From: Campylobacterales bacterium
GTDB lineage: Bacteria; Campylobacterota; Campylobacteria; Campylobacterales; JALSKU01
Direction of reading: 5' to 3'
Assembly: GCA_027065125.1 (NCBI GenBank)
Contig: JAMOOV010000043.1
Coordinates: 1-56,085 of the forward strand
DNA length: 56,085 nt
Part shown: positions 1 to 56,085 of the stretch, piece by piece
How positions within the stretch are numbered: the stretch's first letter is position 1
Layout of the letters: every line of letters begins with the position of its first letter
The notes under the pieces: generated by a model
The model's input: the letters and a program-made list of their open reading frames with translations, nothing else
What the model was told of the DNA's origin: nothing
The model's database searches: none
Made by a program: the position numbers and the translations under genes

Positions 1-1213
1 AAGGGTAAAACCCTACTATGATTTGAGCAAGGGTACTTTTACCACTACCACTTGCCCCTACTATAGCCACTTTTTTTCCTTTTTCTATCTTGAGATTTAT
101 TTTTTGAAGTATCTTTATACCATTATCATAGGAAAAACTCATATCTTTAATCGTGATAGAGTTTGTCTTTTTATCTTTAAACGGATTTTTTAGATGAGGA
201 TAGTTTGGCTCTTTTTCCATATCGAAAAGTTTATTTATCCTATCTAAAGCTCTTTTTGCATTGTGATAGGAGTATTGGATATTTAGTATCTCTTGGATTG
301 GTCCCATCATTACCCAAAGATATCCGAATATTGCCAACATCAAACCTATGGATAGATTTCCGTAAGCTACAGTAAATATGGAAGCTGCTCTAAATATCTC
401 AAAGCCTCCCAAAAAGAGCAAAAAGGAAAATCTCAAAGCCGCATCGCTTTTATATGAAAATGCCACTCCCGCTTTTTTTATCTCAAGGGATTTTTTAAAC
501 AATCTTTTTATAAAATTTTCCTCTTGATTTGAAGCCCTTATTTGCCTAAAAAGATCAAGTGTCTCACTTAAAGCCTCGGTGAAACTCTCAAATGTTTTAT
601 TCTCTTCTTTTTTATAATAACTCACTTTTCTTGCAAATTTTTTACTAAGAACCACTACAAAAGGATTGACAAGCAGTATAAAAATCGCAAGTTTCCAATT
701 TATAAGCAGTAAAACTATACCTACACCTATGATAGTCAAGATAGAAACGATAAGTTTACTTATACTCATCCCCAAAAATGTCTCAATAGTAGCAACATCT
801 ATCAAAAACATAGAGGATATTTTACCACTACCAAAACTCTCATATTCATCAAGTGAAATTTTTGATATTTGAGAGAGCATATCTTTTCGTATTTTATAAG
901 TTATGTTTTTTGATATTACAGAAAATAGATAATCATGCAAAACAGTCAAACCGTAAAAAAGTGTTCTTAAAAAAATCGTAGCAAACAAAACTATCATTAT
1001 ATAAACAAAAGCTTGCTGATGTCCGATAAGTTTATCTATATGTTCAGTTAAAAATCCGGGTTTTTTTAAAAGAACCTCATCAACTAAAAGAGGCATCAAA
1101 AGAGGTGCCGGAGTAGAAACAAGAACGGCAAATACTGCTATGATATTGGCTACGATAAACTCTTTTTTATATTTTAAAACCTCGTTTAAAATTTCTTTAA
1201 AACTGTATTTCAA
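1..1213 (-). CDS. ABC transporter, fused permease/ATP-binding protein (MsbA/ABCB-like); 3' end runs off the window
   Basis: Own translation of the minus strand. TTG start at 1213..1211 is preceded by GAGG. A TM-rich domain follows, then 'KKVAIVGASGSGKSTLAQIIVGFYP' (Walker A) at the window edge. It is absent from the ORF track because it is open at position 1. Confidence 0.8.
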   Translation of the reverse strand, partial: MKYSFKEILNEVLKYKKEFIVANIIAVFAVLVSTPAPLLMPLLVDEVLLKKPGFLTEHIDKLIGHQQAFVYIMIVLFATIFLRTLFYGLTVLHDYLFSVISKNITYKIRKDMLSQISKISLDEYESFGSGKISSMFLIDVATIETFLGMSISKLIVSILTIIGVGIVLLLINWKLAIFILLVNPFVVVLSKKFARKVSYYKKEENKTFESFTEALSETLDLFRQIRASNQEENFIKRLFKKSLEIKKAGVAFSYKSDAALRFSFLLFLGGFEIFRAASIFTVAYGNLSIGLMLAIFGYLWVMMGPIQEILNIQYSYHNAKRALDRINKLFDMEKEPNYPHLKNPFKDKKTNSITIKDMSFSYDNGIKILQKINLKIEKGKKVAIVGASGSGKSTLAQIIVGFYP

Positions 1214-1254
1214 TATTTTTTACCTCATTTTTTATCTTAATTTTGCCAAAATTT

Positions 1255-1263
1255 TGATAAAAT
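1255..1263 (+). promoter_or_regulatory. Extended -10 box TGATAAAAT, only about 7 nt upstream of the ATG at 1270 (possible leaderless transcript)
   Basis: TGnTAnAAT-type motif read directly from the sequence. No Shine-Dalgarno lies between it and the ATG. Confidence 0.3.
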
Positions 1264-1269
1264 ATTGTT

Positions 1270-1809
1270 ATGATATATATAGTAATCGCAATTTTTAGTG
1301 AAGCTGAAGCTTTGATAGAGCATTTTAAATTGCAAAAAATTCAAACAAAACCATTTTTAATATTTGAAAATGATGATATTACTCTTGTGGTTAGCGGTAT
1401 GGGAAAAGTTGAGTCAGCTATCGCGACTACATATATATGCAAAGATAAAAAGATAAATAAGATAGTAAATATAGGAATTTGTGGCACTAACGATAAAAAT
1501 AAAAAGATAGGATCAATTTATCATATCAAATCTATTGTTGATATTTCTACAGATAAAAAATATATGATTTCAACTGACGGAGAAGTTTTGTACTGTTTTG
1601 ACAAGATAATAAAAAGTAGCAAAAATATAAAAAATAATATTTTGATAGATATGGAATCGGTAGGATTTTACAAAGCTGCCATTAATTTTACAAAAAAGGA
1701 AAATATCTCCATTTACAAGATAGTTTCCGATCATTTAACCACTTCGCATATATCTCTTGAGAATATATACAAGATAATGAAAAATGCTATAAAAGAGATA
1801 GTTTTATGA
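1270..1809 (+). CDS. Nucleoside phosphorylase/nucleosidase superfamily (PNP_UDP_1-like) protein, short form
   Basis: 'LVVSGMGKVESAIATTYI', 'VNIGICG' and 'LIDMESVGFYKAA' resemble the MTAN/futalosine-hydrolase fold motifs. The stop overlaps the next gene's start. Confidence 0.5.
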   Translation: MIYIVIAIFSEAEALIEHFKLQKIQTKPFLIFENDDITLVVSGMGKVESAIATTYICKDKKINKIVNIGICGTNDKNKKIGSIYHIKSIVDISTDKKYMISTDGEVLYCFDKIIKSSKNIKNNILIDMESVGFYKAAINFTKKENISIYKIVSDHLTTSHISLENIYKIMKNAIKEIVL

Positions 1810-2504
1810 AAAAAGCTTTAGTAACCGGAGGTAGTAGCGGTATTGGAGAAAGTATCTCAAAAAAACTCCTTTCCATAGGGTATGAAGTTTTGGCAGTTGC
1901 CAGAGATTTTGAAAAATGTACTATAAAAAATGATCTATTTATCAAGATAGAGTCTGATTTAAGCGATAAAAAATCTACTCGATTATTTATTGATAAATAT
2001 AAAAAAGAGGATATATCTTTGCTTGTAAATTCAGCCGGTTACGGAAGATTTGCTCCCCATGAAGAGATAAATTATAAAGATATAGAAAGTATGATATATC
2101 TCAATCTAACCGCTCCTTTGCTTATCACAAAAACATTTTTAAGAACACTTAAAAAAAATAGAGGATATATTTTCAATATCTGCTCTATCTCAGGTATCAA
2201 AACAGCACCATTCGGAGCAACTTACGGGGCCACAAAAGCCGGACTAAGACACTTTGGTAAATCACTTTTTGCAGAAGCTAGAAAAAGCGGGCTGAAAGTA
2301 GTAAATATCAATCCGGATATTACAAATACCTCTTTTTTTAATGATTTACACTTTAAACCCACGGATGATCCCTTGAGTTATATAAATCCTACTTCTATAG
2401 CCGATACAGTTGAAGATATATTACAAAAAAAAGAGAGCATGATTGTAACTGATATTACAATAGAGCCTCAACTATTTAAATTAAACACGAGGAGAAATAA
2501 ATGA
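1806..2504 (+). CDS. Short-chain dehydrogenase/reductase (SDR) family oxidoreductase
   Basis: N-terminal 'VTGGSSGIGESI' (TGxxxGIG), 'NSAG' and the 'YGATKAGL' (YxxxK) catalytic motif. Confidence 0.85.
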   Translation: MKKALVTGGSSGIGESISKKLLSIGYEVLAVARDFEKCTIKNDLFIKIESDLSDKKSTRLFIDKYKKEDISLLVNSAGYGRFAPHEEINYKDIESMIYLNLTAPLLITKTFLRTLKKNRGYIFNICSISGIKTAPFGATYGATKAGLRHFGKSLFAEARKSGLKVVNINPDITNTSFFNDLHFKPTDDPLSYINPTSIADTVEDILQKKESMIVTDITIEPQLFKLNTRRNK

Positions 2505-3457
2505 AAATAAATTTAGCAATAAGAGTATTTTCTTTATCTATTTTATTTGCAGTACTGTTAAGTGCCGATAGCAATATTTTACAATTTGACGATGATGCAT
2601 TCGCCAGTAAAGATGACTATCACTATACAGGGGGAATGTTTTACGGTTATATGTTTGATAGTGATAAATCGCCCATCAATCCATCTTTTTTAAAAGATTA
2701 TAAAAACACAAATGCCATATCTTTCACATACATGGTCTTTACCCCTAAGAACAAAAGATCCTCTACTGTTATATTAAACGACATCCCTTATGCCGGATAT
2801 GCTAAATTAAATTTTTTAGATTATAAGTACACTAAAAAAGAATTTTATAAAATAGCCGTAAATATAGGAGCGGTAGGCCCAATGGTAAAAGCCAGACAAA
2901 ACCAATCCAACATTCATCATCTCTTAGGTCACTCCATTCCAAGCGGATGGGACAATCAATTAAAAGATCATCTGTTTTATGGTTTTAGTATCGCCTATGG
3001 TAATAAAACCCATCAAGGCACATTAAAAAATTACAAGTGGGATTGGTGCAATTATGCCGAAGGTAATGCCGGAAGCTTTTATAGTTCACTATTTTTTTCA
3101 ACTGTTTTTAGATTTGGTAAAAATTTACCGGAAACTTTTGATACCATTTCAAGCCTTTCAACAGCTTCAACAAATGAATTGCTAAATTTTAATCCAAATA
3201 AATCTCTAAATTGGTATATTACTGCAGGAGCATTTGCCAATAAAGTGGGAAATTTTTACATTATCAATAAAGCTATAGATTTGGGGTATCAACTATCCAA
3301 GATAGATTATACTTATGGATTGCAAATCTCTTTTAATGTATTATATAAGCACATCAAATACAGTTTCAAGATAAAAACTACTTCCATACATGCCAAAGAT
3401 AACTTCCCTTTCCAAAATGCAAGTTGGGGCGGCATTAGTGCTACTTGGAAATTTTAA
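2501..3457 (+). CDS. lpxR: Lipid A deacylase LpxR family outer-membrane protein
   Basis: Signal peptide, then 'FDDDAF..DDYHYTGGMF', 'DIPYAGY' and 'GAVGPMVKARQNQSNIHHLLGHSIPSGWDNQL'. These match LpxR/DUF2219 hallmark blocks as I recall them. Confidence 0.75.
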   Translation: MKINLAIRVFSLSILFAVLLSADSNILQFDDDAFASKDDYHYTGGMFYGYMFDSDKSPINPSFLKDYKNTNAISFTYMVFTPKNKRSSTVILNDIPYAGYAKLNFLDYKYTKKEFYKIAVNIGAVGPMVKARQNQSNIHHLLGHSIPSGWDNQLKDHLFYGFSIAYGNKTHQGTLKNYKWDWCNYAEGNAGSFYSSLFFSTVFRFGKNLPETFDTISSLSTASTNELLNFNPNKSLNWYITAGAFANKVGNFYIINKAIDLGYQLSKIDYTYGLQISFNVLYKHIKYSFKIKTTSIHAKDNFPFQNASWGGISATWKF

Positions 3458-3466
3458 AGGATATTT

Positions 3467-4729
3467 TTGAAAACAGATATGGACAAATTTAACAATGCTA
3501 TAAAAAACAGCAATTTTTATAAACTCTCCGATAGAGAACAAGAGTTTATAAAAAAATTATACAACTTATATCATCTTAGTTTCCAAGAGATAAAGATAGT
3601 GACAATCATAGCAAATGATTTTAAGATTTGGAATGAAGGTAGTATAGTAGAGTTTATAGACATAGAAGATACAGATATAAAAGATATAAAACAGGCAAAA
3701 AAAAGGATTTTAAACTCTTTAAAAAAGAGTTATGAAGAGTTAAAAAACAGACCGAGCAGTTACAAAAATTTTACAACCAAAGAGGAGTATCATCCAAGAG
3801 GAGTCAAAACTCAAACCGTCCAAAAAGATAGTCTCGGACTTGGAGACTGCCCCGTCGCAAGTGAAAAAACAAGATGTTGCAACCTTTTAACCCTTGATGC
3901 GGTAGAGAGTTGCGGATTTGATTGCTCCTACTGTTCTATTCAATCTTTTTATAATCAAAACAGAGTTGTTTTCAATAAAAATTTTGCTAAAAAATTAAAA
4001 GAGATAAAACTTGATCCAAAAAAAAGATATCATATCGGCACAGGTCAAAGCTCCGACTCTCTTATGTGGGGAAATAAAGAGGGTATTTTAGATGCTCTTT
4101 TTGAGTTTGCAAAAGAAAATCCCAATATCATACTTGAGTTTAAAACTAAATCCGACAATATAAAATATCTTCTTGAAAATGATGTTCCAAAAAATATAGT
4201 AGCAACTTGGTCTTTAAACACTCCGGTTATCATAAAAAATGAAGAGCATCTTACCGCTTCTTTGGAAAAAAGAGTAAACTCTGCAAGAAAAGTGGCTGAT
4301 AAAGGGGTAAAAGTAGGCTTTCATTTTCATCCTATAGTCAGATATGAAAACTATCTTGAAGAGTATAAAGAGATATTTAAAAATTTGCAAGATAAGTTTT
4401 CTTCGGATGAGGTATGTATGGTCTCTTTTGGAACATTAACATACATAAAACCCGTTTTAAAACAGATAAGAGCAAGAGAGTTTAAAACAAAGATTTACCA
4501 AATGCCACTTGTTGATGTCGAGGGCAAACTATCCTATCCGGACAGCATCAAAATAGAGATGTTTAAAACGGCTTACGAATCTTTTAAAAATTGGCACGGA
4601 AAAGTCTTTTTTTATCTCTGCATGGAACCTCATAGACTATGGAGAGAGTGCTTTGGATATGAATATAAAAATAACAACGAATTTGAAAAAGATATGATAG
4701 ACAGTTACTTTAAAAAGGTAGAATTATGA
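3467..4729 (+). CDS. Radical SAM protein, spore-photoproduct-lyase-like (SPL) family, with an N-terminal extension of about 130 aa
   Basis: CX3CX2C motif 'CGFDCSYC', preceded by 'GDCPVASEKTRCCNL'. Size and layout fit the SplB/COG1533-like family. Confidence 0.6.
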   Translation: MKTDMDKFNNAIKNSNFYKLSDREQEFIKKLYNLYHLSFQEIKIVTIIANDFKIWNEGSIVEFIDIEDTDIKDIKQAKKRILNSLKKSYEELKNRPSSYKNFTTKEEYHPRGVKTQTVQKDSLGLGDCPVASEKTRCCNLLTLDAVESCGFDCSYCSIQSFYNQNRVVFNKNFAKKLKEIKLDPKKRYHIGTGQSSDSLMWGNKEGILDALFEFAKENPNIILEFKTKSDNIKYLLENDVPKNIVATWSLNTPVIIKNEEHLTASLEKRVNSARKVADKGVKVGFHFHPIVRYENYLEEYKEIFKNLQDKFSSDEVCMVSFGTLTYIKPVLKQIRAREFKTKIYQMPLVDVEGKLSYPDSIKIEMFKTAYESFKNWHGKVFFYLCMEPHRLWRECFGYEYKNNNEFEKDMIDSYFKKVEL

Positions 4730-5283
4730 ATTTTTTATACAATAAAAACTCACACTTTAACTTGGCAAATCTTTTCACCTTTGCTAACATAACATTCGGA
4801 CTTATAGCTATATATTTTATAACACATCACAACTTCTTTTTTGCTGCACTTTTTGCATGGTTTGGAGGTGCATTTGATATATTTGATGGAAAAATAGCAA
4901 GAAAATACAACTTATCTACTGAGTTTGGTGTTCAACTTGACTCATTTGCCGATTCTTTATCATTTGTTTTAGTTCCGGTGATGTTTATATATTTTGCGAT
5001 TTTTGATAAATGCAATACTTTACAACTTATTATAGCTGGTACTGTATTGATTTACTATTTTATTTCAGGTATCAGAAGACTTATAATTTTTAACTTAAAA
5101 ACAGATGTGGGAGAAGTTAGCAAATATTTTGAAGGGGTTCCCACTCCGCTTGGAGCGATACTTCTTTGGATATACTATCTTTTGTGGTATTTTGATACTA
5201 TCGAAAATGGATATATTATATTGGCTCTTATAGCCTTAACGGGATATCTACTTAACTCAAAAGCAAAGATACCCCATCCTTGA
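4726..5283 (+). CDS. pssA: CDP-alcohol phosphatidyltransferase (probable phosphatidylserine synthase)
   Basis: 'DIFDGKIARKYNLSTEFGVQLDSFADSLSF' equals the D-G-x2-A-R-x8-G-x3-D-x3-D motif. The protein is multi-TM. Confidence 0.7.
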   Translation: MNFLYNKNSHFNLANLFTFANITFGLIAIYFITHHNFFFAALFAWFGGAFDIFDGKIARKYNLSTEFGVQLDSFADSLSFVLVPVMFIYFAIFDKCNTLQLIIAGTVLIYYFISGIRRLIIFNLKTDVGEVSKYFEGVPTPLGAILLWIYYLLWYFDTIENGYIILALIALTGYLLNSKAKIPHP

Positions 5284-5293
5284 AATATACAAG

Positions 5294-6862
5294 CTATCTT
5301 GCATAGCCTACGGCTCTTAATTCTCTTATGACATTTACTTTTATCTCTCCGGGATACTGAACTTTCTCTTCTATTTCTTTAGCTATCTCTTTAGAGATTA
5401 AAACAGCTTCATCATCGTTTACAAGTTTGGCATTGGCTATAACCCTGACTTCTCTGCCGGCATTTATGGCATATGCTTGTTTGATACCGTTTTTAGATGT
5501 TGCAATCTCTTCTATCTCTTGCACTCTTTTTAAAAAACTCTCAAGTACTTCTCGTCTGGCTCCCGGTCTTGCAGCACTCAAACTATCGGCAGCACATACA
5601 GCAGCAGCCTCCACACTTTTTGGTTCTTCATGACCATGATGGGCATAGATGGCATTTATAACAATCGGATCCTCTTTGTACCTTTTGCAAAGTTCTCCTC
5701 CAAGATCCACATGGCTTCCTGCAAAGTCATGGGTTAAAGCTTTACCAATGTCGTGTAATAAGCCGGCTCTTTTGGCAAGTTGCTCGTCTCCTCCCAACTC
5801 TGCAGCGATGATACCGGCAAGATGAGCTACTTCTAAAGAGTGACCAAGAGCATTTTGACCGTAACTTGCACGAAATTTAAGTCGTCCTATGAGTTTAACT
5901 ATTTCCGGATGAATTTTATTTAATCCCATATCCATTACGATATCCTGTCCCTCTTCAAGTAAACCTTGTTCAAATTCCTCTTTAACCTTTTTGTATATAT
6001 CTTCTATCCTTGCAGGCTGGATTCTTCCATCCTCTACAAGTAATTCTATAACTTTAGTTGCTATCGCTCTTCTATATAGGTTAAAACTACTAAGTATGAT
6101 AGCTTGAGGAGTATCATCTATGATAACATCAACACCAAGTAGCATCTCAAGAGTTTTGATATTTCTTCCCTCTTTGCCGATAATTCTACCTTTTAGCTCA
6201 TCATTCGGAAGATTTACAACATTTATAAGTCTTTCTGCAGCATAATCTCCTGCATATCTTGTAGTAGCTTGGGCTATTATAAAATTGGCTCTTTTTTTAG
6301 CTTCCTGCTTTGCTTGTTCTTCATATTTTCTAACTATATGAGCTATTTCTGCTCTTGAGTTTTCTTCAGTCTTTTTAAGAACTATCTCTTTAGCTTCGCT
6401 TTCGGTCAATCCGGCTGATTTTTCAAGGACTTTTAATGCCTCTGCTATTTTATCTTCATACTCTTTTTTAAGTTCTTCAGCTTCGGAAACTTTATGCTCC
6501 ACCTCTTGTTTTAATTTTTTTACCTCATCTTTTTCTTTAGTTATATTTTTTAATTCATCTTTAAATAAATTATTTAAAGCTTCATCTTTTTTCTCAAGTT
6601 GAGCCATTTTTTGCTCATACTCTTTTTGAAGAGTTCTGCTTTGCTCTTCAAATTTATTTTTTGCTTCAAGCTCAAGATCTTTGGCTTGAATATTTGCATT
6701 TCTTAAAACAAGTTCAGCTTCATGCTCTATAGCTTTTGCTTTAGCCTTAGCACCGGCTTCATAGACTTCGAACTTTGATGCTTCTAATTTTTTCTGGATT
6801 AATGCCCCGACAACTCCTCCTATGAGCAAACTTGCGGCGGCTATGGATATCTCTATTATCAT
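5294..6862 (-). CDS. rny: Ribonuclease Y
   Basis: N-terminal TM helix, long Lys/Glu coiled coil, KH domain ('GRIIGKEGRNIKTLE') and HD domain ('LLHDIGK'). Confidence 0.95.
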   Translation of the reverse strand: MIIEISIAAASLLIGGVVGALIQKKLEASKFEVYEAGAKAKAKAIEHEAELVLRNANIQAKDLELEAKNKFEEQSRTLQKEYEQKMAQLEKKDEALNNLFKDELKNITKEKDEVKKLKQEVEHKVSEAEELKKEYEDKIAEALKVLEKSAGLTESEAKEIVLKKTEENSRAEIAHIVRKYEEQAKQEAKKRANFIIAQATTRYAGDYAAERLINVVNLPNDELKGRIIGKEGRNIKTLEMLLGVDVIIDDTPQAIILSSFNLYRRAIATKVIELLVEDGRIQPARIEDIYKKVKEEFEQGLLEEGQDIVMDMGLNKIHPEIVKLIGRLKFRASYGQNALGHSLEVAHLAGIIAAELGGDEQLAKRAGLLHDIGKALTHDFAGSHVDLGGELCKRYKEDPIVINAIYAHHGHEEPKSVEAAAVCAADSLSAARPGARREVLESFLKRVQEIEEIATSKNGIKQAYAINAGREVRVIANAKLVNDDEAVLISKEIAKEIEEKVQYPGEIKVNVIRELRAVGYAR

Positions 6863-7421
6863 ATCTCTTTCCCCTTGTTATATAAATTTTTTTAGGAGTT
6901 ATGTAATAGTCAGATTGTATATCAAATGTATCGGTAGCAATTTTTTTATCATAACATTTTTCAATCTGAACAAAAATTATTATCGGTTTATAATCAAGAT
7001 TTGCAAAAAATCTATCATACATACCCTTGCCAAAACCAACTCTTTTATAATCCCTGCCAACTCCCAGGACAGGAACGATAGCCACATCAACTCTTTTATG
7101 CTTTAAAAAAGAGTTGGCGGGTTCTTTTATAGAAAATCTTTTTTCTCTTAATGGCAATCTATATTTTACTATTTTAAAACTGACACCTTCCATAAATGGT
7201 ACAAAAATGTTACATTTTTTTCGCATATTTTTTACAAAGCTCATTATATCGGCCTCAAACCCTATCGGGATATATACCAAAATTGCTTTTGGATTGATTA
7301 TTTTCATCATATAATTCAACTTTTTTTCAACTTTTTTATCTTTATATAACTTTGACACTTTTGAACTTTTTGAAAGTTTTTCTTTGCATCTATTTCTAAA
7401 AATTACTTTATCTTGAGACAT
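6759..7421 (-). CDS. 5-formyltetrahydrofolate cyclo-ligase family protein; the 3' end overlaps the rny start by 104 nt
   Basis: 'VAIVPVLGVGRDYKRVGFGKGMYDRF' is typical of 5-FCL. The basic C-terminal tail is read out of frame across the rny N-terminus. Confidence 0.7.
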   Translation of the reverse strand: MSQDKVIFRNRCKEKLSKSSKVSKLYKDKKVEKKLNYMMKIINPKAILVYIPIGFEADIMSFVKNMRKKCNIFVPFMEGVSFKIVKYRLPLREKRFSIKEPANSFLKHKRVDVAIVPVLGVGRDYKRVGFGKGMYDRFFANLDYKPIIIFVQIEKCYDKKIATDTFDIQSDYYITPKKIYITRGKRYDNRDIHSRRKFAHRRSCRGINPEKIRSIKVRSL

Positions 7422-7455
7422 AATTGATTGCCTTTTGTAAAATTTTATTTTATCT

Positions 7456-7464
7456 TGATATAAT
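7456..7464 (+). promoter_or_regulatory. Extended -10 promoter TGATATAAT upstream of the tlpA-like/ftsY/radA genes
   Basis: Exact TGnTATAAT, 33 nt upstream of the ATG at 7497, with an A/T-rich upstream region. Confidence 0.45.
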
Positions 7465-7496
7465 AGCGAAATATTTTATATGACAAGGTTATCTTA

Positions 7497-8060
7497 ATGA
7501 AACAAATCTTTTTTCTTATTACATTCTCGTTTGTTATCGCATTGGCAGGTTGCAACCAAAAAAAGTCTGAAGAAAACACAAAGCAAAGCAATGGTTGTAT
7601 CACAGAGCAAAAAACAAGTGATACACAAAAAGTCAAATTACACACAATTAATTCAGGAGATATAATTCTTACCAAAAAGAGAAACAATATCAAAATAGAA
7701 GGAGTAAAGGATAGAATTATACTACTTAATTTTTTTGCCACTTGGTGTCCTCCTTGTAAAGCAGAAATTCCACATCTTGTAAATTTACAAAAAAAGTACA
7801 AGGATAAGTTGAAAATCATTTCTATACTTCTTGAAAATGATAAGCCGGATAGTGAAATAGAGAGTTTCGTTAAATATAATGGTATAAACTATACGATAAC
7901 AAACGATAAGAATAACTATAAATTATCCTCAATGCTTGGGAAAATACAAAGTATTCCATTTATGATACTGTATGATAAAAATGGAAATATTATAACCCAT
8001 TACCTTGGAGCCATACCTGAAGAGATGATAAATTCCGATATAAAAAAGACTCTCAAATAA
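7497..8060 (+). CDS. TlpA/ResA-like thiol:disulfide oxidoreductase lipoprotein
   Basis: Lipobox 'ALAGC' and the thioredoxin motif 'WCPPC'. Confidence 0.8.
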   Translation: MKQIFFLITFSFVIALAGCNQKKSEENTKQSNGCITEQKTSDTQKVKLHTINSGDIILTKKRNNIKIEGVKDRIILLNFFATWCPPCKAEIPHLVNLQKKYKDKLKIISILLENDKPDSEIESFVKYNGINYTITNDKNNYKLSSMLGKIQSIPFMILYDKNGNIITHYLGAIPEEMINSDIKKTLK

Positions 8061-8947
8061 TGTTTAGTTTTATAAAAAAATCATTAAATAAAACCATAAA
8101 TGCTATCAAAACAGTTGCTCCTCAAAAAAAAGAAAAAATTACAAAAGAGGAGCTTGAAAATATACTTCTTGAAGCCGATGTGACATATGAAGTTGTTGAA
8201 AAAATAATATACTATCTTCCAGCTTCGGAAGAGGTGGAGAGAAAAGATCTTTTCAGAATTCTTCACTCTTTCTTTCTTGAAAATGAAAATGTAAAAAAAA
8301 TGGATCCCAAGCCTTATGTAGAATTAATCCTTGGTGTAAATGGGGCAGGGAAAACCACCACGGTAGCCAAACTTGCAAATATCTACAAAAAAGAGGGTAA
8401 AAAGGTGATACTCGGAGCTGCAGATACATTTAGAGCGGCAGCGGTTGAACAGCTAAAAAGATGGGCGGATAAATTAAATATACCTATAGTCGCCACAAAA
8501 CAAGGACATGACCCATCAGCAGTAGCATACGACACTATCAAATCTGCCATAGCAAAAAAGTATGATAATGCTCTTATTGATACTGCAGGAAGACTTCATA
8601 ATCAAACAAACTTATCTAACGAAATAAAAAAGATAGTTAGAATATGTGATAAAGCTTTTGAGGGTTCTCCTCATCGTAAAGTACTTATACTTGATGGCAC
8701 ACAAGGAAACTCTGCTATCAATCAGGCAAAAGCCTTCAAGGAGATAGTGGGGATAGATGCTATTATTATCACAAAACTTGACGGTACTGCAAAAGGTGGA
8801 GCATTGTTTAGCATTGCCAACGAATTAAAACTACCTATTTTATACATAGGAGTTGGAGAAAAAGAGGATGATTTGGTAGCTTTTGATGCAAAAGAGTATA
8901 TCGACGGGCTATTGGACTCTTTTTTTGCAAGTAAAGACGATGGCTAA
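8060..8947 (+). CDS. ftsY: Signal recognition particle receptor FtsY (short form)
   Basis: 'GVNGAGKTTT', 'DTAGRLHN' and 'TKLDGTAKGG' SRP-GTPase motifs. Confidence 0.95.
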   Translation: MFSFIKKSLNKTINAIKTVAPQKKEKITKEELENILLEADVTYEVVEKIIYYLPASEEVERKDLFRILHSFFLENENVKKMDPKPYVELILGVNGAGKTTTVAKLANIYKKEGKKVILGAADTFRAAAVEQLKRWADKLNIPIVATKQGHDPSAVAYDTIKSAIAKKYDNALIDTAGRLHNQTNLSNEIKKIVRICDKAFEGSPHRKVLILDGTQGNSAINQAKAFKEIVGIDAIIITKLDGTAKGGALFSIANELKLPILYIGVGEKEDDLVAFDAKEYIDGLLDSFFASKDDG

Positions 8948-10286
8948 AAAAAAGCAGATATTTGAGTGTCAAGCTTGTGGATATCAAACATCAAAATGGA
9001 TGGGCAGATGTCCAAATTGCGGAGCTTGGGAGCAAATAGTCGAACTCACCAAGTCCCAAATAGAAACTCTAAAAGAGATACATACAAGTTCAAATTACGA
9101 AAAAGCCGAACCCATTACCGAGATCAAAGAGGAGAGTATCAAGAGGTTTTCATCTCATTCAAAAGAGCTTGATATAGTGCTTGGTGGAGGTATAGTTCCG
9201 GGAAGTCTTATCCTTATAGGAGGAAGTCCTGGGGTCGGTAAATCGACCCTGCTTTTAAAGATAGCGGGGAATATAGCAAAAACAGGTAAAAAAGTACTCT
9301 ATGTAAGTGGCGAAGAGTCAAAATCACAACTAAAATTAAGAGCAAACAGACTTGATGTAAATCATCCTAAAATATATCTTTTAACTGAGATAGAATTGGA
9401 AAATATCATCAATGAAGCAAACAAAACAAGATACGAAACCATTATCATCGATTCCGTACAAACTATCTATACGAACAAATTAACGGCAGCCCCGGGAAGT
9501 GTCTCTCAAGTCAGAGAGATAACTTTTGAGCTTATGAGGTATGCAAAAGAGAACTCCATAGCTATTTTTATCATTGGACATATCACAAAAGAGGGTTCTA
9601 TCGCAGGGCCTAGAATACTTGAGCACATGGTTGATACTGTTTTGTATTTTGAAGGAGATGCTTCCAAAGAGTTAAAACTTTTGAGAGGCATAAAAAACAG
9701 ATTTGGCTCGACAAGCGAAGTTGGTATATTTGAGATGAGTTCAGGTGGACTTATCAGTGCAAACAATATATCAAAAAAATTTTTCTCAAGAGAAAATCAA
9801 GCCGCAGGTTCTGCTATAACCGTTGCTATGGAAGGTTCAAGACCTATTATACTTGAAGTTCAAGCTCTTGTCAGTGAAAGTAATTTTCCAAATCCCAAAA
9901 GAAGCACAACAGGATTTGAATTAAATCGACTAAATATGCTCCTTGCACTACTGGAAAAAAAACTGGAACTACCTTTCAATCAATATGATGTTTTCATAAA
10001 TATTTCCGGTGGCATAAAGATAACTGAAACCGCTTGTGACCTTGCCGTGATAGCTGCGATACTTAGTAGTTTTAGAAATAGACCTCTTAGCAAAGATACC
10101 ATTTTCTTGGGTGAAATCACACTTATAGGCAATATAAGAGATATATTCAACCTTGATATCAGGCTCAAAGAGGCTAAAATGCAAAATTTTACAAAAGCTA
10201 TCGTTCCAAGAAAACCGATAGAGCAAATAGATAATTTAAAGTGTTATGAAGTAAAAGAGGTTGCAAAACTTATAGATTGGATGTAA
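8940..10286 (+). CDS. radA: DNA repair protein RadA
   Basis: Zinc finger 'CQACGY..CPNCGAW', Walker A 'GGSPGVGKST', 'KNRFG', and a Lon-like C-terminus. I chose the ATG at 8940 ('MAKKKQIFEC'), which overlaps the ftsY stop by 8 nt, rather than the track's 8883. Confidence 0.93.
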   Translation: MAKKKQIFECQACGYQTSKWMGRCPNCGAWEQIVELTKSQIETLKEIHTSSNYEKAEPITEIKEESIKRFSSHSKELDIVLGGGIVPGSLILIGGSPGVGKSTLLLKIAGNIAKTGKKVLYVSGEESKSQLKLRANRLDVNHPKIYLLTEIELENIINEANKTRYETIIIDSVQTIYTNKLTAAPGSVSQVREITFELMRYAKENSIAIFIIGHITKEGSIAGPRILEHMVDTVLYFEGDASKELKLLRGIKNRFGSTSEVGIFEMSSGGLISANNISKKFFSRENQAAGSAITVAMEGSRPIILEVQALVSESNFPNPKRSTTGFELNRLNMLLALLEKKLELPFNQYDVFINISGGIKITETACDLAVIAAILSSFRNRPLSKDTIFLGEITLIGNIRDIFNLDIRLKEAKMQNFTKAIVPRKPIEQIDNLKCYEVKEVAKLIDWM

Positions 10287-10313
10287 TTTTTATAGTTAAT
10301 TTTATTATTTTTT

Positions 10314-10322
10314 TGATATAAT
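10314..10322 (+). promoter_or_regulatory. Extended -10 promoter TGATATAAT upstream of the 96-aa ORF
   Basis: Exact TGnTATAAT, 38 nt upstream of the ATG at 10360. RBS is AAAGGTAG. Confidence 0.45.
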
Positions 10323-10359
10323 TTTTTTGTGACAAAAAATATAACCGCAAAGGTAGAAT

Positions 10360-10650
10360 ATGAGTAGAAAAAAAGCTTGTATAGAAGCTTATCATGAAAT
10401 GGAAGAAAGATATGCGATGTTGGAGATTAGATTTTTTACGGAGGAGCAAAAATCTCAAATCAAAAAAGTTTTAGCCGATAGCATAAAACAGTATCAACTT
10501 TCTCCTGAAATTGTAGTGGAATATGATGATAATGATAATACTCATGGTATGTATATCATAGAATTTCATGATGATTACGATAGAGAATCGGGTGATTTTT
10601 TTGAAAAAATCATAAAAGATCTTGATATCGGAAAATGTACCTTGGATTAA
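10360..10650 (+). CDS. Hypothetical small acidic protein (96 aa)
   Basis: ORF with its own promoter-like box and RBS. I recognise no motif. Confidence 0.4.
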   Translation: MSRKKACIEAYHEMEERYAMLEIRFFTEEQKSQIKKVLADSIKQYQLSPEIVVEYDDNDNTHGMYIIEFHDDYDRESGDFFEKIIKDLDIGKCTLD

Positions 10651-10675
10651 TAAAAAATAGTTTCAAAAATTGTTC

Positions 10676-10702
10676 TAAAATATTTTAAAAAATAACCGAT
10701 AT
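10676..10702 (+). promoter_or_regulatory. Sigma-28 (FliA)-type promoter candidate for fliL-acpS
   Basis: TAAAATAT-N11-ACCGATAT compared with the consensus TAAAGTTT-N11-GCCGATAA (6/8 + 6/8, correct spacing), about 30 nt upstream of the fliL ATG. Confidence 0.4.
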
Positions 10703-10731
10703 TATCTTATATCAAATCAAAAGGGAATATT

Positions 10732-11268
10732 ATGGCGGAAGAAGAAAAAAATGAAGAAAAAGCACCACAAAAATCAAGCTCAAAACTTGTTTTAATTATA
10801 ATCATAGTTTTACTTGTATTAATACTTGTAGGTGGTGGCTTAGCCGCATACTTTTTACTTGGAGACAATTCGGATCAACAAAAAAATAATGAGCAATCTC
10901 AAGCTCAAACTCAAGCCAAACAGACAAAAAAAAGAAATATTGCAAGAAATTCTGACTTGATGCAAATTGGTCCGATTTATCCACTTGATCAATTTATTGT
11001 CAATTTACTAAGTGAAAATGGTGCAAGATTTTTAAAGATAAAGATGGATCTTGAGCTAAGCGGACAAGAACTTACCGCTGAACTTGACAAGAAAAAATCT
11101 CTAATCAGAGATATAGTCATAAGAACTCTTACTTCTAAAACTTTTCAAGAAGTTAGCACCGGTAAAGGTAAAGACAAATTAAAAGATGAACTTGTCGATA
11201 GGATAAATAGTGTTCTTGCCGACGGTAGTATAAGAAACATATTTTTTACCGAATTTGTCGTACAGTGA
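10732..11268 (+). CDS. fliL: Flagellar basal body-associated protein FliL
   Basis: Single TM helix, then 'PLDQFIVNLLSENGARFLKIKMDLEL'. This is typical FliL. Confidence 0.85.
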   Translation: MAEEEKNEEKAPQKSSSKLVLIIIIVLLVLILVGGGLAAYFLLGDNSDQQKNNEQSQAQTQAKQTKKRNIARNSDLMQIGPIYPLDQFIVNLLSENGARFLKIKMDLELSGQELTAELDKKKSLIRDIVIRTLTSKTFQEVSTGKGKDKLKDELVDRINSVLADGSIRNIFFTEFVVQ

Positions 11269-11648
11269 TGATCGGTATAGACATAGTTGACATAAGAAGA
11301 TTTAAAAAATTTTATCAAAAGTTTAATACAAAAGCCTTAGAGAGATTTTTAAATAAAGATGAGATAGTTTTGTCAAACCTCAAGATAGAAACACTTGCTG
11401 GTTTTTTCGCTTCAAAAGAGGCTGTCTCTAAAGCTCTTGGAACCGGCATCGGGAAAGATTTGGGATTTCACCAGATAAGATTGTATAAAAGCGATCAAAA
11501 TGCACCCTATTTTACACTTCCTCGCTCTATAATTGAAAAATATGACATAGTCGAAAGCTCCCTGTCAATAACACACGAAAAAGAGTATGCGATAGCCGTA
11601 GTATATATAAAGTCAAATACAAATACTCAAAAAAAACTTTATCATTAA
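11265..11648 (+). CDS. acpS: Holo-[acyl-carrier-protein] synthase
   Basis: 'MIGIDIVDIRRF...FASKEAVSKALG' and a length of about 125 aa. Confidence 0.9.
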   Translation: MMIGIDIVDIRRFKKFYQKFNTKALERFLNKDEIVLSNLKIETLAGFFASKEAVSKALGTGIGKDLGFHQIRLYKSDQNAPYFTLPRSIIEKYDIVESSLSITHEKEYAIAVVYIKSNTNTQKKLYH

Positions 11649-12700
11649 TCTTTTCTGAAGATTACACACTTAAATCTTTCTCCCATAAATGAGGGGTCTA
11701 TGAGATATTTTACTTTATTCAGCTCTTTTAGATAACTCTTTTGCCCACCTCTGTTTTTAACTATTTCAAGCAAATCCAAAAGTCCGAACTCCACTAAAGC
11801 TTTTAACTGAGTCATATATGATAATGTTTTAATATTTGCCTCCAAAAAAGAGTCTATAAGATGAGAAAAATTTACATCATAAGTTATATCGCTAATTTTA
11901 TATAAAGATTGCAAATTTTTCTCTTTTGTTAAATTTTTATCCTCTACAAAATGTGTCAAAGAGAAAAACGGATACACTTTATGTTTATCGTATATCCTCA
12001 ACGAAAAATCATTTCTAACCAATTTATCACCATAGTCAAAAGTTACAAATTCAAATTTTCCTATACTTTTATATAAATTTAAAGCAAATTCTTCATATCC
12101 TTTTGCAATTTCACCCTTTTTTATAGTATATCTTTTAGATATAGTTTCGGTATATTTATCTTGTTTATCAAAATATGAATCAAATTTTTTCATATAAAGC
12201 ATCTTATCATCTTTAATTACTTCACAAGCAAATGCATCAAATATTTCATTTGCAACAACAAATGCCGAAGGCAAAGACATATCTTCAAAATTAGAAAAAA
12301 TTTTTAATTCAATCCTGTTGCCAAAAGAGTTTTTAAAATAATCTCTTTGTACAGTATGTAGCTCAACTCTGGGTTCAAGTATGGCAAAATTTAAACTGTC
12401 AAACAAATCCTCGTCAATCGTATAGATAAATTGAGCTATATCAGCAAGTAGATATCCTTTGTGAGCTCCGATTTCCAATATCGTAGTATCTTTATGCAAA
12501 TATTTATCTTTTATTATTTTTATAAGTCTATTCGCAATAGAACCGCCAAAAAATGACGATGCACTCACCGCTGTAAAAAAATCGCCCTCTTTTCCTATAT
12601 CTTTATAGGAGCTATAATACCCCTCTCTACCATAGAGCCAATCCTGCATAAAATCACTAAATTTGACACCTTTTTCTTGACTATTTTTGCAAATGTTCAT
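11645..12700 (-). CDS. SAM-dependent methyltransferase, MidA/DUF185 family
   Basis: 'FSDFMQDWLYGREGYY', 'DFFTAVSAS..FG' and 'ILEIGAHKGYL' resemble the MidA family. Confidence 0.65.
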   Translation of the reverse strand: MNICKNSQEKGVKFSDFMQDWLYGREGYYSSYKDIGKEGDFFTAVSASSFFGGSIANRLIKIIKDKYLHKDTTILEIGAHKGYLLADIAQFIYTIDEDLFDSLNFAILEPRVELHTVQRDYFKNSFGNRIELKIFSNFEDMSLPSAFVVANEIFDAFACEVIKDDKMLYMKKFDSYFDKQDKYTETISKRYTIKKGEIAKGYEEFALNLYKSIGKFEFVTFDYGDKLVRNDFSLRIYDKHKVYPFFSLTHFVEDKNLTKEKNLQSLYKISDITYDVNFSHLIDSFLEANIKTLSYMTQLKALVEFGLLDLLEIVKNRGGQKSYLKELNKVKYLIDPSFMGERFKCVIFRKD

Positions 12701-13874
12701 ATAAACCTAACAATAAAATATTTATATCATTTTGATAAATGTATTTATCTATTTTTGTATTTTCAAGAGAATTTCTCATAGTATCAACATCAGATATAGT
12801 CTTTTCTCCACCTTTAAATAAATCTTTTGTAGTTTCAAGCAATGATTTATAAAGTTTTTCTTGTTTTTTTGCCAGTTTGATTTTTCTTTTATAAATTTTG
12901 ACTTTTTTTACTATTGAATCATACAACTCCATTTCACTTTTTTTCTTATCTTTTAAATCCAATTTCGATTTTAAATATTTTAACTCTTGTAGTTCAATAT
13001 TTTTTTTTCTATTAATGTCAAAAATAGGCATTGATATGGATATGCCATACTGTTTGTATGAATCTTTATTAACTTTGATATAATCTGTTCTATTGCTATT
13101 GTAACTTGCAAAGAGTGATATGGTTGGAAAATAGCTTGAAATTCTCATCTTTTTAAGATAATTCAACTGTTTTTGATTGGATATTTGATCTTTCAAAACT
13201 AAGTTGTTTTTTAAAAATGTTGTTAAATTGATCAAATCAAGACAAGGTAACTCAACCTTCTTATAATCCATAGAACTCAATGTTTTAAAGTTTTTCAACA
13301 TATCTATTTTTGAAGAAATCATATCTAAAAGAGAAATTTCTAAAGAATTTTTCTTCAAAATTGCATTGTCAAGAAAACTACTATCAATAACTCCGCTTAA
13401 ATACTGTTCTTTTTTTCTTGCGATATCTATTTTGGCATTTTCTATCAAAAATCTCTGTTTTTTTATCTTCAAATCGATACTTTTCAAGTTCAATATAGCA
13501 AGATATACATTTGTAAGCATTGATTTTTCTTTTAAAGAGGTGGCAAATTGCAAATACTCCCTATTTACTTTGGCATACTGTATAGCATAATATATACCAC
13601 CGCTTTTAAATATCGGCTGATTTAATGATATTGAAAAATTATCCGTCGTTTGTTTTGGAGAAGTTCTATCGCTTTTTGTATGCGACAAAGAAGCATTTAT
13701 CGGATTTATCCAATCAAACTCCAATATATCACTACTTTTTATATTTTGCATCTGTTCATTTTTTATAATATCTTTTTTTGTTTTCGATAATACTTCATTA
13801 TTACCATCTGCATAAATATTTATCGCAATAAACAGACTAAACAATACTTTAAAAACATTTTTCAAGTCTTTCAA
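12681..13874 (-). CDS. TolC-family outer membrane efflux protein
   Basis: Signal peptide, about 400 aa, with two coiled-coil/beta repeats typical of OEP proteins. Confidence 0.7.
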   Translation of the reverse strand: MKDLKNVFKVLFSLFIAINIYADGNNEVLSKTKKDIIKNEQMQNIKSSDILEFDWINPINASLSHTKSDRTSPKQTTDNFSISLNQPIFKSGGIYYAIQYAKVNREYLQFATSLKEKSMLTNVYLAILNLKSIDLKIKKQRFLIENAKIDIARKKEQYLSGVIDSSFLDNAILKKNSLEISLLDMISSKIDMLKNFKTLSSMDYKKVELPCLDLINLTTFLKNNLVLKDQISNQKQLNYLKKMRISSYFPTISLFASYNSNRTDYIKVNKDSYKQYGISISMPIFDINRKKNIELQELKYLKSKLDLKDKKKSEMELYDSIVKKVKIYKRKIKLAKKQEKLYKSLLETTKDLFKGGEKTISDVDTMRNSLENTKIDKYIYQNDINILLLGLYEHLQK

Positions 13875-15018
13875 ATCCCTTTTCTATTTCATCTTTAGTG
13901 ATTGTTAAAGGTGGTAAAAATCTAAGAGTATTTCTACCTGCTTTTAAAACTAAAACTCTATTTTCAAAAGCTTTATCGACTATTTTCGCTAAATTTTCAG
14001 CACTATTTATCCTAAGACCTCTCATAAATCCAAGTCCGACGGATTTTATCACTATATCGCTATGTTTTTTTGCAAATGCATTCAATTTTTCACTAAAATA
14101 GAGCATAACTTCATCAAGCAAACCGCTGTCTTTATACTCTTTGAGAATATCTAAAACACTAAGTCCTGCCACACTTGATAGATAATTTCCTCCAAATGTG
14201 CTGCCATGATCACCGGGAGAAAATATATCTTTTAAATTTGTCATAACACATCCTACAGGCACACCTCCGCCGAGACCTTTGGCTATCGTTATAATATCTG
14301 GTTCTATTTCATAAAGATTTGAAGCAAATATTTCACCTGTTCTATAAATACCGGTTTGCACTTCATCCGCAATAAGTAAAATATCTTTTTCTTTTAAAAA
14401 CTTTGATAATTTATTTATTTTCAATCTATCTTGCGGTTCAACACCACCTTCACCTTGAACAAGTTCTATCATAACAGCAACAGTTTTATCATCGCATAAT
14501 TTTTCAATCTCATCCAAATCTTCCGCATACACAAAACCATCTGGATATGGTCCGAAAAAGTTGTGCATCTTCTCCTGTCCGGTTGCTTTTAAAGATGTGA
14601 TTGTTCTGCCATGAAATGAATTTTTTAGTGTTATTATCTTATATCTTTTAGGCTCTCCCTCAACCTCTCCATATTTTCTTGCTATTTTTATTGCTCCTTC
14701 ATTAGCTTCCGCTCCGCTATTTGCAAAAAAGGCTCTCATATCATATCCGCTTAGCTCCATAATTTTTTTTGCAAGTTTTGCTTGTGGTTTTATCATAAAT
14801 AGATTTGATATATGTATGATTGCTTTTGATTGAGAGCAAATAGCATCAGACAATTTATCATTGCCATGACCGACACTAACGACACCTATGCCACTTGTAA
14901 AATCTATATAATCATTCCCTTTATCATCAAATATCGTAGCATTTTTACCATGTGTAAAATCGATATATTTTCTTCCGTAAGTATGCAAAACATACTCTTT
15001 GTCTATCTTTTCATACAT
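13849..15018 (-). CDS. argD: Acetylornithine aminotransferase (class III aminotransferase)
   Basis: 'NSGAEANEGAIKIARKY', 'LIADEVQTGIYRTG' and 'DIITIAKGLGGG'. Confidence 0.9.
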   Translation of the reverse strand: MYEKIDKEYVLHTYGRKYIDFTHGKNATIFDDKGNDYIDFTSGIGVVSVGHGNDKLSDAICSQSKAIIHISNLFMIKPQAKLAKKIMELSGYDMRAFFANSGAEANEGAIKIARKYGEVEGEPKRYKIITLKNSFHGRTITSLKATGQEKMHNFFGPYPDGFVYAEDLDEIEKLCDDKTVAVMIELVQGEGGVEPQDRLKINKLSKFLKEKDILLIADEVQTGIYRTGEIFASNLYEIEPDIITIAKGLGGGVPVGCVMTNLKDIFSPGDHGSTFGGNYLSSVAGLSVLDILKEYKDSGLLDEVMLYFSEKLNAFAKKHSDIVIKSVGLGFMRGLRINSAENLAKIVDKAFENRVLVLKAGRNTLRFLPPLTITKDEIEKGFERLEKCF

Positions 15019-15148
15019 TTCAACCTCTTTTATCTGTTTTTGTTATTATTTCTAATGAATAAATTAATAGATTATCTCAAAAAATCGTTTATATCTTGAT
15101 AAAAATAGATATTAACCTCAACTAAATCTAATCTTAAAGAAATCAATG

Positions 15149-15194
15149 CACAGTAAAAACCTATTGATATTGTGGAGGAGGGGGTGTTTCTGTG
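15149..15194 (-). ncRNA. Candidate structured RNA hairpin (possible small RNA terminator stem with a C/U-rich loop on the minus strand)
   Basis: Stem cacag(t)aaaaacc / ggtgtttctgtg, with one bulge and one mismatch. The 21-nt loop reads CCCUCCUCCACAAUAUCAAUA on the minus strand. The element is a locally G+C-rich patch in a 291-nt AT-rich intergenic region. Confidence 0.2.
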
Positions 15195-15260
15195 AGGCGG
15201 TTTCTTAGAATTTGCTTACTAAAGCATAGAAACAAAATTTATAGATTTTAAGGTTTTGTT

Positions 15261-15269
15261 TGATACAAT
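15261..15269 (+). promoter_or_regulatory. Extended -10-like box TGATACAAT upstream of the adaptor gene
   Basis: TGnTAnAAT, 41 nt upstream of the ATG at 15310. A GGAG RBS is present. Confidence 0.35.
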
Positions 15270-15309
15270 TAAAATAATAGGATAATCTACTTTATGGAGC
15301 TACATAAAA

Positions 15310-16305
15310 ATGTCTTGTAAAAAACTTTATTTTCAATTATTCTCTTTTTTAGCTTTGTTAGTTTTTGTTGGAGGTTGTGCAAAAACACAAGAGGAAAAAG
15401 AACTCAAAAAAACCGAAAATAATATCAGTATCAGGATAGAAGGAGCTGTGTTTCCATATAAAAAGCAAGATATCATATCGTCCGTAGCCGGATATGTGGA
15501 AGATATCTATGTCAAAAACGGAGATAGAGTAAAAAAGGGAGATAAGATCTACTCTCTCGATAAAGAGTTGATTCAATTGGATATAGACAATAAAAAGATG
15601 GAGATAGTCTCCCTAAAGCAGATAAGAGATCACTTAATGAACAAAAGTAGTGTTGATGGAAGTGTTCCGGCGATCAATCTTGCGGCAATGGAGCTTAAAA
15701 AAGTGGCACTTCTTAGAGCCAAAGGTTATGCAAATGAGTTTGAAGAAAACAAGTATAAAAAGAATTATATAAACACCCTTAATAGCGGCAACAATAGCAA
15801 CAATTACGAAAAAATAAAAAATCTAAACAAACAGATAACAACTGCCGAAATAGATCTTAAAAAGTTGAAATATAAGTTAAAGCATGCGGATGCTTATGCA
15901 CAAATAGATGGATTTGTGGCCGATTTTCATCTCAATAAAAGGGAATCTATAGGAGTAAATAGAAAAATATGTACTATTGTTGATCTTGATAAAGTTATTG
16001 TCAAGGCCGGTTTTTCCACTGGACTATTGCCTTTTATATATAAAGGGGAACAAATAAGTATAAATTTCGTAACTACACCTCCATATAACACTTCATCCAC
16101 TATAACTCAAGTCAATCCTATAGTCAATCCTTCATTCGATAGAATGACCATAGAGACCGTTATACCGAATAAAAGTTATATATTACAAGAGGGGACAAGA
16201 GCTTTAGTAACAATTCCGTTATCCAAAAAGGGGCAAGAAGAGGTTAGAAAATATTTTCTCAACAATAAAAAAGATACAACACTTGAGATAAAATCTAAAA
16301 TCTAA
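15310..16305 (+). CDS. HlyD/MFP-family efflux periplasmic adaptor lipoprotein
   Basis: Lipobox 'VGGC', lipoyl-like 'GYVEDIYVKNGDRVKKGDKIYSLD', and a coiled-coil middle region. Confidence 0.7.
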   Translation: MSCKKLYFQLFSFLALLVFVGGCAKTQEEKELKKTENNISIRIEGAVFPYKKQDIISSVAGYVEDIYVKNGDRVKKGDKIYSLDKELIQLDIDNKKMEIVSLKQIRDHLMNKSSVDGSVPAINLAAMELKKVALLRAKGYANEFEENKYKKNYINTLNSGNNSNNYEKIKNLNKQITTAEIDLKKLKYKLKHADAYAQIDGFVADFHLNKRESIGVNRKICTIVDLDKVIVKAGFSTGLLPFIYKGEQISINFVTTPPYNTSSTITQVNPIVNPSFDRMTIETVIPNKSYILQEGTRALVTIPLSKKGQEEVRKYFLNNKKDTTLEIKSKI

Positions 16306-17711
16306 TTTATCGCATTATATAGATAGACTCGACCGAGAGGAAGAGGCTGTTTTGTAAAAATATCTCTTTGAAAGTCAAGCTTTACGGTTAGAGAACTGCT
16401 TGAGCCGCTTTTTAGCCAGCTATCGTTATATGCATCATAAATGTATCTATTTTTGGGTATATATTTGGATTTGATAGTTAAAAAAATCCTATCTTTATGA
16501 GGATTTACTACAAGCACGAAACCTTTCGTATAAAATCTAACATATCCGTCTATAGCTCCTATCTTTTCATAACTCTCTCCGAGCACTTTTCCAAGATCAT
16601 AAAAATATATATCATCTCTCTCCAATCTTTTGTCAAATGTAACTTCTGCATAAACGATATTATCGGTCAATTTTGCCATAGCATAACTAAAATATATGCC
16701 GTTTTTAGGCTTTTTCAGTCTATATACGGGAAAAGAGGGATAGACCTTTTCATACTCCGGTGCAAGATAATTGAGATATATAAAGTTTTTAAATCCGCTC
16801 TTTTTATATCTTTTCTTATATTTTGTCAGCAGATTTATAAAGTGTAGTGAGTCTTTTATACCCGTCGAATCCTTATATATGGGAAAATAGTTTGTAACCT
16901 TAAAATTATCAACCCATCCTCTTCCCTCTATTCGTATCTTTTTACCACTTTTTTTATCGGTAGTTATATAGCTCTCCGTCATATCGTAAGTTATATATTT
17001 AAGCAGATATTTTTCATTTCTAAATGCTTGATTGGTTACGAAAAAAATCCCCTTATCTTTTAATTTCTTATAAAATTTTCCGACTTGTTTGACATATATC
17101 TTTTGGGGATGCCTTTTTTTAAATGTTTCGTGCATCTTTTTAAATTTTTTACTTTTTATAAAAATACCCGGTGCCCAGTCAAAAAACAATCCGTTAAATC
17201 CGCTTTTTTTCATACTTTGACAAAGATCATCCACTCTCTTATTTAAAAGATCCTCGTTGCCCCAATCGTAAAAATAGTCCCTACACCAGTCATAACCGTT
17301 CTCCTTGCAGTGTATAAAAGGACCATCAGGATTTAAAGTGGTGGTAAATCTATTTTTATAGAGCCATTTAACAAACTCCCTATTGTTTCCGCTGGTATAG
17401 TAGTAAAAAGCGGGCATCCAATCGTAACCTATATGATAGGGAATATTTAATATACCTCTTTTTTTTAGAAAATCTTTTGTTGCTTTAGGATTGTCAACTC
17501 CGCCCATTTCGACTATCTTGAACTTTTTAGCCCAATTTAAAGCATCTTGATCGCTAAGAGCGGAGACAAGAGCATAATCGCCCATTTTTTTATCTACTCT
17601 CAATCCTTTTACATCATTATACACTCTATATGAGCTTTCGTCGCTTTTAAAAGAGACCACATCTTCGCCGTAGAGAGAAAAAAGAGTAAAAAATAGTAAA
17701 AATAGCTTCAT
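16302..17711 (-). CDS. Secreted TIM-barrel glycoside hydrolase-like protein (GH114 / PelA-hydrolase-like), last gene of the EPS operon
   Basis: Signal peptide. 'SGFNGLFFDWAPG' and 'GIFFVTNQAF...YDMTESY' resemble the GFDGvfLD and xxQNg...E blocks of endo-alpha-1,4-polygalactosaminidase-type enzymes. Confidence 0.4.
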   Translation of the reverse strand: MKLFLLFFTLFSLYGEDVVSFKSDESSYRVYNDVKGLRVDKKMGDYALVSALSDQDALNWAKKFKIVEMGGVDNPKATKDFLKKRGILNIPYHIGYDWMPAFYYYTSGNNREFVKWLYKNRFTTTLNPDGPFIHCKENGYDWCRDYFYDWGNEDLLNKRVDDLCQSMKKSGFNGLFFDWAPGIFIKSKKFKKMHETFKKRHPQKIYVKQVGKFYKKLKDKGIFFVTNQAFRNEKYLLKYITYDMTESYITTDKKSGKKIRIEGRGWVDNFKVTNYFPIYKDSTGIKDSLHFINLLTKYKKRYKKSGFKNFIYLNYLAPEYEKVYPSFPVYRLKKPKNGIYFSYAMAKLTDNIVYAEVTFDKRLERDDIYFYDLGKVLGESYEKIGAIDGYVRFYTKGFVLVVNPHKDRIFLTIKSKYIPKNRYIYDAYNDSWLKSGSSSSLTVKLDFQRDIFTKQPLPLGRVYLYNAIN

Positions 17712-18610
17712 TTTTTTACCAAATCCTTTATTTTTATATCTTTTGCTACAAGAAATATATAAAACATTATAAGATCAATGCCAAATATCAATATATGATA
17801 CAGAGTCGCACTAATAAGTGCATCGGTCTTATCCACTCCATATTTTGTCAAAAAAACCACAATCGCACCCTCAAAAGTACCCACTCCCGCCGGTGTCAAA
17901 GGTACACTCAAAGCGATAGTGGAAAATATAAAAAGCTCCAATATATCTTTAAAATCAAGATTAAAATCGACACTATATTTGAAAAAGATTATATTGCTAA
18001 CAAGATAAAAAAACCATAATAGTATAGTATAGAAAAATGCGGTATACGGAGTTTTTAAAAGTCTATTGATATTTTTATATATCTTTTGCCCATAGATTTT
18101 AACTATCCTTACTGGTATCTTTTTTATCATATTTAAGACTCTTTTGGAGTTGAAAAATATGATTATTAAAAAAATTGAAGCGGAGAGAACTATTACGGAG
18201 TTTTTAACTATCTCGTTTGAAAAGTAGCAATAGACCCATAAACACATTAACAAAAATAGAACTATCACATCAAAAAATCTCTCTATAAATATGATGGATA
18301 CACTTTTGTGATAACTGTATCCGTAAAATTTTTTTAGATAAAAAGCTTTCGAAAGTTCTCCGAGCCTTGCCGGAAGCAGCATATTTAAGGTACTTGAAAC
18401 GATAATGGTCTCCAAAGATATTTTCAGATTCAAGCCGCTCATTGCCATCCATCTAAAAGATAGCACTATTTGAGATATAACGATAGAAATCGTTGTCCAA
18501 AAAACTCCCCAAAAAGAAAAAATTGTAAAATCGATTTTACCGACATCCACACCCTTTAAAAGATAGGCGACTATCGCTAAAAATATGACGGTTTGTATGA
18601 GTTTATTCAT
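17708..18610 (-). CDS. Flippase-like domain protein (UPF0104 / lysyl-phosphatidylglycerol-synthase TM-region family), copy 2
   Basis: About 8 TM helices and about 300 aa. 'PARLGELSKAFYLK' and 'PLTPAGVGTFEGA' are typical of this family. Confidence 0.6.
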   Translation of the reverse strand: MNKLIQTVIFLAIVAYLLKGVDVGKIDFTIFSFWGVFWTTISIVISQIVLSFRWMAMSGLNLKISLETIIVSSTLNMLLPARLGELSKAFYLKKFYGYSYHKSVSIIFIERFFDVIVLFLLMCLWVYCYFSNEIVKNSVIVLSASIFLIIIFFNSKRVLNMIKKIPVRIVKIYGQKIYKNINRLLKTPYTAFFYTILLWFFYLVSNIIFFKYSVDFNLDFKDILELFIFSTIALSVPLTPAGVGTFEGAIVVFLTKYGVDKTDALISATLYHILIFGIDLIMFYIFLVAKDIKIKDLVKK

Positions 18611-19355
18611 ATCTTAAAACCGTTTTGATCTTTTTTTGTGTAGAACCAAAAGAGTAAAAGGCTAAAAAATAGTCCAAATTCAAATCCGCATACTCCTTAA
18701 ATCTTTTTAAAAGATTATCTTCCAAAAGCTCATAAGGATGGATATAAAGTATGCTATCTTTACTCTTTTTAAAAAGCATTTTCAAAACGGATAGCGGCAA
18801 AACCCTCAAATAAACACCTCCGCTAAAAGGAATAGTATATTTTAGGATCGGCCTCTCCTCTATGGTACCAAATTTCGTATAAATTTTAAACGATTTTTTT
18901 CTATCTATGCTGTTTCCGTACATATAGTTTTTCATCGGAAAATATGAAGAGGAGTACTCAAAACCCACTCTCGCCAACTCTTCATAATATCTCTTTTCAA
19001 AGGGCATCGACCAACTCGGACTTCTATACCCCAAAACTCTTTCGGATATTAAATTTTCCAATATATCCTTAGCTTCAGTCACTCTTTTAGACCACTCTTT
19101 AAAACCCTCTTTATATACAAGATTATGATACATCCCATGACAAGATATCTCTACACCGTTTTTATAGAGTTTTTTTACGATTTGCGGATATTTTTTAGCA
19201 AAAGTTCCAAGAATAAATGCGGTTGCATGATGATCTTTTTTGATCGACAAAAAATCATCAACAACTTTTTCATAGTCCAAAACAGGCTCTTTTTTCCAAA
19301 GAACATTGAAGTTCATATCGGTTATCTTTTCGATATCAATAGTGAGCCAAATCAT
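18603..19355 (-). CDS. Polysaccharide deacetylase (CE4), DUF3473-containing subfamily
   Basis: 'LTIDIE' (DxE metal motif variant), 'ATAFILG', 'EISCHGMYH' and 'GYRSPSWS', plus a C-terminal block resembling DUF3473. Confidence 0.7.
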   Translation of the reverse strand: MIWLTIDIEKITDMNFNVLWKKEPVLDYEKVVDDFLSIKKDHHATAFILGTFAKKYPQIVKKLYKNGVEISCHGMYHNLVYKEGFKEWSKRVTEAKDILENLISERVLGYRSPSWSMPFEKRYYEELARVGFEYSSSYFPMKNYMYGNSIDRKKSFKIYTKFGTIEERPILKYTIPFSGGVYLRVLPLSVLKMLFKKSKDSILYIHPYELLEDNLLKRFKEYADLNLDYFLAFYSFGSTQKKIKTVLRYE

Positions 19356-20263
19356 AAATCCACCAAATATTTACAAAGTTTAGGACCTATAAAATCTACA
19401 AAATTTTTAGGAAGTTTTTTCCATACACTTGAAGCAAAAGAGTATTTTGAGTAGATATCATCATTTTGTTTTTTTAGGATATCCACTTTTACGGGATAGG
19501 CTCCAAATCTATGTTTAAATGTATATCCACCACTACCATACGGGGATCTGCCAAAGTCAAATATCTTTTTATTTCTATTGTCACAAATATCTTTTATGAT
19601 ATTCCAATATGCAAAATGTCCTACAAGTCTATCTCTATACTTTTCATCCAAACCTCCCCAAGACCCATAGGATATATCCTTATCCATCAGTACACAATAG
19701 CTTGCTATAATATTATCATTATCATACACATTATAAAAAACCACATCATCCTTATATATCTCTTTTAGTATATAAAATAGTTTTTTATCTAATGAGGGAG
19801 TCCCATGTTTATACATAATGTTTGTAAAAATTTGATAAAAATCCTCTATAAATTTTTCCTCATTGCCGATCTTAAATGAAAAATTATTTTTTCTGATAGA
19901 GTTTTTTATTATTTTTCTATATTTTGATTTCATATTTGCAAGCATCTCTTCACTGGAGCAGTTATTAAAGCACATCCTCATTGTAACGGAATCACCGTTT
20001 TGGAAGTCGCTATACTCAAAGTTTAAAACCCTTATTTGATACTCGCTCTCTTTTGCAAGCTCTTTTAAATCCTCTATCAAGTTGCTATCTCTATCGCTAT
20101 AGCCAAGTAGAGGTATGTACGATAGCATTTTACCACCGAATATTGATGGGACAATTAAAAAATCCATATACTCCTCATATCCGTACATCTCTTTTAAAAC
20201 ATTTTTGAACTTTAGTGTAAACTCTTTTGAAAAAAGATACTTTTTATCTACATTTTTTTGCAT
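19352..20263 (-). CDS. FemAB-like / BioF2-like GNAT-fold transferase
   Basis: 'SKYRKIIKNSIRKN', 'FYQIFTNIMYKHGTP' and 'FDFGRSPYGSGGYTFKHRFGAYP' match FemAB-related acyl/aminoacyl-transferase family blocks. Confidence 0.6.
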   Translation of the reverse strand: MQKNVDKKYLFSKEFTLKFKNVLKEMYGYEEYMDFLIVPSIFGGKMLSYIPLLGYSDRDSNLIEDLKELAKESEYQIRVLNFEYSDFQNGDSVTMRMCFNNCSSEEMLANMKSKYRKIIKNSIRKNNFSFKIGNEEKFIEDFYQIFTNIMYKHGTPSLDKKLFYILKEIYKDDVVFYNVYDNDNIIASYCVLMDKDISYGSWGGLDEKYRDRLVGHFAYWNIIKDICDNRNKKIFDFGRSPYGSGGYTFKHRFGAYPVKVDILKKQNDDIYSKYSFASSVWKKLPKNFVDFIGPKLCKYLVDL

Positions 20264-20570
20264 TTTTCTTTGTACTATCCCTTATGATTTTTGTTATTGC
20301 TGCATGATTTTTATTGACTCCGACATAAAGAACTATATTCATCAAACCGGTCAAAGCTACCAATATATAAATGATAAGATCTTTTCCATAACCTATACCA
20401 AAAAAGTGTGCTATTTTATCGGAATAGTCGGGAAACATGATAAATAAAAATAGTGTCATGTAGCCGGCTATCACGGTTAGTTTTTGAAATATTTTCATCT
20501 TTGATGAAAAAGAAAAGAGTATAAAAGCTATAGTCAAAACGATGATAAGAAATATTTTTAAAAAAATCAT
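20244..20570 (-). CDS. DUF2304-family small membrane protein (GT2 partner)
   Basis: 108 aa with 3-4 TM helices. It lies immediately downstream of, and overlaps by 4 nt, a soluble Dpm1-like GT2, which is the usual DUF2304 context. Confidence 0.55.
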   Translation of the reverse strand: MIFLKIFLIIVLTIAFILFSFSSKMKIFQKLTVIAGYMTLFLFIMFPDYSDKIAHFFGIGYGKDLIIYILVALTGLMNIVLYVGVNKNHAAITKIIRDSTKKNAKKCR

Positions 20571-21259
20571 TTTATTAAATTCCCCACGAAAAAGTCAAGA
20601 ACTATATTGATGCTATTCCACATAGACTGTCCCTTATTTAGAGAATAATCAGTATATCTAATGTGGCAGGGTATTTCTTTGTATCTCATGTTTAGATTTT
20701 TTATGATACCGATAATCTCGGAAGCATGAGCCATTCTATTTTGGGTTATTTCAAAATTTGGAAATTTCTCTATATTGATAGCTCTAAAGCCATTGTGAGA
20801 ATCGGTAAGCCAAATACCGGTCGTAATCCAAGTAAAAAATCTTGAAGCCTTTAGAAGATATCTTTTACTTGTCGGCATATTTTCGGTACTTCCAAGAAAT
20901 CTCGAACCCAAAACTATATCGGCTTCGCCCTCTTTTAAAACCTTTATGAAAGACTCTATATCATCAGGGTTGTGCTGACCGTCCGAATCGAATGTAACCG
21001 CATATTTACACCCAAGCTCTCTTGCATACTCTATACCGGTTTGAAGAGTGGCTCCTTGACCGAGATTGACCATATGCTTCAATAGATATATGCCCTCTAA
21101 ACATGCCTCTTTATAGCTATTGTCCGAAGAGCAATCATCTACTACGATTATCCTATATTCGGGATACTTTTCTCTTAATTCAGTTAAAACATCTTTAACT
21201 ATTTTTTCTTCATTATAAAGAGGTATAACAATAGCTACCTCATATCTATTTTTTTTCAC
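20567..21259 (-). CDS. Glycosyltransferase family 2, Dpm1/polyprenyl-phosphate-sugar synthase-like (no TM tail)
   Basis: 'VAIVIPLYNEE', 'VVDDCSSDNS' and 'TFDSDGQHNPDDI' (DxDxQH signature). Confidence 0.85.
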   Translation of the reverse strand: MKKNRYEVAIVIPLYNEEKIVKDVLTELREKYPEYRIIVVDDCSSDNSYKEACLEGIYLLKHMVNLGQGATLQTGIEYARELGCKYAVTFDSDGQHNPDDIESFIKVLKEGEADIVLGSRFLGSTENMPTSKRYLLKASRFFTWITTGIWLTDSHNGFRAINIEKFPNFEITQNRMAHASEIIGIIKNLNMRYKEIPCHIRYTDYSLNKGQSMWNSINIVLDFFVGNLIK

Positions 21260-21289
21260 GAAATCGCACCTCCAAAATATAATACTTTT

Positions 21290-22216
21290 CTAAATTAAAT
21301 CACTCTTATTTTTAAACCGATTTACATTTGATAAAACTTTATAAGTAATATGTAAAATAATCACAAAAATAATCAGAAAACCAAAATTATCCAAAAATGA
21401 AATTAAAAAAGCTGTCTCTTTAGAAATACCAACCTTTACTAGGTAGTAAACAAAAATTCCCTCTCTTATACCCAATCCAGATATAGATAGAGGAAGTAGT
21501 GTCGAGAGTGCTCCAATTACTGCTACTGCACTCAGATAAAAAAAATTTATACTTGCACCTAGTGAAAGTGCAGAAAAATAAAACTCTAAAAAATAAAAAA
21601 CATATATAAAACCATTTTGAACAAATAGGTAAAAATCAGATTTTAAACTTAAACCTTTGAAATGCTCTATTTTCAATTTAATTGATAGCTTTTTTAAAAT
21701 AGGATTTTTTACAAAGAAAAGAACAAACATGGCAGTTGTAAAGATAATAAGATATATATTTGTAGGTAATTTCAATATGAAAATAAAACTAAATATTCCT
21801 AGTAAAGCCATAAAATACAAATCTTGAAATCTATCATATATATAAGCCATAATTGACACTCTTTTCGGAATATTAGCTTGAGCTTCTAAAAATAGAATTT
21901 TAATTGATTCTCCTATACGAGAAGGTGTGATAAAACCAAAATATTGAGATTCAATCGTAGCCCCAAAAACATTAAATAGTGGAGGTTCATGCCCATAATA
22001 TTTCAATATAAAACTAAATCTATACACTTTTAAAAAAAAATAGATAAAAAAACTCATCATATGTAAAAACAGATAGAAAAAATTTATTTTTTTAAGTATA
22101 AGAAAAATTTTATCATACTGTAGTGTCGAAAGTATATATAATAAAATTATTATACCTGCAAAATGAAATATCTTTGATATTTTTTTTATATTATATGTTT
22201 TCATAACTTTATACAA
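21290..22216 (-). CDS. Flippase-like domain protein (UPF0104 / LPG-synthase TM-region family), copy 1
   Basis: About 8 TM helices. 'PSRIGESIKILFL' and 'LPLSISGLGIREG' are equivalent to the motifs in the 17708..18610 paralogue. Confidence 0.55.
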   Translation of the reverse strand: MYKVMKTYNIKKISKIFHFAGIIILLYILSTLQYDKIFLILKKINFFYLFLHMMSFFIYFFLKVYRFSFILKYYGHEPPLFNVFGATIESQYFGFITPSRIGESIKILFLEAQANIPKRVSIMAYIYDRFQDLYFMALLGIFSFIFILKLPTNIYLIIFTTAMFVLFFVKNPILKKLSIKLKIEHFKGLSLKSDFYLFVQNGFIYVFYFLEFYFSALSLGASINFFYLSAVAVIGALSTLLPLSISGLGIREGIFVYYLVKVGISKETAFLISFLDNFGFLIIFVIILHITYKVLSNVNRFKNKSDLI

Positions 22217-22267
22217 ATTATTTTTAAAATTACTTTTATAAAATGCCGAAAACCATAAAGATATATT

Positions 22268-23152
22268 CTAATCACGATGAATTATCTCCATCCTGATATT
22301 ATTAATCTGCTCGGCAAGAAGTGCAGATATAAAAAGTATAACTGAATTTGACAGAAGAAAAACTGTAGTATTGGTAAGATTGATATGATATAAATCTACA
22401 CAAAATGAACCCAACCCTAATGTCCCAAATACAATACTAAGAGGCAAAACAACTCTTAGTGGTTTAAAAATCATTCCCAATTCTAAAATTTTTAAAATGG
22501 TTCTAAAACCAGTTTTCATACTTACTTGACTCTCCCCTGTTGTTCTTTTTTGAACATTTATAGGAATATATATCAAATCGTATCCGTTGGATATATATGC
22601 CAAAGTTATAGATGTGGTAAAACTAAACCTCTCGGAGCAAAGATGTAAAAATTTTTTAGCCTCTTTTTTACTAAACACTCTAAAACCGGAATTTATATCC
22701 GGTATCTCCTGTTTGAAGATAAAATTGGCAATCTTGTGAAGCAAAATCTTTCCCAAAACTCTGCTTACTTTTGTCTGATAAACTTTTCTCTCTCCTATAA
22801 CCATGCTCTCTTTGCTCTCATAAGCATCCAACAGCTTGGGTATCTCTTCGGGTCTGTGCTGACCGTCCGAATCCATTATGACTATAGTATCATATTTTGC
22901 ACTCTTAATACCTGTTTTTAATGCTCCTCCATATCCTCTGTTTTTTTTATGGTGAATAACCGTTATACCGTCAAAATTGTCTAAAATTTCAGGACTTTTA
23001 TCTGCAGACTTATCATCAACACATACTATCTCATACTCATATTGCTTAGAATCCAAAAAACTTTTTAAACTCTCCAAAGTCATCTCAAGAGACGACTCTT
23101 CATTATGCACTGGTATAACTATACTAAACTGTTTTTTCATCTTTTTCATCAT
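22268..23152 (-). CDS. Glycosyltransferase family 2, GtrB/ArnC/CsbB-like, with two C-terminal TM helices
   Basis: 'FSIVIPVHNEE', 'CVDDKSADKS' and 'IMDSDGQHRPEEIPKL', plus C-terminal hydrophobic segments. Confidence 0.85.
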   Translation of the reverse strand: MMKKMKKQFSIVIPVHNEESSLEMTLESLKSFLDSKQYEYEIVCVDDKSADKSPEILDNFDGITVIHHKKNRGYGGALKTGIKSAKYDTIVIMDSDGQHRPEEIPKLLDAYESKESMVIGERKVYQTKVSRVLGKILLHKIANFIFKQEIPDINSGFRVFSKKEAKKFLHLCSERFSFTTSITLAYISNGYDLIYIPINVQKRTTGESQVSMKTGFRTILKILELGMIFKPLRVVLPLSIVFGTLGLGSFCVDLYHINLTNTTVFLLSNSVILFISALLAEQINNIRMEIIHRD

Positions 23153-24659
23153 CTTTATCTCTCTTCAGCGATTTTGCTTTAATCTTCATCACTTTTATTT
23201 TTATGGATTTTTCAGCCTCCAAAAAAACATTTACCAAAATAGGACTAAACATCTTATTTTCCGATTTTTTTATCTCTGCCACCGCTTCCTCATGAGTTCT
23301 ACCTTTTCTATAAGATCTGTCACTTGTTATTCCTGCATAAAACTCCCCCATAGCTACAACTTGAGAGGATATAGGTATTTGAGACTCTTTAAGCCCGAAA
23401 GGATATCCTCTTCCGTCAAATCTCTCGTGATGATACTTTATGATATCGGATATCGGATATATATGAGATATCGGCTCAACCATAATACTTCCTATCAATG
23501 GATGCTCTTTTATGAGATTTATATCAGACTCTTTTAAATCACTCCTATCTAAAACCGCAAGCAAATCCCCTACCATTCCTATATCATGGAGATAAGAACC
23601 AAGCATTATGGCATCTATCTCCTCTTCGGATAAAAATAGGGATTTTGCTATCTCTACAGAAACCATTTGAACAATCAAAGAGTGGTTTTCATAATATTTA
23701 TTTTCAAGCTCAACCGCTTCATTGGTAAAATTCAATAAAGAGAGATAATTTTTCACCATTTCGCTATTTTTATCTATATTTTCTATAAAAGCTCCCGACA
23801 TATCAAGAAATGAGCCGACTTGAGACAATGTCGTGGCAGACAAAGGTTTATTGTCATAAAATTCAAGCTTGTATGGAGTATTTCTTATATAAAATACTTT
23901 TTGAAGTTCCGATCTCAAAGAGGGTTTATATTCAAAGATCAAATCTCCGCCTTTTGTAAGAAGTCTGGCTCCTTTAGCTTTAGTCATTTTCAACACAAGA
24001 GCAACAAAAAACTTAAAAAATTGATATTTATCCATCTGCAATTTCATAAGAGAAATCGAAGTATCTTTCGTAACATTCAAAAGCATTTGAGAACCTTTTG
24101 ATCTATTTTTATCGGATGCTTTTGCATAAAAGCCTAAAATTATCCTAAAAAATCCCTCATATCTCTCTTTTATCACCTCTTGATAGCTATAGAAAAGTAT
24201 CATATATTTTTCATTTTCTCCGGTAAAATAACTTATTTCAAATTTGCCACTTTTTTTAAATGTTTTTAAATCCTTTTGTCTTAATCTTACCGGTATCGCT
24301 ACAAATGAGTTGTTTGTGGTATCCGATTCGAGTAAAATATATGTTTCTCCTCTCAACTCGTAAAGAGCCGAATATTCTGCCTTGATCATTTTATTGCTTT
24401 TTAATATATAATTTTCGATATCTTTAATATCGGATTTAAGGCTCAACTCTTTTAAATACTTGTTAATAGTTCTAAATTCCAATTTTAATTTCAGATTAAC
24501 TCTAAAATATTTCATATTTAGTATAATCATCAGTATAGAAAAAATAAAAAATACCCACCAATACCGATTTAAAAAGTCATTTATCTGTTCTAAATTTGAC
24601 AATATAATATCAGGTAAAACATAATTAAAATAGTATCTACTTTGTTCAAAAAAAGTCAT
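23124..24659 (-). CDS. Membrane-anchored HD-GYP domain protein (putative c-di-GMP phosphodiesterase/receptor)
   Basis: One N-terminal TM helix, an uncharacterised (GAF-like?) region of about 270 aa, then 'YLHDIGM' and 'HHERFDGRGYPFG'. Confidence 0.85.
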   Translation of the reverse strand: MTFFEQSRYYFNYVLPDIILSNLEQINDFLNRYWWVFFIFSILMIILNMKYFRVNLKLKLEFRTINKYLKELSLKSDIKDIENYILKSNKMIKAEYSALYELRGETYILLESDTTNNSFVAIPVRLRQKDLKTFKKSGKFEISYFTGENEKYMILFYSYQEVIKERYEGFFRIILGFYAKASDKNRSKGSQMLLNVTKDTSISLMKLQMDKYQFFKFFVALVLKMTKAKGARLLTKGGDLIFEYKPSLRSELQKVFYIRNTPYKLEFYDNKPLSATTLSQVGSFLDMSGAFIENIDKNSEMVKNYLSLLNFTNEAVELENKYYENHSLIVQMVSVEIAKSLFLSEEEIDAIMLGSYLHDIGMVGDLLAVLDRSDLKESDINLIKEHPLIGSIMVEPISHIYPISDIIKYHHERFDGRGYPFGLKESQIPISSQVVAMGEFYAGITSDRSYRKGRTHEEAVAEIKKSENKMFSPILVNVFLEAEKSIKIKVMKIKAKSLKRDKDDEKDEKTV

Positions 24660-26851
24660 TTTTTAAGCCTTTCCATTTTTGATTGAAAATTTAGCTTTTT
24701 TAAACGATTTACATATTTGCTATTGTCTATTTCATAAACCGTTACTGTTTTTGTTTTATAGTATACCCTAATATTACTGTGATTTACACTATATATAGCT
24801 ATCCAGCTTTTTAAACCACTTTGTACTTCACTTCTCCACCTATAATACCACTCCCCTTTTCCCTCATAGGGATTTGGAAAATTTTCTACAAATATATAAA
24901 TTTTTGGAGTTGGAATTTTTAGATATTTATCACTCGGATTATATTTTAAAAGAAAATTTTGAGTATTGACATGGTATCCCTTGTTTCTTACTTTTGAATA
25001 TTCTTGAATATAAGACACGACAGTCCAATCAAAAGGTCTGTTGTCAGAGTTTATTTTTAGAATGATATCTGAAATAGAGGTATATTCCAACTGGTTGATG
25101 CTTTTCCAAAAAAAGTTGGTATCTACCCATCTTGGAACTGTTAAAATAAATATAATAAAAATGACATAAGAGACAAATAATATAAAATATTTTGCATATT
25201 TTTTAAATAGCAAGAAAATAGGATAGCAAAAAAGATAAAAAAAGTAAAAAGCAAGTAATAAAGTTATTCCAAAAAACATATATTCTGCCAATCTGCTTTG
25301 TTTTGCCACTAAAGGCAATCCAAAGTTTGGTCCAAAATATGGAATAAAAATTCCTATGATTATCAAAACATATGATGTGTTAATAAATTTTTTTTTAGTA
25401 AACCAAGAAAAGATATAAGAAAAAAATATCATTACAAAAAAAGTAAAATGCAATCTTGTTATAGTGATTATGGCGATATTGTTTGTGCCCATTTTTGCTA
25501 TATCATTTATGTTTCTCTCTGTGCCTAAAAGCTTATCTAAAAAGGGAGCTGCCGCACCAAAGTCTTGAGGAATACCATATTTTATCATGGATAGTATCCA
25601 TAAATTGCCAATTATGGCAGCTATAATTATACAAAAAAAACCTTTCTTTAGTATGGGGATGTCAATTTTTCTAAAAATTACTGCATTTATTGCAATTAAA
25701 ATACTAATTATAATCAATATTATTGCTCCGCCACCATGAAAAGTAAAAACCAATATTAGTGTTAAAGTATATAAAATTAAGTACTTATTTAAGCGAGTAT
25801 CTATTGCTTTGATTAAAAAATATGCATTTAAAAGAACAAAAACTGAAGCATGTTCATAAGCTAAACCTGATGTATACCTTAAATATGGGACATTTCCACT
25901 TTTGTATATGTGACCTACTAAACTATTTATTGGTGGAAAATATATTTTTAAACCGTAAAAATCAATTAAAGGAGGTTTGTCGGTAACTATAATGCTTCCC
26001 AATATAAAATCTGATAGAGGACTCATTAAAACAATACCATGAATCATAACAGCAAAAATTCCAACATATTTTGAATTGCTAAAACTTTTAACAATATAAA
26101 AAATTGAAAAATACATTGCCAACAATAATAAAATTGGATACAAGCTAAATAAAATTATCAAGTCTATATTCGTAAAAACATTTACGAAAAATATAATAAT
26201 AGCCTGTCCATAAAAATCTGCACTTATTCTATTGCCTGAAAATAGTATATTGTGTTGTAGGTTGTTTACCCATTCTATAAATTGTGAGGTATCTGGGAGA
26301 GGGTTGCTATAACTATAAAGACCCCTTAACATAAGGGTTGAAATGATATAAAAAAAAACAGTAAAAAATAGCAAATTTTTTAACATAGAATAAAAGGTTA
26401 AAGATTGTTGAAACTTGATGAATTTATATTTTACATAACTTAAACTTTTCTCTTTTAGTTTGCTACGATGATCTAAAAAATCTAATACCCAAAGCATCAT
26501 GTTCACTCTAAAATTATTTAAAAACAATATTATATTTTTTTTATAATACCACTTTAAAAAAGCTAATTTTGTGCCAATTAGAACAAGCATAAAAAGAAGC
26601 AAAGAAAATGCTTTTATAAAAACTAAAAAAGTTACTACAGTTTCCACATATGCAACCATAAATATAAAATTAAAAACTATCTTTTGGATACCTTGTCCTG
26701 TATGTTCTTGAGGAAATATTTTTGTGGGTACCCAGTAAAACATCACATAGCTCATAAATAATATTTTAAGCATATACCACCAGTTTTTTGCAAAAATATG
26801 GTAAATAATATTTAAATCTATAAAATATACATCAAAAGCATGTGTAAACAT
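24656..26851 (-). CDS. Large polytopic membrane protein (about 16 TM plus a C-terminal soluble domain of about 150 aa); possible GT-C-type glycosyltransferase or polymerase
   Basis: The ORF is long and translationally coupled (ATGA overlap). The function is inferred only from topology and neighbours; I recognise no diagnostic motif. Confidence 0.35.
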   Translation of the reverse strand: MFTHAFDVYFIDLNIIYHIFAKNWWYMLKILFMSYVMFYWVPTKIFPQEHTGQGIQKIVFNFIFMVAYVETVVTFLVFIKAFSLLLFMLVLIGTKLAFLKWYYKKNIILFLNNFRVNMMLWVLDFLDHRSKLKEKSLSYVKYKFIKFQQSLTFYSMLKNLLFFTVFFYIISTLMLRGLYSYSNPLPDTSQFIEWVNNLQHNILFSGNRISADFYGQAIIIFFVNVFTNIDLIILFSLYPILLLLAMYFSIFYIVKSFSNSKYVGIFAVMIHGIVLMSPLSDFILGSIIVTDKPPLIDFYGLKIYFPPINSLVGHIYKSGNVPYLRYTSGLAYEHASVFVLLNAYFLIKAIDTRLNKYLILYTLTLILVFTFHGGGAIILIIISILIAINAVIFRKIDIPILKKGFFCIIIAAIIGNLWILSMIKYGIPQDFGAAAPFLDKLLGTERNINDIAKMGTNNIAIITITRLHFTFFVMIFFSYIFSWFTKKKFINTSYVLIIIGIFIPYFGPNFGLPLVAKQSRLAEYMFFGITLLLAFYFFYLFCYPIFLLFKKYAKYFILFVSYVIFIIFILTVPRWVDTNFFWKSINQLEYTSISDIILKINSDNRPFDWTVVSYIQEYSKVRNKGYHVNTQNFLLKYNPSDKYLKIPTPKIYIFVENFPNPYEGKGEWYYRWRSEVQSGLKSWIAIYSVNHSNIRVYYKTKTVTVYEIDNSKYVNRLKKLNFQSKMERLKK

Positions 26852-26856
26852 TAAAA

Positions 26857-28173
26857 TTATTTCCTTATGATCACAAAATCAACCCTTCTGTTAAAAGATC
26901 TTCCTTTTTCAGTTTTATTGGAGGCTATAGGTCTATCTTCTCCATAACCTACTACATCAATCCTACTTCTATCTATTCCCATTTTTACCATTTCACTTTT
27001 AACTGAATTGGCTCTATTTATAGAGAGTTTATAGTTGTATTTTCTTGATGCTATACTGTCAGTATTGCCTTCTACTCTAACTCTATAAGTAGGATGTTCC
27101 TTCAAATATCTAACTATCGGTTTAAGCAACTTAATACTATCGGGTGTTAATTGATATGAATCATATGCAAAGTGTAAATTGTGGAGTGAGAGTTTTAGTC
27201 CCTTATCAAATCTATCTTTAACATTCTGATATCTATCCTTATCCCAATCAAGATACATTCTATTTAACAAGAAATATATAAGTTTCCATCTAAACAGCTC
27301 TCCATCGTACATTTTATCCTGAAATTCAAAAGGTCTTAAAAATACCACTCCGCCTTTTCCGTATCTTATAAAAGATACAAGAGGTTTTCCAGTTTTGGAT
27401 CTGAGTATATATCTGCCCTTGGGTATAAAATCAACCGTCATAAAATTTTTCGTAATTAGTTGCAGATTGTTTATATCTTGAAAATATGGTATATCACTCT
27501 TTACTCTATATTTGAGCTTCAAAGGCTCATAGTTGATAAAATCAAGCTTTTTGCTTTTATAGATATATGTTTGAACACTCTTATCGAGAAATTTTAAATT
27601 TCTACTTTTTTCCACCATTTTACTTGTAATGGCTTTAGCATCTATCTCACCGTTTTTCTTAAAAGTATCGTATCTCGTAGAATAGATACCTCCTTCAACC
27701 CAGAGAATTCCACCCTCGTCAATCCACCATTTAAGTATCTCCTGCTCTTTTGATGATAAGTTGTAAGTATAGCCTATATCTTCAAAAAGATCGTTAGAAA
27801 CTCTTTTAAATTCATTAGCCCACATAGGAAGTACATAGACAAAATCCTCGGCAAAAGGATTTGTTCTAAGTTTCCAAAAATCAACATCTTTTATATTATC
27901 AAATTTATATCTATAGTCTATCTTGCTATAAAACTGATCTGAAAACTTTCCATGAAAATCTATAATAGGTTTATATGAAACAAAAGGAAATTCTTTTAAC
28001 AGTTTTCGGCCATTGTTGACTTCAGGCCAAATATTATCTACTGTTACATCATAAATCTCGACTCTTTCCGGAGATAATATCTTCTTTTCAAAAGTGGCAT
28101 CATTTCTAATCGCACAACCCCCTAAAAACAAGATAATAAAAATAAAACTTAATATATATTTTCTCACAAGCAA
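26857..28173 (-). CDS. Lipoprotein with a C-terminal OmpA-like peptidoglycan-binding domain and an unknown N-terminal domain of about 310 aa
   Basis: Lipobox 'LGGC'. The C-terminus 'VEGNTDSIASRKYNYKLSINRANSVKSEMVKMGI...NRRVDFVI' is OmpA_C-like. Confidence 0.8.
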   Translation of the reverse strand: MLVRKYILSFIFIILFLGGCAIRNDATFEKKILSPERVEIYDVTVDNIWPEVNNGRKLLKEFPFVSYKPIIDFHGKFSDQFYSKIDYRYKFDNIKDVDFWKLRTNPFAEDFVYVLPMWANEFKRVSNDLFEDIGYTYNLSSKEQEILKWWIDEGGILWVEGGIYSTRYDTFKKNGEIDAKAITSKMVEKSRNLKFLDKSVQTYIYKSKKLDFINYEPLKLKYRVKSDIPYFQDINNLQLITKNFMTVDFIPKGRYILRSKTGKPLVSFIRYGKGGVVFLRPFEFQDKMYDGELFRWKLIYFLLNRMYLDWDKDRYQNVKDRFDKGLKLSLHNLHFAYDSYQLTPDSIKLLKPIVRYLKEHPTYRVRVEGNTDSIASRKYNYKLSINRANSVKSEMVKMGIDRSRIDVVGYGEDRPIASNKTEKGRSFNRRVDFVIIRK

Positions 28174-28180
28174 ACCTTTT

Positions 28181-29758
28181 CTAAAAAGACGAATAATAGT
28201 AAAAATCTAATTTTTTAAACATTGTAGCAGCATAATTAAAACTTAACCACCAAAATAAAACACTACCTACAAGCAGACCAAATACGGCAAATTCAAGTCC
28301 GAACATTCTACTAAAAATTACACCTATGACAATATTTACAAATGTAGCCAACGAAATCGACTTTAACGAAAAATTTTGTCTCGAAAATGAAAATATAAAC
28401 AGAACATTCATCAATCCGTTAACCAAAAAAGCATAAGATACAGCCCCAATCCAATATACAAACGGAGTATAACTATTAAAAAAGTTTTCGATATACTCAA
28501 AATTAAAAAATTTATGAATAATCCATATAGATAGGAAAACTACGATAATAATAGCAATCGAAAAAAATAGATATACAAAATTGAATTTTTTAAAGAAAGT
28601 AAAAACACTATTGTTAAATTTAAGATATTCATTATACTTAAATGAGATGATCATATCGTTTATTCGATACATAAATTCATGTATGCTTATCTCTGTAAAT
28701 CCCATAAGTAACACCAAAGATATAAGTGCCCAATCAAGCCCAAGCTCATAAGGAACATCAAACCATATAAAATATGGTTTTGCTTCTACATTGGTGCTCC
28801 AAGCTGTTATCCTGTCTGCGACAAGAAAGATAAAATACATCAATCCGTACATATAAAACGGTATCAAAGAGTAAAAAAGTATGGAAGCTCTTGGTGTTCC
28901 CTCGCCCTCGGCAATAACATTTTTTTTCAAACCTCTAACTTTTTTATAAGCGAAAAATGAGAGCACTGTGTTTAAAATAACAAGAGCGATAAATTGTGCT
29001 TCGGGAAGTTTTATTTTAAAAAGAGAGTGAACAATGTAAACAAGAATTATACCAAGTAGAAAAAAGTATAAAATTTTCATATACTCTTCAAACATATAAT
29101 AAATCGATATATTTAAAAATAAAAATGATAGTAAAAAATAAAAAGCTATCAAGATAAAAAAATAGTAAGTAGGTAAAACATCAAAAAAAAAGTTAAACAG
29201 CATCAATATAATCCCTACGGCAAAAACAAGAATAAAACCAACATTCACCAAAACTATTGTAACATTTGAAGCAAGTATGGTTTCACTCTGCTTTAGATAA
29301 AACAGACCTTTTCTTCCTATAGCTTGAGCGGAAGCTCCGGTAACTATAAGAGCTAAAAAAGTTCCGAGAGCTATAACCGTAGCTTTTGATTTATCAAGAT
29401 TGATACCTGACCATATGGCATAACCTATGGAAAGAGTAAAAAATATTTGCACGAACATAGGCATAGCAAATGCCAATCCTCTAATATAGTTTTTTACAAC
29501 TCTTTTGCCAAAAGCCGGTAACTCCTCCCACTCTACAAGCTTTTTAGATGGATACTTTTTGATATCCTTATATCTCATAAGATATTTAGCCATCTCAAAA
29601 ACATTTTTAAAACCGTAATCTTTTTGGACATCAATATCTCTAATGCCATATATCTCAAGCAAGGCGGCAATCTCCCAAAAATCCAAAGGTTTACCTTTGT
29701 TTTCGGTTATCTTTTTATAAAGTATGCTTAGATCTTGACTGTTGCCGTCTGTTGCCAC
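28181..29758 (-). CDS. 12-TM PelG-like (MOP-type) membrane protein with a cytoplasmic N-terminal extension of about 95 aa
   Basis: I count 12 hydrophobic helices. It sits directly downstream of a PelF-like gene (31-nt overlap), as pelG does. Sequence-level identity to PelG is not verified. Confidence 0.45.
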   Translation of the reverse strand: MATDGNSQDLSILYKKITENKGKPLDFWEIAALLEIYGIRDIDVQKDYGFKNVFEMAKYLMRYKDIKKYPSKKLVEWEELPAFGKRVVKNYIRGLAFAMPMFVQIFFTLSIGYAIWSGINLDKSKATVIALGTFLALIVTGASAQAIGRKGLFYLKQSETILASNVTIVLVNVGFILVFAVGIILMLFNFFFDVLPTYYFFILIAFYFLLSFLFLNISIYYMFEEYMKILYFFLLGIILVYIVHSLFKIKLPEAQFIALVILNTVLSFFAYKKVRGLKKNVIAEGEGTPRASILFYSLIPFYMYGLMYFIFLVADRITAWSTNVEAKPYFIWFDVPYELGLDWALISLVLLMGFTEISIHEFMYRINDMIISFKYNEYLKFNNSVFTFFKKFNFVYLFFSIAIIIVVFLSIWIIHKFFNFEYIENFFNSYTPFVYWIGAVSYAFLVNGLMNVLFIFSFSRQNFSLKSISLATFVNIVIGVIFSRMFGLEFAVFGLLVGSVLFWWLSFNYAATMFKKLDFYYYSSF

Positions 29759-31245
29759 TCTTCATCCTTATTTTCAATATATTCGTTATATAATTTTTTA
29801 TACATAACACTATAATTTTCCACCATATCCTCTATAGAAAAACCGTTTAATATAAACTCTCTCGCATCGCTTCCCATCTCTTGTGCAATATCGGGATTTT
29901 TTAAAATATATATAACCTTATCGGCAAATTCTTGATAATCTTTCGGTTTTATTACATACCCAAACCCCTCAAGCACCTCTTTCGTACCCCCTACATCCGA
30001 AGAGACTACAACCTTTTCACAAGCCATCGCCTCTATAACAACAAAAGGGAAAGCCTCCGAAATACTTGTAAGCATAACGACATCTCCCTCGTTGTATGCA
30101 CTCTCTGGACTATTTGTTAAGCCGGAAAATTCAAAATTGTTTTCAATACCAAGTTCTTTCACAAGGCTTTCGCATTTATGATAATACTTTTCATCTACAA
30201 TCGGACCATAGAGTTTAAATAGCACATCAGAAATCTCCTTAGAAACTATATCGGCAGTTTTTATAAAAGTTTCTATATCTTTTAAAGGATCTATTCTTGC
30301 TACCATAACGACAGTAGGTCTTTGCTCATCTTTTTGTATATTCATATTTTTAAATTTTATAGTATCTATGCCATTATAAATGGTATGTATCTTGTTTTTA
30401 TCCACTCCCCATTCTACTTCCCATCTTGAATTATAGTCACATACTGGAGCAATAATATCGGCATAATAAAAATTTAGCTTAGAAACAAGAGTAATTAGCC
30501 CCATCATAAACTCTTTGGTACGAATCGGCATCAAATTCCTTGAAGCGGCAAGATATTGCTCTCTTATGTAAACTCCATGTTCTGTTAATAAAAATTTGCT
30601 ATTGAACTTTTTTTTTGCAACTATACAAGAAAGACCACAAAAAGCTGCCGCCGAAGAGTGATATATGTGAGCTTCGGGAAGATGAGGCAAAAGAGATATA
30701 AAAAATCTATAAAGATATCTAAGTCCCTCTATCATATCAAAAACTGTAGGAAGATCCTCTTTGATATCTTTGTAGTGATTTAAAATATATCCTCTATAAA
30801 TATTCCACATCTCTTCGGATCTAAATGTTTCATAATAATCATACTTATGAAAATATTCATAAAACTCATAGATCGCATCTCCAAGAGCTTCAAGATCATT
30901 TTTTTTCCTATAAATATGGTCTAACACTAAAATCAAAATAGGTTCTAATTTTTGTATATTATTACTTACCTGGGTTTTTATCTTTGCCTCATATATAATT
31001 GAAAAATCTATCTGTCTTATATACTCGATAGGCTCTTCTGTTCCCCACAAAGGAACATTTATAATATCAACAACATTCGGAGGTATATCAAACTTTAATT
31101 TTACAAAGGGATGCATCTGTATAGGAATAAGGGTAAAATCTATATTTTTGAGTTCATGCATTAATATATCAGCCCATGTGCTAACACCTCCCGTTACATA
31201 GGGGTAGGTACCCTCACCCGTCCAAACTACCTTAATACGACTCAT
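29728..31245 (-). CDS. pelF: PelF-family GT4 glycosyltransferase (DUF3492-type N-terminus)
   Basis: 'VVWTGEGTYPYVTGGVSTW', 'LTEHGVYIRE' and 'VMLTSISEAFPFVVIEAMACEKVVVSSDVGGTKEVLEG' closely parallel P. aeruginosa PelF blocks as I recall them. Confidence 0.8.
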   Translation of the reverse strand: MSRIKVVWTGEGTYPYVTGGVSTWADILMHELKNIDFTLIPIQMHPFVKLKFDIPPNVVDIINVPLWGTEEPIEYIRQIDFSIIYEAKIKTQVSNNIQKLEPILILVLDHIYRKKNDLEALGDAIYEFYEYFHKYDYYETFRSEEMWNIYRGYILNHYKDIKEDLPTVFDMIEGLRYLYRFFISLLPHLPEAHIYHSSAAAFCGLSCIVAKKKFNSKFLLTEHGVYIREQYLAASRNLMPIRTKEFMMGLITLVSKLNFYYADIIAPVCDYNSRWEVEWGVDKNKIHTIYNGIDTIKFKNMNIQKDEQRPTVVMVARIDPLKDIETFIKTADIVSKEISDVLFKLYGPIVDEKYYHKCESLVKELGIENNFEFSGLTNSPESAYNEGDVVMLTSISEAFPFVVIEAMACEKVVVSSDVGGTKEVLEGFGYVIKPKDYQEFADKVIYILKNPDIAQEMGSDAREFILNGFSIEDMVENYSVMYKKLYNEYIENKDEEWQQTATVKI

Positions 31246-33094
31246 AAAATTTTCTCTTTCCCACTAAAATACTTAAGAGCGATAACTCTTTGATATAATT
31301 TTGTTCCATATTTATGTATTGCTTTTTATAATCAAAATACTCTTTTAAAGCATCAGAATACTCTTTGTATGTTGATATGCCACTTAAATATCTTTTTACA
31401 GTAATATCATACTTTTTATGTGACAAAAAGAGTAGTTTTTTCAAAAAGCTTTTTTGTCTATCAAGTCTCTCGACTTCATGATAAGACTTTTCCACCTTTA
31501 TCAATATATCTCTATGTTTTGCCGAGAGAACTCTCCTTTGTTTCAATATACGATACCTCTCTCTTTCTTGAGAAAGTCTAATATCATCTCTTTCGTAAAT
31601 AGGAGCTCTAAAAGTTAAGCCCAAAGACCAAAACGAGCCTTTACCGGCATTTGAAAAGGTAAAAGTATCATCTTTATTGAGTCCGTAACCTACTCTGGAT
31701 GTAAAATCTATTTTAGGATAGTATCTTCTCTCTTGAGAGATTAAGTCGGCCTCTTTGATTTTTAGTATATTGGATTCCGTTGCTATATCGCTACTGTGCT
31801 TGATAGCCTCTCTTTCCAATCTGGCAAGAGACTCTATATTTAGATTTACTTTTGCAGGATGGAGTTTAAAAGGTTTTTTGCTTTTTGATTTTATACTGTG
31901 TCTTAAAACATAGTCTCTATATCTATATCTATATGCCGAATCAAGTATAGCCCTTTGTATATTTATATAATCTCTTTGAGCATTTATGTAGTCTAAAATA
32001 GAATTTTTACCAAGCTTATATCCTTCATCAACTATCTTTTTAACGAAAAGATGTTTTTTTAGCATCTTCTTATAGTCGCTTAGCTCCTCTTGAGCGGAAT
32101 ACATATCGGTATATATAGCCGTTCCCAATACGGATAGCTTCTCTTTAGCATTTATCTCTTTGATATCCGCCAATCTTTTATATAAAATATCATATGCATT
32201 TTTAACAAGTCCATATTGCCCGTCATATAGAAGTTTATTGGCATTTAAAGATATACCGGCATCGGTATATTTTCCGTTTCCTTTTATATTGTTGCCGTTA
32301 GTGGATATACTTGATCCTGTTCTGATATATCCGTCTATATATATATCGAAATTGTATCTATCTTTCTTTATCTCGGAGAGTATATACTCTATCTTTTTTT
32401 GATAAAAAGCCTCTTTGGCACTATCGTTATAGTTAAAAAGTGCTTTTATATATCTATCAAAATTAAGTATATCATACTTTTGAGTATCGGATTGTTTATA
32501 TAGTGCGGGGATTTGGTGCTTTTTTAAAACTTCCGGTTCATTTAGTTTAACCCCATTTTCAATATTTGATACTTTTTTTGAAGCAAGAAAGATATGTTTT
32601 TTATTTTTATCCATATTGATTTCTTTGAGTTTTATCTGTTTTGCAGGACTCTCTTGAGAAATATTTTTCTGGATAAAACAGGTTGTGTCAATATTTTTAC
32701 TATTTTTTGCATCAAATGTTTTTATTGTATTGTTCTCTTTTTGACTTGTTTGTGCAAAAGGCAGAGATTTTATAGGCTGATTCTTGACGATTTCAACTTT
32801 TTGCTTGGTTGACGAGATTCTGTCTATTGAATCATCCTTGATTATAAAAGCATCTTTGTAATATCTTTTTGCAAATTTTATCGTTTTTTTAGCTTCATTA
32901 TAATTTTTGATATGGCTTATCTTAAATACATAATACTTTTTTTGTTTTTCTATGGTGCCATTTGAAAATCTATTTAAAAAATTTTTTTTATCTTTGTTGT
33001 AAACTTTTATTGTTGAAAAAAATATGATATTATATTGAGAGGCTTGCAGGGAAATAACTGTTATAAAAAATAGAACAAATTTAAAAAATTTCAT
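31232..33094 (-). CDS. Outer-membrane TolC/OEP-like protein with an N-terminal SPOR-like domain; first gene of the EPS operon
   Basis: Signal peptide. Residues about 20-90 ('YNIIFFST...YYVFKISHIKNYNEAKKTIKFAKRYYKDAFII') fit the SPOR beta-alpha-beta pattern. The C-terminal portion of about 400 aa has OEP-like coiled-coil repeats. Confidence 0.5.
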   Translation of the reverse strand: MKFFKFVLFFITVISLQASQYNIIFFSTIKVYNKDKKNFLNRFSNGTIEKQKKYYVFKISHIKNYNEAKKTIKFAKRYYKDAFIIKDDSIDRISSTKQKVEIVKNQPIKSLPFAQTSQKENNTIKTFDAKNSKNIDTTCFIQKNISQESPAKQIKLKEINMDKNKKHIFLASKKVSNIENGVKLNEPEVLKKHQIPALYKQSDTQKYDILNFDRYIKALFNYNDSAKEAFYQKKIEYILSEIKKDRYNFDIYIDGYIRTGSSISTNGNNIKGNGKYTDAGISLNANKLLYDGQYGLVKNAYDILYKRLADIKEINAKEKLSVLGTAIYTDMYSAQEELSDYKKMLKKHLFVKKIVDEGYKLGKNSILDYINAQRDYINIQRAILDSAYRYRYRDYVLRHSIKSKSKKPFKLHPAKVNLNIESLARLEREAIKHSSDIATESNILKIKEADLISQERRYYPKIDFTSRVGYGLNKDDTFTFSNAGKGSFWSLGLTFRAPIYERDDIRLSQERERYRILKQRRVLSAKHRDILIKVEKSYHEVERLDRQKSFLKKLLFLSHKKYDITVKRYLSGISTYKEYSDALKEYFDYKKQYINMEQNYIKELSLLSILVGKRKFYESY

Positions 33095-33162
33095 TTTTTT
33101 CCTAATGATTTATCTCATAGACTTATGGAAGACATTGTAGCTATCCTAACAAATACTACAGT

Positions 33163-33176
33163 AGTATAACATTATA
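33163..33176 (-). promoter_or_regulatory. Candidate -10 region(s) for the EPS operon (TATAAT, and an overlapping TGTTATACT, on the minus strand)
   Basis: Read from the reverse complement ...AAAAAATATAATGTTATACTACTG..., about 70-80 nt upstream of the ATG at 33094. Confidence 0.35.
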
Positions 33177-33273
33177 TTTTTTAAAATCTCTTTTTATATT
33201 TGTTTTATGTCGTATATTAAGTGAAATAAGATAAGTAGAAAGTAAAATGATAATAAAATATTGAATCAACAAT

Positions 33274-33303
33274 ATAAGTTAGAAATTAAAATTTCTAACT
33301 TAT
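33274..33303 (-). terminator. Intrinsic terminator hairpin after ppiB
   Basis: Perfect 13-bp stem ATAAGTTAGAAAT/ATTTCTAACTTAT with a 4-nt loop, 6 nt after the ppiB stop. The downstream tail is moderately U-rich. Confidence 0.55.
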
Positions 33304-33308
33304 ATGCT

Positions 33309-33806
33309 CTAATTTTTTATTTTTTCCAATATTTCGATAGATTTTATTTTGTCGCCTTGCTTAAGAGAATCTAAGACTTTGAAACTCTCTTCATCAGAAC
33401 TATCAATCTCTCCAAATACCGTATGAACTCCGTCAAGATGAGGTTGTGCCTCAAAGCATATAAAAAATTGGCTTCCGCCTGTGTCTTTGCCGGCATGAGC
33501 CATAGAGATAGAACCTCTTTGATGAGTGTGAGTATTTTTATCACATTCACAAGCTATACTCCATCCGGGACCACCTGTACCGGTTCCGTGAGGACATCCA
33601 CCTTGAGCAACAAATCCGGGTATAACTCTATGAAAGTTTAAATTATCGTAAAAACCATCATTTGCCAATGTTGCAAAATTTGCAACTGTATTGGGAGTTT
33701 CTTTAGGAAAAAGTTTGATAGTGATATCTCCCTTTTCCGTATGTATGATAGCATATTGAAATTTATTTAATTCGTCTTTTGAGTAGTCATAAGTCTTTAG
33801 TGACAT
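33309..33806 (-). CDS. ppiB: Peptidyl-prolyl cis-trans isomerase, cyclophilin type
   Basis: '[13 protein letters not shown]', 'GGSQFFI' and '[10 protein letters not shown]'. Confidence 0.9.
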
Positions 33807-33833
33807 TTATTTCCTTTATTGTGATATAAAAAG

Positions 33834-33910
33834 TGGTCGGAACGACTGGATTTGAACCAGCGACCTCACCCACCCCAAGGGTGTGCGCTACCAGGCTGCG
33901 CTACGCTCCG
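33834..33910 (-). tRNA. tRNA-Pro (anticodon GGG)
   Basis: Hand-folded cloverleaf: acceptor CGGAGCG/CGTTCCG, anticodon stem CACCC/GGGTG, loop UUGGGGU, T-loop TTCAAAT, encoded CCA. Confidence 0.9.
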
Positions 33911-34632
33911 TATTTAATCTTACTTAGATATAGCCCCTGCGGAGGAGCTAAAGAGGTTGAAAATACTTTTTTCTTTTGAAGTTGTAATTTTAACTCATTT
34001 TTGCTTAATTTTTCCTCTGATATTTTAAATAAAAAATCAACCATCATTCTGATTTGAGATCTTAAAAATCCGCTACCTTCAAAATAGAATATAAAAAACT
34101 CTTTATAGCGGTAAAAGTTGGTTTTATATATCTCTCTTGTATAATTTTTCGTATCACTCCCATTTTTTTTAAAATATTCAAAATCATATATACCCTCAAA
34201 CTCTTTTATGGCCTCTTTGATTAAAAAAGGATTTATTTTTTCTACATAAGTAACATAAGGAGTTAAAAAGACGGTGGGGGTTGAAGATGAGATGATATAT
34301 CTATAAACTCTTTTTTTTGCATCAAATCTCGCATGAAAAGAGTCATGAATTTTTTCAATTTTTTTTATATATATATGCGGTAGTAAAGATTGGTTTAGTA
34401 TGTTTTTTAATTTTTTTAAGTCTGTCCAAAAAGAGGGTAAATCTATATGTAAAATTTGATTGGTGGCATGAACTCCCTTGTCGGTTCTACCACTAGCAAT
34501 AAAGTTATTTACAATACCAACTGACTTTAAAGAGTTTTTTATTTGCCCAGAAACAGTATTTTTCATCTCTTTTTGTATTTGAAAACCGGCAAATCTACTG
34601 CCATCATAGCTAAGGGTTATTTTAACTCTCAT
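33901..34632 (-). CDS. truA: tRNA pseudouridine(38-40) synthase TruA
   Basis: 'ITLSYDGSRFAGFQIQ' and 'ASGRTDKGVHA' (catalytic Asp). The last 10 nt overlap tRNA-Pro. Confidence 0.9.
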   Translation of the reverse strand: MRVKITLSYDGSRFAGFQIQKEMKNTVSGQIKNSLKSVGIVNNFIASGRTDKGVHATNQILHIDLPSFWTDLKKLKNILNQSLLPHIYIKKIEKIHDSFHARFDAKKRVYRYIISSSTPTVFLTPYVTYVEKINPFLIKEAIKEFEGIYDFEYFKKNGSDTKNYTREIYKTNFYRYKEFFIFYFEGSGFLRSQIRMMVDFLFKISEEKLSKNELKLQLQKKKVFSTSLAPPQGLYLSKIKYGA

Positions 34633-35651
34633 TAATATTTCTTAAGTATTTTCTTTTTAAATATTGTTATAGATGTAAAAATTGTTAAGGTTGGAACAGT
34701 TATTAGTGCAAATAGAGGGTTTACGGATATTAAAAAATATATTAGTATATAGTATATTAGTATCGTAAGAAATATATATATATAAATATTGCTTTTTTCA
34801 TATCTTGAATTAAATATTCCGAAACTTATAGAGAGCAAAAAAGTTGATATCGGAAAAAGAGAAATCAATATAAAAAAAGCAAAATCTTTTGCCCTCCCTT
34901 TATCTGTAAAAATTTTTTTCCAATAAAGAAAAACACCTTTGCTTGATGATATTTCCATATTTTGATATCTTGTTATACTTAAAGATTTGTAATTGGTTTG
35001 TTTGATATTATTTTTGTATATGCTAAATACTTTTCCATTTTTTAATTTCAATTCAAGGGTGCTATTTTTATTTGAGATATTTGCTTTTTTGGCAAGTATA
35101 AAATTTTCTCTTTTTTTATCCTTTGAATACATTATGACATCTTCAAAACTATTTTGCTTATTGGATTTATTGATAAAAACCAACCAGTTTGAAAATTTTT
35201 GTCCAAACTCCATAGCTTGGATATTTAATTTAGCTTCCGCTTTTTTTACATCTATAAAATTACTGTATAACTGTTTTGATATAGGAACTAAAAATATAGC
35301 ATTCATTAGTAAAAAAGCTGTTATAAACATGGAAATAGTTGTGAAAATCTTAACTACTTTTAGAGGAGAATACCCAAAAGAGAACATAACTGTTATCTCG
35401 TTATCTCTTGACATTTTAACAAATGACATAGCAATAGCTATAAAGAAAACTACAGGAAAAGTATATATAATAATTCGCGGTAGTATATAAAGATAGAGTT
35501 CGCCAAGCTCTAAAAAAGTTATCTTTATGATAGAAGTTATCTTAGCTATTTTTATAAAGTATATGATAGAAACCATAAAAAAAAGTGAGAAAAATATAGG
35601 ATTGAAAGATTCTATAAAATTTTTCAATATATATCTTGTTATTTTATTCAT
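34632..35651 (-). CDS. LptF/LptG-family permease (LPS export)
   Basis: 3+3 TM layout with a central periplasmic beta-jellyroll-like region. Synteny with the Campylobacter membrane protein upstream of truA. Confidence 0.65.
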   Translation of the reverse strand: MNKITRYILKNFIESFNPIFFSLFFMVSIIYFIKIAKITSIIKITFLELGELYLYILPRIIIYTFPVVFFIAIAMSFVKMSRDNEITVMFSFGYSPLKVVKIFTTISMFITAFLLMNAIFLVPISKQLYSNFIDVKKAEAKLNIQAMEFGQKFSNWLVFINKSNKQNSFEDVIMYSKDKKRENFILAKKANISNKNSTLELKLKNGKVFSIYKNNIKQTNYKSLSITRYQNMEISSSKGVFLYWKKIFTDKGRAKDFAFFILISLFPISTFLLSISFGIFNSRYEKSNIYIYIFLTILIYYILIYFLISVNPLFALITVPTLTIFTSITIFKKKILKKY

Positions 35652-36384
35652 ATAGCCAACTTATAAGTTTGATAAAGTAAAAATCAAAAAAATATGTTAT
35701 CATTAAAGATAATGCAAGAAACGGGATAAAAGGTAGTTGTATATCTTTTTTTCCTACGATTAAAAAAACAGGTAATGCTATGACGGCAGATAGAAATATG
35801 CAAAATATACCAAGCTTAATACCAAGCATTGCACCTATGGTTGCCGCTATCATAATGTCGGCTTCTCCCATCGCCTCTTTTTTGGCAAAAAATGATACAT
35901 AAAATCTTAAAAGTGTAAAACCTCCTGCAAACAAAAGAGCATTTGTGAATGAAGTTACTATATCGGTTGTTGCAAAAAGACTAATTGTTAAAGCGGTTAA
36001 ATTTAAACTATCCGGAACGGCTTTGTATCGAAAATCTATAATGGAAAGAGCAAGTAGTATATCAAAAACCAAAGCGACAGCAAAGCCATGTGCCAAATCA
36101 CCAGTTTTTATATAGGAAATTACAAATATAATAGAACTAAATATTTCTACAATAGGATATTGTAAAGATATTTTATCTTTACAATAGTAGCACTTACCTC
36201 TTAAAAATATATACGAAAGAACCGGTATATTGTGCCACCATTTTAATGTTTTTCCACATTTTGTGCAGTGTGATGACGGAAAAACAATACTTTCATCTTT
36301 TGGTATTCTAAGTATGAGGACATTTAAAAATGACCCTATTAAAAGTCCAAGTAGCCCAGATAAATAGAGGTTTATATCTTGCAT
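35644..36384 (-). CDS. Prepilin peptidase (A24 family)
   Basis: 'CTKCGKTLKWWHNIPVLSY...GKCYYCK' zinc motif, multi-TM, 'GEADIMIAATIG'. Confidence 0.8.
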   Translation of the reverse strand: MQDINLYLSGLLGLLIGSFLNVLILRIPKDESIVFPSSHCTKCGKTLKWWHNIPVLSYIFLRGKCYYCKDKISLQYPIVEIFSSIIFVISYIKTGDLAHGFAVALVFDILLALSIIDFRYKAVPDSLNLTALTISLFATTDIVTSFTNALLFAGGFTLLRFYVSFFAKKEAMGEADIMIAATIGAMLGIKLGIFCIFLSAVIALPVFLIVGKKDIQLPFIPFLALSLMITYFFDFYFIKLISWLYE

Positions 36385-37058
36385 TATATTCCGCCAAATC
36401 TTCTTGAAATATTTTTAAATTTTTCTATAATATTGTCAAGTTCGTTTTCTGTAAAATCTGGCCACAAAGTTTTTGTAAAAAATAGTTCGGCATATGCTAT
36501 TTGCCACAATAAAAAGTTTGATATCCTTTGCTCCCCGCCTGTTCTTATGAGCATATCCACAGGTGGCATATCTGATGTATCCAGTAGCTTTTCAAAACTT
36601 TTTTCATCTATATTGTCTATATCTTTAATCTTTTTTATCGCTCTTATTATTTCATCTTTTGAACCGTAGTTTATAGCCAATGTTTGAGTTAGACCATTGC
36701 AACTCGAAGTTTTTTCGATAGTTTTTTCGATAGTTTTTTGGAGTTTTTGACTAAATTTGGAAATATCCCCTATAACATTAAATCTCACATTATTTTCAAG
36801 ATAGGCAACAAGCTCTTTTTTTAGATACGAATCTAAAAGTTTCATTAAAAAATCTACTTCATACTTTGGTCTTTTCCAATTTTCTGTGCTAAAGGCATAT
36901 AAAGTCAGATATTTTAAGCCTATATTTGATGAGTGGATAGTAAGTTTTCTAACTATTTCCGCTCCTTTTTTGTGACCGAAAGTTCTTTTTTGATTTTGCA
37001 ATTTAGCCCATCTGCCATTTCCATCCATGATAATAGCGATATGATTTAATACATTCAA
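36384..37058 (-). CDS. uppS: Undecaprenyl-diphosphate synthase (isoprenyl transferase)
   Basis: 'HIAIIMDGNGRWA', 'FSTENWKRP' and 'IRTGGEQRISNFLLWQ'. Confidence 0.95.
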   Translation of the reverse strand: MNVLNHIAIIMDGNGRWAKLQNQKRTFGHKKGAEIVRKLTIHSSNIGLKYLTLYAFSTENWKRPKYEVDFLMKLLDSYLKKELVAYLENNVRFNVIGDISKFSQKLQKTIEKTIEKTSSCNGLTQTLAINYGSKDEIIRAIKKIKDIDNIDEKSFEKLLDTSDMPPVDMLIRTGGEQRISNFLLWQIAYAELFFTKTLWPDFTENELDNIIEKFKNISRRFGGI

Positions 37059-37060
37059 TT

Positions 37061-37744
37061 TTAACCTTTCAAATCTAAAAAAGAGTCCGATATATCGACT
37101 ATGGGAAATACGGAAGTCGATAGTTTAGGGTTTAAAAAATCCATTTTGATATCATATCGTGTATAAAAAACAATTTCATTCTTTTTGAAAATACCTTTAA
37201 ATGGTCCGTGATTTTTAAATCCTACATAAAATTCTACTATTTTTTCATTTAAATTATCATTTTGTGAGATTTTAAATTGAAAAAAAATCAATTCATTCTT
37301 TGCGGTGATAGGAAAAGAGTATATCTCCTCTTGAGCTAAAACTATAAGTTTTTTTTCAAGATCAACATTGTTACTACTATATCTATCTTTTATAAGTTTT
37401 GCATATATATTTTTTGAAAGATTTTGATCTATAAAGTAAAATAAATCTGTTATTTGCAATTTTAGATATATATGTTTTTGAAGATATAGTGCTTTTGGTT
37501 GTATTGATAAGTTTGATAGAGTTATGATACCGTTTGAATCTTGAGAAATATTGCACCAGTAACGATTGTATGGTTTTAATTCTTTATGGCTTGTGCAAAT
37601 TAATTTTTTGTTTTTGATGGATATTTCATACCTTTTATAATCTATTTTTTTTATTATCAGTATATCTACGACAGGATTGTCTGCAAGAGTTTTATCCTTT
37701 TGCTCTAAAATATGCTCTATAAAATGTTCTAAAAATTTTCTCAT
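37061..37744 (-). CDS. Conserved hypothetical protein (227 aa) embedded between coaBC and uppS
   Basis: Translationally coupled ORF (ATGA overlap with coaBC). I recognise no motif. It occupies the position of the hypothetical gene between dfp and uppS in C. jejuni, as I recall. Confidence 0.5.
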   Translation of the reverse strand: MRKFLEHFIEHILEQKDKTLADNPVVDILIIKKIDYKRYEISIKNKKLICTSHKELKPYNRYWCNISQDSNGIITLSNLSIQPKALYLQKHIYLKLQITDLFYFIDQNLSKNIYAKLIKDRYSSNNVDLEKKLIVLAQEEIYSFPITAKNELIFFQFKISQNDNLNEKIVEFYVGFKNHGPFKGIFKKNEIVFYTRYDIKMDFLNPKLSTSVFPIVDISDSFLDLKG

Positions 37745-38997
37745 ATTTCCAAAAAATTCAATATATTTAGAGCCACATTTAATTTTGTATCTTTTTTGAT
37801 GGTTTGAGTGTAATTTTTATCTATAAAATGTATTTCATTAAAATCAGTTCCAAAGTCATTATCTTTACTTATTATGTTAAGACAAACAGCATCTAGATTT
37901 TTCTTTATTAATATTTTTTTTGCATTTTCCATAGCTGATTTTTCATCTGTTTCTGCTTTAAATCCGATTTTAAAAATCCCATCATTTGATATGTTCGATA
38001 AAATATCTATATTTTTTCTTAATTCAAGGGTAAAAGTTTCTCCAATTTCCTCTTTTTTTATCTTCCCTTGTTTTACATTTTTCGGGATAAAATCACTAAC
38101 TGCTGCCACCATAAATAGATATGGCTTTTTCTTTATGATTTTTGGTGCTTCGGTATCATTTATATCTATTTTTGTCATGACACCTTTTTTTGCTACTTCT
38201 ATAGATTTTTGAATGTATAAAAACATATCTTTTGTACTTTGAGTTTCGATTTTATATATATCGTTTGGTAAATTAGACATGTTCTTGGTGCTTATCAAAC
38301 AAACATCACAACCCTTTAGATATAGTGCCAAAGCTACGGCATTTGCCATTTTGCCACTAGAAAAATTAGAAATGTATCTAATATCATCGATTTTTTCTAT
38401 TGTTCCGCCACCGCTAACTACAACTCTTCTATTGTGCCAATAGTCATTTTTTAATAGTTCTCTGGCACTTTGATAAAATATTTCAAGAGGTTCTGCCATG
38501 GCTCCAATACCTTCATCATTGCAAGCAAGAAGCTTTTTTTGAGGCTCCACAATAGTGTGTCCAAAAACTTTGAGTTTTTTTAGAGTTGCCGTTGTGTTTG
38601 GATTTAGATACATTTTTGTATTGGCAGACGGTGCTATGATGAGAGTTTTATCGTAAGCTAAGATAGTTTCAAGAAGTAGATTGTCGGCTATTCCGGCTCC
38701 TATTTTGTTTATAGTATTGGCAGTAGCGGGAGCTATTACAAAAATATTCGCCCATTTTGCCAATCCTATATGATTGTTATCATTTGCCCAACTTTCACTC
38801 TCTTTGTGCAATACAATATTTTGGCTTATTGCTTCAAAAGTTAAAGGTGTTATAAACTCTTTTGCACTTTCGCTCATAATAACTCTGACTTTTGCTCCTG
38901 ATTTTATAAATAGTCTTATAAGTTCAAGAGATTTGTATATGGCTATACTACCGGTAATGCCTACTACAATTTTTTTATCTGTTAATAACCCGTCCAT
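37741..38997 (-). CDS. coaBC: Bifunctional phosphopantothenoylcysteine decarboxylase/synthetase
   Basis: Flavoprotein N-terminal domain 'VGITGSIAIYK', 'APATANTINK'. C-terminal 'SGGGT.E.ID..R.ISN.SSGKM'. Confidence 0.95.
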   Translation of the reverse strand: MDGLLTDKKIVVGITGSIAIYKSLELIRLFIKSGAKVRVIMSESAKEFITPLTFEAISQNIVLHKESESWANDNNHIGLAKWANIFVIAPATANTINKIGAGIADNLLLETILAYDKTLIIAPSANTKMYLNPNTTATLKKLKVFGHTIVEPQKKLLACNDEGIGAMAEPLEIFYQSARELLKNDYWHNRRVVVSGGGTIEKIDDIRYISNFSSGKMANAVALALYLKGCDVCLISTKNMSNLPNDIYKIETQSTKDMFLYIQKSIEVAKKGVMTKIDINDTEAPKIIKKKPYLFMVAAVSDFIPKNVKQGKIKKEEIGETFTLELRKNIDILSNISNDGIFKIGFKAETDEKSAMENAKKILIKKNLDAVCLNIISKDNDFGTDFNEIHFIDKNYTQTIKKDTKLNVALNILNFLEI

Positions 38998-40292
38998 TAT
39001 TTTTTTCCAAAAAATTTATAAAAGAAGTTTTCGATAAATTTCAAAGGTGATCTGCTTATGGCAAGTGAACCTTTTTTTATATCTTTGGTTACTGTTGTTC
39101 CTGCCGCTATCATAACATCATCTTCTATGGTAACAGGTGCAACTATTTGTGTATCACTACCTATAAAAACATTTTTTCCGATAGTTGTTTTGTACTTTTT
39201 TTTACCATCATAATTGCAAGTTATGGTTCCTGCTCCCACATTTGTACCTTCGTCTATAAAACTATCTCCGAGATAGCTTAAATGTCCGGCTTTTACTCCT
39301 TTTAGAGTAGATTTTTTTATCTCCGTAAAGTTTCCTATATGACTATCTTGTATATCGGATTTTGGTCTTATTCTTGCTATTGGACCTATTGATGAATTTA
39401 TGATGGTGCTGTCTTCGATAATACAATGAGCTTTTATATGAGAATTTTTTATAAGAGAATTGCCATATATACAAACTCCGTTTTCTATCGCACACTCTCC
39501 CTCAAATTTAACACTTTTTTCTATATATGTAGTTTTTGGCAATCTAAAATATATCCCTTGCATCATTAACTCTTTTTTAATTCTATCTTGCATAATATCT
39601 TCGGCACAAGAGAGATCAAATTTAGAATTTACACCTTTAAAATTTTCTTCATTTACAAAAATAGGTTTAATTTTTTTGCCGTCTAATTTTGCCATTTCTA
39701 CCGTATCTGTGAGATAATACTCTTTTGATTTATTGTTATTTGAAAGCATGGGTATATATTTATCTAAAATATCTTTTGAAAAAAGATAAACACCTGCATT
39801 GACATTATTGATATTAAGTTCACTTTGTGTCGCATCTTTTTCTTCAACTATTTTAACCACTTCATTATCTTCTATAACAACTCTGCCATAACCTTTTGGG
39901 TTATTGAGTTTTATGATGCTCATTACTATATCAGCATCAATATTGAAAAATTTTTCCAATTCTTTTGAATCGATTAATGGCATATCTCCATTTAGCACGA
40001 GTATTTTATCTTTAGTAAAATTGATATTTTTTAAAGCTCCTCCGGTACCCGGAAAATTTTCTACATCTTGTATAACATATTCTATATCTGAAAAATATTT
40101 ATCCATCTCTTTTTTTATCATTTCATGTTTATGGTAGAGTACAACTTTAACATCATTGCTTATCTTTCTTGCTTCTTTTATAGAGTAGTACAGCATGGCA
40201 TAGCCACTTATCTTATGTAGCACTTTTGGAGTTTTTGATTTCATTCTTGTGCCAAAACCTGCTGATAGTATAATGATTGAGATATTATTCAT
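38997..40292 (-). CDS. glmU: Bifunctional GlcNAc-1-P uridyltransferase / GlcN-1-P acetyltransferase
   Basis: '[18 protein letters not shown]' and C-terminal left-handed beta-helix hexapeptide repeats. Confidence 0.95.
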
Positions 40293-40451
40293 AATTTTAT
40301 TGTCCTATTTTTTTAACGAATTTTAACAAAATTTTTATTAAAAGTTTATCTAATTTGATAAATTGTCGATATATGAAGTAATTTAATTAAGTTTTAACTG
40401 AAATATTAATAAAATAAGCATTAATAATTCCATCAAGAGAGGTATATTTAT

Positions 40452-41219
40452 ATGGATTTAGGAACCGTTATTGGTTTAGTACTTACCTTGGCATTGCTTT
40501 TTGGTGCTATGGCTATGGGTGTTGGATTGGGACCATATATTGATGTTCCCTCAATTCTTATAGTTTTTGGTGGAACGACCGGTGTCTTAATGATAGGTTT
40601 TAAGATGGAGCAAATCAAAGCTGCCGGAAAAGTTTTTAAGATAGCTATCAAGCCACCTCAAATAGATCTTCAAGAAGTTATTAAAAAAATGGTTGAATAC
40701 TCTACTAAAGCTAGAAAAGATGGCATACTTGCACTTGAAGAGAGTGCCAATAAAGAGGAAAATGAATTTTTAAAAAAAGGTCTTTCGATGGCGGTTGACG
40801 GTAATGAACCAGATACTATAAGAGAACTGCTTGAGATAGATATGGAACAAGCAAGTGGAAGACATAAGTCAAATGCATCTTTATTTGATCAGATAGCCGG
40901 TTTTGCCGGAGCTATGGGAATGATAGGTACTCTTATAGGATTGGTTGCGATGCTTTTGAACATGAGCGATCCTTCTGCTATCGGTCCCGCTATGGCGGTT
41001 GCTTTGTTGACTACGATGTATGGAGCTATGCTTGGAAATATAGTAGGTGCTCCGGTAGCAAATATTTTGCTTATCAGGGATAATGATGAAATTTTACTGA
41101 AGACTTTGATAATAGAGGGCATTATGTCCATACAGGCTGGTGATAACCCGAGAAATCTTGAGGCTAAATTGTTGGCATTCTTGCCTCCAAAAGATAGAGT
41201 TTCTCAATTTGATTCATAA
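40452..41219 (+). CDS. motA: Flagellar stator protein MotA/PomA
   Basis: 'GAMGMIGTLIGLVAMLLNMSDPSAIGPAMAVALLTTMYGA' is near-identical in pattern to the PomA/MotA TM3-TM4 region. Confidence 0.9.
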   Translation: MDLGTVIGLVLTLALLFGAMAMGVGLGPYIDVPSILIVFGGTTGVLMIGFKMEQIKAAGKVFKIAIKPPQIDLQEVIKKMVEYSTKARKDGILALEESANKEENEFLKKGLSMAVDGNEPDTIRELLEIDMEQASGRHKSNASLFDQIAGFAGAMGMIGTLIGLVAMLLNMSDPSAIGPAMAVALLTTMYGAMLGNIVGAPVANILLIRDNDEILLKTLIIEGIMSIQAGDNPRNLEAKLLAFLPPKDRVSQFDS

Positions 41220-41234
41220 TACAAGGTAGCAATA

Positions 41235-42032
41235 ATGGGAAAAAAATGTCCTGAGTGTGATTGTCCTAAGTGTTTGCCCGGATGGTTGGCTGCATTTGGC
41301 GATCTTATGTCTCTACTTCTAACCTTTTTCGTTTTGCTCCTTTCTATGTCAAGCATGGATGCAAAGAAAATTCAAGAGGCCGTAGGCTCTCTTGCCGGAG
41401 CTTTGAGTGTACTTGAAGGCGGAACAAGAATGGAGTTAAGCAGAGAAAAGGTAGAGCTTTCAACAACTCAAAAGTTAAAACTAAATAAAAGCAAGTCTGA
41501 CGAATCTTCTACTATGAAACAGCTTGGTCAAGTTGTTAGCGAAGTAAATGAAATGCTAAAAAGCACAGGAAGTCCGAATATAATTCTTGAAGAGGCGGAA
41601 AAAGGTTTTTTTCTTAGACTTCCATCATCTTTGTTGTTTGCCCCTGGTGATGCGAGGATTGTCAATGATGATGCTATTTTGTTTTTAAAGAGGATAGCTC
41701 TTATCATAAAAAAGCTTTCTAAAGATGTTACTATTAATGCCATTGGATATACAGACAACATTCCTCCTCCTGTAAATAGCCCCTACAAAGATAACTGGGA
41801 ACTTTCAAGTGCCAGAGGTGTTGCCGTGGTTAAAGAGCTTATAAAAGATGGAGTTGATCCAAAAAGACTTATGTCTTCAGGAAAGGCACAATTCAATCCT
41901 GTTGCATCCAATGCGACTCCTGAAGGTAGAGCAAAAAATAGAAGAGTTGAATTATATTTTTTCTCAACAGGTTCGAATGGGCGAAATAAAGCTCAAAAAA
42001 GCATACTTGATATTAAAAAAAGTAATAAATAG
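41235..42032 (+). CDS. motB: Flagellar stator protein MotB/PomB (OmpA-like C-terminus)
   Basis: 'GWLAAFGDLMSLLLTFFVLLLSMSSMD' (conserved Asp) and a C-terminal OmpA-like 'NWELSSARGVAV...NRRVELYF'. Confidence 0.9.
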   Translation: MGKKCPECDCPKCLPGWLAAFGDLMSLLLTFFVLLLSMSSMDAKKIQEAVGSLAGALSVLEGGTRMELSREKVELSTTQKLKLNKSKSDESSTMKQLGQVVSEVNEMLKSTGSPNIILEEAEKGFFLRLPSSLLFAPGDARIVNDDAILFLKRIALIIKKLSKDVTINAIGYTDNIPPPVNSPYKDNWELSSARGVAVVKELIKDGVDPKRLMSSGKAQFNPVASNATPEGRAKNRRVELYFFSTGSNGRNKAQKSILDIKKSNK

Positions 42033-42766
42033 TGAAAAAAATATTTTTTCTTCTTATTTTATCTATTTCAATGTTTGCAGCAAATACAGTTACTGTCCCA
42101 ACAGTCAATCTATCCCTATCAGCACCAAATTCTCCACAGCAATTAGTAACAAGTTTAAATGTTTTAGTCGTTTTAACTATTTTGGTGTTGGCTCCGAGTC
42201 TTGTAATGGTTATGACAAGTTTTGTGAGGCTTGTTGTGGTTTTTTCATTTTTAAGACAAGCCCTTGGTACTCAGCAGATGCCTCCATCACAATTACTGGT
42301 CTCTTTGGCAATGATTTTGACATTTTTTATTATGCAACCTGTAGGAGAGAAGGCTTATGATACCGGCATAAAGCCCTATATTCAAAAAGAGATAAGTTAT
42401 CAAGAGGCTTTTACAAAAACAGTAGAACCTTTTAAAGCTTTTATGATACGAAATACAAGAGAAAAAGATCTTGCTCTTTTTTTTAGGATAAGAAAATTAA
42501 AAAATCCGAAAAATATACAAGATGTTCCTTTGTTGGTTGTTATACCGGCTTTCATGATAAGTGAGTTGAAAACTGCTTTTGAGATAGGATTTCTTATCTA
42601 TATGCCATTTCTTGTTATTGATATGGTGGTAAGTTCTGTTTTAATGAGTATGGGTATGATGATGTTGCCTCCTGTTATGATATCCATGCCTTTTAAGTTG
42701 CTTATTTTTGTACTTGTTGATGGTTGGCATCTTCTTGTTAGCAATCTTGTATCAAGTTTTCATTAA
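42032..42766 (+). CDS. fliP: Flagellar type III export protein FliP
   Basis: GTG start overlapping the motB stop. 'MTSFVRLVVVFSFLRQALGTQQMPP' and 'AFEIGFLIYMPFLVIDMVVSSVLMSMGMMMLPP'. Confidence 0.95.
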   Translation: MKKIFFLLILSISMFAANTVTVPTVNLSLSAPNSPQQLVTSLNVLVVLTILVLAPSLVMVMTSFVRLVVVFSFLRQALGTQQMPPSQLLVSLAMILTFFIMQPVGEKAYDTGIKPYIQKEISYQEAFTKTVEPFKAFMIRNTREKDLALFFRIRKLKNPKNIQDVPLLVVIPAFMISELKTAFEIGFLIYMPFLVIDMVVSSVLMSMGMMMLPPVMISMPFKLLIFVLVDGWHLLVSNLVSSFH

Positions 42767-42777
42767 AGTTTTGTGCT

Positions 42778-43884
42778 GTGAAATGTAAAAGTTTTGGAAA
42801 GTGCGGTAGTTGCACTCTTTACGATATAAGTTATCAGAAACAGATAGATAAAAAATCCTCATATATTAAAAATGAGTTTTGTCAATTTTACGATAAAGAG
42901 ATTGATTTTTATGAGTCAAGTTCTACACATTTTAGAAATAGAGCCGAATTTAGAATTTGGCACGACAAAGAGCAAATATCATATGCCATGAATGGTTTTA
43001 ATAAAAAAGATATTGTTAAGATAAATAGCTGTCAGATTGTCGAAAAAAAGATACAAGATATGATGGGTGATATCTTGGAATACATTCAAAGCAATCAGAT
43101 TCTTAAAAACAGACTTTTTACTATAGAGTATATTTCGGGAGAAGAGTTGCTGGTAACTTTGATATACCATAGAAAGATAGATAAAATCTGGGAAGAAGAA
43201 GCCGGAAAGTTAGAGAAAAAATTTTCCATTTTTATTATAGGTAGAAGTAGGGGTGTTAGGAAAGTTTTAACAAAAGATTTTGTATATCAAAATCTATCGG
43301 TACTTGGAAAGAGATATAGATATAAGGTTTATGAAAACTCTTTTTTGCAACCAAATACCAAAGTAAATGAAAAGATGATAAGTTGGGCAAAAAAGTACTC
43401 TAAGGACTTTGGAGGAGATATGCTTGAGCTTTATTGTGGACATGGCAATTTCACAATACCGCTGAGTGAAAATTTTAAGAAAGTTCTTGCTACGGAAATA
43501 TCGAAAAAGTCAATCAAATCGGCAAAAGAGAATTGTATCATAAACGATATAGACAATATTTTCTTTGCAAGACTTTCAGCCGAAGAATTTACCTCCGCTC
43601 TCAATAAAGAAAGAGAGTTTAAAAGACTTAAAGATGTTAATCTTGATAGCTATGATTTTTCTACTATATTTATAGATCCTCCAAGAGCCGGAGTGGATAA
43701 AAAAAGCCTCTCTTTAGTTTCTGTATTTGATAATATCATTTATATATCGTGCAACCCTGAAACTCTAAAAAGAGATTTGCAGGAGCTTTGTAAAACCCAT
43801 AGAGTTGTAAGGTTTGCAGTCTTTGATCAATTCGCATACACAAACCACTTGGAGTGTGGGGTCGTATTGAGAAAAACTCTTTAA
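42778..43884 (+). CDS. trmA: tRNA/rRNA (uracil-C5)-methyltransferase, TrmA/RlmD family
   Basis: GTG start. Contains 'FLQPN', 'LELYCGHGNFT', 'IFIDPPRAG' and 'YISCNP'. The N-terminal Cys cluster 'CKSFGKCGSC' suggests an Fe-S site. Confidence 0.7.
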   Translation: MKCKSFGKCGSCTLYDISYQKQIDKKSSYIKNEFCQFYDKEIDFYESSSTHFRNRAEFRIWHDKEQISYAMNGFNKKDIVKINSCQIVEKKIQDMMGDILEYIQSNQILKNRLFTIEYISGEELLVTLIYHRKIDKIWEEEAGKLEKKFSIFIIGRSRGVRKVLTKDFVYQNLSVLGKRYRYKVYENSFLQPNTKVNEKMISWAKKYSKDFGGDMLELYCGHGNFTIPLSENFKKVLATEISKKSIKSAKENCIINDIDNIFFARLSAEEFTSALNKEREFKRLKDVNLDSYDFSTIFIDPPRAGVDKKSLSLVSVFDNIIYISCNPETLKRDLQELCKTHRVVRFAVFDQFAYTNHLECGVVLRKTL

Positions 43885-43904
43885 CCATAATATTTGCTTT
43901 TTTT

Positions 43905-43913
43905 TGATATAAT
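43905..43913 (+). promoter_or_regulatory. Extended -10 promoter TGATATAAT upstream of the CoA-binding protein/ilvA genes
   Basis: Exact TGnTATAAT, 30 nt upstream of the ATG at 43943. RBS is AAGGAAAAG. Confidence 0.45.
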
Positions 43914-43942
43914 CTGTGTTTAAAATTATTTAAGGAAAAGTT

Positions 43943-44377
43943 ATGGAGTGCGAATTTCCAACTGTCAATGTAAAAAGTGACGAGATAAGAGAAATATTTG
44001 AGGAGGTAAAAAGTATAGCTGTTATAGGTTTATCGCCTAAGCCTGAAAAGGATAGCCATATGGTTGCCAAATATCTACAATCTGTTGGATACAAGATATA
44101 TCCCGTATATCCGAAAGAGGAAACAATTCTTGGTGAAAAAGTATATAGAAGTTTAAGTGATATAAAAGAGAGAGTTGATATGGTAGATATGTTTAGAAAA
44201 CCTTCTATTGCAAATCAAATTGTAGATGAGATAGAAAAAAGAGATGATGTAAAAGTTTTATGGTTGCAGAAGGGCATTGTAAACAATAGTGCGGCAAATA
44301 GAGCTAAAAAGTTGGGACTGAAAGTTGTTCAAAATAAATGCTCTATGGTAGAACATAAAATGAATTTTGAGGATTAA
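43943..44377 (+). CDS. CoA-binding domain protein (YccU/YneT-like)
   Basis: 'IAVIGLSPKPEKDSHMV..YL...GYKIYPVYPK' is typical of the CoA_binding_2 family. Confidence 0.8.
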   Translation: MECEFPTVNVKSDEIREIFEEVKSIAVIGLSPKPEKDSHMVAKYLQSVGYKIYPVYPKEETILGEKVYRSLSDIKERVDMVDMFRKPSIANQIVDEIEKRDDVKVLWLQKGIVNNSAANRAKKLGLKVVQNKCSMVEHKMNFED

Positions 44378-44385
44378 GGAAAGAG

Positions 44386-45597
44386 ATGATACCTTTAAGT
44401 GAAATAATTAAGGCAAAAAAGAAGATAAATGGCATAGTAAATAAAACTCCATTTGCTTTTGCTCCGCTTTTGACCGAAAGAGTGGGGGCTAAAGTATATC
44501 TTAAAAAAGAGAATTTACAAATAACCGGAGCATATAAGATAAGGGGAGCATACAATAAGATAGCCTCTTTAAGTAAAGAAGAAAAGCAAAGAGGAGTTAT
44601 TGCCGCAAGTGCGGGCAATCATGCACAAGGGGTAGCCTATAGTGCCGCATTGTTTAAAACTCCTGCTACTATAATTATGCCGGAAGCTACACCTCTTTTA
44701 AAAGTGGTAGGCACAAAAGCACTTGGTGCAAAAGTGATACTTAAAGGGTCAAATTATGATGAAGCATATGAATTTGCCACAACTTATGCACAGGAAAATT
44801 CTCTAACTTTTATACATCCGTTTAAAGATAGGCAAATAATGGCAGGACAAGGTACTGTTGCTCTTGAAATGTATGATGAAAGAGATGATTTAAATATGGT
44901 CTTGGTTCCGATAGGCGGAGGAGGGCTTATAAGTGGTGTAGCTTCTGCTATAAAGCAACTTGATCCTAAGATTAAAATCATAGGAATTACTTCAAAAGGT
45001 GCTCCTGCGATGTATGAATCTTTTAAAGAGAAAAAACCTTTAAGCACGAATGGTGTAAGAACTATAGCAGATGGTATAGCCGTAAGAGATGCCAGTAAAG
45101 AAAATCTTGATATTATTTTAGAGTGTGTAGATGATATAATCCAAGTTGATGATGAAGAGATAGCAAATGCAGTTTTATTTTTGCTTGAGAGACAAAAGAT
45201 AGTGGTTGAAGGTGCTGGAGCAGTAGGAGTTGCTGCTTTGATGCACGATAAAATCAAACTAAAGCCTACTGATAATATCGGTGTTATTTTAAGCGGGGGA
45301 AATATTGATGTAGGCATGTTGTCTGTTATCATAGAGAAGGGACAAATAAAAGCTCACAGAAAAATGAAACTTTTGATAACTCTTATAGATAAACCGGGGG
45401 CTTTGAGAGGACTGACTGATATATTTGAAGAGCTTAGTGCAAATATTATTCAAGTGGATTATGATAGAATCTCTACTACATTATCGTACGGAGATGCAAA
45501 TGTTACAATAGCCCTTGAAACGAAAGGTAAAGAACACCAAGAAAGTATTAGGGAAGAGTTAAAAAAGAGAGGATATAGATTTCACGAAGAGTTTTAG
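44386..45597 (+). CDS. ilvA: Threonine ammonia-lyase (single ACT-like regulatory domain form)
   Basis: PLP lysine motif 'LQITGAYKIRGAYNK', 'SAGNHAQG' and 'PIGGGGLISG'. Confidence 0.85.
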   Translation: MIPLSEIIKAKKKINGIVNKTPFAFAPLLTERVGAKVYLKKENLQITGAYKIRGAYNKIASLSKEEKQRGVIAASAGNHAQGVAYSAALFKTPATIIMPEATPLLKVVGTKALGAKVILKGSNYDEAYEFATTYAQENSLTFIHPFKDRQIMAGQGTVALEMYDERDDLNMVLVPIGGGGLISGVASAIKQLDPKIKIIGITSKGAPAMYESFKEKKPLSTNGVRTIADGIAVRDASKENLDIILECVDDIIQVDDEEIANAVLFLLERQKIVVEGAGAVGVAALMHDKIKLKPTDNIGVILSGGNIDVGMLSVIIEKGQIKAHRKMKLLITLIDKPGALRGLTDIFEELSANIIQVDYDRISTTLSYGDANVTIALETKGKEHQESIREELKKRGYRFHEEF

Positions 45598-45618
45598 AGG
45601 AAAGTTATTCCTCTAAAA
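45592..45618. terminator. Bidirectional hairpin spanning the convergent ilvA and thrC stop codons
   Basis: 11-bp stem TTTTAGAGGAA / TTCCTCTAAAA with a 5-nt loop. A/T runs lie on both sides. It contains the ilvA TAG and the thrC TAA. Confidence 0.5.
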
Positions 45619-47086
45619 ACTTAAATATCTCTTTTTCGAGATTATCTTTATCTATAACTGTATTGTGTATAATTTTGGCATCAAAAAGTTTCAAAATTGA
45701 TTGAGGTATTTGAGTATTCATGATTTTAGATATACCCTCTAAAGCTTCAATATCTTTAAATTTGACTCTGTTTTGACAACTTATGGCATTCATAACTGCG
45801 GGAGCAAACTTAGTCCACTCTGCAGTAGAACATATAACTGTTTTTCTTCTTGAACACTTAATATCGTCATAAGCTTTTATACAAGTTGCCGTATGAGGAT
45901 CCATAAGGTAGTTTTTGGCAGAGTATTCGGAAATATAGTGTTTTGTTTCACTATCATTGCAATAATATCCTCTAAAATCTTTTTGGATATTTGCAAGTTC
46001 ATTTTTACTCAATTCATAAAAACCGTTATTTTTTAAATCATCCATCAACTCTTTACATCTTTTGGAACCAAATTTATCATAAAGTAATCTTTCCACATTT
46101 GAAGAGATAAGTATATCCATCGCCGGAGATATAGTTTTGATAAGTGATCTTTGTCTTATATCATAAATACCGGTATTTATAAGATCGCTGAGGATATTGT
46201 TGCTATTTGCCGATATTAGAATTTTTCTTATATTTATACCCATTTTTTTAGCATAGTATGCACCAAGAGCATCACCAAAGTTTCCACTTGGAACTGCTAT
46301 GTATATCTCATCCCCGTTTTTTATCTCTTTTTGTTTAACAAGTTTTATGTAAGCACTTACATGATATATGATTTGAAAAATGATTCTTCCAAAATTGACA
46401 GAATTTGCCGCACTTAATTTTATGCCGGTTTTATTAAGTTCGTCTTGAAATGATTTTGATGATAATAGAGATTTTAAAGATGCTTGGGCATCATCAAAAT
46501 TGCCATTTATACCAATAACTTTTAAATTTCCCCCCTTTTGTGTAACCATTTGCAACTTTTGTACATCGCTTGTGCCGCCCTCAGGATAAATGCAGACAAC
46601 TTTTATATTGTCTTTGTTTGAAAAGCTTTCTAGTGTTGCCGGTCCGGTATCCCCACTTGTAGCAGCAAGTATGAGATAGTTTTCATTTTCGTTTTGTGCT
46701 ATTTTTGATAGGATATATCCGAAGGGCTGAAGAGCCATATCTTTAAAAGCTCTTGTTGGACCGTGATATAATTCATTGACAAATAAAATATCTTCTATTT
46801 TTTTTAAAGGGACAGGATCATTTTTGTCATCAAATTTATCATATAAATCTATAGCCTCTTTTAAAACATTTCTATCAACATCCAATTCAAAAAGATCAAG
46901 AATTTTAAGAGTAAGTTCTTTGTATGATAAATCCAAAGATTTATCTATGAATATTTTATCGATTTTTGGTAAATATTCAGGGACATAAAGACCGCCAAAA
47001 CTTGCACTTGGATTTTTTATGGCTTGTGAAAATGTAACTTTGTCGGCTTTTTTACCATCATTTCCTCTTGTTTCTATAAAGTTCAT
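45605..47086 (-). CDS. thrC: Threonine synthase (long form)
   Basis: 'GPTRAFKDMALQ' PLP-lysine motif, 'ATSGDTGPA', about 490 aa. Confidence 0.9.
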   Translation of the reverse strand: MNFIETRGNDGKKADKVTFSQAIKNPSASFGGLYVPEYLPKIDKIFIDKSLDLSYKELTLKILDLFELDVDRNVLKEAIDLYDKFDDKNDPVPLKKIEDILFVNELYHGPTRAFKDMALQPFGYILSKIAQNENENYLILAATSGDTGPATLESFSNKDNIKVVCIYPEGGTSDVQKLQMVTQKGGNLKVIGINGNFDDAQASLKSLLSSKSFQDELNKTGIKLSAANSVNFGRIIFQIIYHVSAYIKLVKQKEIKNGDEIYIAVPSGNFGDALGAYYAKKMGINIRKILISANSNNILSDLINTGIYDIRQRSLIKTISPAMDILISSNVERLLYDKFGSKRCKELMDDLKNNGFYELSKNELANIQKDFRGYYCNDSETKHYISEYSAKNYLMDPHTATCIKAYDDIKCSRRKTVICSTAEWTKFAPAVMNAISCQNRVKFKDIEALEGISKIMNTQIPQSILKLFDAKIIHNTVIDKDNLEKEIFKFLEE

Positions 47087-47946
47087 TTGACACCTTTCTT
47101 TTTTATTACAGTTCCTATACCTTCGCTTGTAAAGACTTCAAGTAGTAGTGAATGTTCAATTCTGCCGTCAATGATGTGAGCTTTTTTACAGCCGTTTTCG
47201 ATAGCATTTAAGCAAGAATTTACTTTTGGAAGCATACCACCTTTTATGACTCCTTGTTCGATTAACTTTTCAATCTCATTTTTTTCAAGTGTGGATAAGA
47301 GATTATTGTTTTCATCTAAAACACCTATGGTATCGGTTAGATATATCACTTTTTCAGCTTTTAGTTCTCCTGCAATTTTACTGGCAACTACATCGGCATT
47401 TATATTTAATCCTATGCCATTTACTTCATCCGTTGCAGCTATAGGTGCAACAACCGGTATAAAATTTTCATTCATTAAATTTTCTATTACTTTATTGTCA
47501 ATACTTGTAATATCTCCAACGAAACCATATTTTCCTCCTTTTAAAGGAACAGCTTTGAAAAAATTTGCATCTTTTCCGGTTATTCCGATGGCTTTTGCAC
47601 CATGAGAATTTAGCATAGTTGTTATCTCTTTATTGATATTTCCACTCAAGACCATTTCAACTATTTCCATGCTTTCTTTACTTGTAACTCTAAAACCATC
47701 AACAAATTTACTTTCAATATCCAATCTATCAAGTAAAGATGTTATCTTATTTCCTCCGCCATGAACAATAACTAACTTTATGCCAACAAGATAAAAAAGA
47801 GCTATATCTTGGGCAAATTTATCTTTTAAAGTTTGGTTGATTTGTGCAGAACCACCATATTTTATAACAAATGTTTTACCAGCATATCGTCTGATATATG
47901 GTAAAGCATCAAGTAGTATTTGAGCTTTCTCTATCCTAATTTTCAA
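47083..47946 (-). CDS. argB: Acetylglutamate kinase
   Basis: 'FVIKYGGSA', 'VIVHGGG' and 'NINADVVASKIA'. Confidence 0.95.
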   Translation of the reverse strand: MKIRIEKAQILLDALPYIRRYAGKTFVIKYGGSAQINQTLKDKFAQDIALFYLVGIKLVIVHGGGNKITSLLDRLDIESKFVDGFRVTSKESMEIVEMVLSGNINKEITTMLNSHGAKAIGITGKDANFFKAVPLKGGKYGFVGDITSIDNKVIENLMNENFIPVVAPIAATDEVNGIGLNINADVVASKIAGELKAEKVIYLTDTIGVLDENNNLLSTLEKNEIEKLIEQGVIKGGMLPKVNSCLNAIENGCKKAHIIDGRIEHSLLLEVFTSEGIGTVIKKKGVK

Positions 47947-47983
47947 TATAAACCTTTAATTTTTAATATATCAATATATTTTA

Positions 47984-48931
47984 CTAAAAATTACCAAAAT
48001 TATCTATAAAAGAGTTAATTTTTAAAATGATATTTTTATTTATGGATACATTTAACTCCAAGATAGATAAGTCATATCCAAATTTTTCTAATTTTACAGC
48101 ATCTTTTGTAGTTGTCAAGATAGAAGTTGGATTGTATTTTTTTATGATATTGTCCAACTCTTTTTTTTGGTAAAAGTGATGGTCTTCAAAGTAGATTTTA
48201 GCAATAATGCTATCTTTGGGTAAAAATTTATCAAGTCTTTGAGGCTTAGAGATAGCAGTTATAAGTAGCATTTTTTTTGTTTGATTTTTTATAAAAACAT
48301 TTCTATTGAAATCCACACCCTCTTTTGCTACAATATCAGCTTTTTTTGAAAAGCTTTTTGGCTCCCTGTAGGGTCCGCTTGGCAGACAAAAGTTGTTTGT
48401 GTACTCTTTTTGAGGTTCTAACAATATATCAAACTTTTTTATCTCATGTCGATGAAAAGCATCATCAAGAAATATACTTTTGATAGATTTTTTAGCTGCA
48501 TACTCTATGGCTAATGCTCTATTTTTACAGACAAGAACCATAGCATTTGGCAACTCTTTTGCATAAAGCATCGCCTCATCACCGCTATCTTTTACATCAC
48601 AAGAGATTTTACCATCCTCTTTTACTACAAGCAGATCTGTGCTTTCTCTTTTGTACCCTCTTAGTATAACGGCTGTATCAACCCTATCTTTTGCTAATGC
48701 TATGGTAAAGGGTGTTTTACCATTACCTCCTATGGTTAAATTGCCTATGCTGATAATTGGTATATCGAAATCTTTCTGTTTTGTAAATTCTCTTTTTAAA
48801 ATAACTAAAAGACAATAAATCGCACTAAAGGGAAGAAGGGCATAACTTAATATTTTATGAGAAATTTTTGGATAAAAGAGATACTCTTCTATCCAAAAAA
48901 CGAGTTTATTATACTCTTGTTTTTGCAACAC
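47984..48931 (-). CDS. lpxK: Tetraacyldisaccharide 4'-kinase
   Basis: 'SIGNLTIGGNGKTP' P-loop and 'ILRGYKR'. Confidence 0.85.
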   Translation of the reverse strand: MLQKQEYNKLVFWIEEYLFYPKISHKILSYALLPFSAIYCLLVILKREFTKQKDFDIPIISIGNLTIGGNGKTPFTIALAKDRVDTAVILRGYKRESTDLLVVKEDGKISCDVKDSGDEAMLYAKELPNAMVLVCKNRALAIEYAAKKSIKSIFLDDAFHRHEIKKFDILLEPQKEYTNNFCLPSGPYREPKSFSKKADIVAKEGVDFNRNVFIKNQTKKMLLITAISKPQRLDKFLPKDSIIAKIYFEDHHFYQKKELDNIIKKYNPTSILTTTKDAVKLEKFGYDLSILELNVSINKNIILKINSFIDNFGNF

Positions 48932-50045
48932 TTTTTACTTGTTCGCAAATATACATAACTTCATCATTTGTCAAACTTGAATAGATTGGCAAAGAGAGTA
49001 TTTGTTGATAATTTGTCAAAGCTACCGGAAAATCATTAATCCTCAAATTATATTTACTTTTATAATAGCTAAGTAGATGGATAGGAATATAATTTAACCC
49101 CGTATGGATATTTTTTATTGCCAACTCTTTAGCGAATGAATCTCTATTTTTATCTATCTTGATAATATATCTTTTGTAGATATGATCTCTTTTTTTAATA
49201 GGAGTACTGATATGAGGTACATTTTTTAACTCATTGTCGTAGATAGCCGCAATCTCCTGTCGTCTTTTTATAAAAGAGTCATTTTTGGAAAGCTGTGCCA
49301 AGCAAAAAGCAGCATCAAGCTGAGATAAGTCATACTTAACTCCGATATCAACTACATCATAAACATAGTCTAAGTTTCCATATCTTTCCCAAGCTTCACT
49401 CACTATCGCATGATTTCTAAGAAGTCTTGCTCTTTTGTCAAGATCTTCTACATTTGTCGTTATCATTCCGGCATTTATTACATTGTTTACAGTATGAGGA
49501 CTAAAGCTAAAGGTTGTAAGTGTGCTTTTGGATAAAGAGCCTATTTTTTTACCTTTGTATGTTGCACCCATTGCATTGGAAGCATCCTCTAAGACAAGAA
49601 CATTGTGCTTGTTTGCAACTTCATATATTTCATCCATTGGAGCTGGCTGTCCTGCTACATGGCTAACAAATACAGCTTTTAATTTTTTATGTTTTGATTT
49701 TGTTAAAACTTCATCTAACTTAATCGGATCTATATTAAAATCATCCTTGTCAATATCCACAAATATTGGTTCAGCATCAAAATGTCTTATAACTTCCGCT
49801 ACTGACGGAAATGCATTGACTGAACAAACTATTTTGTCCCCCCTTTTTAAGTCTATGCTCATCATAGAAAGGTGCATAGCAGCAGTGCCACTTGAAGTGG
49901 AAATAGAGTAATTTGTATCTATATAATTTGAAAAACTCTTTTCAAGTTCAACTGTTTTACTTTTTTGTGTTTGAGACAAAACACTTTTTATTTGAGATAA
50001 TTCATTATCATCAATTGATGGTTTGAAAAATGGTATATTGTACAT
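48909..50045 (-). CDS. DegT/DnrJ/EryC1/StrS-family sugar aminotransferase-like protein lacking the canonical PLP lysine
   Basis: 'SSGTAAMHL', 'GDKIV' and 'VLEDASNAMGA' are present. The motif expected as SFHxxK reads 'SFSPHT'. Confidence 0.8.
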   Translation of the reverse strand: MYNIPFFKPSIDDNELSQIKSVLSQTQKSKTVELEKSFSNYIDTNYSISTSSGTAAMHLSMMSIDLKRGDKIVCSVNAFPSVAEVIRHFDAEPIFVDIDKDDFNIDPIKLDEVLTKSKHKKLKAVFVSHVAGQPAPMDEIYEVANKHNVLVLEDASNAMGATYKGKKIGSLSKSTLTTFSFSPHTVNNVINAGMITTNVEDLDKRARLLRNHAIVSEAWERYGNLDYVYDVVDIGVKYDLSQLDAAFCLAQLSKNDSFIKRRQEIAAIYDNELKNVPHISTPIKKRDHIYKRYIIKIDKNRDSFAKELAIKNIHTGLNYIPIHLLSYYKSKYNLRINDFPVALTNYQQILSLPIYSSLTNDEVMYICEQVKSVAKTRV

Positions 50046-50110
50046 GTCGTATCCTTTTTATAATTTTACATCTTTGGCATAGAGAAAATTATGCCCTATA
50101 CTTCATCTTA

Positions 50111-50869
50111 TTAACTGACCTTAGCAATAATCGGAGGTTTTCTTTTAAACTGATTTTGGTATATTTTTTTGGTAATCAAATCACACAGTTTTTTATCATA
50201 CCCCTTTTGCAAAAGTTCTTCTTTGCTAAATCTATTATCAATAAAGTCTTTCAATACTTTATCTATTTTAGCATAACTAAACCCCAAATCATCTTCATCG
50301 CTTTGTCCTTCCCATAAGTCAGCTGAAGGAGGCTTATTTAAGATGTTGTTTGTGACACCAAGATATTCGGCAAATTCAAAAATCTCACTTTTATATAAAT
50401 CTCCTATTGGATTTATCGCACTTGCCAAATCTCCAAAAATAGTACCGTATCCGAGTAAAAGTTCACTTTTGTTGCTTGTGCCTATCACCAATGCATTCTC
50501 TCTTGCTGATATGTCATATAGTATGCACATTCTCAGCCTAGCACTTAGATTGCCTATCCTCAAACTGCTCATTTTTTCATTTATATAAGCTTTTAGCATA
50601 GGCTCTATAGATATAATTTCATAGTTTATATCAAATTTTTCGGACAACTCTTTTGCATCATCTATACTCTCTTTACTTGAAAATTGAGAAGGCATTAAAA
50701 TACACAATAGATTGTCTTTAAAAGCTTTTTTAGCAAGTATGGCTACCACAGCAGAGTCTATACCTCCACTCAAGCCTACAACTACTTTTTTAAAACCTGT
50801 TTTTAAAACTTCATCTTGTAAAAATTTTACAAGAAATTTTTCTAAAAGCTCATATTTTTTTGTCATCAA
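50111..50869 (-). CDS. nadE: NH3-dependent NAD+ synthetase
   Basis: 'VVGLSGGIDSAV' PP-loop and 'GTSNKSELLLGY'. Confidence 0.9.
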   Translation of the reverse strand: MMTKKYELLEKFLVKFLQDEVLKTGFKKVVVGLSGGIDSAVVAILAKKAFKDNLLCILMPSQFSSKESIDDAKELSEKFDINYEIISIEPMLKAYINEKMSSLRIGNLSARLRMCILYDISARENALVIGTSNKSELLLGYGTIFGDLASAINPIGDLYKSEIFEFAEYLGVTNNILNKPPSADLWEGQSDEDDLGFSYAKIDKVLKDFIDNRFSKEELLQKGYDKKLCDLITKKIYQNQFKRKPPIIAKVS

Positions 50870-50992
50870 TATATCCTAATAAATTACTTAATTTGGTAAA
50901 TTATTTTACTAAAATATCTCTTAATAAATACTTTTAGATATAATTTTACTGTTTAAGAAATTATATCAATAAAAAGTAAATGGAGAGTAATT

Positions 50993-51589
50993 ATGCAGCA
51001 AATATTATCAAAATCTTTTGGAGACTATCGGACAAATTGTTATATCATTCAAAAAGATAAAAAAGAGCTTATAATAGATCCGGGAGTAGGGGCAATAAAA
51101 TGGGTAAAAAATATTGTAAACAATCCTATCGCTATACTAAATACTCATGGGCATTTTGATCATGTATGGAGTGATTGTGAGCTTAAAAAAGAGTTTGATA
51201 TACCAATATATATACCAAAAAAAGATGCTTTTATGCTTGAAAAAGATATATTTGAACAGGGACAGCCGACTTGTAAGGCTGACTATCTTATTGATGGAGA
51301 TAAAGAGTTGAAGATAGGGGATTTTGTAGTAAAATTTTTGTATTTTCCAGGACATACTCCGGGATGTTCAGTTGTAGAGATAAATGACAGCTGGTTTAGT
51401 GGAGATTTTATATTTGAAGGCTCTATTGGTAGGGCTGATTTTCCATATTCAAACTCTAAACAAATGAGAGATAGTTTAAAAAAATTTAAACATATAAAGT
51501 ATGATAGAAAGGTTTACACAGGACATGGTAATCCTACGACCATCAAGAAAGAGCAATCCAATGTGGATTATTGGCTAAGAATCCTGTGA
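50993..51589 (+). CDS. MBL-fold metallo-hydrolase
   Basis: 'NTHGHFDHV' (HxHxDH), 'PGHTPG' and 'GHG'. Confidence 0.8.
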   Translation: MQQILSKSFGDYRTNCYIIQKDKKELIIDPGVGAIKWVKNIVNNPIAILNTHGHFDHVWSDCELKKEFDIPIYIPKKDAFMLEKDIFEQGQPTCKADYLIDGDKELKIGDFVVKFLYFPGHTPGCSVVEINDSWFSGDFIFEGSIGRADFPYSNSKQMRDSLKKFKHIKYDRKVYTGHGNPTTIKKEQSNVDYWLRIL

Positions 51590-52066
51590 TTTTTTTACTT
51601 TTTTACTTCTTTTAAGTTTCAATTTAAGAATATGTTCTGGTAGTATAACTGCTGTAAAAGTGCCTTCAAAAACTTTTATATCATTTATGCTGCCCACAAC
51701 ATCAACCTCTCTTTTTCTTGCTTCCTCAAATCTTGCATGAGCTTCAAAGATAACAGTATCTCCTACTTTTACCGGAGCGAGAAATTTATTGTTTGATCCG
51801 ATAAGTACAACATATGGCTCATTGACTGCCGCCATAGCCGCAAAATCAGCCGCACTAAATGTAAATCCACCATGCACCAATCCCATTTCATCAACAGACA
51901 TTTCATTTGTGCAATTTAGTCTAACTTTTGCATAATTTTCTTTTAGAGTATCTATCTCCCCGCTAAGGTATTTTTTTATCTTAGTATGAGTTTTTAAACT
52001 AACGATATCATCATCATTGTCTTGAACTAACTCTTCGGTACTATTTTCTTCCGGATTTTCAGGCAT
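51575..52066 (-). CDS. Hotdog-fold thioesterase (PaaI-like)
   Basis: 'GLVHGGFTFSAADFAA' plus the typical length of the fold. An acidic N-terminal tail is present. Confidence 0.65.
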   Translation of the reverse strand: MPENPEENSTEELVQDNDDDIVSLKTHTKIKKYLSGEIDTLKENYAKVRLNCTNEMSVDEMGLVHGGFTFSAADFAAMAAVNEPYVVLIGSNNKFLAPVKVGDTVIFEAHARFEEARKREVDVVGSINDIKVFEGTFTAVILPEHILKLKLKRSKKVKKSQDS

Positions 52067-52111
52067 TTATATTCCTTGTAAAATTTTAATTATATTGCAT
52101 ATATCGGATTA

Positions 52112-53011
52112 TTATAAAGAAGCTTTAACATATGCTCTTTTTGGTGCAGGATATCCCTCTACTGTTAAGTTTTGATTGTGTGGGTCGAGAAAATCTTCTA
52201 AACTTTGAGACTCTATCCAGTCAGTTTTTCTCTGTTCGTTTATGTCGGTTTTTTTTATTTCAAGAAGTTTTATATCTTTAAAACCTGCCCTATAGAGCCA
52301 GTTTGAAAGTGCTGAAACTGTTGGGATAAAGTAAATATTTGGGATTTTAGAGTATCTATCTTTGGGTGTCAAAGCTATATCTTCACTCCCGTCTATAATA
52401 AATGTATCCAAAAAAAGTTCCCCGCCTTTTTCAAGTCCTTTTTTTAGGGATTTAAGGGTTCCGATGGGATCACTTCTATGATATAAAACTCCAAGACAAA
52501 AAATAGTATCAAACTTTTCACCATATATATCGAGATGTTCTACTCCAAGAAGTTCATAGATGATATCGCTTTTTATAAAATGGTTTATAAAATCAAACTG
52601 TGTTCTAAAAAGAGGCGAGGGGTCAAAACCGACTAACTTTTTTGGCTTTTGCTCTAACATTCTAAGCATATAGTAACCGTTATTGCATCCTATGTCAGCA
52701 ACTTTTTTATCTTGTAGGCTAAAATGAGGCTCTAAAAGATTATATTTTAAAAAGCTTTGCCATTCGGAGTCTATGAAAGTATCAAATATCTCAAAGGGAC
52801 CTTTTCTCCATGGCTTTAACTCTTTAGCAATAGATTGGATTAACTCTTTTTGCTCTTGTGAAATGGAAGATGAGCTTATCTTTATGATATTTCCGATTTG
52901 TAATTTTATATCTTTGATATTTGGTAAAGATGCGATTTTTTCTCTAATGGGTTTGATATTTTTATAATTTAAGGATTTTTCTCTTTCTCTTTTTATGCTT
53001 TCAATCATCAA
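52112..53011 (-). CDS. cmoB: tRNA U34 carboxymethyltransferase CmoB
   Basis: '[12 protein letters not shown]', '[11 protein letters not shown]' and 'VLYHRSDP'. Confidence 0.85.
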
Positions 53012-53189
53012 ATTTTTTCTTTCTATTCTTGAAGTCTATCAAGTTCTTGGGACAATCTTTATGATATATACCCATGCCATCATAGTATTCATGACAATCG
53101 TTATAGTATCTATTTGATATACCTCTATCGTTTACATAAAAACATCCGGTAAATAAAAATAATATAATCAAAATTAACAAATATTTCAT
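53001..53189 (-). CDS. Small lipoprotein (62 aa), hypothetical
   Basis: Signal peptide plus lipobox 'LFTGC'. Its stop overlaps the cmoB start by 11 nt. Confidence 0.45.
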
Positions 53190-53236
53190 AGTGAAAATGA
53201 TAACATAATGAGAGATATTTTACAATAGGAGTCGCT

Positions 53237-54511
53237 ATGGAAATTATAGAAATGTTTGAAAAAATATGCTTGATTCCCCACTGTTCTAAAAATAGTGATA
53301 AGTTAAAAAAATATATAAAGGATTTTTGTATAGAATGTAATTGTGAAGTTAAAAGCGATAAAGCAGGAAATATATATTGCAAAAAAGGTAAACCCAAGAT
53401 TTGTTTACAGGCACATTATGACATGGTTTGTGTAGGTAATGCCCCCGATATAGAAGTGATAGAAAGAGATGGATATATTAAAGCTAAAAACTCTTCCTTG
53501 GGTGCTGATAACGGCATAGGAGTAGCCATAATGCTCATAATGGCAAAGAGATTTGATAATGTAGAGTTGCTTTTTACTGCTGATGAGGAAGTGGGCATGA
53601 TAGGAGCAGTAGGGCTTGAACTTAAAATCCAATCAAACAAGATACTCAATCTTGATACCGAAGAGGAGGGCAGGGTATATATAGGCTGTGCCGGTGGAGT
53701 TGATATAGGGGTTAAAAAGAGATATGATAAAGCTAAACTGACTGATGAAGATATCTATAGGCTAAAGATAGAAGGATTGCCCGGAGGTCATAGCGGAGTG
53801 GACATAGATAAACATATTCCAAATGCCATAAAAGAGATGGGATACTATCTTGCAGAATTTTATCCGAAGATCATCTCTATAAAAGGAGGAGAGGCACTAA
53901 ATTCCATACCTAAAAGTGTCGAAGTCGTTGTGGCTCTCGAGCCGGGTAAAAATCTTCCGAAAAGCAATATGGTTAAAGTGGAAAAATTAAAATCGTATAA
54001 GAGTGATAGCTACTTTAAAAAATCAAAAGAGATAATAGATATAATATGCGGTTTTGCCAATGGAGTGAGAGGTTATGATAAAGATATGTGTCTGCCTTTT
54101 GTTAGTGTCAATTTAGCAAAAATTCAAACTATTGATGATACTATATCCTTACAAATTTTTCCAAGAGCCAATGATGATCTATCTCTTGAAAAGATAAAAA
54201 AAGAGATAAAATCATATTTTCAAAATATGGGATATATCGTAGAGTTTTCTTCTCAATACGGAGCTTGGAAACCGGAAATAAATGAGTTTTCAAAAGAGGT
54301 TTTCGCCATTTGTAAAGAGGTATTTGACGAAGTTTCTTATAGTGCTATACATGCGGGTTTGGAGTGCGGTGTGCTTTTGGAAAAGCTTGGCAAAGAGAAG
54401 ATGATAGTCTCTATCGGACCCAATATCATCTATCCGCATTCGGTAAATGAAAAGTGCGAGATAGAGTCTGTGAAGAGAGTGTATGATATAGTTGAAAAAT
54501 TGATGAGGTGA
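53237..54511 (+). CDS. pepD: M20-family aminoacyl-histidine dipeptidase (PepD-like)
   Basis: 'IPHCSKN', 'LQAHYDMV', 'GADNGIGVA', 'FTADEEVGMIGA' and 'IHAGLECG'. Confidence 0.8.
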   Translation: MEIIEMFEKICLIPHCSKNSDKLKKYIKDFCIECNCEVKSDKAGNIYCKKGKPKICLQAHYDMVCVGNAPDIEVIERDGYIKAKNSSLGADNGIGVAIMLIMAKRFDNVELLFTADEEVGMIGAVGLELKIQSNKILNLDTEEEGRVYIGCAGGVDIGVKKRYDKAKLTDEDIYRLKIEGLPGGHSGVDIDKHIPNAIKEMGYYLAEFYPKIISIKGGEALNSIPKSVEVVVALEPGKNLPKSNMVKVEKLKSYKSDSYFKKSKEIIDIICGFANGVRGYDKDMCLPFVSVNLAKIQTIDDTISLQIFPRANDDLSLEKIKKEIKSYFQNMGYIVEFSSQYGAWKPEINEFSKEVFAICKEVFDEVSYSAIHAGLECGVLLEKLGKEKMIVSIGPNIIYPHSVNEKCEIESVKRVYDIVEKLMR

Positions 54512-54515
54512 AAAA

Positions 54516-55079
54516 ATGTCGTTATTGGAGTCAAAAGATATACCATTAGGAACAAAACTTCCGGAATTGACACTAAAAGATGCTTTCGGTAAAATTTATA
54601 ACCTAAAAGACGAGGTTGGCAAGACAGGTTTGCTTGTTGTTGTGACTTGCAACCATTGCCCTTATGCTATAGCCGTTTGGAATAGGGTAAAAGAGATAGC
54701 AAAGTTTGCTAAAAAGCTTGGTATCAATACGGTCGCAGTAAACCCGAATATTCATCCCAACTATCCTGAAGATTCGCCATCCAAAATGAGAGAGAAGGTA
54801 GAGGATGAGGGGATAGAGTTTCCATATCTTGTAGATGAAACTCAAGAGTTTGCAAAAGCTTTAAATGCTGCTTGTACTCCCGATATATATCTTTTTGATA
54901 AAGATGCAAAGCTCTACTATCACGGCAGGATAGATGATAACTGGCAAGATGAAAAAAATGTTAAAAAAGAGGAACTAAAAGATGCGATGATGCTTCTTTT
55001 TACTGACAAGGAGTCACCAAAACTGCAATACCCCTCTATGGGTTGCTCCATAAAATGGAAAGATACGGTTTTGGGTTAA
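54516..55079 (+). CDS. Thioredoxin-fold (redoxin/TlpA-like) protein
   Basis: 'VVVTCNHCPY' CxxC-type motif in an AhpC/TSA-like context. Confidence 0.7.
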   Translation: MSLLESKDIPLGTKLPELTLKDAFGKIYNLKDEVGKTGLLVVVTCNHCPYAIAVWNRVKEIAKFAKKLGINTVAVNPNIHPNYPEDSPSKMREKVEDEGIEFPYLVDETQEFAKALNAACTPDIYLFDKDAKLYYHGRIDDNWQDEKNVKKEELKDAMMLLFTDKESPKLQYPSMGCSIKWKDTVLG

Positions 55080-55723
55080 GAGGCTTTGAAGCTCTTTTTG
55101 GTTTTGCAAACCTCTTTTAAAAAGCATTTTTCATCGCATTTTGGATTTTTGGCGGTGCAGATATACCGTCCGAAAAGCACCATAGCTTGATGAAATATGT
55201 GAAGATCGTCTTTTAATTTTTTTACTAATTCCTCTTCGGTTTTTTCTACCGTTTTGGCATCACTTAGTCCAAGTCTGTGAGAAACTCTAAATACATGGGT
55301 ATCTACCGCCATGAGATTGGCATTTGTAAACTCTATCATCACTACATGAGCTGTTTTTTGTCCGACTCCGGGGAGTGTTATGAGCTTTTTTTCATCAAGT
55401 GGTATCTCTCCGTCAAATTCATCTACCACTTTTTTTGCCATACCTATGAGATTTTTTGCTTTGTTGTTAAAAAAAGAGCAACTCTTTATCAATTCTTTCA
55501 CTTTATCAATATTTGCTTTTGAGAGTGCTTCTGTCGTTGGATATTTTTTAAATAGAGCTGGAGTTATGATGTTTACTCTTTTGTCGGTGCATTGAGCTGA
55601 TAGCATTACGGAAACTATTAATTCATAAAGATTGCCATATTTGAGTTCCGTTTTTGCATCTTTATAGTGTTCTAAAAATTTCTCTTTTATGTGAGCTATA
55701 TCTTTTTTCGTTGCTTTTTTCAA
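55076..55723 (-). CDS. nth: Endonuclease III
   Basis: HhH-GPD 'LPGVGQKTAHVV' and the Fe-S cluster 'CTAKNPKCDEKCFLKEVC'. Confidence 0.95.
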   Translation of the reverse strand: MKKATKKDIAHIKEKFLEHYKDAKTELKYGNLYELIVSVMLSAQCTDKRVNIITPALFKKYPTTEALSKANIDKVKELIKSCSFFNNKAKNLIGMAKKVVDEFDGEIPLDEKKLITLPGVGQKTAHVVMIEFTNANLMAVDTHVFRVSHRLGLSDAKTVEKTEEELVKKLKDDLHIFHQAMVLFGRYICTAKNPKCDEKCFLKEVCKTKKSFKAS

Positions 55724-55795
55724 AATATCTTCCTATATATTTGGTAAAATTATACAATAAAATGGTTTAAATGCAACTCTTTTCTGTCTGTATCC

Positions 55796-55824
55796 TTGAC
55801 AATTAAGAAAAATATCACTATAAT
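55796..55824 (+). promoter_or_regulatory. Consensus sigma-70 promoter for the tRNA-Gln/tRNA-fMet pair
   Basis: TTGACA (55796-55801), a 17-nt spacer, then TATAAT (55819-55824). The tRNA starts 20 nt downstream. Confidence 0.7.
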
Positions 55825-55843
55825 TCTACCTCAATTAACTTGA

Positions 55844-55918
55844 TGGGGTATAGCCAAGCGGTAAGGCAACTGGTTTTGGTCCAGTCATTCGGGGGTTCGA
55901 ATCCCTCTACCCCATCCA
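55844..55918 (+). tRNA. tRNA-Gln (anticodon UUG)
   Basis: Hand-folded: acceptor TGGGGTA/TACCCCA, anticodon stem ACTGG/CCAGT, loop UUUUGGU, T-loop TTCGAAT, encoded CCA. Confidence 0.9.
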
Positions 55919-55932
55919 GTTTTACTACATAT

Positions 55933-56009
<77 letters not shown>

Positions 56010-56085
56010 ATTTTAAAGCCCTAAATTTTGGGATTTTAAAAAATATATAATTAAAACTTATAGGCTTTAAGGTTTTCGCTGTACC

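Follow-up and report, generated by a model that had tools for sequence, protein, structure and literature searches.

In the Pel system, export usually relies on the proteins PelB and PelC, and the machinery is activated by binding of c-di-GMP, a nucleotide that HD-GYP domains normally degrade. Further points of reference are the pairs GacI/GacJ and PpgS/Rv3632, in which the DUF2304 proteins GacJ and Rv3632 bind and stimulate their partners (10.1101/180810; PMC9671496). The locus described here lies at 15310-33301 of a stretch of 56,085 nt from a Campylobacterales bacterium (GCA_027065125.1, contig JAMOOV010000043.1, positions 1-56,085; hereafter the window). Comparison with related sequences indicates that it is a real, conserved and undescribed cluster of sulfur-oxidising Campylobacterota, whose probable product is a Pel-like surface polysaccharide that receives a modified amino sugar from a lipid carrier and leaves the cell by a TolC-type channel. 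A full-text literature search found no description of such a locus, in agreement with the initial annotation, which knew of no characterised system of this composition. Its statement that PelB-E were not recognisable was likewise borne out, as profile searches matched none of PelA, PelB, PelC, PelD and PelE to the locus proteins.

The ORF listing gives all 14 minus-strand ORFs at the positions originally proposed (16302-33094). The nine reported stop/start overlaps follow from these coordinates, and the remaining gaps, stated to be 51 nt or less, amount to 7, 5, 51 and 30 nt. The features of the locus are:

~33262-33301, minus strand: AT-rich hairpin directly 3′ of the upstream PPIase gene (folding against shuffles)
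33095-33261, minus strand: leader/promoter region 5′ of gene 1 (non-coding upstream gap of about 214 nt)
31232-33094, minus strand: gene 1, 620 aa, TolC-family outer-membrane channel at residues ~210-612 (Pfam, NCBIfam, PDB)
29728-31245, minus strand: gene 2, 505 aa, cytoplasmic PelF-type GT4 glycosyltransferase (NCBIfam and Pfam profiles)
28181-29758, minus strand: gene 3, 525 aa, divergent PelG-family polytopic inner-membrane protein (Pfam PelG)
26857-28173, minus strand: gene 4, 438 aa, lipoprotein combining an orphan N-domain of ~300 aa with an OmpA-type peptidoglycan-binding domain at the C-terminus
24656-26851, minus strand: gene 5, 731 aa, polytopic membrane protein ending in a periplasmic alpha/beta domain (AlphaFold and Foldseek)
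23124-24659, minus strand: gene 6, 511 aa, membrane-anchored HD-GYP protein with one TM helix and an unassigned domain of ~250 aa before the HD-GYP domain
22268-23152, minus strand: gene 7, 294 aa, ArnC/GtrB/AglJ-type GT2 ending in two TM helices (Pfam, NCBIfam)
21290-22216, minus strand: gene 8, 308 aa, MprF-type flippase-like protein forming a pair with gene 7 (profiles)
20567-21259, minus strand: gene 9, 230 aa, soluble GT2 of PpgS/GacI type, putative polyprenyl-phosphate-HexNAc synthase (NCBIfam)
20244-20570, minus strand: gene 10, 108 aa, DUF2304 small membrane protein (6.3e-12), putative activator/partner of gene 9
19352-20263, minus strand: gene 11, 303 aa, cytoplasmic FemAB-like/GNAT-fold putative acyl- or aminoacyl-transferase (profiles)
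18603-19355, minus strand: gene 12, 250 aa, predicted cytoplasmic CE4 de-N-acetylase with a DUF3473 domain (profiles)
17708-18610, minus strand: gene 13, 300 aa, MprF-type flippase-like protein belonging to the main donor cassette (profiles)
16302-17711, minus strand: gene 14, 469 aa, secreted (beta/alpha)8-barrel glycoside hydrolase of the GHL15 family with a C-terminal beta-sandwich (profiles and model)
15310-16305, plus strand: 15th component, 331 aa, HlyD-type periplasmic adaptor (membrane-fusion) lipoprotein (Pfam profiles)

The stable hairpin (-16.3 kcal/mol, z = -5.4, with none of 200 shuffles equally stable) is a probable terminator shielding the locus from upstream transcription, as had been suggested, and was missed by a consensus terminator scan because it is not GC-rich. 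In the leader, neither a promoter nor an Rfam family at E <= 1, c-di-GMP riboswitches included, was found, and a scan of the 14-gene block showed terminator-like and promoter-like sites to be no commoner than in shuffled sequence.

Gene neighbourhoods argue that the 14-gene arrangement is not due to chance. Essentially every long related contig keeps genes 1-6 in synteny, and linkage of the modification genes to this set is seen in some 40 loci of at least five genera, including loci whose module is inverted or reordered. The proposed joining of a Pel-type core to a lipid-sugar/flippase/FemAB module thus holds across orders. Four architectures of the cluster are kept across Sulfurimonas, Sulfuricurvum, Nitratiruptor and Caminibacter, and a core of adaptor, TolC-like protein, PelF, PelG-like protein, gene-5-like protein, GT2 and DUF2304 protein recurs on a contig of 59.8% GC (L082). 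The CE4 and FemAB-like genes are missing from type IV loci and gene 14 from type III loci, so that not all of the steps proposed below would be obligatory.

Profile searches, which had been set as a test of the initial annotation, confirmed nearly every domain call: the PelF-like GT4, the PelG-like protein, the OmpA-domain lipoprotein, the HD-GYP protein, two GT2s (genes 7 and 9, the latter PpgS-like), two MprF-flippase-like proteins, DUF2304, the FemAB-like transferase and the DUF3473-type CE4 deacetylase. Gene 2, the presumed polymerising enzyme, matches the NCBIfam PelF model NF038011 over its full length with 169.3 bits (cut-off, 100 bits) and contains DUF3492 (1.7e-40) and Glycos_transf_1 (GT1; 5e-32) domains; its identity is 59-82% across Campylobacterota and 42% to the copy in the 60% GC locus L082. 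For gene 3, Pfam PelG is the sole profile match, covering essentially the full model (positions 34-451 of 452). The window copy stays below the gathering score of 29 bits (18.7 bits, E 9e-4), and 17 of 30 orthologues match, the best with E 5.2e-12. A conserved cytoplasmic N-terminal extension of ~90 aa has invariant residues including P24, E29, G38, R40, D41 and D43.

Gene 1 starts with a signal-like segment and matches Pfam OEP in two stretches (6.8e-27) and TIGR01844 TolC (1e-10), with TolC, OprM and OprJ as PDB matches. It had been described as SPOR-like/TolC-like, of which the second part stands; its lineage-specific N-terminal extension of ~200 aa, which is absent from the Caminibacter copy (425 aa), gave no SPOR match. 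The gene at 15310-16305 is convergent with gene 14 (4-nt overlap) and lies outside the coordinates first proposed, having been taken for the downstream boundary. It is indeed convergent and of the HlyD type (HlyD_D23 4.7e-14, also Biotin_lipoyl_2 and HlyD_3), with a lipobox in every full-length orthologue. It is a member of the system and not its border, since it co-occurs with almost every related locus, on either strand and at varying positions, and since natural fusions join it to the gene-5 family. In Caminibacter and Sulfuricurvum the orthologue lies within the locus and shares its strand, in Nitratiruptor it stands at the end of the inverted module, and in L082 it is first in the operon. 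The fusions are C-terminal to gene-5 homologues in two distant proteins, P0395 and P0436; in P0395 the gene-5 profile covers residues 11-696 (E 1e-47) and the adaptor profile residues 769-1231 (E 5e-15). The 14 ORFs, while all present, are therefore not the complete unit. Gene 4 has a lipobox (LGGC) and an OmpA domain at residues 335-429 (4.4e-23); its N-domain, whose profile matched nothing in PDB or Pfam, is conserved in Nitratiruptor, Caminibacter and Sulfuricurvum, where the OmpA domain is missing.

The polytopic nature of gene 5, noted before, was confirmed, and its structural model suggests a probable new GT-C-fold glycosyltransferase. All of the best 13 Foldseek PDB matches of the AlphaFold model (pLDDT 83, pTM 0.84) are GT-C enzymes (STT3, DPY19, PglB, ArnT, AftD, AftA, EmbB), in which, as in gene 5, a polytopic N-terminal portion is followed by a periplasmic domain; E values are modest (1e-4 to 0.19) and TM scores low (0.2-0.44). 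Neither Pfam, NCBIfam nor PDB sequences gave a match, the family profile likewise matched no PDB sequence, and hhalign against E. coli ArnT returned a probability of 0.1%. No catalytic acidic residue was identified in the first periplasmic loop; invariant loop residues are D187, E333 and D439. Gene 5 is paired with a GT2 of the polyprenyl-P-sugar-synthase type in every related locus and, where the sequence reaches far enough, with a flippase-type protein (MprF-like; GtrA in L012), and no further GT-C candidate was found in these loci. Its pairing with GT2 and DUF2304 is kept in the distant relatives L082 and L083. The model thus points to gene 5 as the probable transferase that would account for the presence of a lipid-sugar module, and the fusions suggest that it is also a probable partner of the adaptor. 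Some distant homologues stand alone, and genomes with the full locus carry an additional pair of gene 14 and gene 5 elsewhere, amid housekeeping genes, so that gene 5 might act on an acceptor other than the PelF product.

In the main donor cassette, gene 9 aligns with NCBIfam PpgS over its full length at 205.8 bits, below the equivalog cut-off of 370, and shows 52-73% identity across Sulfurimonas, Nitratiruptor and Caminibacter. Gene 11 matches Acetyltransf_6 (2.2e-8), FemAB_like (8e-8) and, below cut-off, the XrtA-associated FemAB family TIGR03019 (1.1e-33); gene 12 matches Polysacc_deac_1 (7e-12), DUF3473 (1.2e-12), NodB (2e-9) and, below cut-off, TIGR03006 (8e-36). None of the 34 orthologues of gene 11 or the 30 of gene 12 has a signal peptide. 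Gene 13 matches LPG_synthase_TM (5.2e-34) and TIGR00374 (7.6e-14), and in L012 its slot is held by a GtrA-family protein (PF04138, 1.3e-13). The cassette of GT2, CE4, FemAB-like and flippase-like genes recurs in two sequence-divergent versions, one in types I/II, the other in type III and both in L023. Gene 7 (Glycos_transf_2 2e-35; NCBIfam AglJ, PgfS and ArnC) is a putative second polyprenyl-phosphate-sugar synthase with close orthologues only in L023, L033 and L066, and Sulfuricurvum loci have a GT2 of its type (51-54% identity) as their only donor GT2. Gene 8 matches LPG_synthase_TM (8.8e-28) and the TIGR00374 flippase-like domain (1.6e-18). In the close relative L023, the gene 7-8 cassette retains its own CE4 and FemAB-like genes; in the window, genes 7-8 appear to be a lineage-specific, pared-down second donor cassette outside the conserved core.

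Gene 6, found in every Campylobacterota locus type, matches HD_5 (2.8e-21), with the HD-GYP phosphodiesterase 4mcw as best PDB match (1.9e-22), and its HDIG and HHER.DG.GYP catalytic motifs are at least 90% conserved among 37 orthologues. It is a candidate c-di-GMP-linked regulator, which might couple output to c-di-GMP in place of PelD, in either direction of control. Since an HD-GYP domain would normally degrade the nucleotide whose binding activates Pel, functional replacement of PelD is a conjecture.

Gene 14 has a signal-like N-terminus; among 39 relatives, Pfam GHL15 is found in 11 and GH114 in one. Foldseek matches of its structural model (pLDDT 96) comprise GH168, GH66, GH13, the PelA hydrolase domain 5tcb (TMt 0.61), GH191 and GH114. 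The earlier label of a secreted GH114/PelA-hydrolase-like protein was right about fold likeness and not about assignment, as the protein is of GHL15 type and closer in fold to GH168 and GH66 than to the PelA hydrolase domain, GH114 and GH191. The fold is common to alpha-glycan hydrolases, including the PelA hydrolase domain and the GH114/GH191 alpha-galactosaminidases, and agrees with the alpha linkages expected from gene 2, as a retaining GT4 makes such linkages.

Taken together, one envelope-spanning system may make, decorate and export a Pel-like extracellular or cell-surface polysaccharide, a full model that we narrowly favour. Judged from family membership, gene 2 would polymerise an alpha-linked, probably HexNAc-rich glycan from UDP-sugars and gene 3 would pass the chain through the inner membrane. 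Protein families, their localisation and the conserved adjacency of the genes suggest that a lipid-linked donor is built on the cytoplasmic face: gene 9, partnered by the DUF2304 protein of gene 10, would form polyprenyl-phosphate-HexNAc, gene 12 would strip the N-acetyl group from the lipid-linked sugar in the cytoplasm, gene 11 would re-acylate the exposed amine, using an amino acid or another acyl group, and gene 13 would move the modified product to the periplasmic leaflet, with genes 7 and 8 possibly acting as a second, reduced donor cassette. In the periplasm, gene 5 would, according to fold and context, transfer the lipid-linked sugar onto the glycan. Co-occurrence and natural fusions further suggest that gene 5 docks to the adaptor, which would join the TolC-like gene 1, and that this route replaces PelB/PelC in export. 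Gene 4 may be an accessory anchoring the machine to peptidoglycan through its OmpA domain, and gene 14 may trim or release the polymer.

For the gene 9/10 pair, GacI/GacJ and PpgS/Rv3632 are the precedents, and the set of GT2, flippase-type protein and gene 5 follows the logic of known three-component glycosylation systems (PMC11127046; 10.1101/180810). The proposed role of gene 14 resembles that of the PelA hydrolase domain, BcsZ and PslG. In contrast to the Pel system with its usual export proteins, the locus has a TolC-type channel and an adaptor instead.

The ORF table reproduced base for base the coordinates of all 14 minus-strand ORFs reported in the initial annotation, and the nine stop/start overlaps described there were all present, with lengths of 4-31 nt; the four remaining gaps, given as 51 nt or less, measure 5, 7, 30, and 51 nt. 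The non-coding stretch upstream of gene 1 comprises 214 nt, and an Rfam search of this leader yielded no element, neither a c-di-GMP nor any other riboswitch. An AT-rich hairpin (-16.3 kcal/mol, z = -5.4) is located directly 3′ of the upstream cyclophilin (PPIase) gene. Consensus promoter and terminator scans showed no enrichment over shuffled sequence and are uninformative because the DNA is AT-rich. At the downstream end, the convergent gene had been regarded as the limit of the unit. Its orientation is indeed convergent, however, it does not lie outside the unit, since its product is an HlyD-type adaptor carrying a lipobox, which is, as far as its orthologues indicate, a conserved member of the system. 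The GC content of the locus (27-33%) is the same as that of its flanks, and this together with the conservation across genera rules out a chance cluster or a recent mobile insertion.

Features of the locus and its surroundings (results of profile searches; aa, amino acids)
12681-13874, minus strand: second TolC/OEP-family gene (397 aa), 1.4 kb past the adaptor gene, flanked by a class-III aminotransferase gene and a methyltransferase gene
15310-16305, plus strand: gene of the HlyD-type adaptor lipoprotein, convergent with gene 14
16302-33094, minus strand: genes 1-14, as follows
Gene 1: 620 aa, TolC/OEP family, N-terminal extension of about 200 aa
Gene 2: 505 aa, DUF3492 and GT1 domains, PelF by NCBIfam
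Gene 3 (28181-29758): 525 aa, Pfam PelG (PF16933) as the only match, across the whole length
Gene 4: 438 aa, lipoprotein whose N-domain is an orphan and whose C-terminus carries an OmpA domain
Gene 5: 731 aa, no sequence match
Gene 6: 511 aa, one TM helix, then a region without Pfam match, then an HD-GYP domain
Gene 7: 294 aa, GT2 of ArnC/GtrB/AglJ type with C-terminal TM helices
Genes 8 and 13: 308 and 300 aa, MprF-type flippase-like domain (PF03706, TIGR00374)
Gene 9: 230 aa, GT2, full-length PpgS match of 205.8 bits (equivalog cut-off 370)
Gene 10: 108 aa, DUF2304 (6.3e-12)
Gene 11: 303 aa, FemAB-like/Acetyltransf_6, best NCBIfam model the XrtA-associated FemAB family
Gene 12: 250 aa, CE4 and DUF3473, best NCBIfam model the XrtA deacetylase
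Gene 14: 469 aa, no direct profile match
34632-37058, minus strand: genes of an LptF/LptG-family permease, a prepilin peptidase, and undecaprenyl-diphosphate synthase (UppS), at most 4 kb upstream and in the same orientation
33837-33910, minus strand, and 55844-56006, plus strand: the three tRNA genes of the window

UppS would supply the lipid carrier needed by the donor cassette, i.e., the GT2, CE4, FemAB-like, and flippase-like genes thought to make a lipid-linked sugar; the adjacency is possibly coincidental. One tRNA gene, immediately upstream of the locus, has the genes of TruA and the PPIase as its neighbors on either side.

Pel is among the most widespread biofilm polysaccharide systems, and to our knowledge every described version of it needs PelD/PelE and, in Gram-negatives, PelB/PelC. 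The Pel polymer consists of alpha-1,4-GalNAc that has been partially de-N-acetylated. The identification of gene 2 as a PelF-like GT4 is borne out over its full length by the NCBIfam PelF model (NF038011, 169.3 bits against a cut-off of 100) and by DUF3492 (1.7e-40). The PelG-like nature claimed for gene 3 could be upheld at the level of the family, with 17 of 30 orthologues matching at E <= 0.01 (best 5.2e-12), but not for the window copy itself, whose 18.7 bits fall short of the gathering score (29). Ahead of the Pfam PelG match, which starts at residue 100, gene 3 has a strongly conserved cytoplasmic extension (residues 1-95); this extension has no Pfam match and contains an invariant R-D-x-D in the motif GIRDID, an RxxD too short for interpretation. 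For gene 1, described as SPOR-like/TolC-like, the TolC/OEP assignment was confirmed (6.8e-27), whereas the N-terminus gave no Pfam match at E <= 1 and hence no support for a SPOR domain.

Gene 4 had been called an OmpA-domain lipoprotein, and this domain was found at its C-terminus. A profile of its N-domain built from 14 orthologues retrieved no PDB match at E <= 1 and no consistent Pfam match, apart from one weak match to DUF4159; from this match and one motif, a GATase1/ThuA-like fold can only be guessed at. Because the N-domain has no detectable PDB or Pfam relatives, the lipoprotein may still fulfill a remote PelC-like role. In gene 6, reported to encode an HD-GYP protein, the HD and HHExxDGxGYP motifs are intact in the window protein and at least 90% conserved in 37 orthologues; its N-terminal 250 amino acids yielded no Pfam match. 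This HD-GYP domain is the only c-di-GMP-related domain among the 15 proteins, none of which matched GGDEF, GAF, or PelD. The initial annotation had also recognized neither PelE, a TPR protein of the inner membrane, nor PelB/PelC, a TPR-bearing outer-membrane porin with a ring of lipoproteins. In agreement with this, the profile searches found no TPR or PelE match in any locus protein and no PelB or PelC match, with a TolC-family protein and an HlyD-family adaptor being present instead. PelA, combining a periplasmic GH166 hydrolase with a CE4 deacetylase, was likewise not found in the locus. Hence, PelF was identified, PelG at the family level only, and none of PelA to PelE. As far as the accessible text of the published Pel surveys goes, these describe rearrangements, losses, and Gram-positive loci with PelF/PelG only, and no composition like that of this locus (PMC7112194). 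The claim that no characterized system has this composition is in line with the literature on PelF/PelG in Sulfurimonas and Nitratiruptor, on DUF3492, and on combinations of MprF, flippase, GT-C, and FemAB, in which none was found.

For a comparative survey, 15 PelF-centred and 57 gene-5-centred loci from species-representative genomes as well as contigs from an exact protein look-up were collected, and all 15 proteins were compared by tblastn. The conservation of the block across Campylobacterota, which the initial annotation had proposed to examine, is evident from its recurrence in four architectures.

Architectures of the block in Campylobacterota (gene numbers as in the feature list)
Type I (Sulfurimonas, a Sulfurospirillaceae MAG, Caminibacter): 1-2-3-4-5-6-9-10-11-12-13-14 and adaptor
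Type II (Nitratiruptor): 1-6 with gene 5 duplicated, then an inverted block adaptor-12-13-11-10-9
Type III (Sulfuricurvum): 1-2-3-4-5-11-(gene 7 type)-12-13-adaptor-6
Type IV (some Sulfurimonas): 1-6, then a GT2 of another kind, a protein of flippase type (MprF-like; GtrA in locus L012), and 14

The window locus resembles type I with genes 7 and 8 inserted. Its closest relative sharing the upstream synteny, locus L023, carries an inserted cassette that keeps its own CE4 and FemAB-like genes, and genes 7 and 8 of the window therefore appear to be a reduced second donor cassette. Between its two donor cassettes, L023 also has two further genes on the opposite strand (17908-19403, minus strand), one FemAB-like and the other for a hexapeptide-repeat acyltransferase, neither of which occurs in the window. 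The adaptor orthologue closes the operon, on the same strand, in Caminibacter, lies within the operon in Sulfuricurvum, ends the inverted module of Nitratiruptor, and comes first in L082, a contig of non-Campylobacterota origin (Logan SRR33270631, 59.8% GC). On this contig, positions 4464-14830 hold, in one co-directional run, genes for the adaptor, an OEP, PelF (42% identical), a PelG-like protein, a gene-5-like protein, a GT2, DUF2304, and a further large GT2, and locus L083 holds a gene-5-like gene, a GT2, and DUF2304. From the four architectures and these two loci, PelF, PelG, gene 5, the GT2 donor synthase, the adaptor, and the TolC-like protein thus emerge as an invariant association in the loci compared. 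Campylobacterota-like copies of the locus genes were also observed in two MAGs labelled Pacearchaeota (L055) and Desulfurellales (L061), assignments which are probably binning errors.

The gene 5 family comprises 142 members in a database of 5.8 billion clusters, and all named members are from Campylobacterota and labelled "hypothetical". Neither gene 5 nor ten distant relatives matched any Pfam or NCBIfam model, and the family profile matched no PDB sequence. An AlphaFold model built from 34 homologues is confident (pLDDT 83, pTM 0.84) and shows the layout of a GT-C, with a polytopic N-terminal module and a predicted extracytoplasmic C-terminal domain. The best 13 Foldseek matches in the PDB are all GT-Cs, namely STT3, DPY19, PglB, ArnT, AftD, AftA, and EmbB (probability 0.98-1.00 for ranks 1-9 and 0.75-0.98 for ranks 10-13, at low TM-scores of 0.2-0.44), and unrelated transporters appear only from E ~1. 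The invariant acidic residues D187, E333, and D439 all lie outside the first extracytoplasmic loop, in which the catalytic acid of a GT-C would be expected. Because of the low TM-scores and since no link could be made at the sequence level, the model supports the label "GT-C fold, new family" and nothing narrower. That the protein might use a polyprenyl-phosphate-linked sugar donor is suggested by its genomic context, as every related locus whose sequence reaches that far encodes a GT2 synthase together with a protein of flippase type.

The top fold matches of gene 5, STT3 and PglB, would also suit an en-bloc glycosylation rather than a Pel mechanism, with the PelF-like GT4 building a lipid-linked oligosaccharide, the PelG-like protein of the MOP superfamily flipping it in the manner of Wzx, and gene 5 acting as oligosaccharyltransferase or ligase onto protein or lipid; MATE/MOP-type proteins serve as lipid-linked sugar flippases in three-component systems, for which a general concept has been formulated (PMC11127046). 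However, no initiating phosphoglycosyltransferase of the WecA or PglC type was found among the 15 proteins, and the MprF-like or GtrA proteins already provide candidates for a dedicated flippase. The presence of a TolC-like protein, an adaptor, and an endo-type hydrolase that is secreted suits a secreted polymer, and NCBIfam calls gene 2 PelF and not a Pgl or O-antigen GT4, so that we consider this explanation very improbable.

Tandem duplicates of gene 5 occur in Nitratiruptor (locus L016, 7603-12202) and in L003, and three copies in L036. The gene is internally deleted in Sulfurimonas sp. STC_122 (L013/L057) and present as fragments of 496, 175, and 170 aa in Nitratiruptor tergarcus DSM 16512. 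These observations suggest that gene 5 undergoes copy-number change and decay.

With respect to the donor cassette, the profile searches recovered both GT2s of the initial annotation (genes 7 and 9) as well as DUF2304, the FemAB-like protein, and the DUF3473-type CE4 enzyme (genes 10, 11, and 12), and the two MprF-flippase-like proteins (genes 8 and 13) scored above the TIGR00374 cut-off, which makes them candidate flippases. In L012 their position is occupied by a GtrA-family protein. As the PpgS score of gene 9 is below the equivalog cut-off, the sugar specificity is not fixed by this match. PpgS is the mycobacterial polyprenyl-phospho-GalNAc synthase, and the deacetylation and flipping enzymes of its GalN pathway are described as "as yet unidentified" (PMC9671496). 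The GT2/DUF2304 pair of genes 9 and 10 has precedents in GacI/GacJ/GacK/GacL (10.1101/180810) and PpgS/Rv3632/Rv3779 (PMC9671496). None of the orthologues of the CE4 enzyme (30 sequences) or of the FemAB-like protein has a signal peptide, and both therefore probably act in the cytoplasm. Gene 12 matches NodB at 2e-9 (NCBIfam) and has no significant similarity to E. coli ArnD. NodB followed by NodA is a deacetylate-then-acylate pair.

An indication of how gene 5 may be connected to export comes from natural fusions, in which a gene-5-like domain is joined to a C-terminal HlyD-like domain. Two distant family members are of this kind, P0395 from a Caldilineaceae MAG (L075/L081) and P0436 (L077), on contigs that begin at the fusion gene itself and hold no upstream sequence. 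On L075, the genes after the fusion code for two large proteins in which DUF2194, ThuA-like, and DUF2334 (CE4-like) domains were identified. The fusions suggest that the GT-C-like protein, possibly together with PelG, is the inner-membrane partner of the adaptor. They would also agree with gene 5 being a processive periplasmic polymerase and exporter which, like mycobacterial Emb/Aft and mannan GT-Cs, uses flipped polyprenyl-phosphate-(acyl)HexN and feeds the adaptor and TolC, with PelF/PelG providing a primer or a second chain only: fusion and co-occurrence place gene 5 at the entrance of the export route, the polymerizing GT-Cs AftD, AftA, and EmbB are among its fold matches, its multiplication in Nitratiruptor, L003, and L036 would fit, and the donor cassette seems elaborate for mere decoration. 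On the other hand, PelF is with 59-82% identity by far the most conserved locus protein across Campylobacterota and represents the accepted polymerase type of Pel (PMC9894940), type IV loci manage with a simple GT2 and a flippase-type protein, and processive and single-addition GT-Cs are indistinguishable at this level of analysis. Polymerization by gene 5 is hence regarded as quite unlikely.

Gene 14 had been described as a secreted GH114/PelA-hydrolase-like protein. Its model (pLDDT 96) consists of a (beta/alpha)8 barrel and a beta-sandwich with fold matches to GH168, GH66, GH13, the PelA hydrolase domain, GH191, and GH114, so that a likeness in fold was confirmed; the closest identity, however, is of the GHL15 type (Pfam GHL15 in 11 of 39 relatives, GH114 in 1 of 39), and the PelA hydrolase domain ranks only 35th among the fold matches. 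A separate pair of a gene 14-like and a gene 5-like gene (34-38% identity) was observed in genomes with a full locus (L044, 8752-12112, and L056), next to genes for D-Tyr-tRNA deacylase, a PurM-like protein, and spermidine synthase. The L044 pair was considered as a mini three-component locus, which was rejected as its neighbors are housekeeping genes.

Taken together, the locus is real, conserved, and uncharacterized, and probably represents a variant of a Pel-type system. We propose a scheme for it whose catalytic steps we infer throughout. PelF/PelG would make an alpha-linked glycan and carry it across the inner membrane. Genes 9/10 (and 7) would produce a polyprenyl-phosphate-sugar, from which gene 12 would take off the N-acetyl group before gene 11 re-acylates the amine, and genes 13 (and 8) would flip the lipid-linked sugar. 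In the periplasm, gene 5 would transfer the sugar and pass the chain to the adaptor/TolC conduit, gene 14 might trim the polymer, and gene 6 might couple the output to c-di-GMP. At its center stands the possibility, advanced here tentatively and with considerable doubt, that gene 5 represents a new GT-C family docking directly on the HlyD-type adaptor and the TolC-type channel. It would thereby physically couple export of the PelF/PelG polymer to the periplasmic transfer of an amino sugar that is lipid-linked, has lost its N-acetyl group, and has been re-acylated (possibly aminoacylated).

The same genes could also constitute two separate neighboring systems, one of which, consisting of PelF/PelG with the TolC-like protein and the adaptor, would make a Pel-like polymer and export it without decoration, while the GT2, CE4, FemAB-like, flippase-like, and GT-C proteins carry out an Arn- or Gtr-like modification of lipid A/LOS, peptidoglycan, or protein with a modified amino sugar. 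Gene 5 has the lipid A modifier ArnT and the oligosaccharyltransferases PglB and STT3 among its best fold matches, the E. coli arn operon follows by annotation the same logic of GT2, CE4, flippase, and GT-C, and the donor cassette of Nitratiruptor is a separate transcription unit in opposite orientation. The explanation is further kept alive because the separate pairs of gene 14 and gene 5 exist apart from any PelF/PelG. Nevertheless, gene 5 is found in every architecture within the block of PelF, PelG, lipoprotein, and HD-GYP genes and not in the donor cassette, its family is fused to an adaptor that is expected to serve export, and the distant L082 has PelF, PelG, gene 5, GT2, and DUF2304 in a single run. 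Because of the fixed position of gene 5, the adaptor fusions, and the architecture of L082, one integrated machine is favored, and two separate systems appear unlikely.

If the integrated machine exists as proposed, it would represent a previously unrecognized class of envelope-spanning polysaccharide secretion machine, in which synthase-dependent EPS production is linked with three-component glycosylation from lipid-linked sugars. A conserved version of Pel without PelB, PelC, PelD, and PelE, in whose place the locus has a channel of TolC type, a lipoprotein adaptor, and a membrane protein resembling GT-Cs, would reveal which components form the true core of the Pel machinery. Chemolithoautotrophs that abound at hydrothermal vents, in sulfidic sediments, and in groundwater carry the locus, and its polymer may therefore play a part when mats and biofilms form in these habitats; as Caminibacter pacificus and Nitratiruptor strains are cultured carriers, experiments are possible. 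In addition, since a PpgS/Rv3632-like pair is found here beside a probably cytoplasmic CE4/DUF3473 enzyme and an MprF-type flippase-like protein, the latter two would be testable candidates for deacetylation and flipping in the mycobacterial GalN pathway (PMC9671496).

Several known systems share individual features with the locus. Tripartite TolC exporters (type I secretion, RND/ABC/MFS efflux, DevBCA-HgdD glycolipid export) likewise combine a TolC-family outer membrane protein with an HlyD-family lipoprotein adaptor, but possess an ABC, RND, or MFS pump, and no such inner-membrane pump is encoded in the locus. As in XrtA/PEP-CTERM EPS loci (TIGR03019 FemAB, TIGR03006 CE4/DUF3473), genes 11 and 12 are an adjacent pair in an EPS locus; their scores, however, are far under the equivalog cut-offs (116.7 vs 260 and 123.5 vs 276 bits), and no exosortase or PEP-CTERM protein was present among the window ORFs examined. 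MprF is a FemX-like synthase joined to an LPG_synthase_TM flippase domain, and the LPG_synthase_TM domains of genes 8 and 13 beside the FemX-like GNAT-fold transferase of gene 11 resemble a split MprF acting on another lipid. In the locus these are separate proteins, the match of gene 13 to full-length MprF is weak (E 2.5e-4), and the presumed substrate is a polyprenyl-phosphate amino sugar, with the use of aminoacyl-tRNA being only inferred.

The likeness to the Arn pathway (ArnC, ArnD, ArnE/F, ArnT) lies in the order of the chemistry, i.e., GT2, cytoplasmic-face CE4, flippase, and GT-C, by which a polyprenyl-phosphate N-acyl amino sugar is made, its N-acyl group removed, and the product flipped and transferred. 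In contrast, there is no detectable sequence relationship beyond the family level (gene 12 vs ArnD, E 3.7; gene 5 profile vs E. coli ArnT, hhalign probability 0.1%), and the locus adds a putative FemAB-like re-acylation step and has other genomic partners. The three-component pathways described to date serve mostly O antigens, cell-wall rhamnans, teichoic acids, and arabinogalactan. With such systems (GtrA/GtrB/GtrC, GacI/GacJ/GacK/GacL, M. tuberculosis PpgS/Rv3632/Rv3779, Citrobacter GT136) the locus has in common a GT2 synthase, a flippase candidate, and a polytopic GT-C-fold protein, and, with GacI/GacJ and PpgS/Rv3632, a DUF2304 activator of the GT2. It differs from them in that its GT-C candidate belongs to an unnamed family without sequence match to known GT-Cs, its flippase candidate is mostly of MprF type and not GtrA, Wzx, or MATE, CE4 and FemAB-like enzymes are inserted between synthesis and flipping, and the presumed acceptor is a synthase-dependent Pel-type polymer instead of O antigen, rhamnan, or arabinogalactan.

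The Pel system, finally, in the form of both P. aeruginosa pelABCDEFG and Gram-positive pelDEA(DA)FG, has in common with the locus a PelF-type GT4 with a DUF3492 N-domain, an adjoining PelG-family membrane protein, a link to c-di-GMP signaling, and a secreted TIM-barrel hydrolase whose fold resembles the PelA hydrolase domain. In comparison, the locus is devoid of a detectable PelA deacetylase and of PelB, PelC, PelD, and PelE, and export apparently proceeds via the TolC-like channel and the HlyD-type adaptor. Whereas the c-di-GMP component of Pel is a receptor of GAF and degenerate GGDEF domains, the one found here is an HD-GYP enzyme. The CE4 enzyme of the locus is predicted to be cytoplasmic, unlike the periplasmic one of Pel (PelA) and unlike PgaB and IcaB. 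The locus further includes, as integral parts, a GT-C-like protein and a pathway supplying a lipid-linked donor.

What the first reader, a model, noticed from the sequence alone, without database searches (positions are those of the whole stretch)
18603..20263. FemAB-like transferase coupled to a DUF3473-type CE4 deacetylase: possible deacetylate-then-reacylate (or aminoacylate) step
The two genes overlap by 4 nt. As far as I recall, this same pairing is a conserved but functionally unassigned signature of PEP-CTERM/exosortase EPS loci in TIGRFAMs: a FemAB-related protein plus a polysaccharide deacetylase of the DUF3473 subfamily. No PEP-CTERM or exosortase components are visible here. FemAB/FemX enzymes and the synthase domain of MprF use aminoacyl-tRNA as donor. 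This operon also encodes two free-standing copies of the MprF-type flippase domain. GT2 plus deacetylase plus flippase plus polytopic transferase also mirrors the ArnC/ArnD/ArnEF/ArnT (and Lgm/Flm-NaxD) logic for making amino-sugar modifications. A free amine generated by the deacetylase could be re-derivatised by the FemAB-like enzyme.
Basis: inference. Interest (0 to 1): 0.6.

Follow-up and report, generated by a model that had tools for sequence, protein, structure and literature searches.

The report
Amino-sugar deacetylase plus Fem-type transferase pair
Two overlapping genes in a sulfur-vent-type Campylobacterota genome most likely strip the acetyl group from a lipid-carried amino sugar and put an amino acid (or another acyl group) in its place. 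The edited sugar is then flipped outward and grafted onto a surface polymer, a variant of a published but little-studied pathway.

Summary
A 303-aa FemAB-like double-GNAT gene (19352-20263, minus) overlaps a 250-aa CE4/DUF3473 deacetylase gene (18603-19355, minus) by ATGA. Their best NCBIfam hits are the XrtA/PEP-CTERM pair models TIGR03019 and TIGR03006. Both score under half the cut-off, and the genome has no exosortase.

The pair is co-located in 31 of 34 informative related loci. It usually sits with a PF03706 (MprF-type) flippase-like gene, a PpgS/GacI-like GT2 and a GacJ-like DUF2304 gene. A 731-aa protein in the operon folds as a GT-C transferase.

The FemAB-like model matches only aminoacyl-tRNA transferases at the top (FemX Z 19.6; Sba18/Sbb17 Z 18.9). 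It keeps the catalytic Lys (K250 = FemX K305) and lacks a conserved CoA P-loop.

VimE/VimA of Porphyromonas and Tannerella (PMC7468200) is a published deacetylate-then-aminoacylate pair, and VimA matches TIGR03019.

Best reading: an Arn-like lipid-carrier module makes polyprenyl-P-HexN-aminoacyl to decorate a Pel-like polymer. The donor (aa-tRNA or acyl-CoA), the sugar and the acceptor are inferred.

This scan already reported the same system in another Campylobacterota genome (e1-2106255). I class it as a new variant of a known kind.

The parts
19352..20263 (-). FemAB-like double-GNAT transferase (P0002, 303 aa), cytoplasmic
   Evidence: PF13480, PF04339; TIGR03019 116.7 bits, below cut-off. 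AF2 pLDDT 94. VIA Z 19.6 to FemX, 18.9 to Sba18/Sbb17, 17.6 to FemA. The family profile hits FemX at E 6e-10, with K250 aligned to FemX K305. K250 is invariant in 69/69 sequences and there is no conserved CoA P-loop.
18603..19355 (-). CE4 (NodB) deacetylase with DUF3473 C-terminal domain (P0001, 250 aa); no signal peptide
   Evidence: PF01522, PF11959; TIGR03006 123.5 bits, below cut-off. D7, E9, H73, H77, R111, H206 are invariant in 21 orthologues. H73/H77 and R111 align with the His-His and Arg motifs of solved CE4 enzymes.
20567..21259 (-). GT2, PpgS/GacI-like polyprenyl-phosphate HexNAc synthase candidate (230 aa)
   Evidence: PF00535. Best NCBIfam hit is NF058614 PpgS at 205.8 bits, cut-off 370. 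Co-conserved with the pair.
20244..20570 (-). DUF2304 small membrane protein (GacJ/Rv3632-like activator of the GT2)
   Evidence: PF10066 46.1 bits, above the cut-off of 25.5. GacJ and Rv3632 stimulate GacI and PpgS (bioRxiv 10.1101/180810).
17708..18610 (-). PF03706 (MprF-type TM/flippase-like) protein A, 300 aa
   Evidence: PF03706 118.5 bits; TIGR00374 flippase-like. Sits next to the pair in nearly all related loci.
21290..22216 (-). PF03706 flippase-like protein B, 308 aa (second module)
   Evidence: PF03706 98.1 bits. Present only in same-genus loci L012, L013 and L022.
22268..23152 (-). Second GT2 (294 aa), ArnC/AglJ/PgfS-like
   Evidence: PF00535 122.6 bits; weak NCBIfam hits to AglJ, PgfS and ArnC.
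24656..26851 (-). 731-aa polytopic GT-C-fold glycosyltransferase candidate (P0123)
   Evidence: No Pfam or NCBIfam hit. AF2 pLDDT 76. The top 42 VIA rows are all GT-C enzymes (STT3 Z 17.5; ArnT Z 16.8, rmsd 5.9, 423 aligned); the next fold scores Z 6.7.
16302..17711 (-). Secreted 469-aa protein (P0122), possible GHL15/TIM-barrel glycoside-hydrolase-like
   Evidence: A signal-peptide-like N-terminus can be read from the sequence. No Pfam hit. Atlas feature search gives GHL15 at 0.95, a lead only.
28181..31245 (-). PelF (GT4 with DUF3492) and a PelG-like 12-TM protein: the likely synthase of the polymer that is decorated
   Evidence: NF038011 PelF 169.3 bits, above the cut-off of 100. PelG match is weak, 18.7 bits. 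Co-conserved with the module.
23124..24659 (-). HD-GYP-type phosphodiesterase-like protein inside the operon
   Evidence: PF13487 76.4 bits; NF053512 c-di-GMP phosphodiesterase-like 112.5 bits, below cut-off.

Best explanation
The pair is a diverged VimE/VimA-type (TIGR03006/TIGR03019-related) cytoplasmic amino-sugar N-deacetylase plus Fem-type N-aminoacyl transferase. It is built into an Arn-like lipid-carrier sugar-editing module.

Proposed order of events:
1. The PpgS/GacI-like GT2, helped by the GacJ-like DUF2304 protein, makes polyprenyl-phosphate-HexNAc on the inner leaflet.
2. The CE4/DUF3473 enzyme removes the N-acetyl group.
3. The FemAB-like enzyme acylates the freed amine, most likely with an amino acid taken from aminoacyl-tRNA.
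4. A PF03706 (MprF-type) protein flips the lipid.
5. The 731-aa GT-C enzyme transfers the modified sugar to an envelope acceptor, probably the Pel-like polymer made by the co-conserved PelF/PelG-like genes.

Shown here: gene identities, folds, conserved catalytic residues, cytoplasmic location (no signal peptides) and co-conservation.

Inferred: the substrate being lipid-linked, the order of steps, the donor, the amino acid, the sugar and the acceptor.
For: - ATGA overlap, within a chain of overlapping genes from the GT2 to the last gene.
- Best HMM hits are the XrtA pair models.
- True TIGR03019 members are the next family found by the clade's profile, at E 1e-41 to 1e-45.
- CE4 metal-binding and catalytic residues are invariant.
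- The Fem-type model (pLDDT 94) matches FemX, Sba18/Sbb17 and FemA at Z 17.6-19.6. MprF synthase domains score Z 14 or less and CoA-dependent tandem GNATs Z 12.6 or less.
- The F/Y-K dyad is conserved, with K250 aligned to catalytic K305 of FemX (review PMC12945691).
- There is no conserved Q/RxxGxG/A CoA loop: 4 of 69 sequences, at scattered positions.
- The GT2's best hit is PpgS, and DUF2304 is the GacJ/Rv3632 family.
- The 731-aa protein has a GT-C fold.
- FemAB-like, CE4 and PF03706 stay together through three gene orders and two unrelated glycan contexts. A GT2-FemAB-PF03706-CE4 cassette also occurs in Bacteroidota.
- Precedents: VimE/VimA give 2-N-seryl or 2-N-glycyl sugars, and the amino acid follows the VimA orthologue (PMC7468200). 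Orf11/Sba18-type enzymes aminoacylate an amino-sugar amine from Gly-tRNA.
Against: - No biochemical data exist for any member of this clade.
- A shared fold and one conserved Lys do not prove use of aa-tRNA. PF13480 is annotated as an acetyltransferase family, and HfsK, a related EPS-linked protein, has an unknown donor (PMC5362036).
- Both proteins score under half the equivalog cut-offs.
- Three FemAB-like orthologues (L014, L037, L044) have no CE4 or glycan genes nearby, so the transferase is not strictly tied to a deacetylase.
- In Vim, the substrate stage (nucleotide sugar or lipid) is unknown. No direct comparison with VimA or VimE sequences could be made here.
- The GT2 is below the PpgS cut-off, so the sugar is uncertain.
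Confidence: 0.55

Rival explanations
1. N-acyl swap with a CoA or ACP donor. The module is the same, but the FemAB-like GNAT re-acylates the freed amine with a non-acetyl acyl group (for example a hydroxyacyl or dicarboxylic acyl group) from acyl-CoA or acyl-ACP rather than with an amino acid from tRNA.
For: PF13480 is named an acetyltransferase (GNAT) domain. Tandem-GNAT CoA enzymes (VipF, MshD, NMT) still match at Z 10-12.6. The HfsK authors left the donor open. An earlier scan note on a related cassette favoured a hydroxyacyl group (e1-941413, untested here).
Against: The top 11 structural matches are all aa-tRNA transferases, with a gap of about 5 Z units to CoA enzymes. The CoA pyrophosphate loop motif is not conserved. 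The Fem catalytic F-K dyad is invariant. No acyl-CoA or ACP-generating gene lies in the operon.
Confidence: 0.25
2. The pair edits a soluble nucleotide sugar, or the nascent Pel-like chain at the cytoplasmic face, rather than a polyprenyl-phosphate monosaccharide. In this reading the GT2, flippase and GT-C genes form a separate decoration route.
For: In the Wbp/Vim model the editing is drawn on a sugar precursor whose carrier is not established. HfsH and HfsK are thought to act on lipid-linked oligosaccharide precursors. PelF is a cytoplasmic polymerase encoded in the same operon.
Against: The pair travels with the PpgS-like GT2, DUF2304 and PF03706 even where the Pel genes are on the other strand or absent (L020, L048, L058). 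In G003 a second complete GT2-CE4-PF03706-FemAB set exists. ArnD, the CE4-type enzyme of the Arn pathway, acts on the lipid-linked sugar (established knowledge).
Confidence: 0.15
3. The CE4 is simply the PelA-like deacetylase of the Pel polymer, and the FemAB-like gene is a functionally unrelated neighbour.
For: Pel needs partial de-N-acetylation (established knowledge), and no PelA gene was seen in the operon.
Against: P0001 has no signal peptide: its catalytic motif starts at residue 5. PelA acts in the periplasm. The pairing persists in loci without Pel genes and in PEP-CTERM loci.
Confidence: 0.05

Closest known systems
VimE / VimA of the Wbp/Vim pathway (Porphyromonas gingivalis, Tannerella forsythia; PMC7468200)
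   Same: A CE4 deacetylase is paired with a GNAT protein that matches TIGR03019. The proposed chemistry is the same: remove the N-acetyl group, then put an amino acid on the amine. VimA determines Ser versus Gly.
   Different: Vim works on a Wbp-derived 2,3-diamino uronic acid and serves type IX secretion cargo attachment. Here there are no Wbp genes in the operon and no T9SS. Instead there is a PpgS-like GT2, DUF2304, PF03706 and a GT-C enzyme beside Pel-like genes. The donor is unproven in both systems.
TIGR03019 / TIGR03006 pair of XrtA (PEP-CTERM/exosortase) EPS loci
   Same: These are the best HMM hits for both proteins. They are adjacent genes in Rubrivivax, Thauera and Rhodoferax and in Nitrosomonas, Nitrosococcus and Desulfovibrio.
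   Different: Scores are under half the cut-offs. The N-terminal 100 or so model positions of TIGR03019 are unmatched. No exosortase is in the genome. The proteins are about 45 aa shorter than true members.
ArnC-ArnD-ArnE/F-ArnT (lipid A aminoarabinose) and Francisella FlmF2-NaxD-FlmK
   Same: A GT2 loads an N-acylated amino sugar on undecaprenyl phosphate. A deacylase frees the amine on the cytoplasmic face. A flippase and a GT-C transferase finish the job. The GT-C fold was confirmed here (ArnT Z 16.8).
   Different: Those pathways stop at the free amine. Here an extra Fem-type transferase follows, the flippase candidate is PF03706 rather than ArnE/F, and the likely acceptor is a polymer, not lipid A.
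FemX/FemABX and Sba18/Sbb17/Orf11 aminoacyl-tRNA transferases
   Same: Double-GNAT fold (Z 17.6-19.6) and a catalytic Lys with the preceding aromatic residue. Orf11/Sba18-type enzymes aminoacylate an amino-sugar amine.
   Different: Only 13-17% identity. The acceptor here is not a peptidoglycan precursor or an antibiotic intermediate. There is an extra conserved 35-aa C-terminal helical tail (GP[KR][LI][CT]KYLxD) that FemX lacks.
MprF (aminoacyl-phosphatidylglycerol synthase/flippase)
   Same: A tRNA-dependent double-GNAT synthase works with a PF03706 flippase on an aminoacylated lipid. Here the two functions would be on separate proteins (a split-MprF logic).
   Different: P0002 does not hit the MprF synthase family, and its structural match is only second tier (Z 14 or less). 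The lipid would be a polyprenyl-phosphate sugar, not phosphatidylglycerol.
HfsH / HfsK of the Caulobacter holdfast (PMC5362036)
   Same: A cytoplasmic CE4 deacetylase and a FemX-like tandem-GNAT protein are proposed to acylate the unmasked amines of an adhesive polysaccharide. A c-di-GMP link is possible here, since an HD-GYP gene sits in the operon.
   Different: hfsK is not adjacent to hfsH, its donor and product are unknown, and no lipid-monophosphate sugar module is involved.

Membership tests
TIGR03019 (FemAB family XrtA/PEP-CTERM system-associated protein) | Whole-protein score at or above the curated cut-off of 260.35 bits | tested here: not met
   116.7 bits, matching only model positions 102-329 of 330. 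True members found with the clade profile score 280-313 bits.
TIGR03019 (FemAB family XrtA/PEP-CTERM system-associated protein) | Genome encodes an exosortase (XrtA/EpsH) | tested here: not met
   PF09721 gave no match in the 100%-complete genome.
TIGR03006 (XrtA system polysaccharide deacetylase) | Whole-protein score at or above 276.2 bits | tested here: not met
   123.5 bits, model positions 36-229 of 272.
CE4 / NodB polysaccharide deacetylases (PF01522) with DUF3473 | Pfam gathering scores reached for both domains | tested here: met
   PF01522 45.8 bits (cut-off 23.1); PF11959 48.4 bits (cut-off 29.6).
CE4 / NodB polysaccharide deacetylases (PF01522) with DUF3473 | Metal-binding His-His motif, Arg motif, and N-terminal Asp and C-terminal His catalytic residues | tested here: met
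   H73, H77 and R111 are invariant and align with the HxxxH and RxP motifs of 3rxz and Bacillus PgdA structures. D7/E9 and H206 are invariant, but their roles are assigned by position only.
FemABX-type aminoacyl-tRNA transferases | Double-GNAT fold closest to FemX/FemA | tested here: met
   Z 19.6 (rmsd 3.3, 246 aligned) to 1ne9. The top 11 rows are all Fem, Sba18 or Sbb17. The profile hits FemX at E 6e-10.
FemABX-type aminoacyl-tRNA transferases | Catalytic Lys (FemX K305) preceded by an aromatic residue | tested here: met
   K250 aligns with K305. K is present in 69/69 sequences; the preceding residue is F in 61 and Y in 8.
FemABX-type aminoacyl-tRNA transferases | Uses aminoacyl-tRNA as donor | not testable with these tools
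   Needs an enzyme assay. The only indirect support is the absence of a conserved CoA loop and the structural ranking.
VimE/VimA (Wbp/Vim pathway) | Sequence orthology to P. gingivalis VimA and VimE | not tested
   No VimA or VimE sequence could be obtained with the tools. The link rests on both matching TIGR03019 or CE4. Three Bacteroidota loci examined were not the recA-vimA-vimE-vimF locus.
VimE/VimA (Wbp/Vim pathway) | Association with Wbp genes (WbpA/B/E/D) that supply a 2,3-diamino uronic acid | tested here: not met
   None of the 18 genes between 11.6 and 33.1 kb carries those domains.
Arn-like three-component lipid-carrier glycosylation | GT2 polyprenyl-phosphate sugar synthase, flippase and GT-C transferase in one locus | tested here: met
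   The GT2's best hit is PpgS and the GacJ-family partner is present. Two PF03706 genes are present. GT-C fold at Z 16.8-17.5. Activities were not assayed.
MprF | Synthase domain of the MprF family fused to PF03706 | tested here: not met
   P0002 has no MprF-synthase Pfam hit at E 0.1 or better. The genes are separate. NF033480 gives only 19.4 bits on the TM protein.

The most novel reading that the evidence does not exclude
This would be a split-MprF-like system that uses aminoacyl-tRNA to aminoacylate a polyprenyl-phosphate-linked hexosamine. That would be the first tRNA-dependent aminoacylation of a lipid-carrier sugar donor. The aminoacyl-sugar is flipped by a PF03706 protein and grafted by a new GT-C family onto a Pel-like exopolysaccharide. 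It would give the matrix a free alpha-amine that adds positive charge, or that serves, as in the Vim/T9SS case, as a covalent attachment point for proteins without any known sortase.
Probability: 0.35. Interest if true: 0.75.

Novelty: new variant of a known kind. Interest (0 to 1): 0.55.

Why it matters
If the reading is right, tRNA-dependent aminoacylation extends beyond peptidoglycan, membrane phospholipids and antibiotics to lipid-carrier sugars and biofilm polysaccharides.

It would also give a testable function to a large, uncharacterised protein family. The clade profile finds 3,676 cluster representatives at E 1e-10 or better, and these include the PEP-CTERM-associated pair.

It would link three lines of work: the Vim pathway of oral pathogens, Arn-type envelope modification and Pel-type matrix synthesis. 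It also points to culturable hosts in which it can be tested, such as Nitratiruptor tergarcus and Caminibacter pacificus.

Tried and rejected
- **Complex prediction.** FemAB-like protein with the adjacent PF03706 protein, both given as alignments: score 0.00, verdict "no answer". This is evidence neither way.
- **Single-sequence PDB search.** P0002 found nothing useful. Only the family profile reached FemX.
- **Finding the true Vim locus.** I tried to locate recA-vimA-vimE-vimF among 400 Bacteroidota genomes. It yielded other FemAB-like contexts (DegT-FemAB-radical SAM-CE4; FemAB-AsnB; FemAB-GT4) but no identifiable Vim locus, so direct homology to VimA and VimE is untested.
- **Literature searches.** DUF3473 (0 papers), PF13480 (1 irrelevant paper) and VimA+VimE+tRNA (swamped by vimentin papers) gave nothing. 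PMC3841722 (NaxD) is not held.
- **Promoter and terminator scans.** Results were at chance level.
- **Dedicated tRNA.** None lies next to the module. The only nearby tRNA is an ordinary tRNA-Pro(GGG) upstream of the operon.
- **Context of two true TIGR03019 members.** One contig was too short. The other had a PIG-L deacetylase rather than CE4 nearby.
- **Rejected idea.** I dropped the view that the 469-aa last gene is the polytopic transferase. It is a secreted soluble protein.
Full report
**Observation**

On the minus strand, a 303-aa ORF (19352-20263, P0002) and a 250-aa ORF (18603-19355, P0001) share the four bases ATGA. A GGTGGA box lies just upstream of the second start.

P0002 matches PF13480 and PF04339. 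P0001 matches PF01522 and PF11959 (DUF3473). All four are above Pfam's cut-offs.

TIGR03019 gives 116.7 bits against a cut-off of 260.35. TIGR03006 gives 123.5 bits against a cut-off of 276.2. The recall was correct as to kinship, but both proteins fail the membership thresholds.

The genome is 2.02 Mb and 100% complete. It has no exosortase and no rhombosortase. The pair is its only TIGR03019-like gene and its best TIGR03006-like gene.

**Surroundings**

The pair sits in a chain of overlapping minus-strand genes. Annotation comes:
- PelF: NF038011, 169 bits, above cut-off.
- A PelG-like 12-TM protein.
- An OmpA-domain protein.
- A 731-aa polytopic protein.
- An HD-GYP-type protein.
- A 294-aa GT2.
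- A PF03706 protein.
- A 230-aa GT2 whose best hit is the polyprenyl-phospho-GalNAc synthase PpgS (205.8 bits, cut-off 370).
- A DUF2304 protein.
- The FemAB-like gene, then the CE4 gene.
- A second PF03706 protein.
- A secreted 469-aa protein.

DUF2304 is the family of GacJ and Rv3632. These small membrane proteins bind and stimulate the GlcNAc-P-undecaprenol synthase GacI and PpgS (bioRxiv 10.1101/180810). The two PF03706 genes are the only ones in the genome.

The 731-aa protein has no family hit. Its AlphaFold model, built on 13 orthologues (pLDDT 76), matches only GT-C glycosyltransferases in its top 42 rows. STT3 scores Z 17.5 and ArnT Z 16.8. The first non-GT-C fold scores 6.7.

The 469-aa last gene is not polytopic. 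It has a signal-peptide-like start and a feature-based lead to GHL15 glycoside-hydrolase-like proteins.

**Co-conservation**

Close orthologues of P0002 are rare. They occur in 3 of 10 genomes of the same genus and about 6 of 300 sampled genomes of the phylum.

I examined 35 other distinct loci from genomes and metagenomes. They include Sulfurimonas, Sulfurospirillaceae, Nitratiruptor, Caminibacter, a Chlorobiota MAG and Kapaibacteria. Of these, 34 have enough flank to judge.
- In 31, a CE4/DUF3473 gene lies within 3 kb of the FemAB-like gene. In nearly all of these there is also a PF03706 gene.
- Most also carry the PpgS-like GT2, DUF2304, the GT-C protein, the HD-GYP gene and PelF/PelG-like genes.

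The genes keep company through several rearrangements:
- FemAB-CE4-PF03706.
- FemAB-PF03706-CE4.
- PF03706-FemAB-x-CE4, in a quite different locus with STT3/PglB, GtrA, FdtA, DegT and two AsnB-like genes (L020, L048).

A GT2-FemAB-PF03706-CE4 cassette also turns up in a Bacteroidota genome (L058). In a same-genus genome (G003) the first module is decaying: its CE4 is cut to 87 aa and its GT2 is frameshifted. A second complete GT2-CE4-PF03706-FemAB set is intact there.

There are three exceptions, L014, L037 and L044. In these the FemAB-like gene stands beside unrelated genes: an SNF2 helicase, or a patatin-Omp85 protein and an M24 peptidase. Related genomes are not independent samples, so the counts overstate the statistics. 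Persistence across different gene orders and contexts is the stronger argument.

**The deacetylase**

Twenty-one orthologues keep D7, E9, H73, H77, R111, W115, H206 and E209 invariant. A profile of them aligns H73/H77 with the HxxxH metal motif of solved CE4 enzymes, and R111 with their Arg motif.

All orthologues start directly with the first catalytic strand (M-I-W-L-T-I-D-I-E). There is therefore no signal peptide, and the enzyme works in the cytoplasm. That differs from PelA and resembles ArnD, which is established knowledge.

**The transferase**

The AlphaFold model has pLDDT 94 and pTM 0.91. Structural matches by VIA-align fall into tiers:

| Match | Z |
|---|---|
| Weissella FemX | 19.6 |
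| S. aureus FemX | 19.0 |
| Sba18/Sbb17 | 18.9 |
| FemA | 17.6 |
| MprF synthase domains | 12-14 |
| CoA-dependent tandem GNATs (VipF, MshD, NMT) | 12.6 or less |

Sba18 and Sbb17 are titled in PDB as aminoacyl-tRNA-dependent peptide synthases bound to the amino sugar streptothrisamine.

A profile of 69 family members finds FemX at E 6e-10. It places the invariant K250 on FemX K305. [quoted passage not shown] Its counterpart K329, together with the preceding F328, is needed in DhpH-C (PMC12945691). In this family the lysine is present in 69 of 69 sequences and the preceding residue is F or Y. The CoA pyrophosphate loop motif Q/RxxGxG/A occurs in only 4 of 69 sequences, at scattered positions.

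Searching 1.84 billion representatives with the profile gives 11,694 hits at E 1e-3 or better and 3,676 at 1e-10 or better. The roughly 300-aa clade is small, at about 50 representatives. The next tier, at about 345 aa, consists of authentic TIGR03019 members scoring 280-313 bits.

P0002 is thus a shortened sister of the PEP-CTERM family with a divergent N-terminal, acceptor-side region. It also has a conserved C-terminal tail, GP[KR][LI][CT]KYLxD, that FemX lacks.

**What is known**

The pairing in PEP-CTERM loci is documented. The two genes are adjacent in Rubrivivax, Thauera and Rhodoferax (PMC3684757).

More important is Veith et al. 2020 (PMC7468200). They showed that T9SS cargo proteins are linked through 2-N-seryl-3-N-acetylglucuronamide in P. 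gingivalis and through a 2-N-glycyl sugar in T. forsythia. Swapping vimA between the species swaps Ser for Gly. VimE is a CE4 family member proposed to remove the 2-N-acetyl group first. The paper notes that VimA matches TIGR03019 and that vimA-like genes lie next to deacetylase, AsnB-like and exosortase genes in Nitrosomonas, Nitrosococcus and Desulfovibrio.

That paper does not address the donor.

HfsH/HfsK of Caulobacter is a looser precedent, and the HfsK donor is unknown (PMC5362036).

**Mechanism proposed**

1. The GT2 with its DUF2304 partner makes polyprenyl-P-HexNAc.
2. The CE4 frees the amine.
3. The Fem-type enzyme adds an amino acid from aminoacyl-tRNA.
4. PF03706 flips the lipid.
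5. The GT-C enzyme transfers the sugar to the Pel-like polymer or another envelope acceptor.

Gene identities, folds, residues, cytoplasmic location and linkage are shown here. The lipid-linked substrate, the order of steps, the donor, the amino acid, the sugar and the acceptor are inferred. I put 0.55 on the scheme as a whole and about 0.45 on aa-tRNA as the donor specifically.

The main rival is a CoA- or ACP-dependent N-acyl swap (0.25). A second rival is that the pair acts on a nucleotide sugar or on the nascent polymer (0.15). A plain PelA-like role for the CE4 is unlikely (0.05).

**Novelty**

The chemistry has a precedent in Vim, and the carrier logic has precedents in Arn, Francisella Flm/NaxD and GacI-L. 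The combination appears uncharacterised: a Fem-type step inserted into a polyprenyl-monophosphate sugar route, a PF03706 flippase (a split-MprF-like arrangement), a new GT-C family and Pel-like genes.

This scan already described the same system in another Campylobacterota genome (e1-2106255). My independent tests agree with that report. I rate it a new variant of a known kind, with interest 0.55.

**Limits**

- No direct comparison with VimA or VimE sequences was possible.
- The complex prediction gave no answer.
- No expression data were examined.

Noticed in passing
L012:9226-11386 and L012:12206-15572 (same-genus genome G003): The first module is decaying: CE4 is cut to an 87-aa ORF and the PpgS-like GT2 is split by a frameshift. 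A second, intact GT2-CE4-PF03706-FemAB set (one gene convergent) sits 1-5 kb away. This looks like module replacement.
   Followed up: partly
L037:7479-12076 and L044:4073-8664 (Kapaibacteria MAGs): FemAB-like orthologues (40-43% identical) lie between a patatin-POTRA-Omp85 protein and an M24 peptidase, with no CE4 or glycan genes. They may act on a different amine, perhaps a lipid.
   Followed up: partly
L020 and L048 (metagenome contigs): The PF03706-FemAB-(DegT-like 340 aa)-CE4 set sits directly before an STT3/PglB oligosaccharyltransferase and two AsnB-like amidotransferases. GT2+GtrA, DUF2079, FdtA and DegT are also there, giving an N-glycosylation-like context.
   Followed up: no
window 21290-23152: The extra GT2 (294 aa) plus second PF03706 gene is present only in same-genus loci (L012, L013, L022). 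It is absent from Sulfurimonas, Sulfurospirillaceae, Caminibacter and Nitratiruptor versions of the operon, so it is a recent add-on module.
   Followed up: partly
window 16302-17711: The last gene of the operon encodes a secreted 469-aa protein with no Pfam hit. The protein-atlas feature search points to GHL15 (TIM-barrel glycoside-hydrolase-like), possibly the PelA-hydrolase analogue. In Nitratiruptor-type loci it is missing.
   Followed up: partly
window 23124-24659: An HD-GYP-type (c-di-GMP phosphodiesterase-like) gene is embedded in, and co-conserved with, the EPS operon. No PelD-like receptor was seen.
   Followed up: no
G000:C140:7583-7900 (outside the window): There is a second CE4-domain match in the genome, inside a 561-aa ORF (TIGR03006 49.9 bits). 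It could be the periplasmic PelA-like or peptidoglycan deacetylase.
   Followed up: no
L058 (Bacteroidota genome G517:C164): A GT2-FemAB-like-PF03706-CE4 cassette occurs in a Bacteroidota genome at 27-38% identity to the window's proteins. The four-gene set therefore crosses phyla.
   Followed up: partly
Context of P0173 (JGI 3300056388 contig, no DNA held): A true TIGR03019 member (312.6 bits) lies beside an AsnB-like gene. A PIG-L (LmbE-type) deacetylase sits 2.5 kb upstream instead of a CE4, which suggests deacetylase families can substitute for each other.
   Followed up: no

Follow-up and report, generated by a model that had tools for sequence, protein, structure and literature searches.

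A TolC-type outer-membrane protein with a SPOR-like N-terminal domain encoded beside pelF- and pelG-like genes in a Campylobacterales bacterium

Introduction

To our knowledge, all well-studied Gram-negative synthase-dependent exopolysaccharide systems (alginate, cellulose, PNAG and Pel) export their polymer by way of a beta-barrel porin to which TPR repeats are coupled. The locus studied here, which lies in a window of 56,085 nucleotides of a Campylobacterales bacterium (assembly GCA_027065125.1, contig JAMOOV010000043.1, the whole of this stretch being the window), raises the question of whether the product of a Pel-like system may leave the cell through a TolC-type duct. We have analysed the fusion gene that directly precedes the pelF-like gene, hereafter the duct gene, together with its homologs and neighbours.

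Results

The duct gene codes for a complete TolC-type protomer

The coordinates of the duct gene, of its parts and of its neighbours are given in Table 1. The open reading frame starts with an ATG, preceded about 8 nt upstream by AGGA. Since the duct gene shares 14 nt with pelF and an intergenic gap of 214 nt lies upstream, we consider it the first gene of the cluster, in agreement with a previous sequence-only reading that had placed it at the head of an exopolysaccharide operon. Translation of the duct gene is coupled to that of pelF and pelG. The gap contains an AT-rich hairpin directly after the upstream cyclophilin gene, and a promoter and terminator scan of positions 31000-33900 gave 15 elements for 15.7 expected in shuffled sequence, so that no promoter was assigned.

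Table 1 Features of the duct gene and of the genes downstream (positions in the window).
Feature	Position	Strand	Basis
Whole duct gene, SPOR-like/TolC-like fusion, 620 aa	31232..33094	-	ORF list; stop codon 31232-31234
Signal peptide, residues 1-18	33041..33094	-	Hydrophobic core, Ala at -1, no Cys; read from translation
SPOR-like domain, residues 20-86	32837..33037	-	Beta-alpha-beta-beta-alpha-beta; AF2, VIA-align, hhalign, phmmer
Low-complexity disordered linker, residues 91-201	32492..32824	-	pLDDT <50
Short conserved motif closing the linker, residues 182-200	32495..32551	-	Family consensus PKLNEPKIL..Y.IP..YK
TolC/OEP protomer, residues 205-620	31235..32482	-	Two repeats, each two beta strands and long helices
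Intergenic region upstream of the duct gene, 214 nt	33095..33308	-	Presumed promoter region
pelF-like GT4 glycosyltransferase	29728..31245	-	NCBIfam PelF equivalog 169.3 bits (cut-off 100); Pfam DUF3492 and Glycos_transf_1
pelG-like polytopic membrane protein	28181..29758	-	Pfam PelG E 9e-4, 18.7 bits, under cut-off 29
438-aa lipoprotein, ~300-aa domain and OmpA_C peptidoglycan-binding domain	26857..28173	-	Pfam OmpA 4.4e-23; Cys-containing signal sequence
731-aa polytopic membrane protein, no named family	24656..26851	-	No Pfam/NCBIfam match; syntenic with the system
HD-GYP-type protein, candidate c-di-GMP phosphodiesterase	23124..24659	-	Pfam HD_5 2.8e-21; conserved with the system

The signal peptide and the low-complexity linker of about 100 residues proposed earlier were both recovered. 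The former, read from the sequence, lacks a lipobox Cys and coincides with a helix (residues 2-14) in the full-length model, while the latter is rich in K, I, N, S and Q (K 21, I 12 and N 11 of 111 residues) and differs in length among homologs. In the motif closing the linker, where the model confidence is low, the columns of E186, P187, I195, P196 and K200 are nearly invariant in 32 sequences.

A whole TolC-type protomer makes up the C-terminal 415 residues. The Pfam OEP profile (PF02321) matched the protein in two stretches at 6.8e-27 and 94.9 bits, for a cut-off of 22, and the AF2 model of the protomer presented the TolC fold, with four beta strands and long helical hairpins; Foldseek aligned it with TolC chains at E 9.8e-20 (TMt 0.67-0.75, about 420 columns). 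These results confirm the TolC-like region of about 400 residues claimed by the sequence-only reading, and the model contains, as that reading expected, both the TolC-type protomer and an N-terminal beta-alpha-beta-beta-alpha-beta fold. A PDB profile search with alignment A3, made of full-length homologs and well aligned only over the first 77 query columns, gave a TolC match at 8.3e-12 and TolC-family chains, with no SPOR chain. From what is known of the family, a trimer of the protein should form a beta-barrel and a periplasmic alpha-tunnel.

The protein scored below the cut-offs of the TolC type I secretion subfamily (TIGR01844, 41.1 versus 225 bits) and of the NodT lipoprotein subfamily (TIGR01845, 25.4 versus 210 bits); a NodT-type lipoprotein is excluded by this score together with the signal sequence devoid of Cys. 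Databases label these ducts merely as 'TolC family protein'. The OEP domain is present in all 59 homologs. An OEP scan of the bacterium's own genome matched both halves of the duct and yielded nine OEP genes, the N-terminal extension being found only on this one. A fusion created by the assembly is ruled out, since 9 independent genome loci and many metagenome proteins share the layout.

The N-terminal domain is a diverged SPOR homolog

Modelled alone, residues 21-86 adopted the beta-alpha-beta-beta-alpha-beta fold with a pLDDT of 91.1, and the same elements were found in the full-length model; the motif quoted in the sequence-only reading covers residues 54-85. When this domain was compared with 48,161 chains by VIA-align, the SPOR domain of RlpA ranked first (Z 7.1, rmsd 2.4, 68 residues aligned) and that of CwlC second (Z 7.0), followed by those of DamX, DedD and FtsN at ranks 5, 12 and 14. 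The SPOR scores (Z 7.1-5.5) are all below 8, a range that by the tool's own statement possibly reflects a common fold, and unrelated ferredoxin-like chains were interleaved with them at Z 7.0-6.2, so that the fold alone is no proof. Foldseek gave no match at E<=0.001; its best TM-score was for the CwlC SPOR (0.65/0.66), with an E value of only 0.025. The link to SPOR is drawn from the VIA-align ranks, this TM-score and profile comparison.

The comparison by hhalign of the N-domain family with canonical SPORs gave a probability of 96.4% (E 1.2e-9, score 49.3), while 100 column shuffles reached at most 16.6 (at most 4% probability) and the reversed profile 11.3. The homology at the profile level spans beta3-alpha2-beta4, with the pattern '..F..Y..A....K....AFI', the beta1 part of the alignment being of low confidence. 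The SPOR-type domain was thus upheld by fold, by profile comparison and by homologs, and not by the direct scan that the sequence-only reading had itself named as a refuting check: the Pfam SPOR profile (PF05036, cut-off 21 bits) showed no match to the duct protein at E<=10. Similarly, a whole-genome SPOR scan in six frames missed the duct gene and detected only two other genes (contigs C180 and C38), and a PDB sequence search with the domain-only profile returned 0 chains at E<=10. By contrast with the duct itself, several homologs exceed the 21-bit cut-off, namely P0060 (39), P0067 (24.5), P0070 (23.8), P0117 (25.5) and L083 (30.6), and two of these were retrieved by phmmer with the N-domain as query (P0060 at 2.6e-12 and P0067 at 8.7e-10). 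Pfam SPOR matches at E<=1 were obtained for 13 of the 57 family members, and in four genomes the Pfam SPOR and family profiles hit identical stretches of DNA. Predicted structure, profile comparison and homologs over the cut-off together indicate that the domain is a diverged SPOR homolog. Its tandem duplication in some homologs shows it to be an independent module.

Canonical glycan-site residues are replaced and the module varies among relatives

The sequence-only reading had assumed that this domain binds denuded peptidoglycan, a claim that the residues of the glycan site weaken. In the RlpA SPOR study, the beta1 Gln (RlpA Q270, FtsN Q251), described as a highly conserved key residue, contacts the glycan, and contacts are mostly made by the main chain (PMC6895207). 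At the aligned beta1 column, none of the 61 family domains has a Gln, all 61 having an aliphatic residue instead, and positions 21-27 are likewise devoid of Gln. The equivalent of R309 is E, V or T in 51 of 61, and the sole glycan-site position that keeps a basic residue is that of R311 (K or R in 46 of 61). Conserved aromatics abound at the sheet positions (Y54, Y55 and F57).

The N-terminal module varies among relatives. On Nitrospirota-type ducts, it is SPOR, AMIN, of no recognised type or absent; in metagenome loci it scores as SPOR in L083 and as AMIN at 62 and 34.8 bits in L084 and L089, respectively. Of the 13 Campylobacterota loci that could be assessed, 4 (L014-L017) lack the module, as does L085, and it is therefore dispensable. 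The same SPOR-like module is also carried by an AlgE-like porin, by the C-terminus of a HlyD-like protein and by a TPR protein of another genus, the first two being encoded in one alginate-like operon.

The domain could be SPOR-derived and no longer peptidoglycan-binding. Its ligand would instead be a partner protein or the nascent polysaccharide, and it would serve polysaccharide secretion machines as a guide or docking piece in the periplasm. The family-wide replacement of the Gln and of one Arg, the conserved aromatics and the presence of the module on AlgE-like, HlyD-like and TPR proteins speak for this possibility, as does the classical wall anchor that the operon already has in the OmpA_C domain of its 438-aa lipoprotein. 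Nevertheless, with contacts reported in that study as mostly main-chain, binding could survive the replacement of side chains, the beta1 column belongs to the low-confidence part of the alignment, and the module that takes its place in relatives, AMIN, is itself a wall-binding one. We consider loss of binding unlikely, though a serious alternative. The domain may bind peptidoglycan, and the AMIN swapping keeps a role in wall anchoring plausible by analogy; because the classical glycan-contact side chains are replaced, its ligand may be something else in the wall, or else the polymer.

Gene context of the duct

The Pfam PelG match of the pelG-like protein (18.7 bits for a cut-off of 29) is aligned over 418 of the 452 profile positions. 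The HD-GYP-type protein reached 112 bits, under the cut-off, with the NCBIfam NosR-family c-di-GMP phosphodiesterase. The cluster also codes for two LPG_synthase_TM proteins, a GNAT/FemAB-like protein, GT2 enzymes and a deacetylase. Distant relatives retain only the N-terminal part of the 438-aa lipoprotein. In the Protein Atlas, neighbours of the 731-aa protein are unnamed or DUF6541/DUF1616-type clusters, and those of this protein and of the lipoprotein N-domain taken together are only unnamed or DUF clusters at TM ~0.5; we mention them as leads only.

Among the 12 downstream ORFs, PelA, PelB, PelC, PelD and PelE were not recognisable by Pfam, and neither was a HlyD-type membrane-fusion adaptor, which TolC ducts normally need. 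A PelD_GGDEF scan found no match in the genome and likewise none in control genomes. The proposal of the sequence-only reading that the duct stands in for the PelB/PelC pair fits this absence and the adjacency to pelF and pelG.

This adjacency is widely conserved. The pelF gene lies directly downstream of the duct gene in 16 of 16 Campylobacterota genome loci, followed by pelG in 13, the contigs of the other 3 ending first. The duct/pelF/pelG order is the same in three genomes whose ducts are only 25-30% identical. Nitrospirota-type relatives show it in 8 of the 9 loci from metagenomes, the ninth ending inside the duct gene, and over the span from Campylobacterota to these relatives it is kept while duct identity falls to ~21-25%. 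In the loci compared, a pelG-like gene always follows pelF and the remaining genes rearrange. The gene context is a stronger result than the SPOR assignment.

A duct merely co-regulated with pelF and pelG, and serving as an efflux or type-I-like exit of a glycolipid or small molecule or in envelope integrity, would agree with the OEP family as named in NCBIfam, which is mostly efflux and type I secretion, with the lack of an adaptor visibly linking duct to PelG, and with the LPG_synthase_TM, GNAT/FemAB-like and GT2 enzymes, which could make a lipid-linked product. We regard it as quite improbable, given that the duct gene overlaps pelF and stays adjacent to it across phyla while other genes rearrange, that the TolC and NodT cut-offs are missed widely, and that the 12 downstream ORFs include no ABC, RND or MFS transporter.

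Discussion

Our preferred reading, to which we assign a probability of about 0.6, is that the product of the duct gene serves a Pel-like exopolysaccharide system as its dedicated duct in the outer membrane. The polymer made by PelF and PelG, with the lipoprotein, the 731-aa protein and the modification enzymes, would exit by this duct rather than by a porin of PelB/PelC type, and the tethered SPOR-like module would keep either the duct or the entire trans-envelope assembly aligned with the cell wall. That the N-terminal domain is an unrelated ferredoxin-like fold resembling SPOR by chance, as the missing direct Pfam match, the Z scores below 8 with unrelated folds nearby and the Foldseek E value of 0.025 might suggest, is hardly credible, with a profile-profile score far outside the 100 shuffles, a sequence continuum to domains over the Pfam cut-off and both profiles falling, in four genomes, on identical stretches of DNA.

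A broader reading extends the dedicated duct to an undescribed, multi-phylum Pel-like apparatus, in which a TolC duct takes the place of PelB/PelC with no classical adaptor and with interchangeable periplasmic modules, SPOR-like, AMIN and others. It includes the conserved lipoprotein and the 731-aa protein as duct partners, and the Campylobacterota SPOR-like module as a new SPOR subfamily with an altered ligand site, which may be specialised for polysaccharide secretion machines since the module is also found on AlgE-like and HlyD-like components. We advance this broader reading tentatively, at somewhat less than even odds. We found no description in the literature of a TolC duct that is wall-associated and dedicated to a Pel-like polymer.

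The duct shares with the TolC family (E. coli TolC, OprM, CmeC) two OEP repeats and, in the predicted protomer, a superposable set of four beta strands and long helix pairs. It differs by its folded N-terminal domain on a tether of ~110 residues, by the lack of a lipobox, by scores far under the TolC/NodT subfamily cut-offs, and by its place beside glycosyltransferase genes with no recognisable membrane-fusion protein or pump. The N-terminal domain has the fold of the SPOR domains of FtsN, DamX, DedD, RlpA and CwlC, its best structural matches, but it stands at the N-terminus of an outer-membrane protein and not at the C-terminus of a division protein, escapes the Pfam SPOR profile, and has the conserved glycan-site Gln and one Arg replaced.

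With the P. aeruginosa Pel system (PelABCDEFG), the operon has in common a PelF equivalog followed by a PelG-like protein, a deacetylase and a nearby c-di-GMP-related protein. Unlike that system, it has no recognisable PelA, PelB, PelC, PelD or PelE, its outer-membrane part is a TolC-type duct in place of the PelB porin/TPR protein with its PelC ring, and its regulator is HD-GYP-like and not a PelD receptor.

A TolC-type duct as the proposed exit of a synthase-made polysaccharide has precedents: the S. meliloti mixed-linkage glucan system (BgsAB-TolC) needs TolC (PMC13438883) and an XcsAB-TolC model has been proposed for cyanobacterial cellulose (PMC12430437). In both, the duct is the general TolC of the cell, encoded elsewhere and working with a HlyD-type adaptor, whereas here a dedicated duct paralog lies in the operon, bears a module of wall-binding type and has no adaptor in sight.

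Outer-membrane channels with a wall-binding module at their periplasmic N-terminus are also found among AMIN proteins, AMIN being carried by the PilQ secretin and by AmiC. AMIN-TonB transporters are further AMIN-domain outer-membrane proteins among the entries listed. AMIN is a different fold and family, the module on the present duct being SPOR-like.

If the dedicated-duct reading is true, the Pel-type synthase core that at least two phyla associate with a TolC-type duct would constitute a second exit route for synthase-dependent exopolysaccharides, and would raise the question of how, with no HlyD-type adaptor, a long polymer enters a TolC tunnel. That SPOR-like and AMIN modules replace each other on the same duct suggests that keeping duct and cell wall in register is important for the machine, and a SPOR-like subfamily without the canonical Gln would offer a natural test of what sets the ligand specificity of SPOR domains.

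Architecture of the duct protein

The duct gene, first of the Pel-like operon, was confirmed at the position that the sequence-only reading had given for it. An AGGA is found a few bases upstream, a gap of 214 nt separates the gene from the preceding cyclophilin gene, and at its stop end the gene shares 14 nt with the beginning of the following ORF. As read from the sequence, the N-terminus carries a predicted cleavable signal peptide without Cys, so the duct protein is probably not a lipoprotein.

The full-length AlphaFold model, built from 57 sequences with a mean pLDDT of 77.3, divides the protein into a signal helix, a compact domain (residues 21-86), a segment of pLDDT below 50 (residues 91-201) and a well modelled region (residues 205-620), which contains four beta strands and long helical hairpins. 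The linker formed by residues 91-201 differs in length among homologs and is rich in K, I, N, S and Q (21 of its 111 residues are K). Where this disordered linker ends, a short motif (residues 182-200; consensus PKLNEPKIL..Y.IP..YK) is almost invariant across 32 homologs, yet its model confidence is low; a partner or the neighbouring protomer may be contacted through this peptide.

The Pfam OEP profile matched the duct in two stretches with 94.9 bits (E 6.8e-27), and the family profile matched E. coli TolC in the PDB at 8.3e-12. In Foldseek, the duct model matched TolC chains with an E of 9.8e-20 and a target-normalised TM of 0.67-0.75 over about 420 columns. Profile and fold thus both bear out the TolC-like region proposed from sequence alone. 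The score was far below the curated threshold for TolC type-I proteins (41 vs 225 bits) and that for NodT (25 vs 210 bits); the duct thus belongs to the TolC family but to neither of these named subfamilies. Nine OEP genes are present in the query genome, among which only the duct gene has an N-terminal extension, its open frame being of 625 aa vs 365-480 aa for the others.

Features of the window and of other loci (coordinates without prefix are in the window; G, Campylobacterota genome; C, contig; L, locus)
Feature	Coordinates (strand)	Remarks
Duct gene	31232..33094 (-)	620 aa, ATG start
Conserved linker motif	32495-32551 (-)	within duct gene
pelF-like gene	29728..31245 (-)	PelF equivalog, 169 bits (cut-off 100)
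pelG-like gene	28181..29758 (-)	sub-threshold match
Lipoprotein gene	26857-28173 (-)	438 aa; ~300-aa domain of no named family + OmpA_C
Polytopic membrane protein gene	24656-26851 (-)	731 aa; no Pfam or NCBIfam family
HD-GYP-type protein gene		downstream ORF
GT2, LPG_synthase_TM, DUF2304, GNAT/FemAB-like and deacetylase genes		further downstream ORFs
Second, ordinary OEP-family gene	12699-13700 (-)	400-aa frame
Alginate-like operon	L070:8998-19479 (G045); L071 (G005)	other Campylobacterota genus
Third module copy	L073:12868-15009 (G045); G005:C1:393356-393556	713-aa multi-TPR protein
Short module ORFs	G032:C1:1303555-1303761; G040:C1:1331225-1331434
Membrane protein gene, apparent tandem duplicate	L075:9935-14501 (G014)	two tblastn segments per copy
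pelF match in two pieces	L089:9242-11026; L090:8878-10665	pieces ~350 nt apart

The N-terminal domain is a diverged SPOR homolog

The assignment of the N-terminal domain to SPOR, as made in the sequence-only reading, did not hold by direct profile search. Pfam SPOR gave no match on the query at E<=10, a six-frame SPOR scan of the query genome retrieved two other genes, on contigs C180 and C38, and not the duct gene, and a PDB search with the domain-only profile returned no chain at E<=10. Homology to SPOR is nevertheless supported by the fold, the structure search, the profile comparison and a continuum of sequences.

Folded alone (41 sequences), the domain was modelled with a pLDDT of 91.1 and a pTM of 0.78, in the order beta-alpha-beta-beta-alpha-beta. 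A VIA-align search of 48,161 PDB representatives ranked the SPOR domains of RlpA first (Z 7.1, rmsd 2.4, 68 aligned) and CwlC second (Z 7.0, rmsd 2.5, 72 aligned), with DamX at rank 5 (Z 6.5), DedD at rank 12 (Z 5.8) and FtsN at rank 14 (Z 5.5), all Z values being below 8 and unrelated ferredoxin-like chains being interleaved with the SPOR chains at Z 7.0-6.2. Foldseek returned nothing at E<=0.001 for this domain; the highest TM in its list (0.65/0.66; E 0.025, rank 3) is that of the CwlC SPOR chain.

The profile of 61 family domains was then compared with that of 21 canonical SPOR domains, picked by Pfam SPOR from Campylobacterota genomes. Local hhalign, over beta3-alpha2-beta4, gave a probability of 96.4% (E 1.2e-9) and the global mode 91.7%, while 100 column shuffles of the SPOR alignment reached at most 4% (score 16.6 vs 49.3) and the reversed alignment 0.4%. 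The query domain matches the N-termini of the homologous proteins P0060 (2.6e-12) and P0067 (8.7e-10), on which Pfam SPOR scores 39 and 24.5 bits for a cut-off of 21; P0070 and P0117 likewise exceed this cut-off. Pfam SPOR is found at E<=1 in 13 of the 57 domain-bearing proteins, with no other family recurrent on that region, and in four genomes one DNA stretch is matched both by Pfam SPOR and by the family profile.

These indirect tests mutually agree, and the N-domain is a diverged SPOR homolog, which we name SPOR-like because it fails the Pfam SPOR model. The architecture read from the sequence, a SPOR-like domain joined to a TolC-like protein, is thus correct.

The accessible text of the RlpA SPOR-glycan study (PMC6895207) describes Q270 (FtsN Q251) as highly conserved and key, R309 and R311 as a basic pocket, F274 as a CH/pi contact, and many of the glycan contacts as made by the main chain. 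In the global profile alignment, of which the beta1 part is of low confidence, Q270, R309, R311 and F274 correspond to query I24, V56, K58 and T28. Among the 61 family domains, the Gln column contains I (31), L (13), V (7), Y (3), K (3), F (2), M (1) and one gap, and none has a Gln at positions 21-27. The R309 column contains E (26), V (19), T (6) and R (6), and the R311 column keeps K in 42 and R in 4. Peptidoglycan binding by the N-domain is therefore inferred from family and context, not from conserved site residues.

The SPOR-like module on other proteins

Two genomes of one genus (G045 and G005) carry the module on two proteins of a single alginate-like operon, at the N-terminus of an AlgE-like porin (Alginate_exp 6.7e-22) and at the C-terminus of an HlyD-like protein. 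This operon also contains a UDP-glucose/GDP-mannose dehydrogenase, a GT2, an 871-aa beta-helix protein and a TPR protein. A third copy, on a multi-TPR protein, lies outside any polysaccharide cluster seen, with Pfam SPOR at 22.3 bits on the same stretch. The module is thus found again on components of polysaccharide secretion machines that face the periplasm. Some ORFs of 100-170 aa, either stand-alone or truncated, such as P0089 (104 aa) and P0084 (170 aa), contain little beyond a signal peptide and the module; no pelF was found near them in the two genomes checked.

Conserved linkage of the duct gene with pelF and pelG

A scan with one genome per species gave 16 loci, all of them labelled as Campylobacterota lineages and including some of Sulfurimonas or Sulfurospirillaceae type. 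The pelF gene lies directly 3' of the duct gene in all 16, and pelG is next in 13, the remaining three contigs ending before it; where the contig extends far enough, the genes of the lipoprotein, the 731-aa protein and the HD protein come next. Nine loci have the N-domain and 4 (L014-L017) lack it, the ducts of these 4 being Sulfurimonas-type proteins of about 500 aa; the other three start inside the gene and are not assessable. Within the phylum, the family profile matched in 17 of the 401 genomes sampled, a patchy distribution, and the single same-genus genome gave no match.

In three genomes of another genus, the gene order is unchanged with ducts 25-30% identical to that of the query, and the lipoprotein is without its OmpA_C part. 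This wall-binding domain is confined to the query's clade; distant relatives keep the N-terminal 300 aa without it, which indicates that wall-binding modules are gained or lost on another component besides the duct. In L075, the two tblastn segments per copy of the apparently duplicated 731-aa protein gene may reflect frameshifts or a genuine division of the gene.

Among the nearest representatives at 50% identity are SPOR+OEP and AMIN+OEP proteins, two of the representatives bearing Nitrospirota names in public records. Seven of these were used to query metagenomes, resulting in nine loci. In 8 of 9, pelF is the next gene after the duct gene, while the ninth contig ends inside the duct gene; each of the 8 that is long enough also shows pelG after pelF. 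GT2, GNAT-like, LPG_synthase_TM-like and deacetylase genes are near the duct, as are the lipoprotein N-domain, the HD protein and the 731-aa protein; the latter accompanies pelF/pelG in more than one phylum, with 34% identity in the metagenome loci, and may be a core component.

The N-termini of these ducts differ: SPOR in L083 (30.6 bits; L082 is P0127 itself), AMIN in L084 and L089 (62 and 34.8 bits), a helical region without family match in L087 and L090, and no module in L085 (436 aa). Therefore, the constant gene order together with the differing N-termini supports a conserved duct/pelF/pelG core with an exchangeable N-terminal module. The divided pelF match of L089 and L090 suggests an insertion or extra domain inside PelF in that lineage.

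Proposed function

Beyond the established domain architecture, homology of both folded parts and gene linkage, the trimeric duct would be the exit for the PelF/PelG polymer instead of PelB/PelC, as the sequence-only reading had plausibly proposed, and the tethered module would either position the duct with respect to the wall or handle the polymer. Against this mechanism count the absence of a visible HlyD-type adaptor in the query operon, the dispensability of the module in some lineages and the altered classical site.

In the parts of the literature consulted, we found no description of a SPOR/TolC fusion or of a TolC component of Pel, and the accessible text of a pel-operon survey (PMC7112194) makes no mention of efflux proteins or Epsilonproteobacteria. 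Precedents of TolC with a synthase-made polymer are, from the accessible text of these reports, BgsAB-TolC (PMC13438883) and the proposed XcsAB-TolC (PMC12430437), both of which, in contrast with the query operon, use a general TolC together with an HlyD-type adaptor. Of greatest interest is that the duct stays linked to pelF and pelG in multiple phyla.
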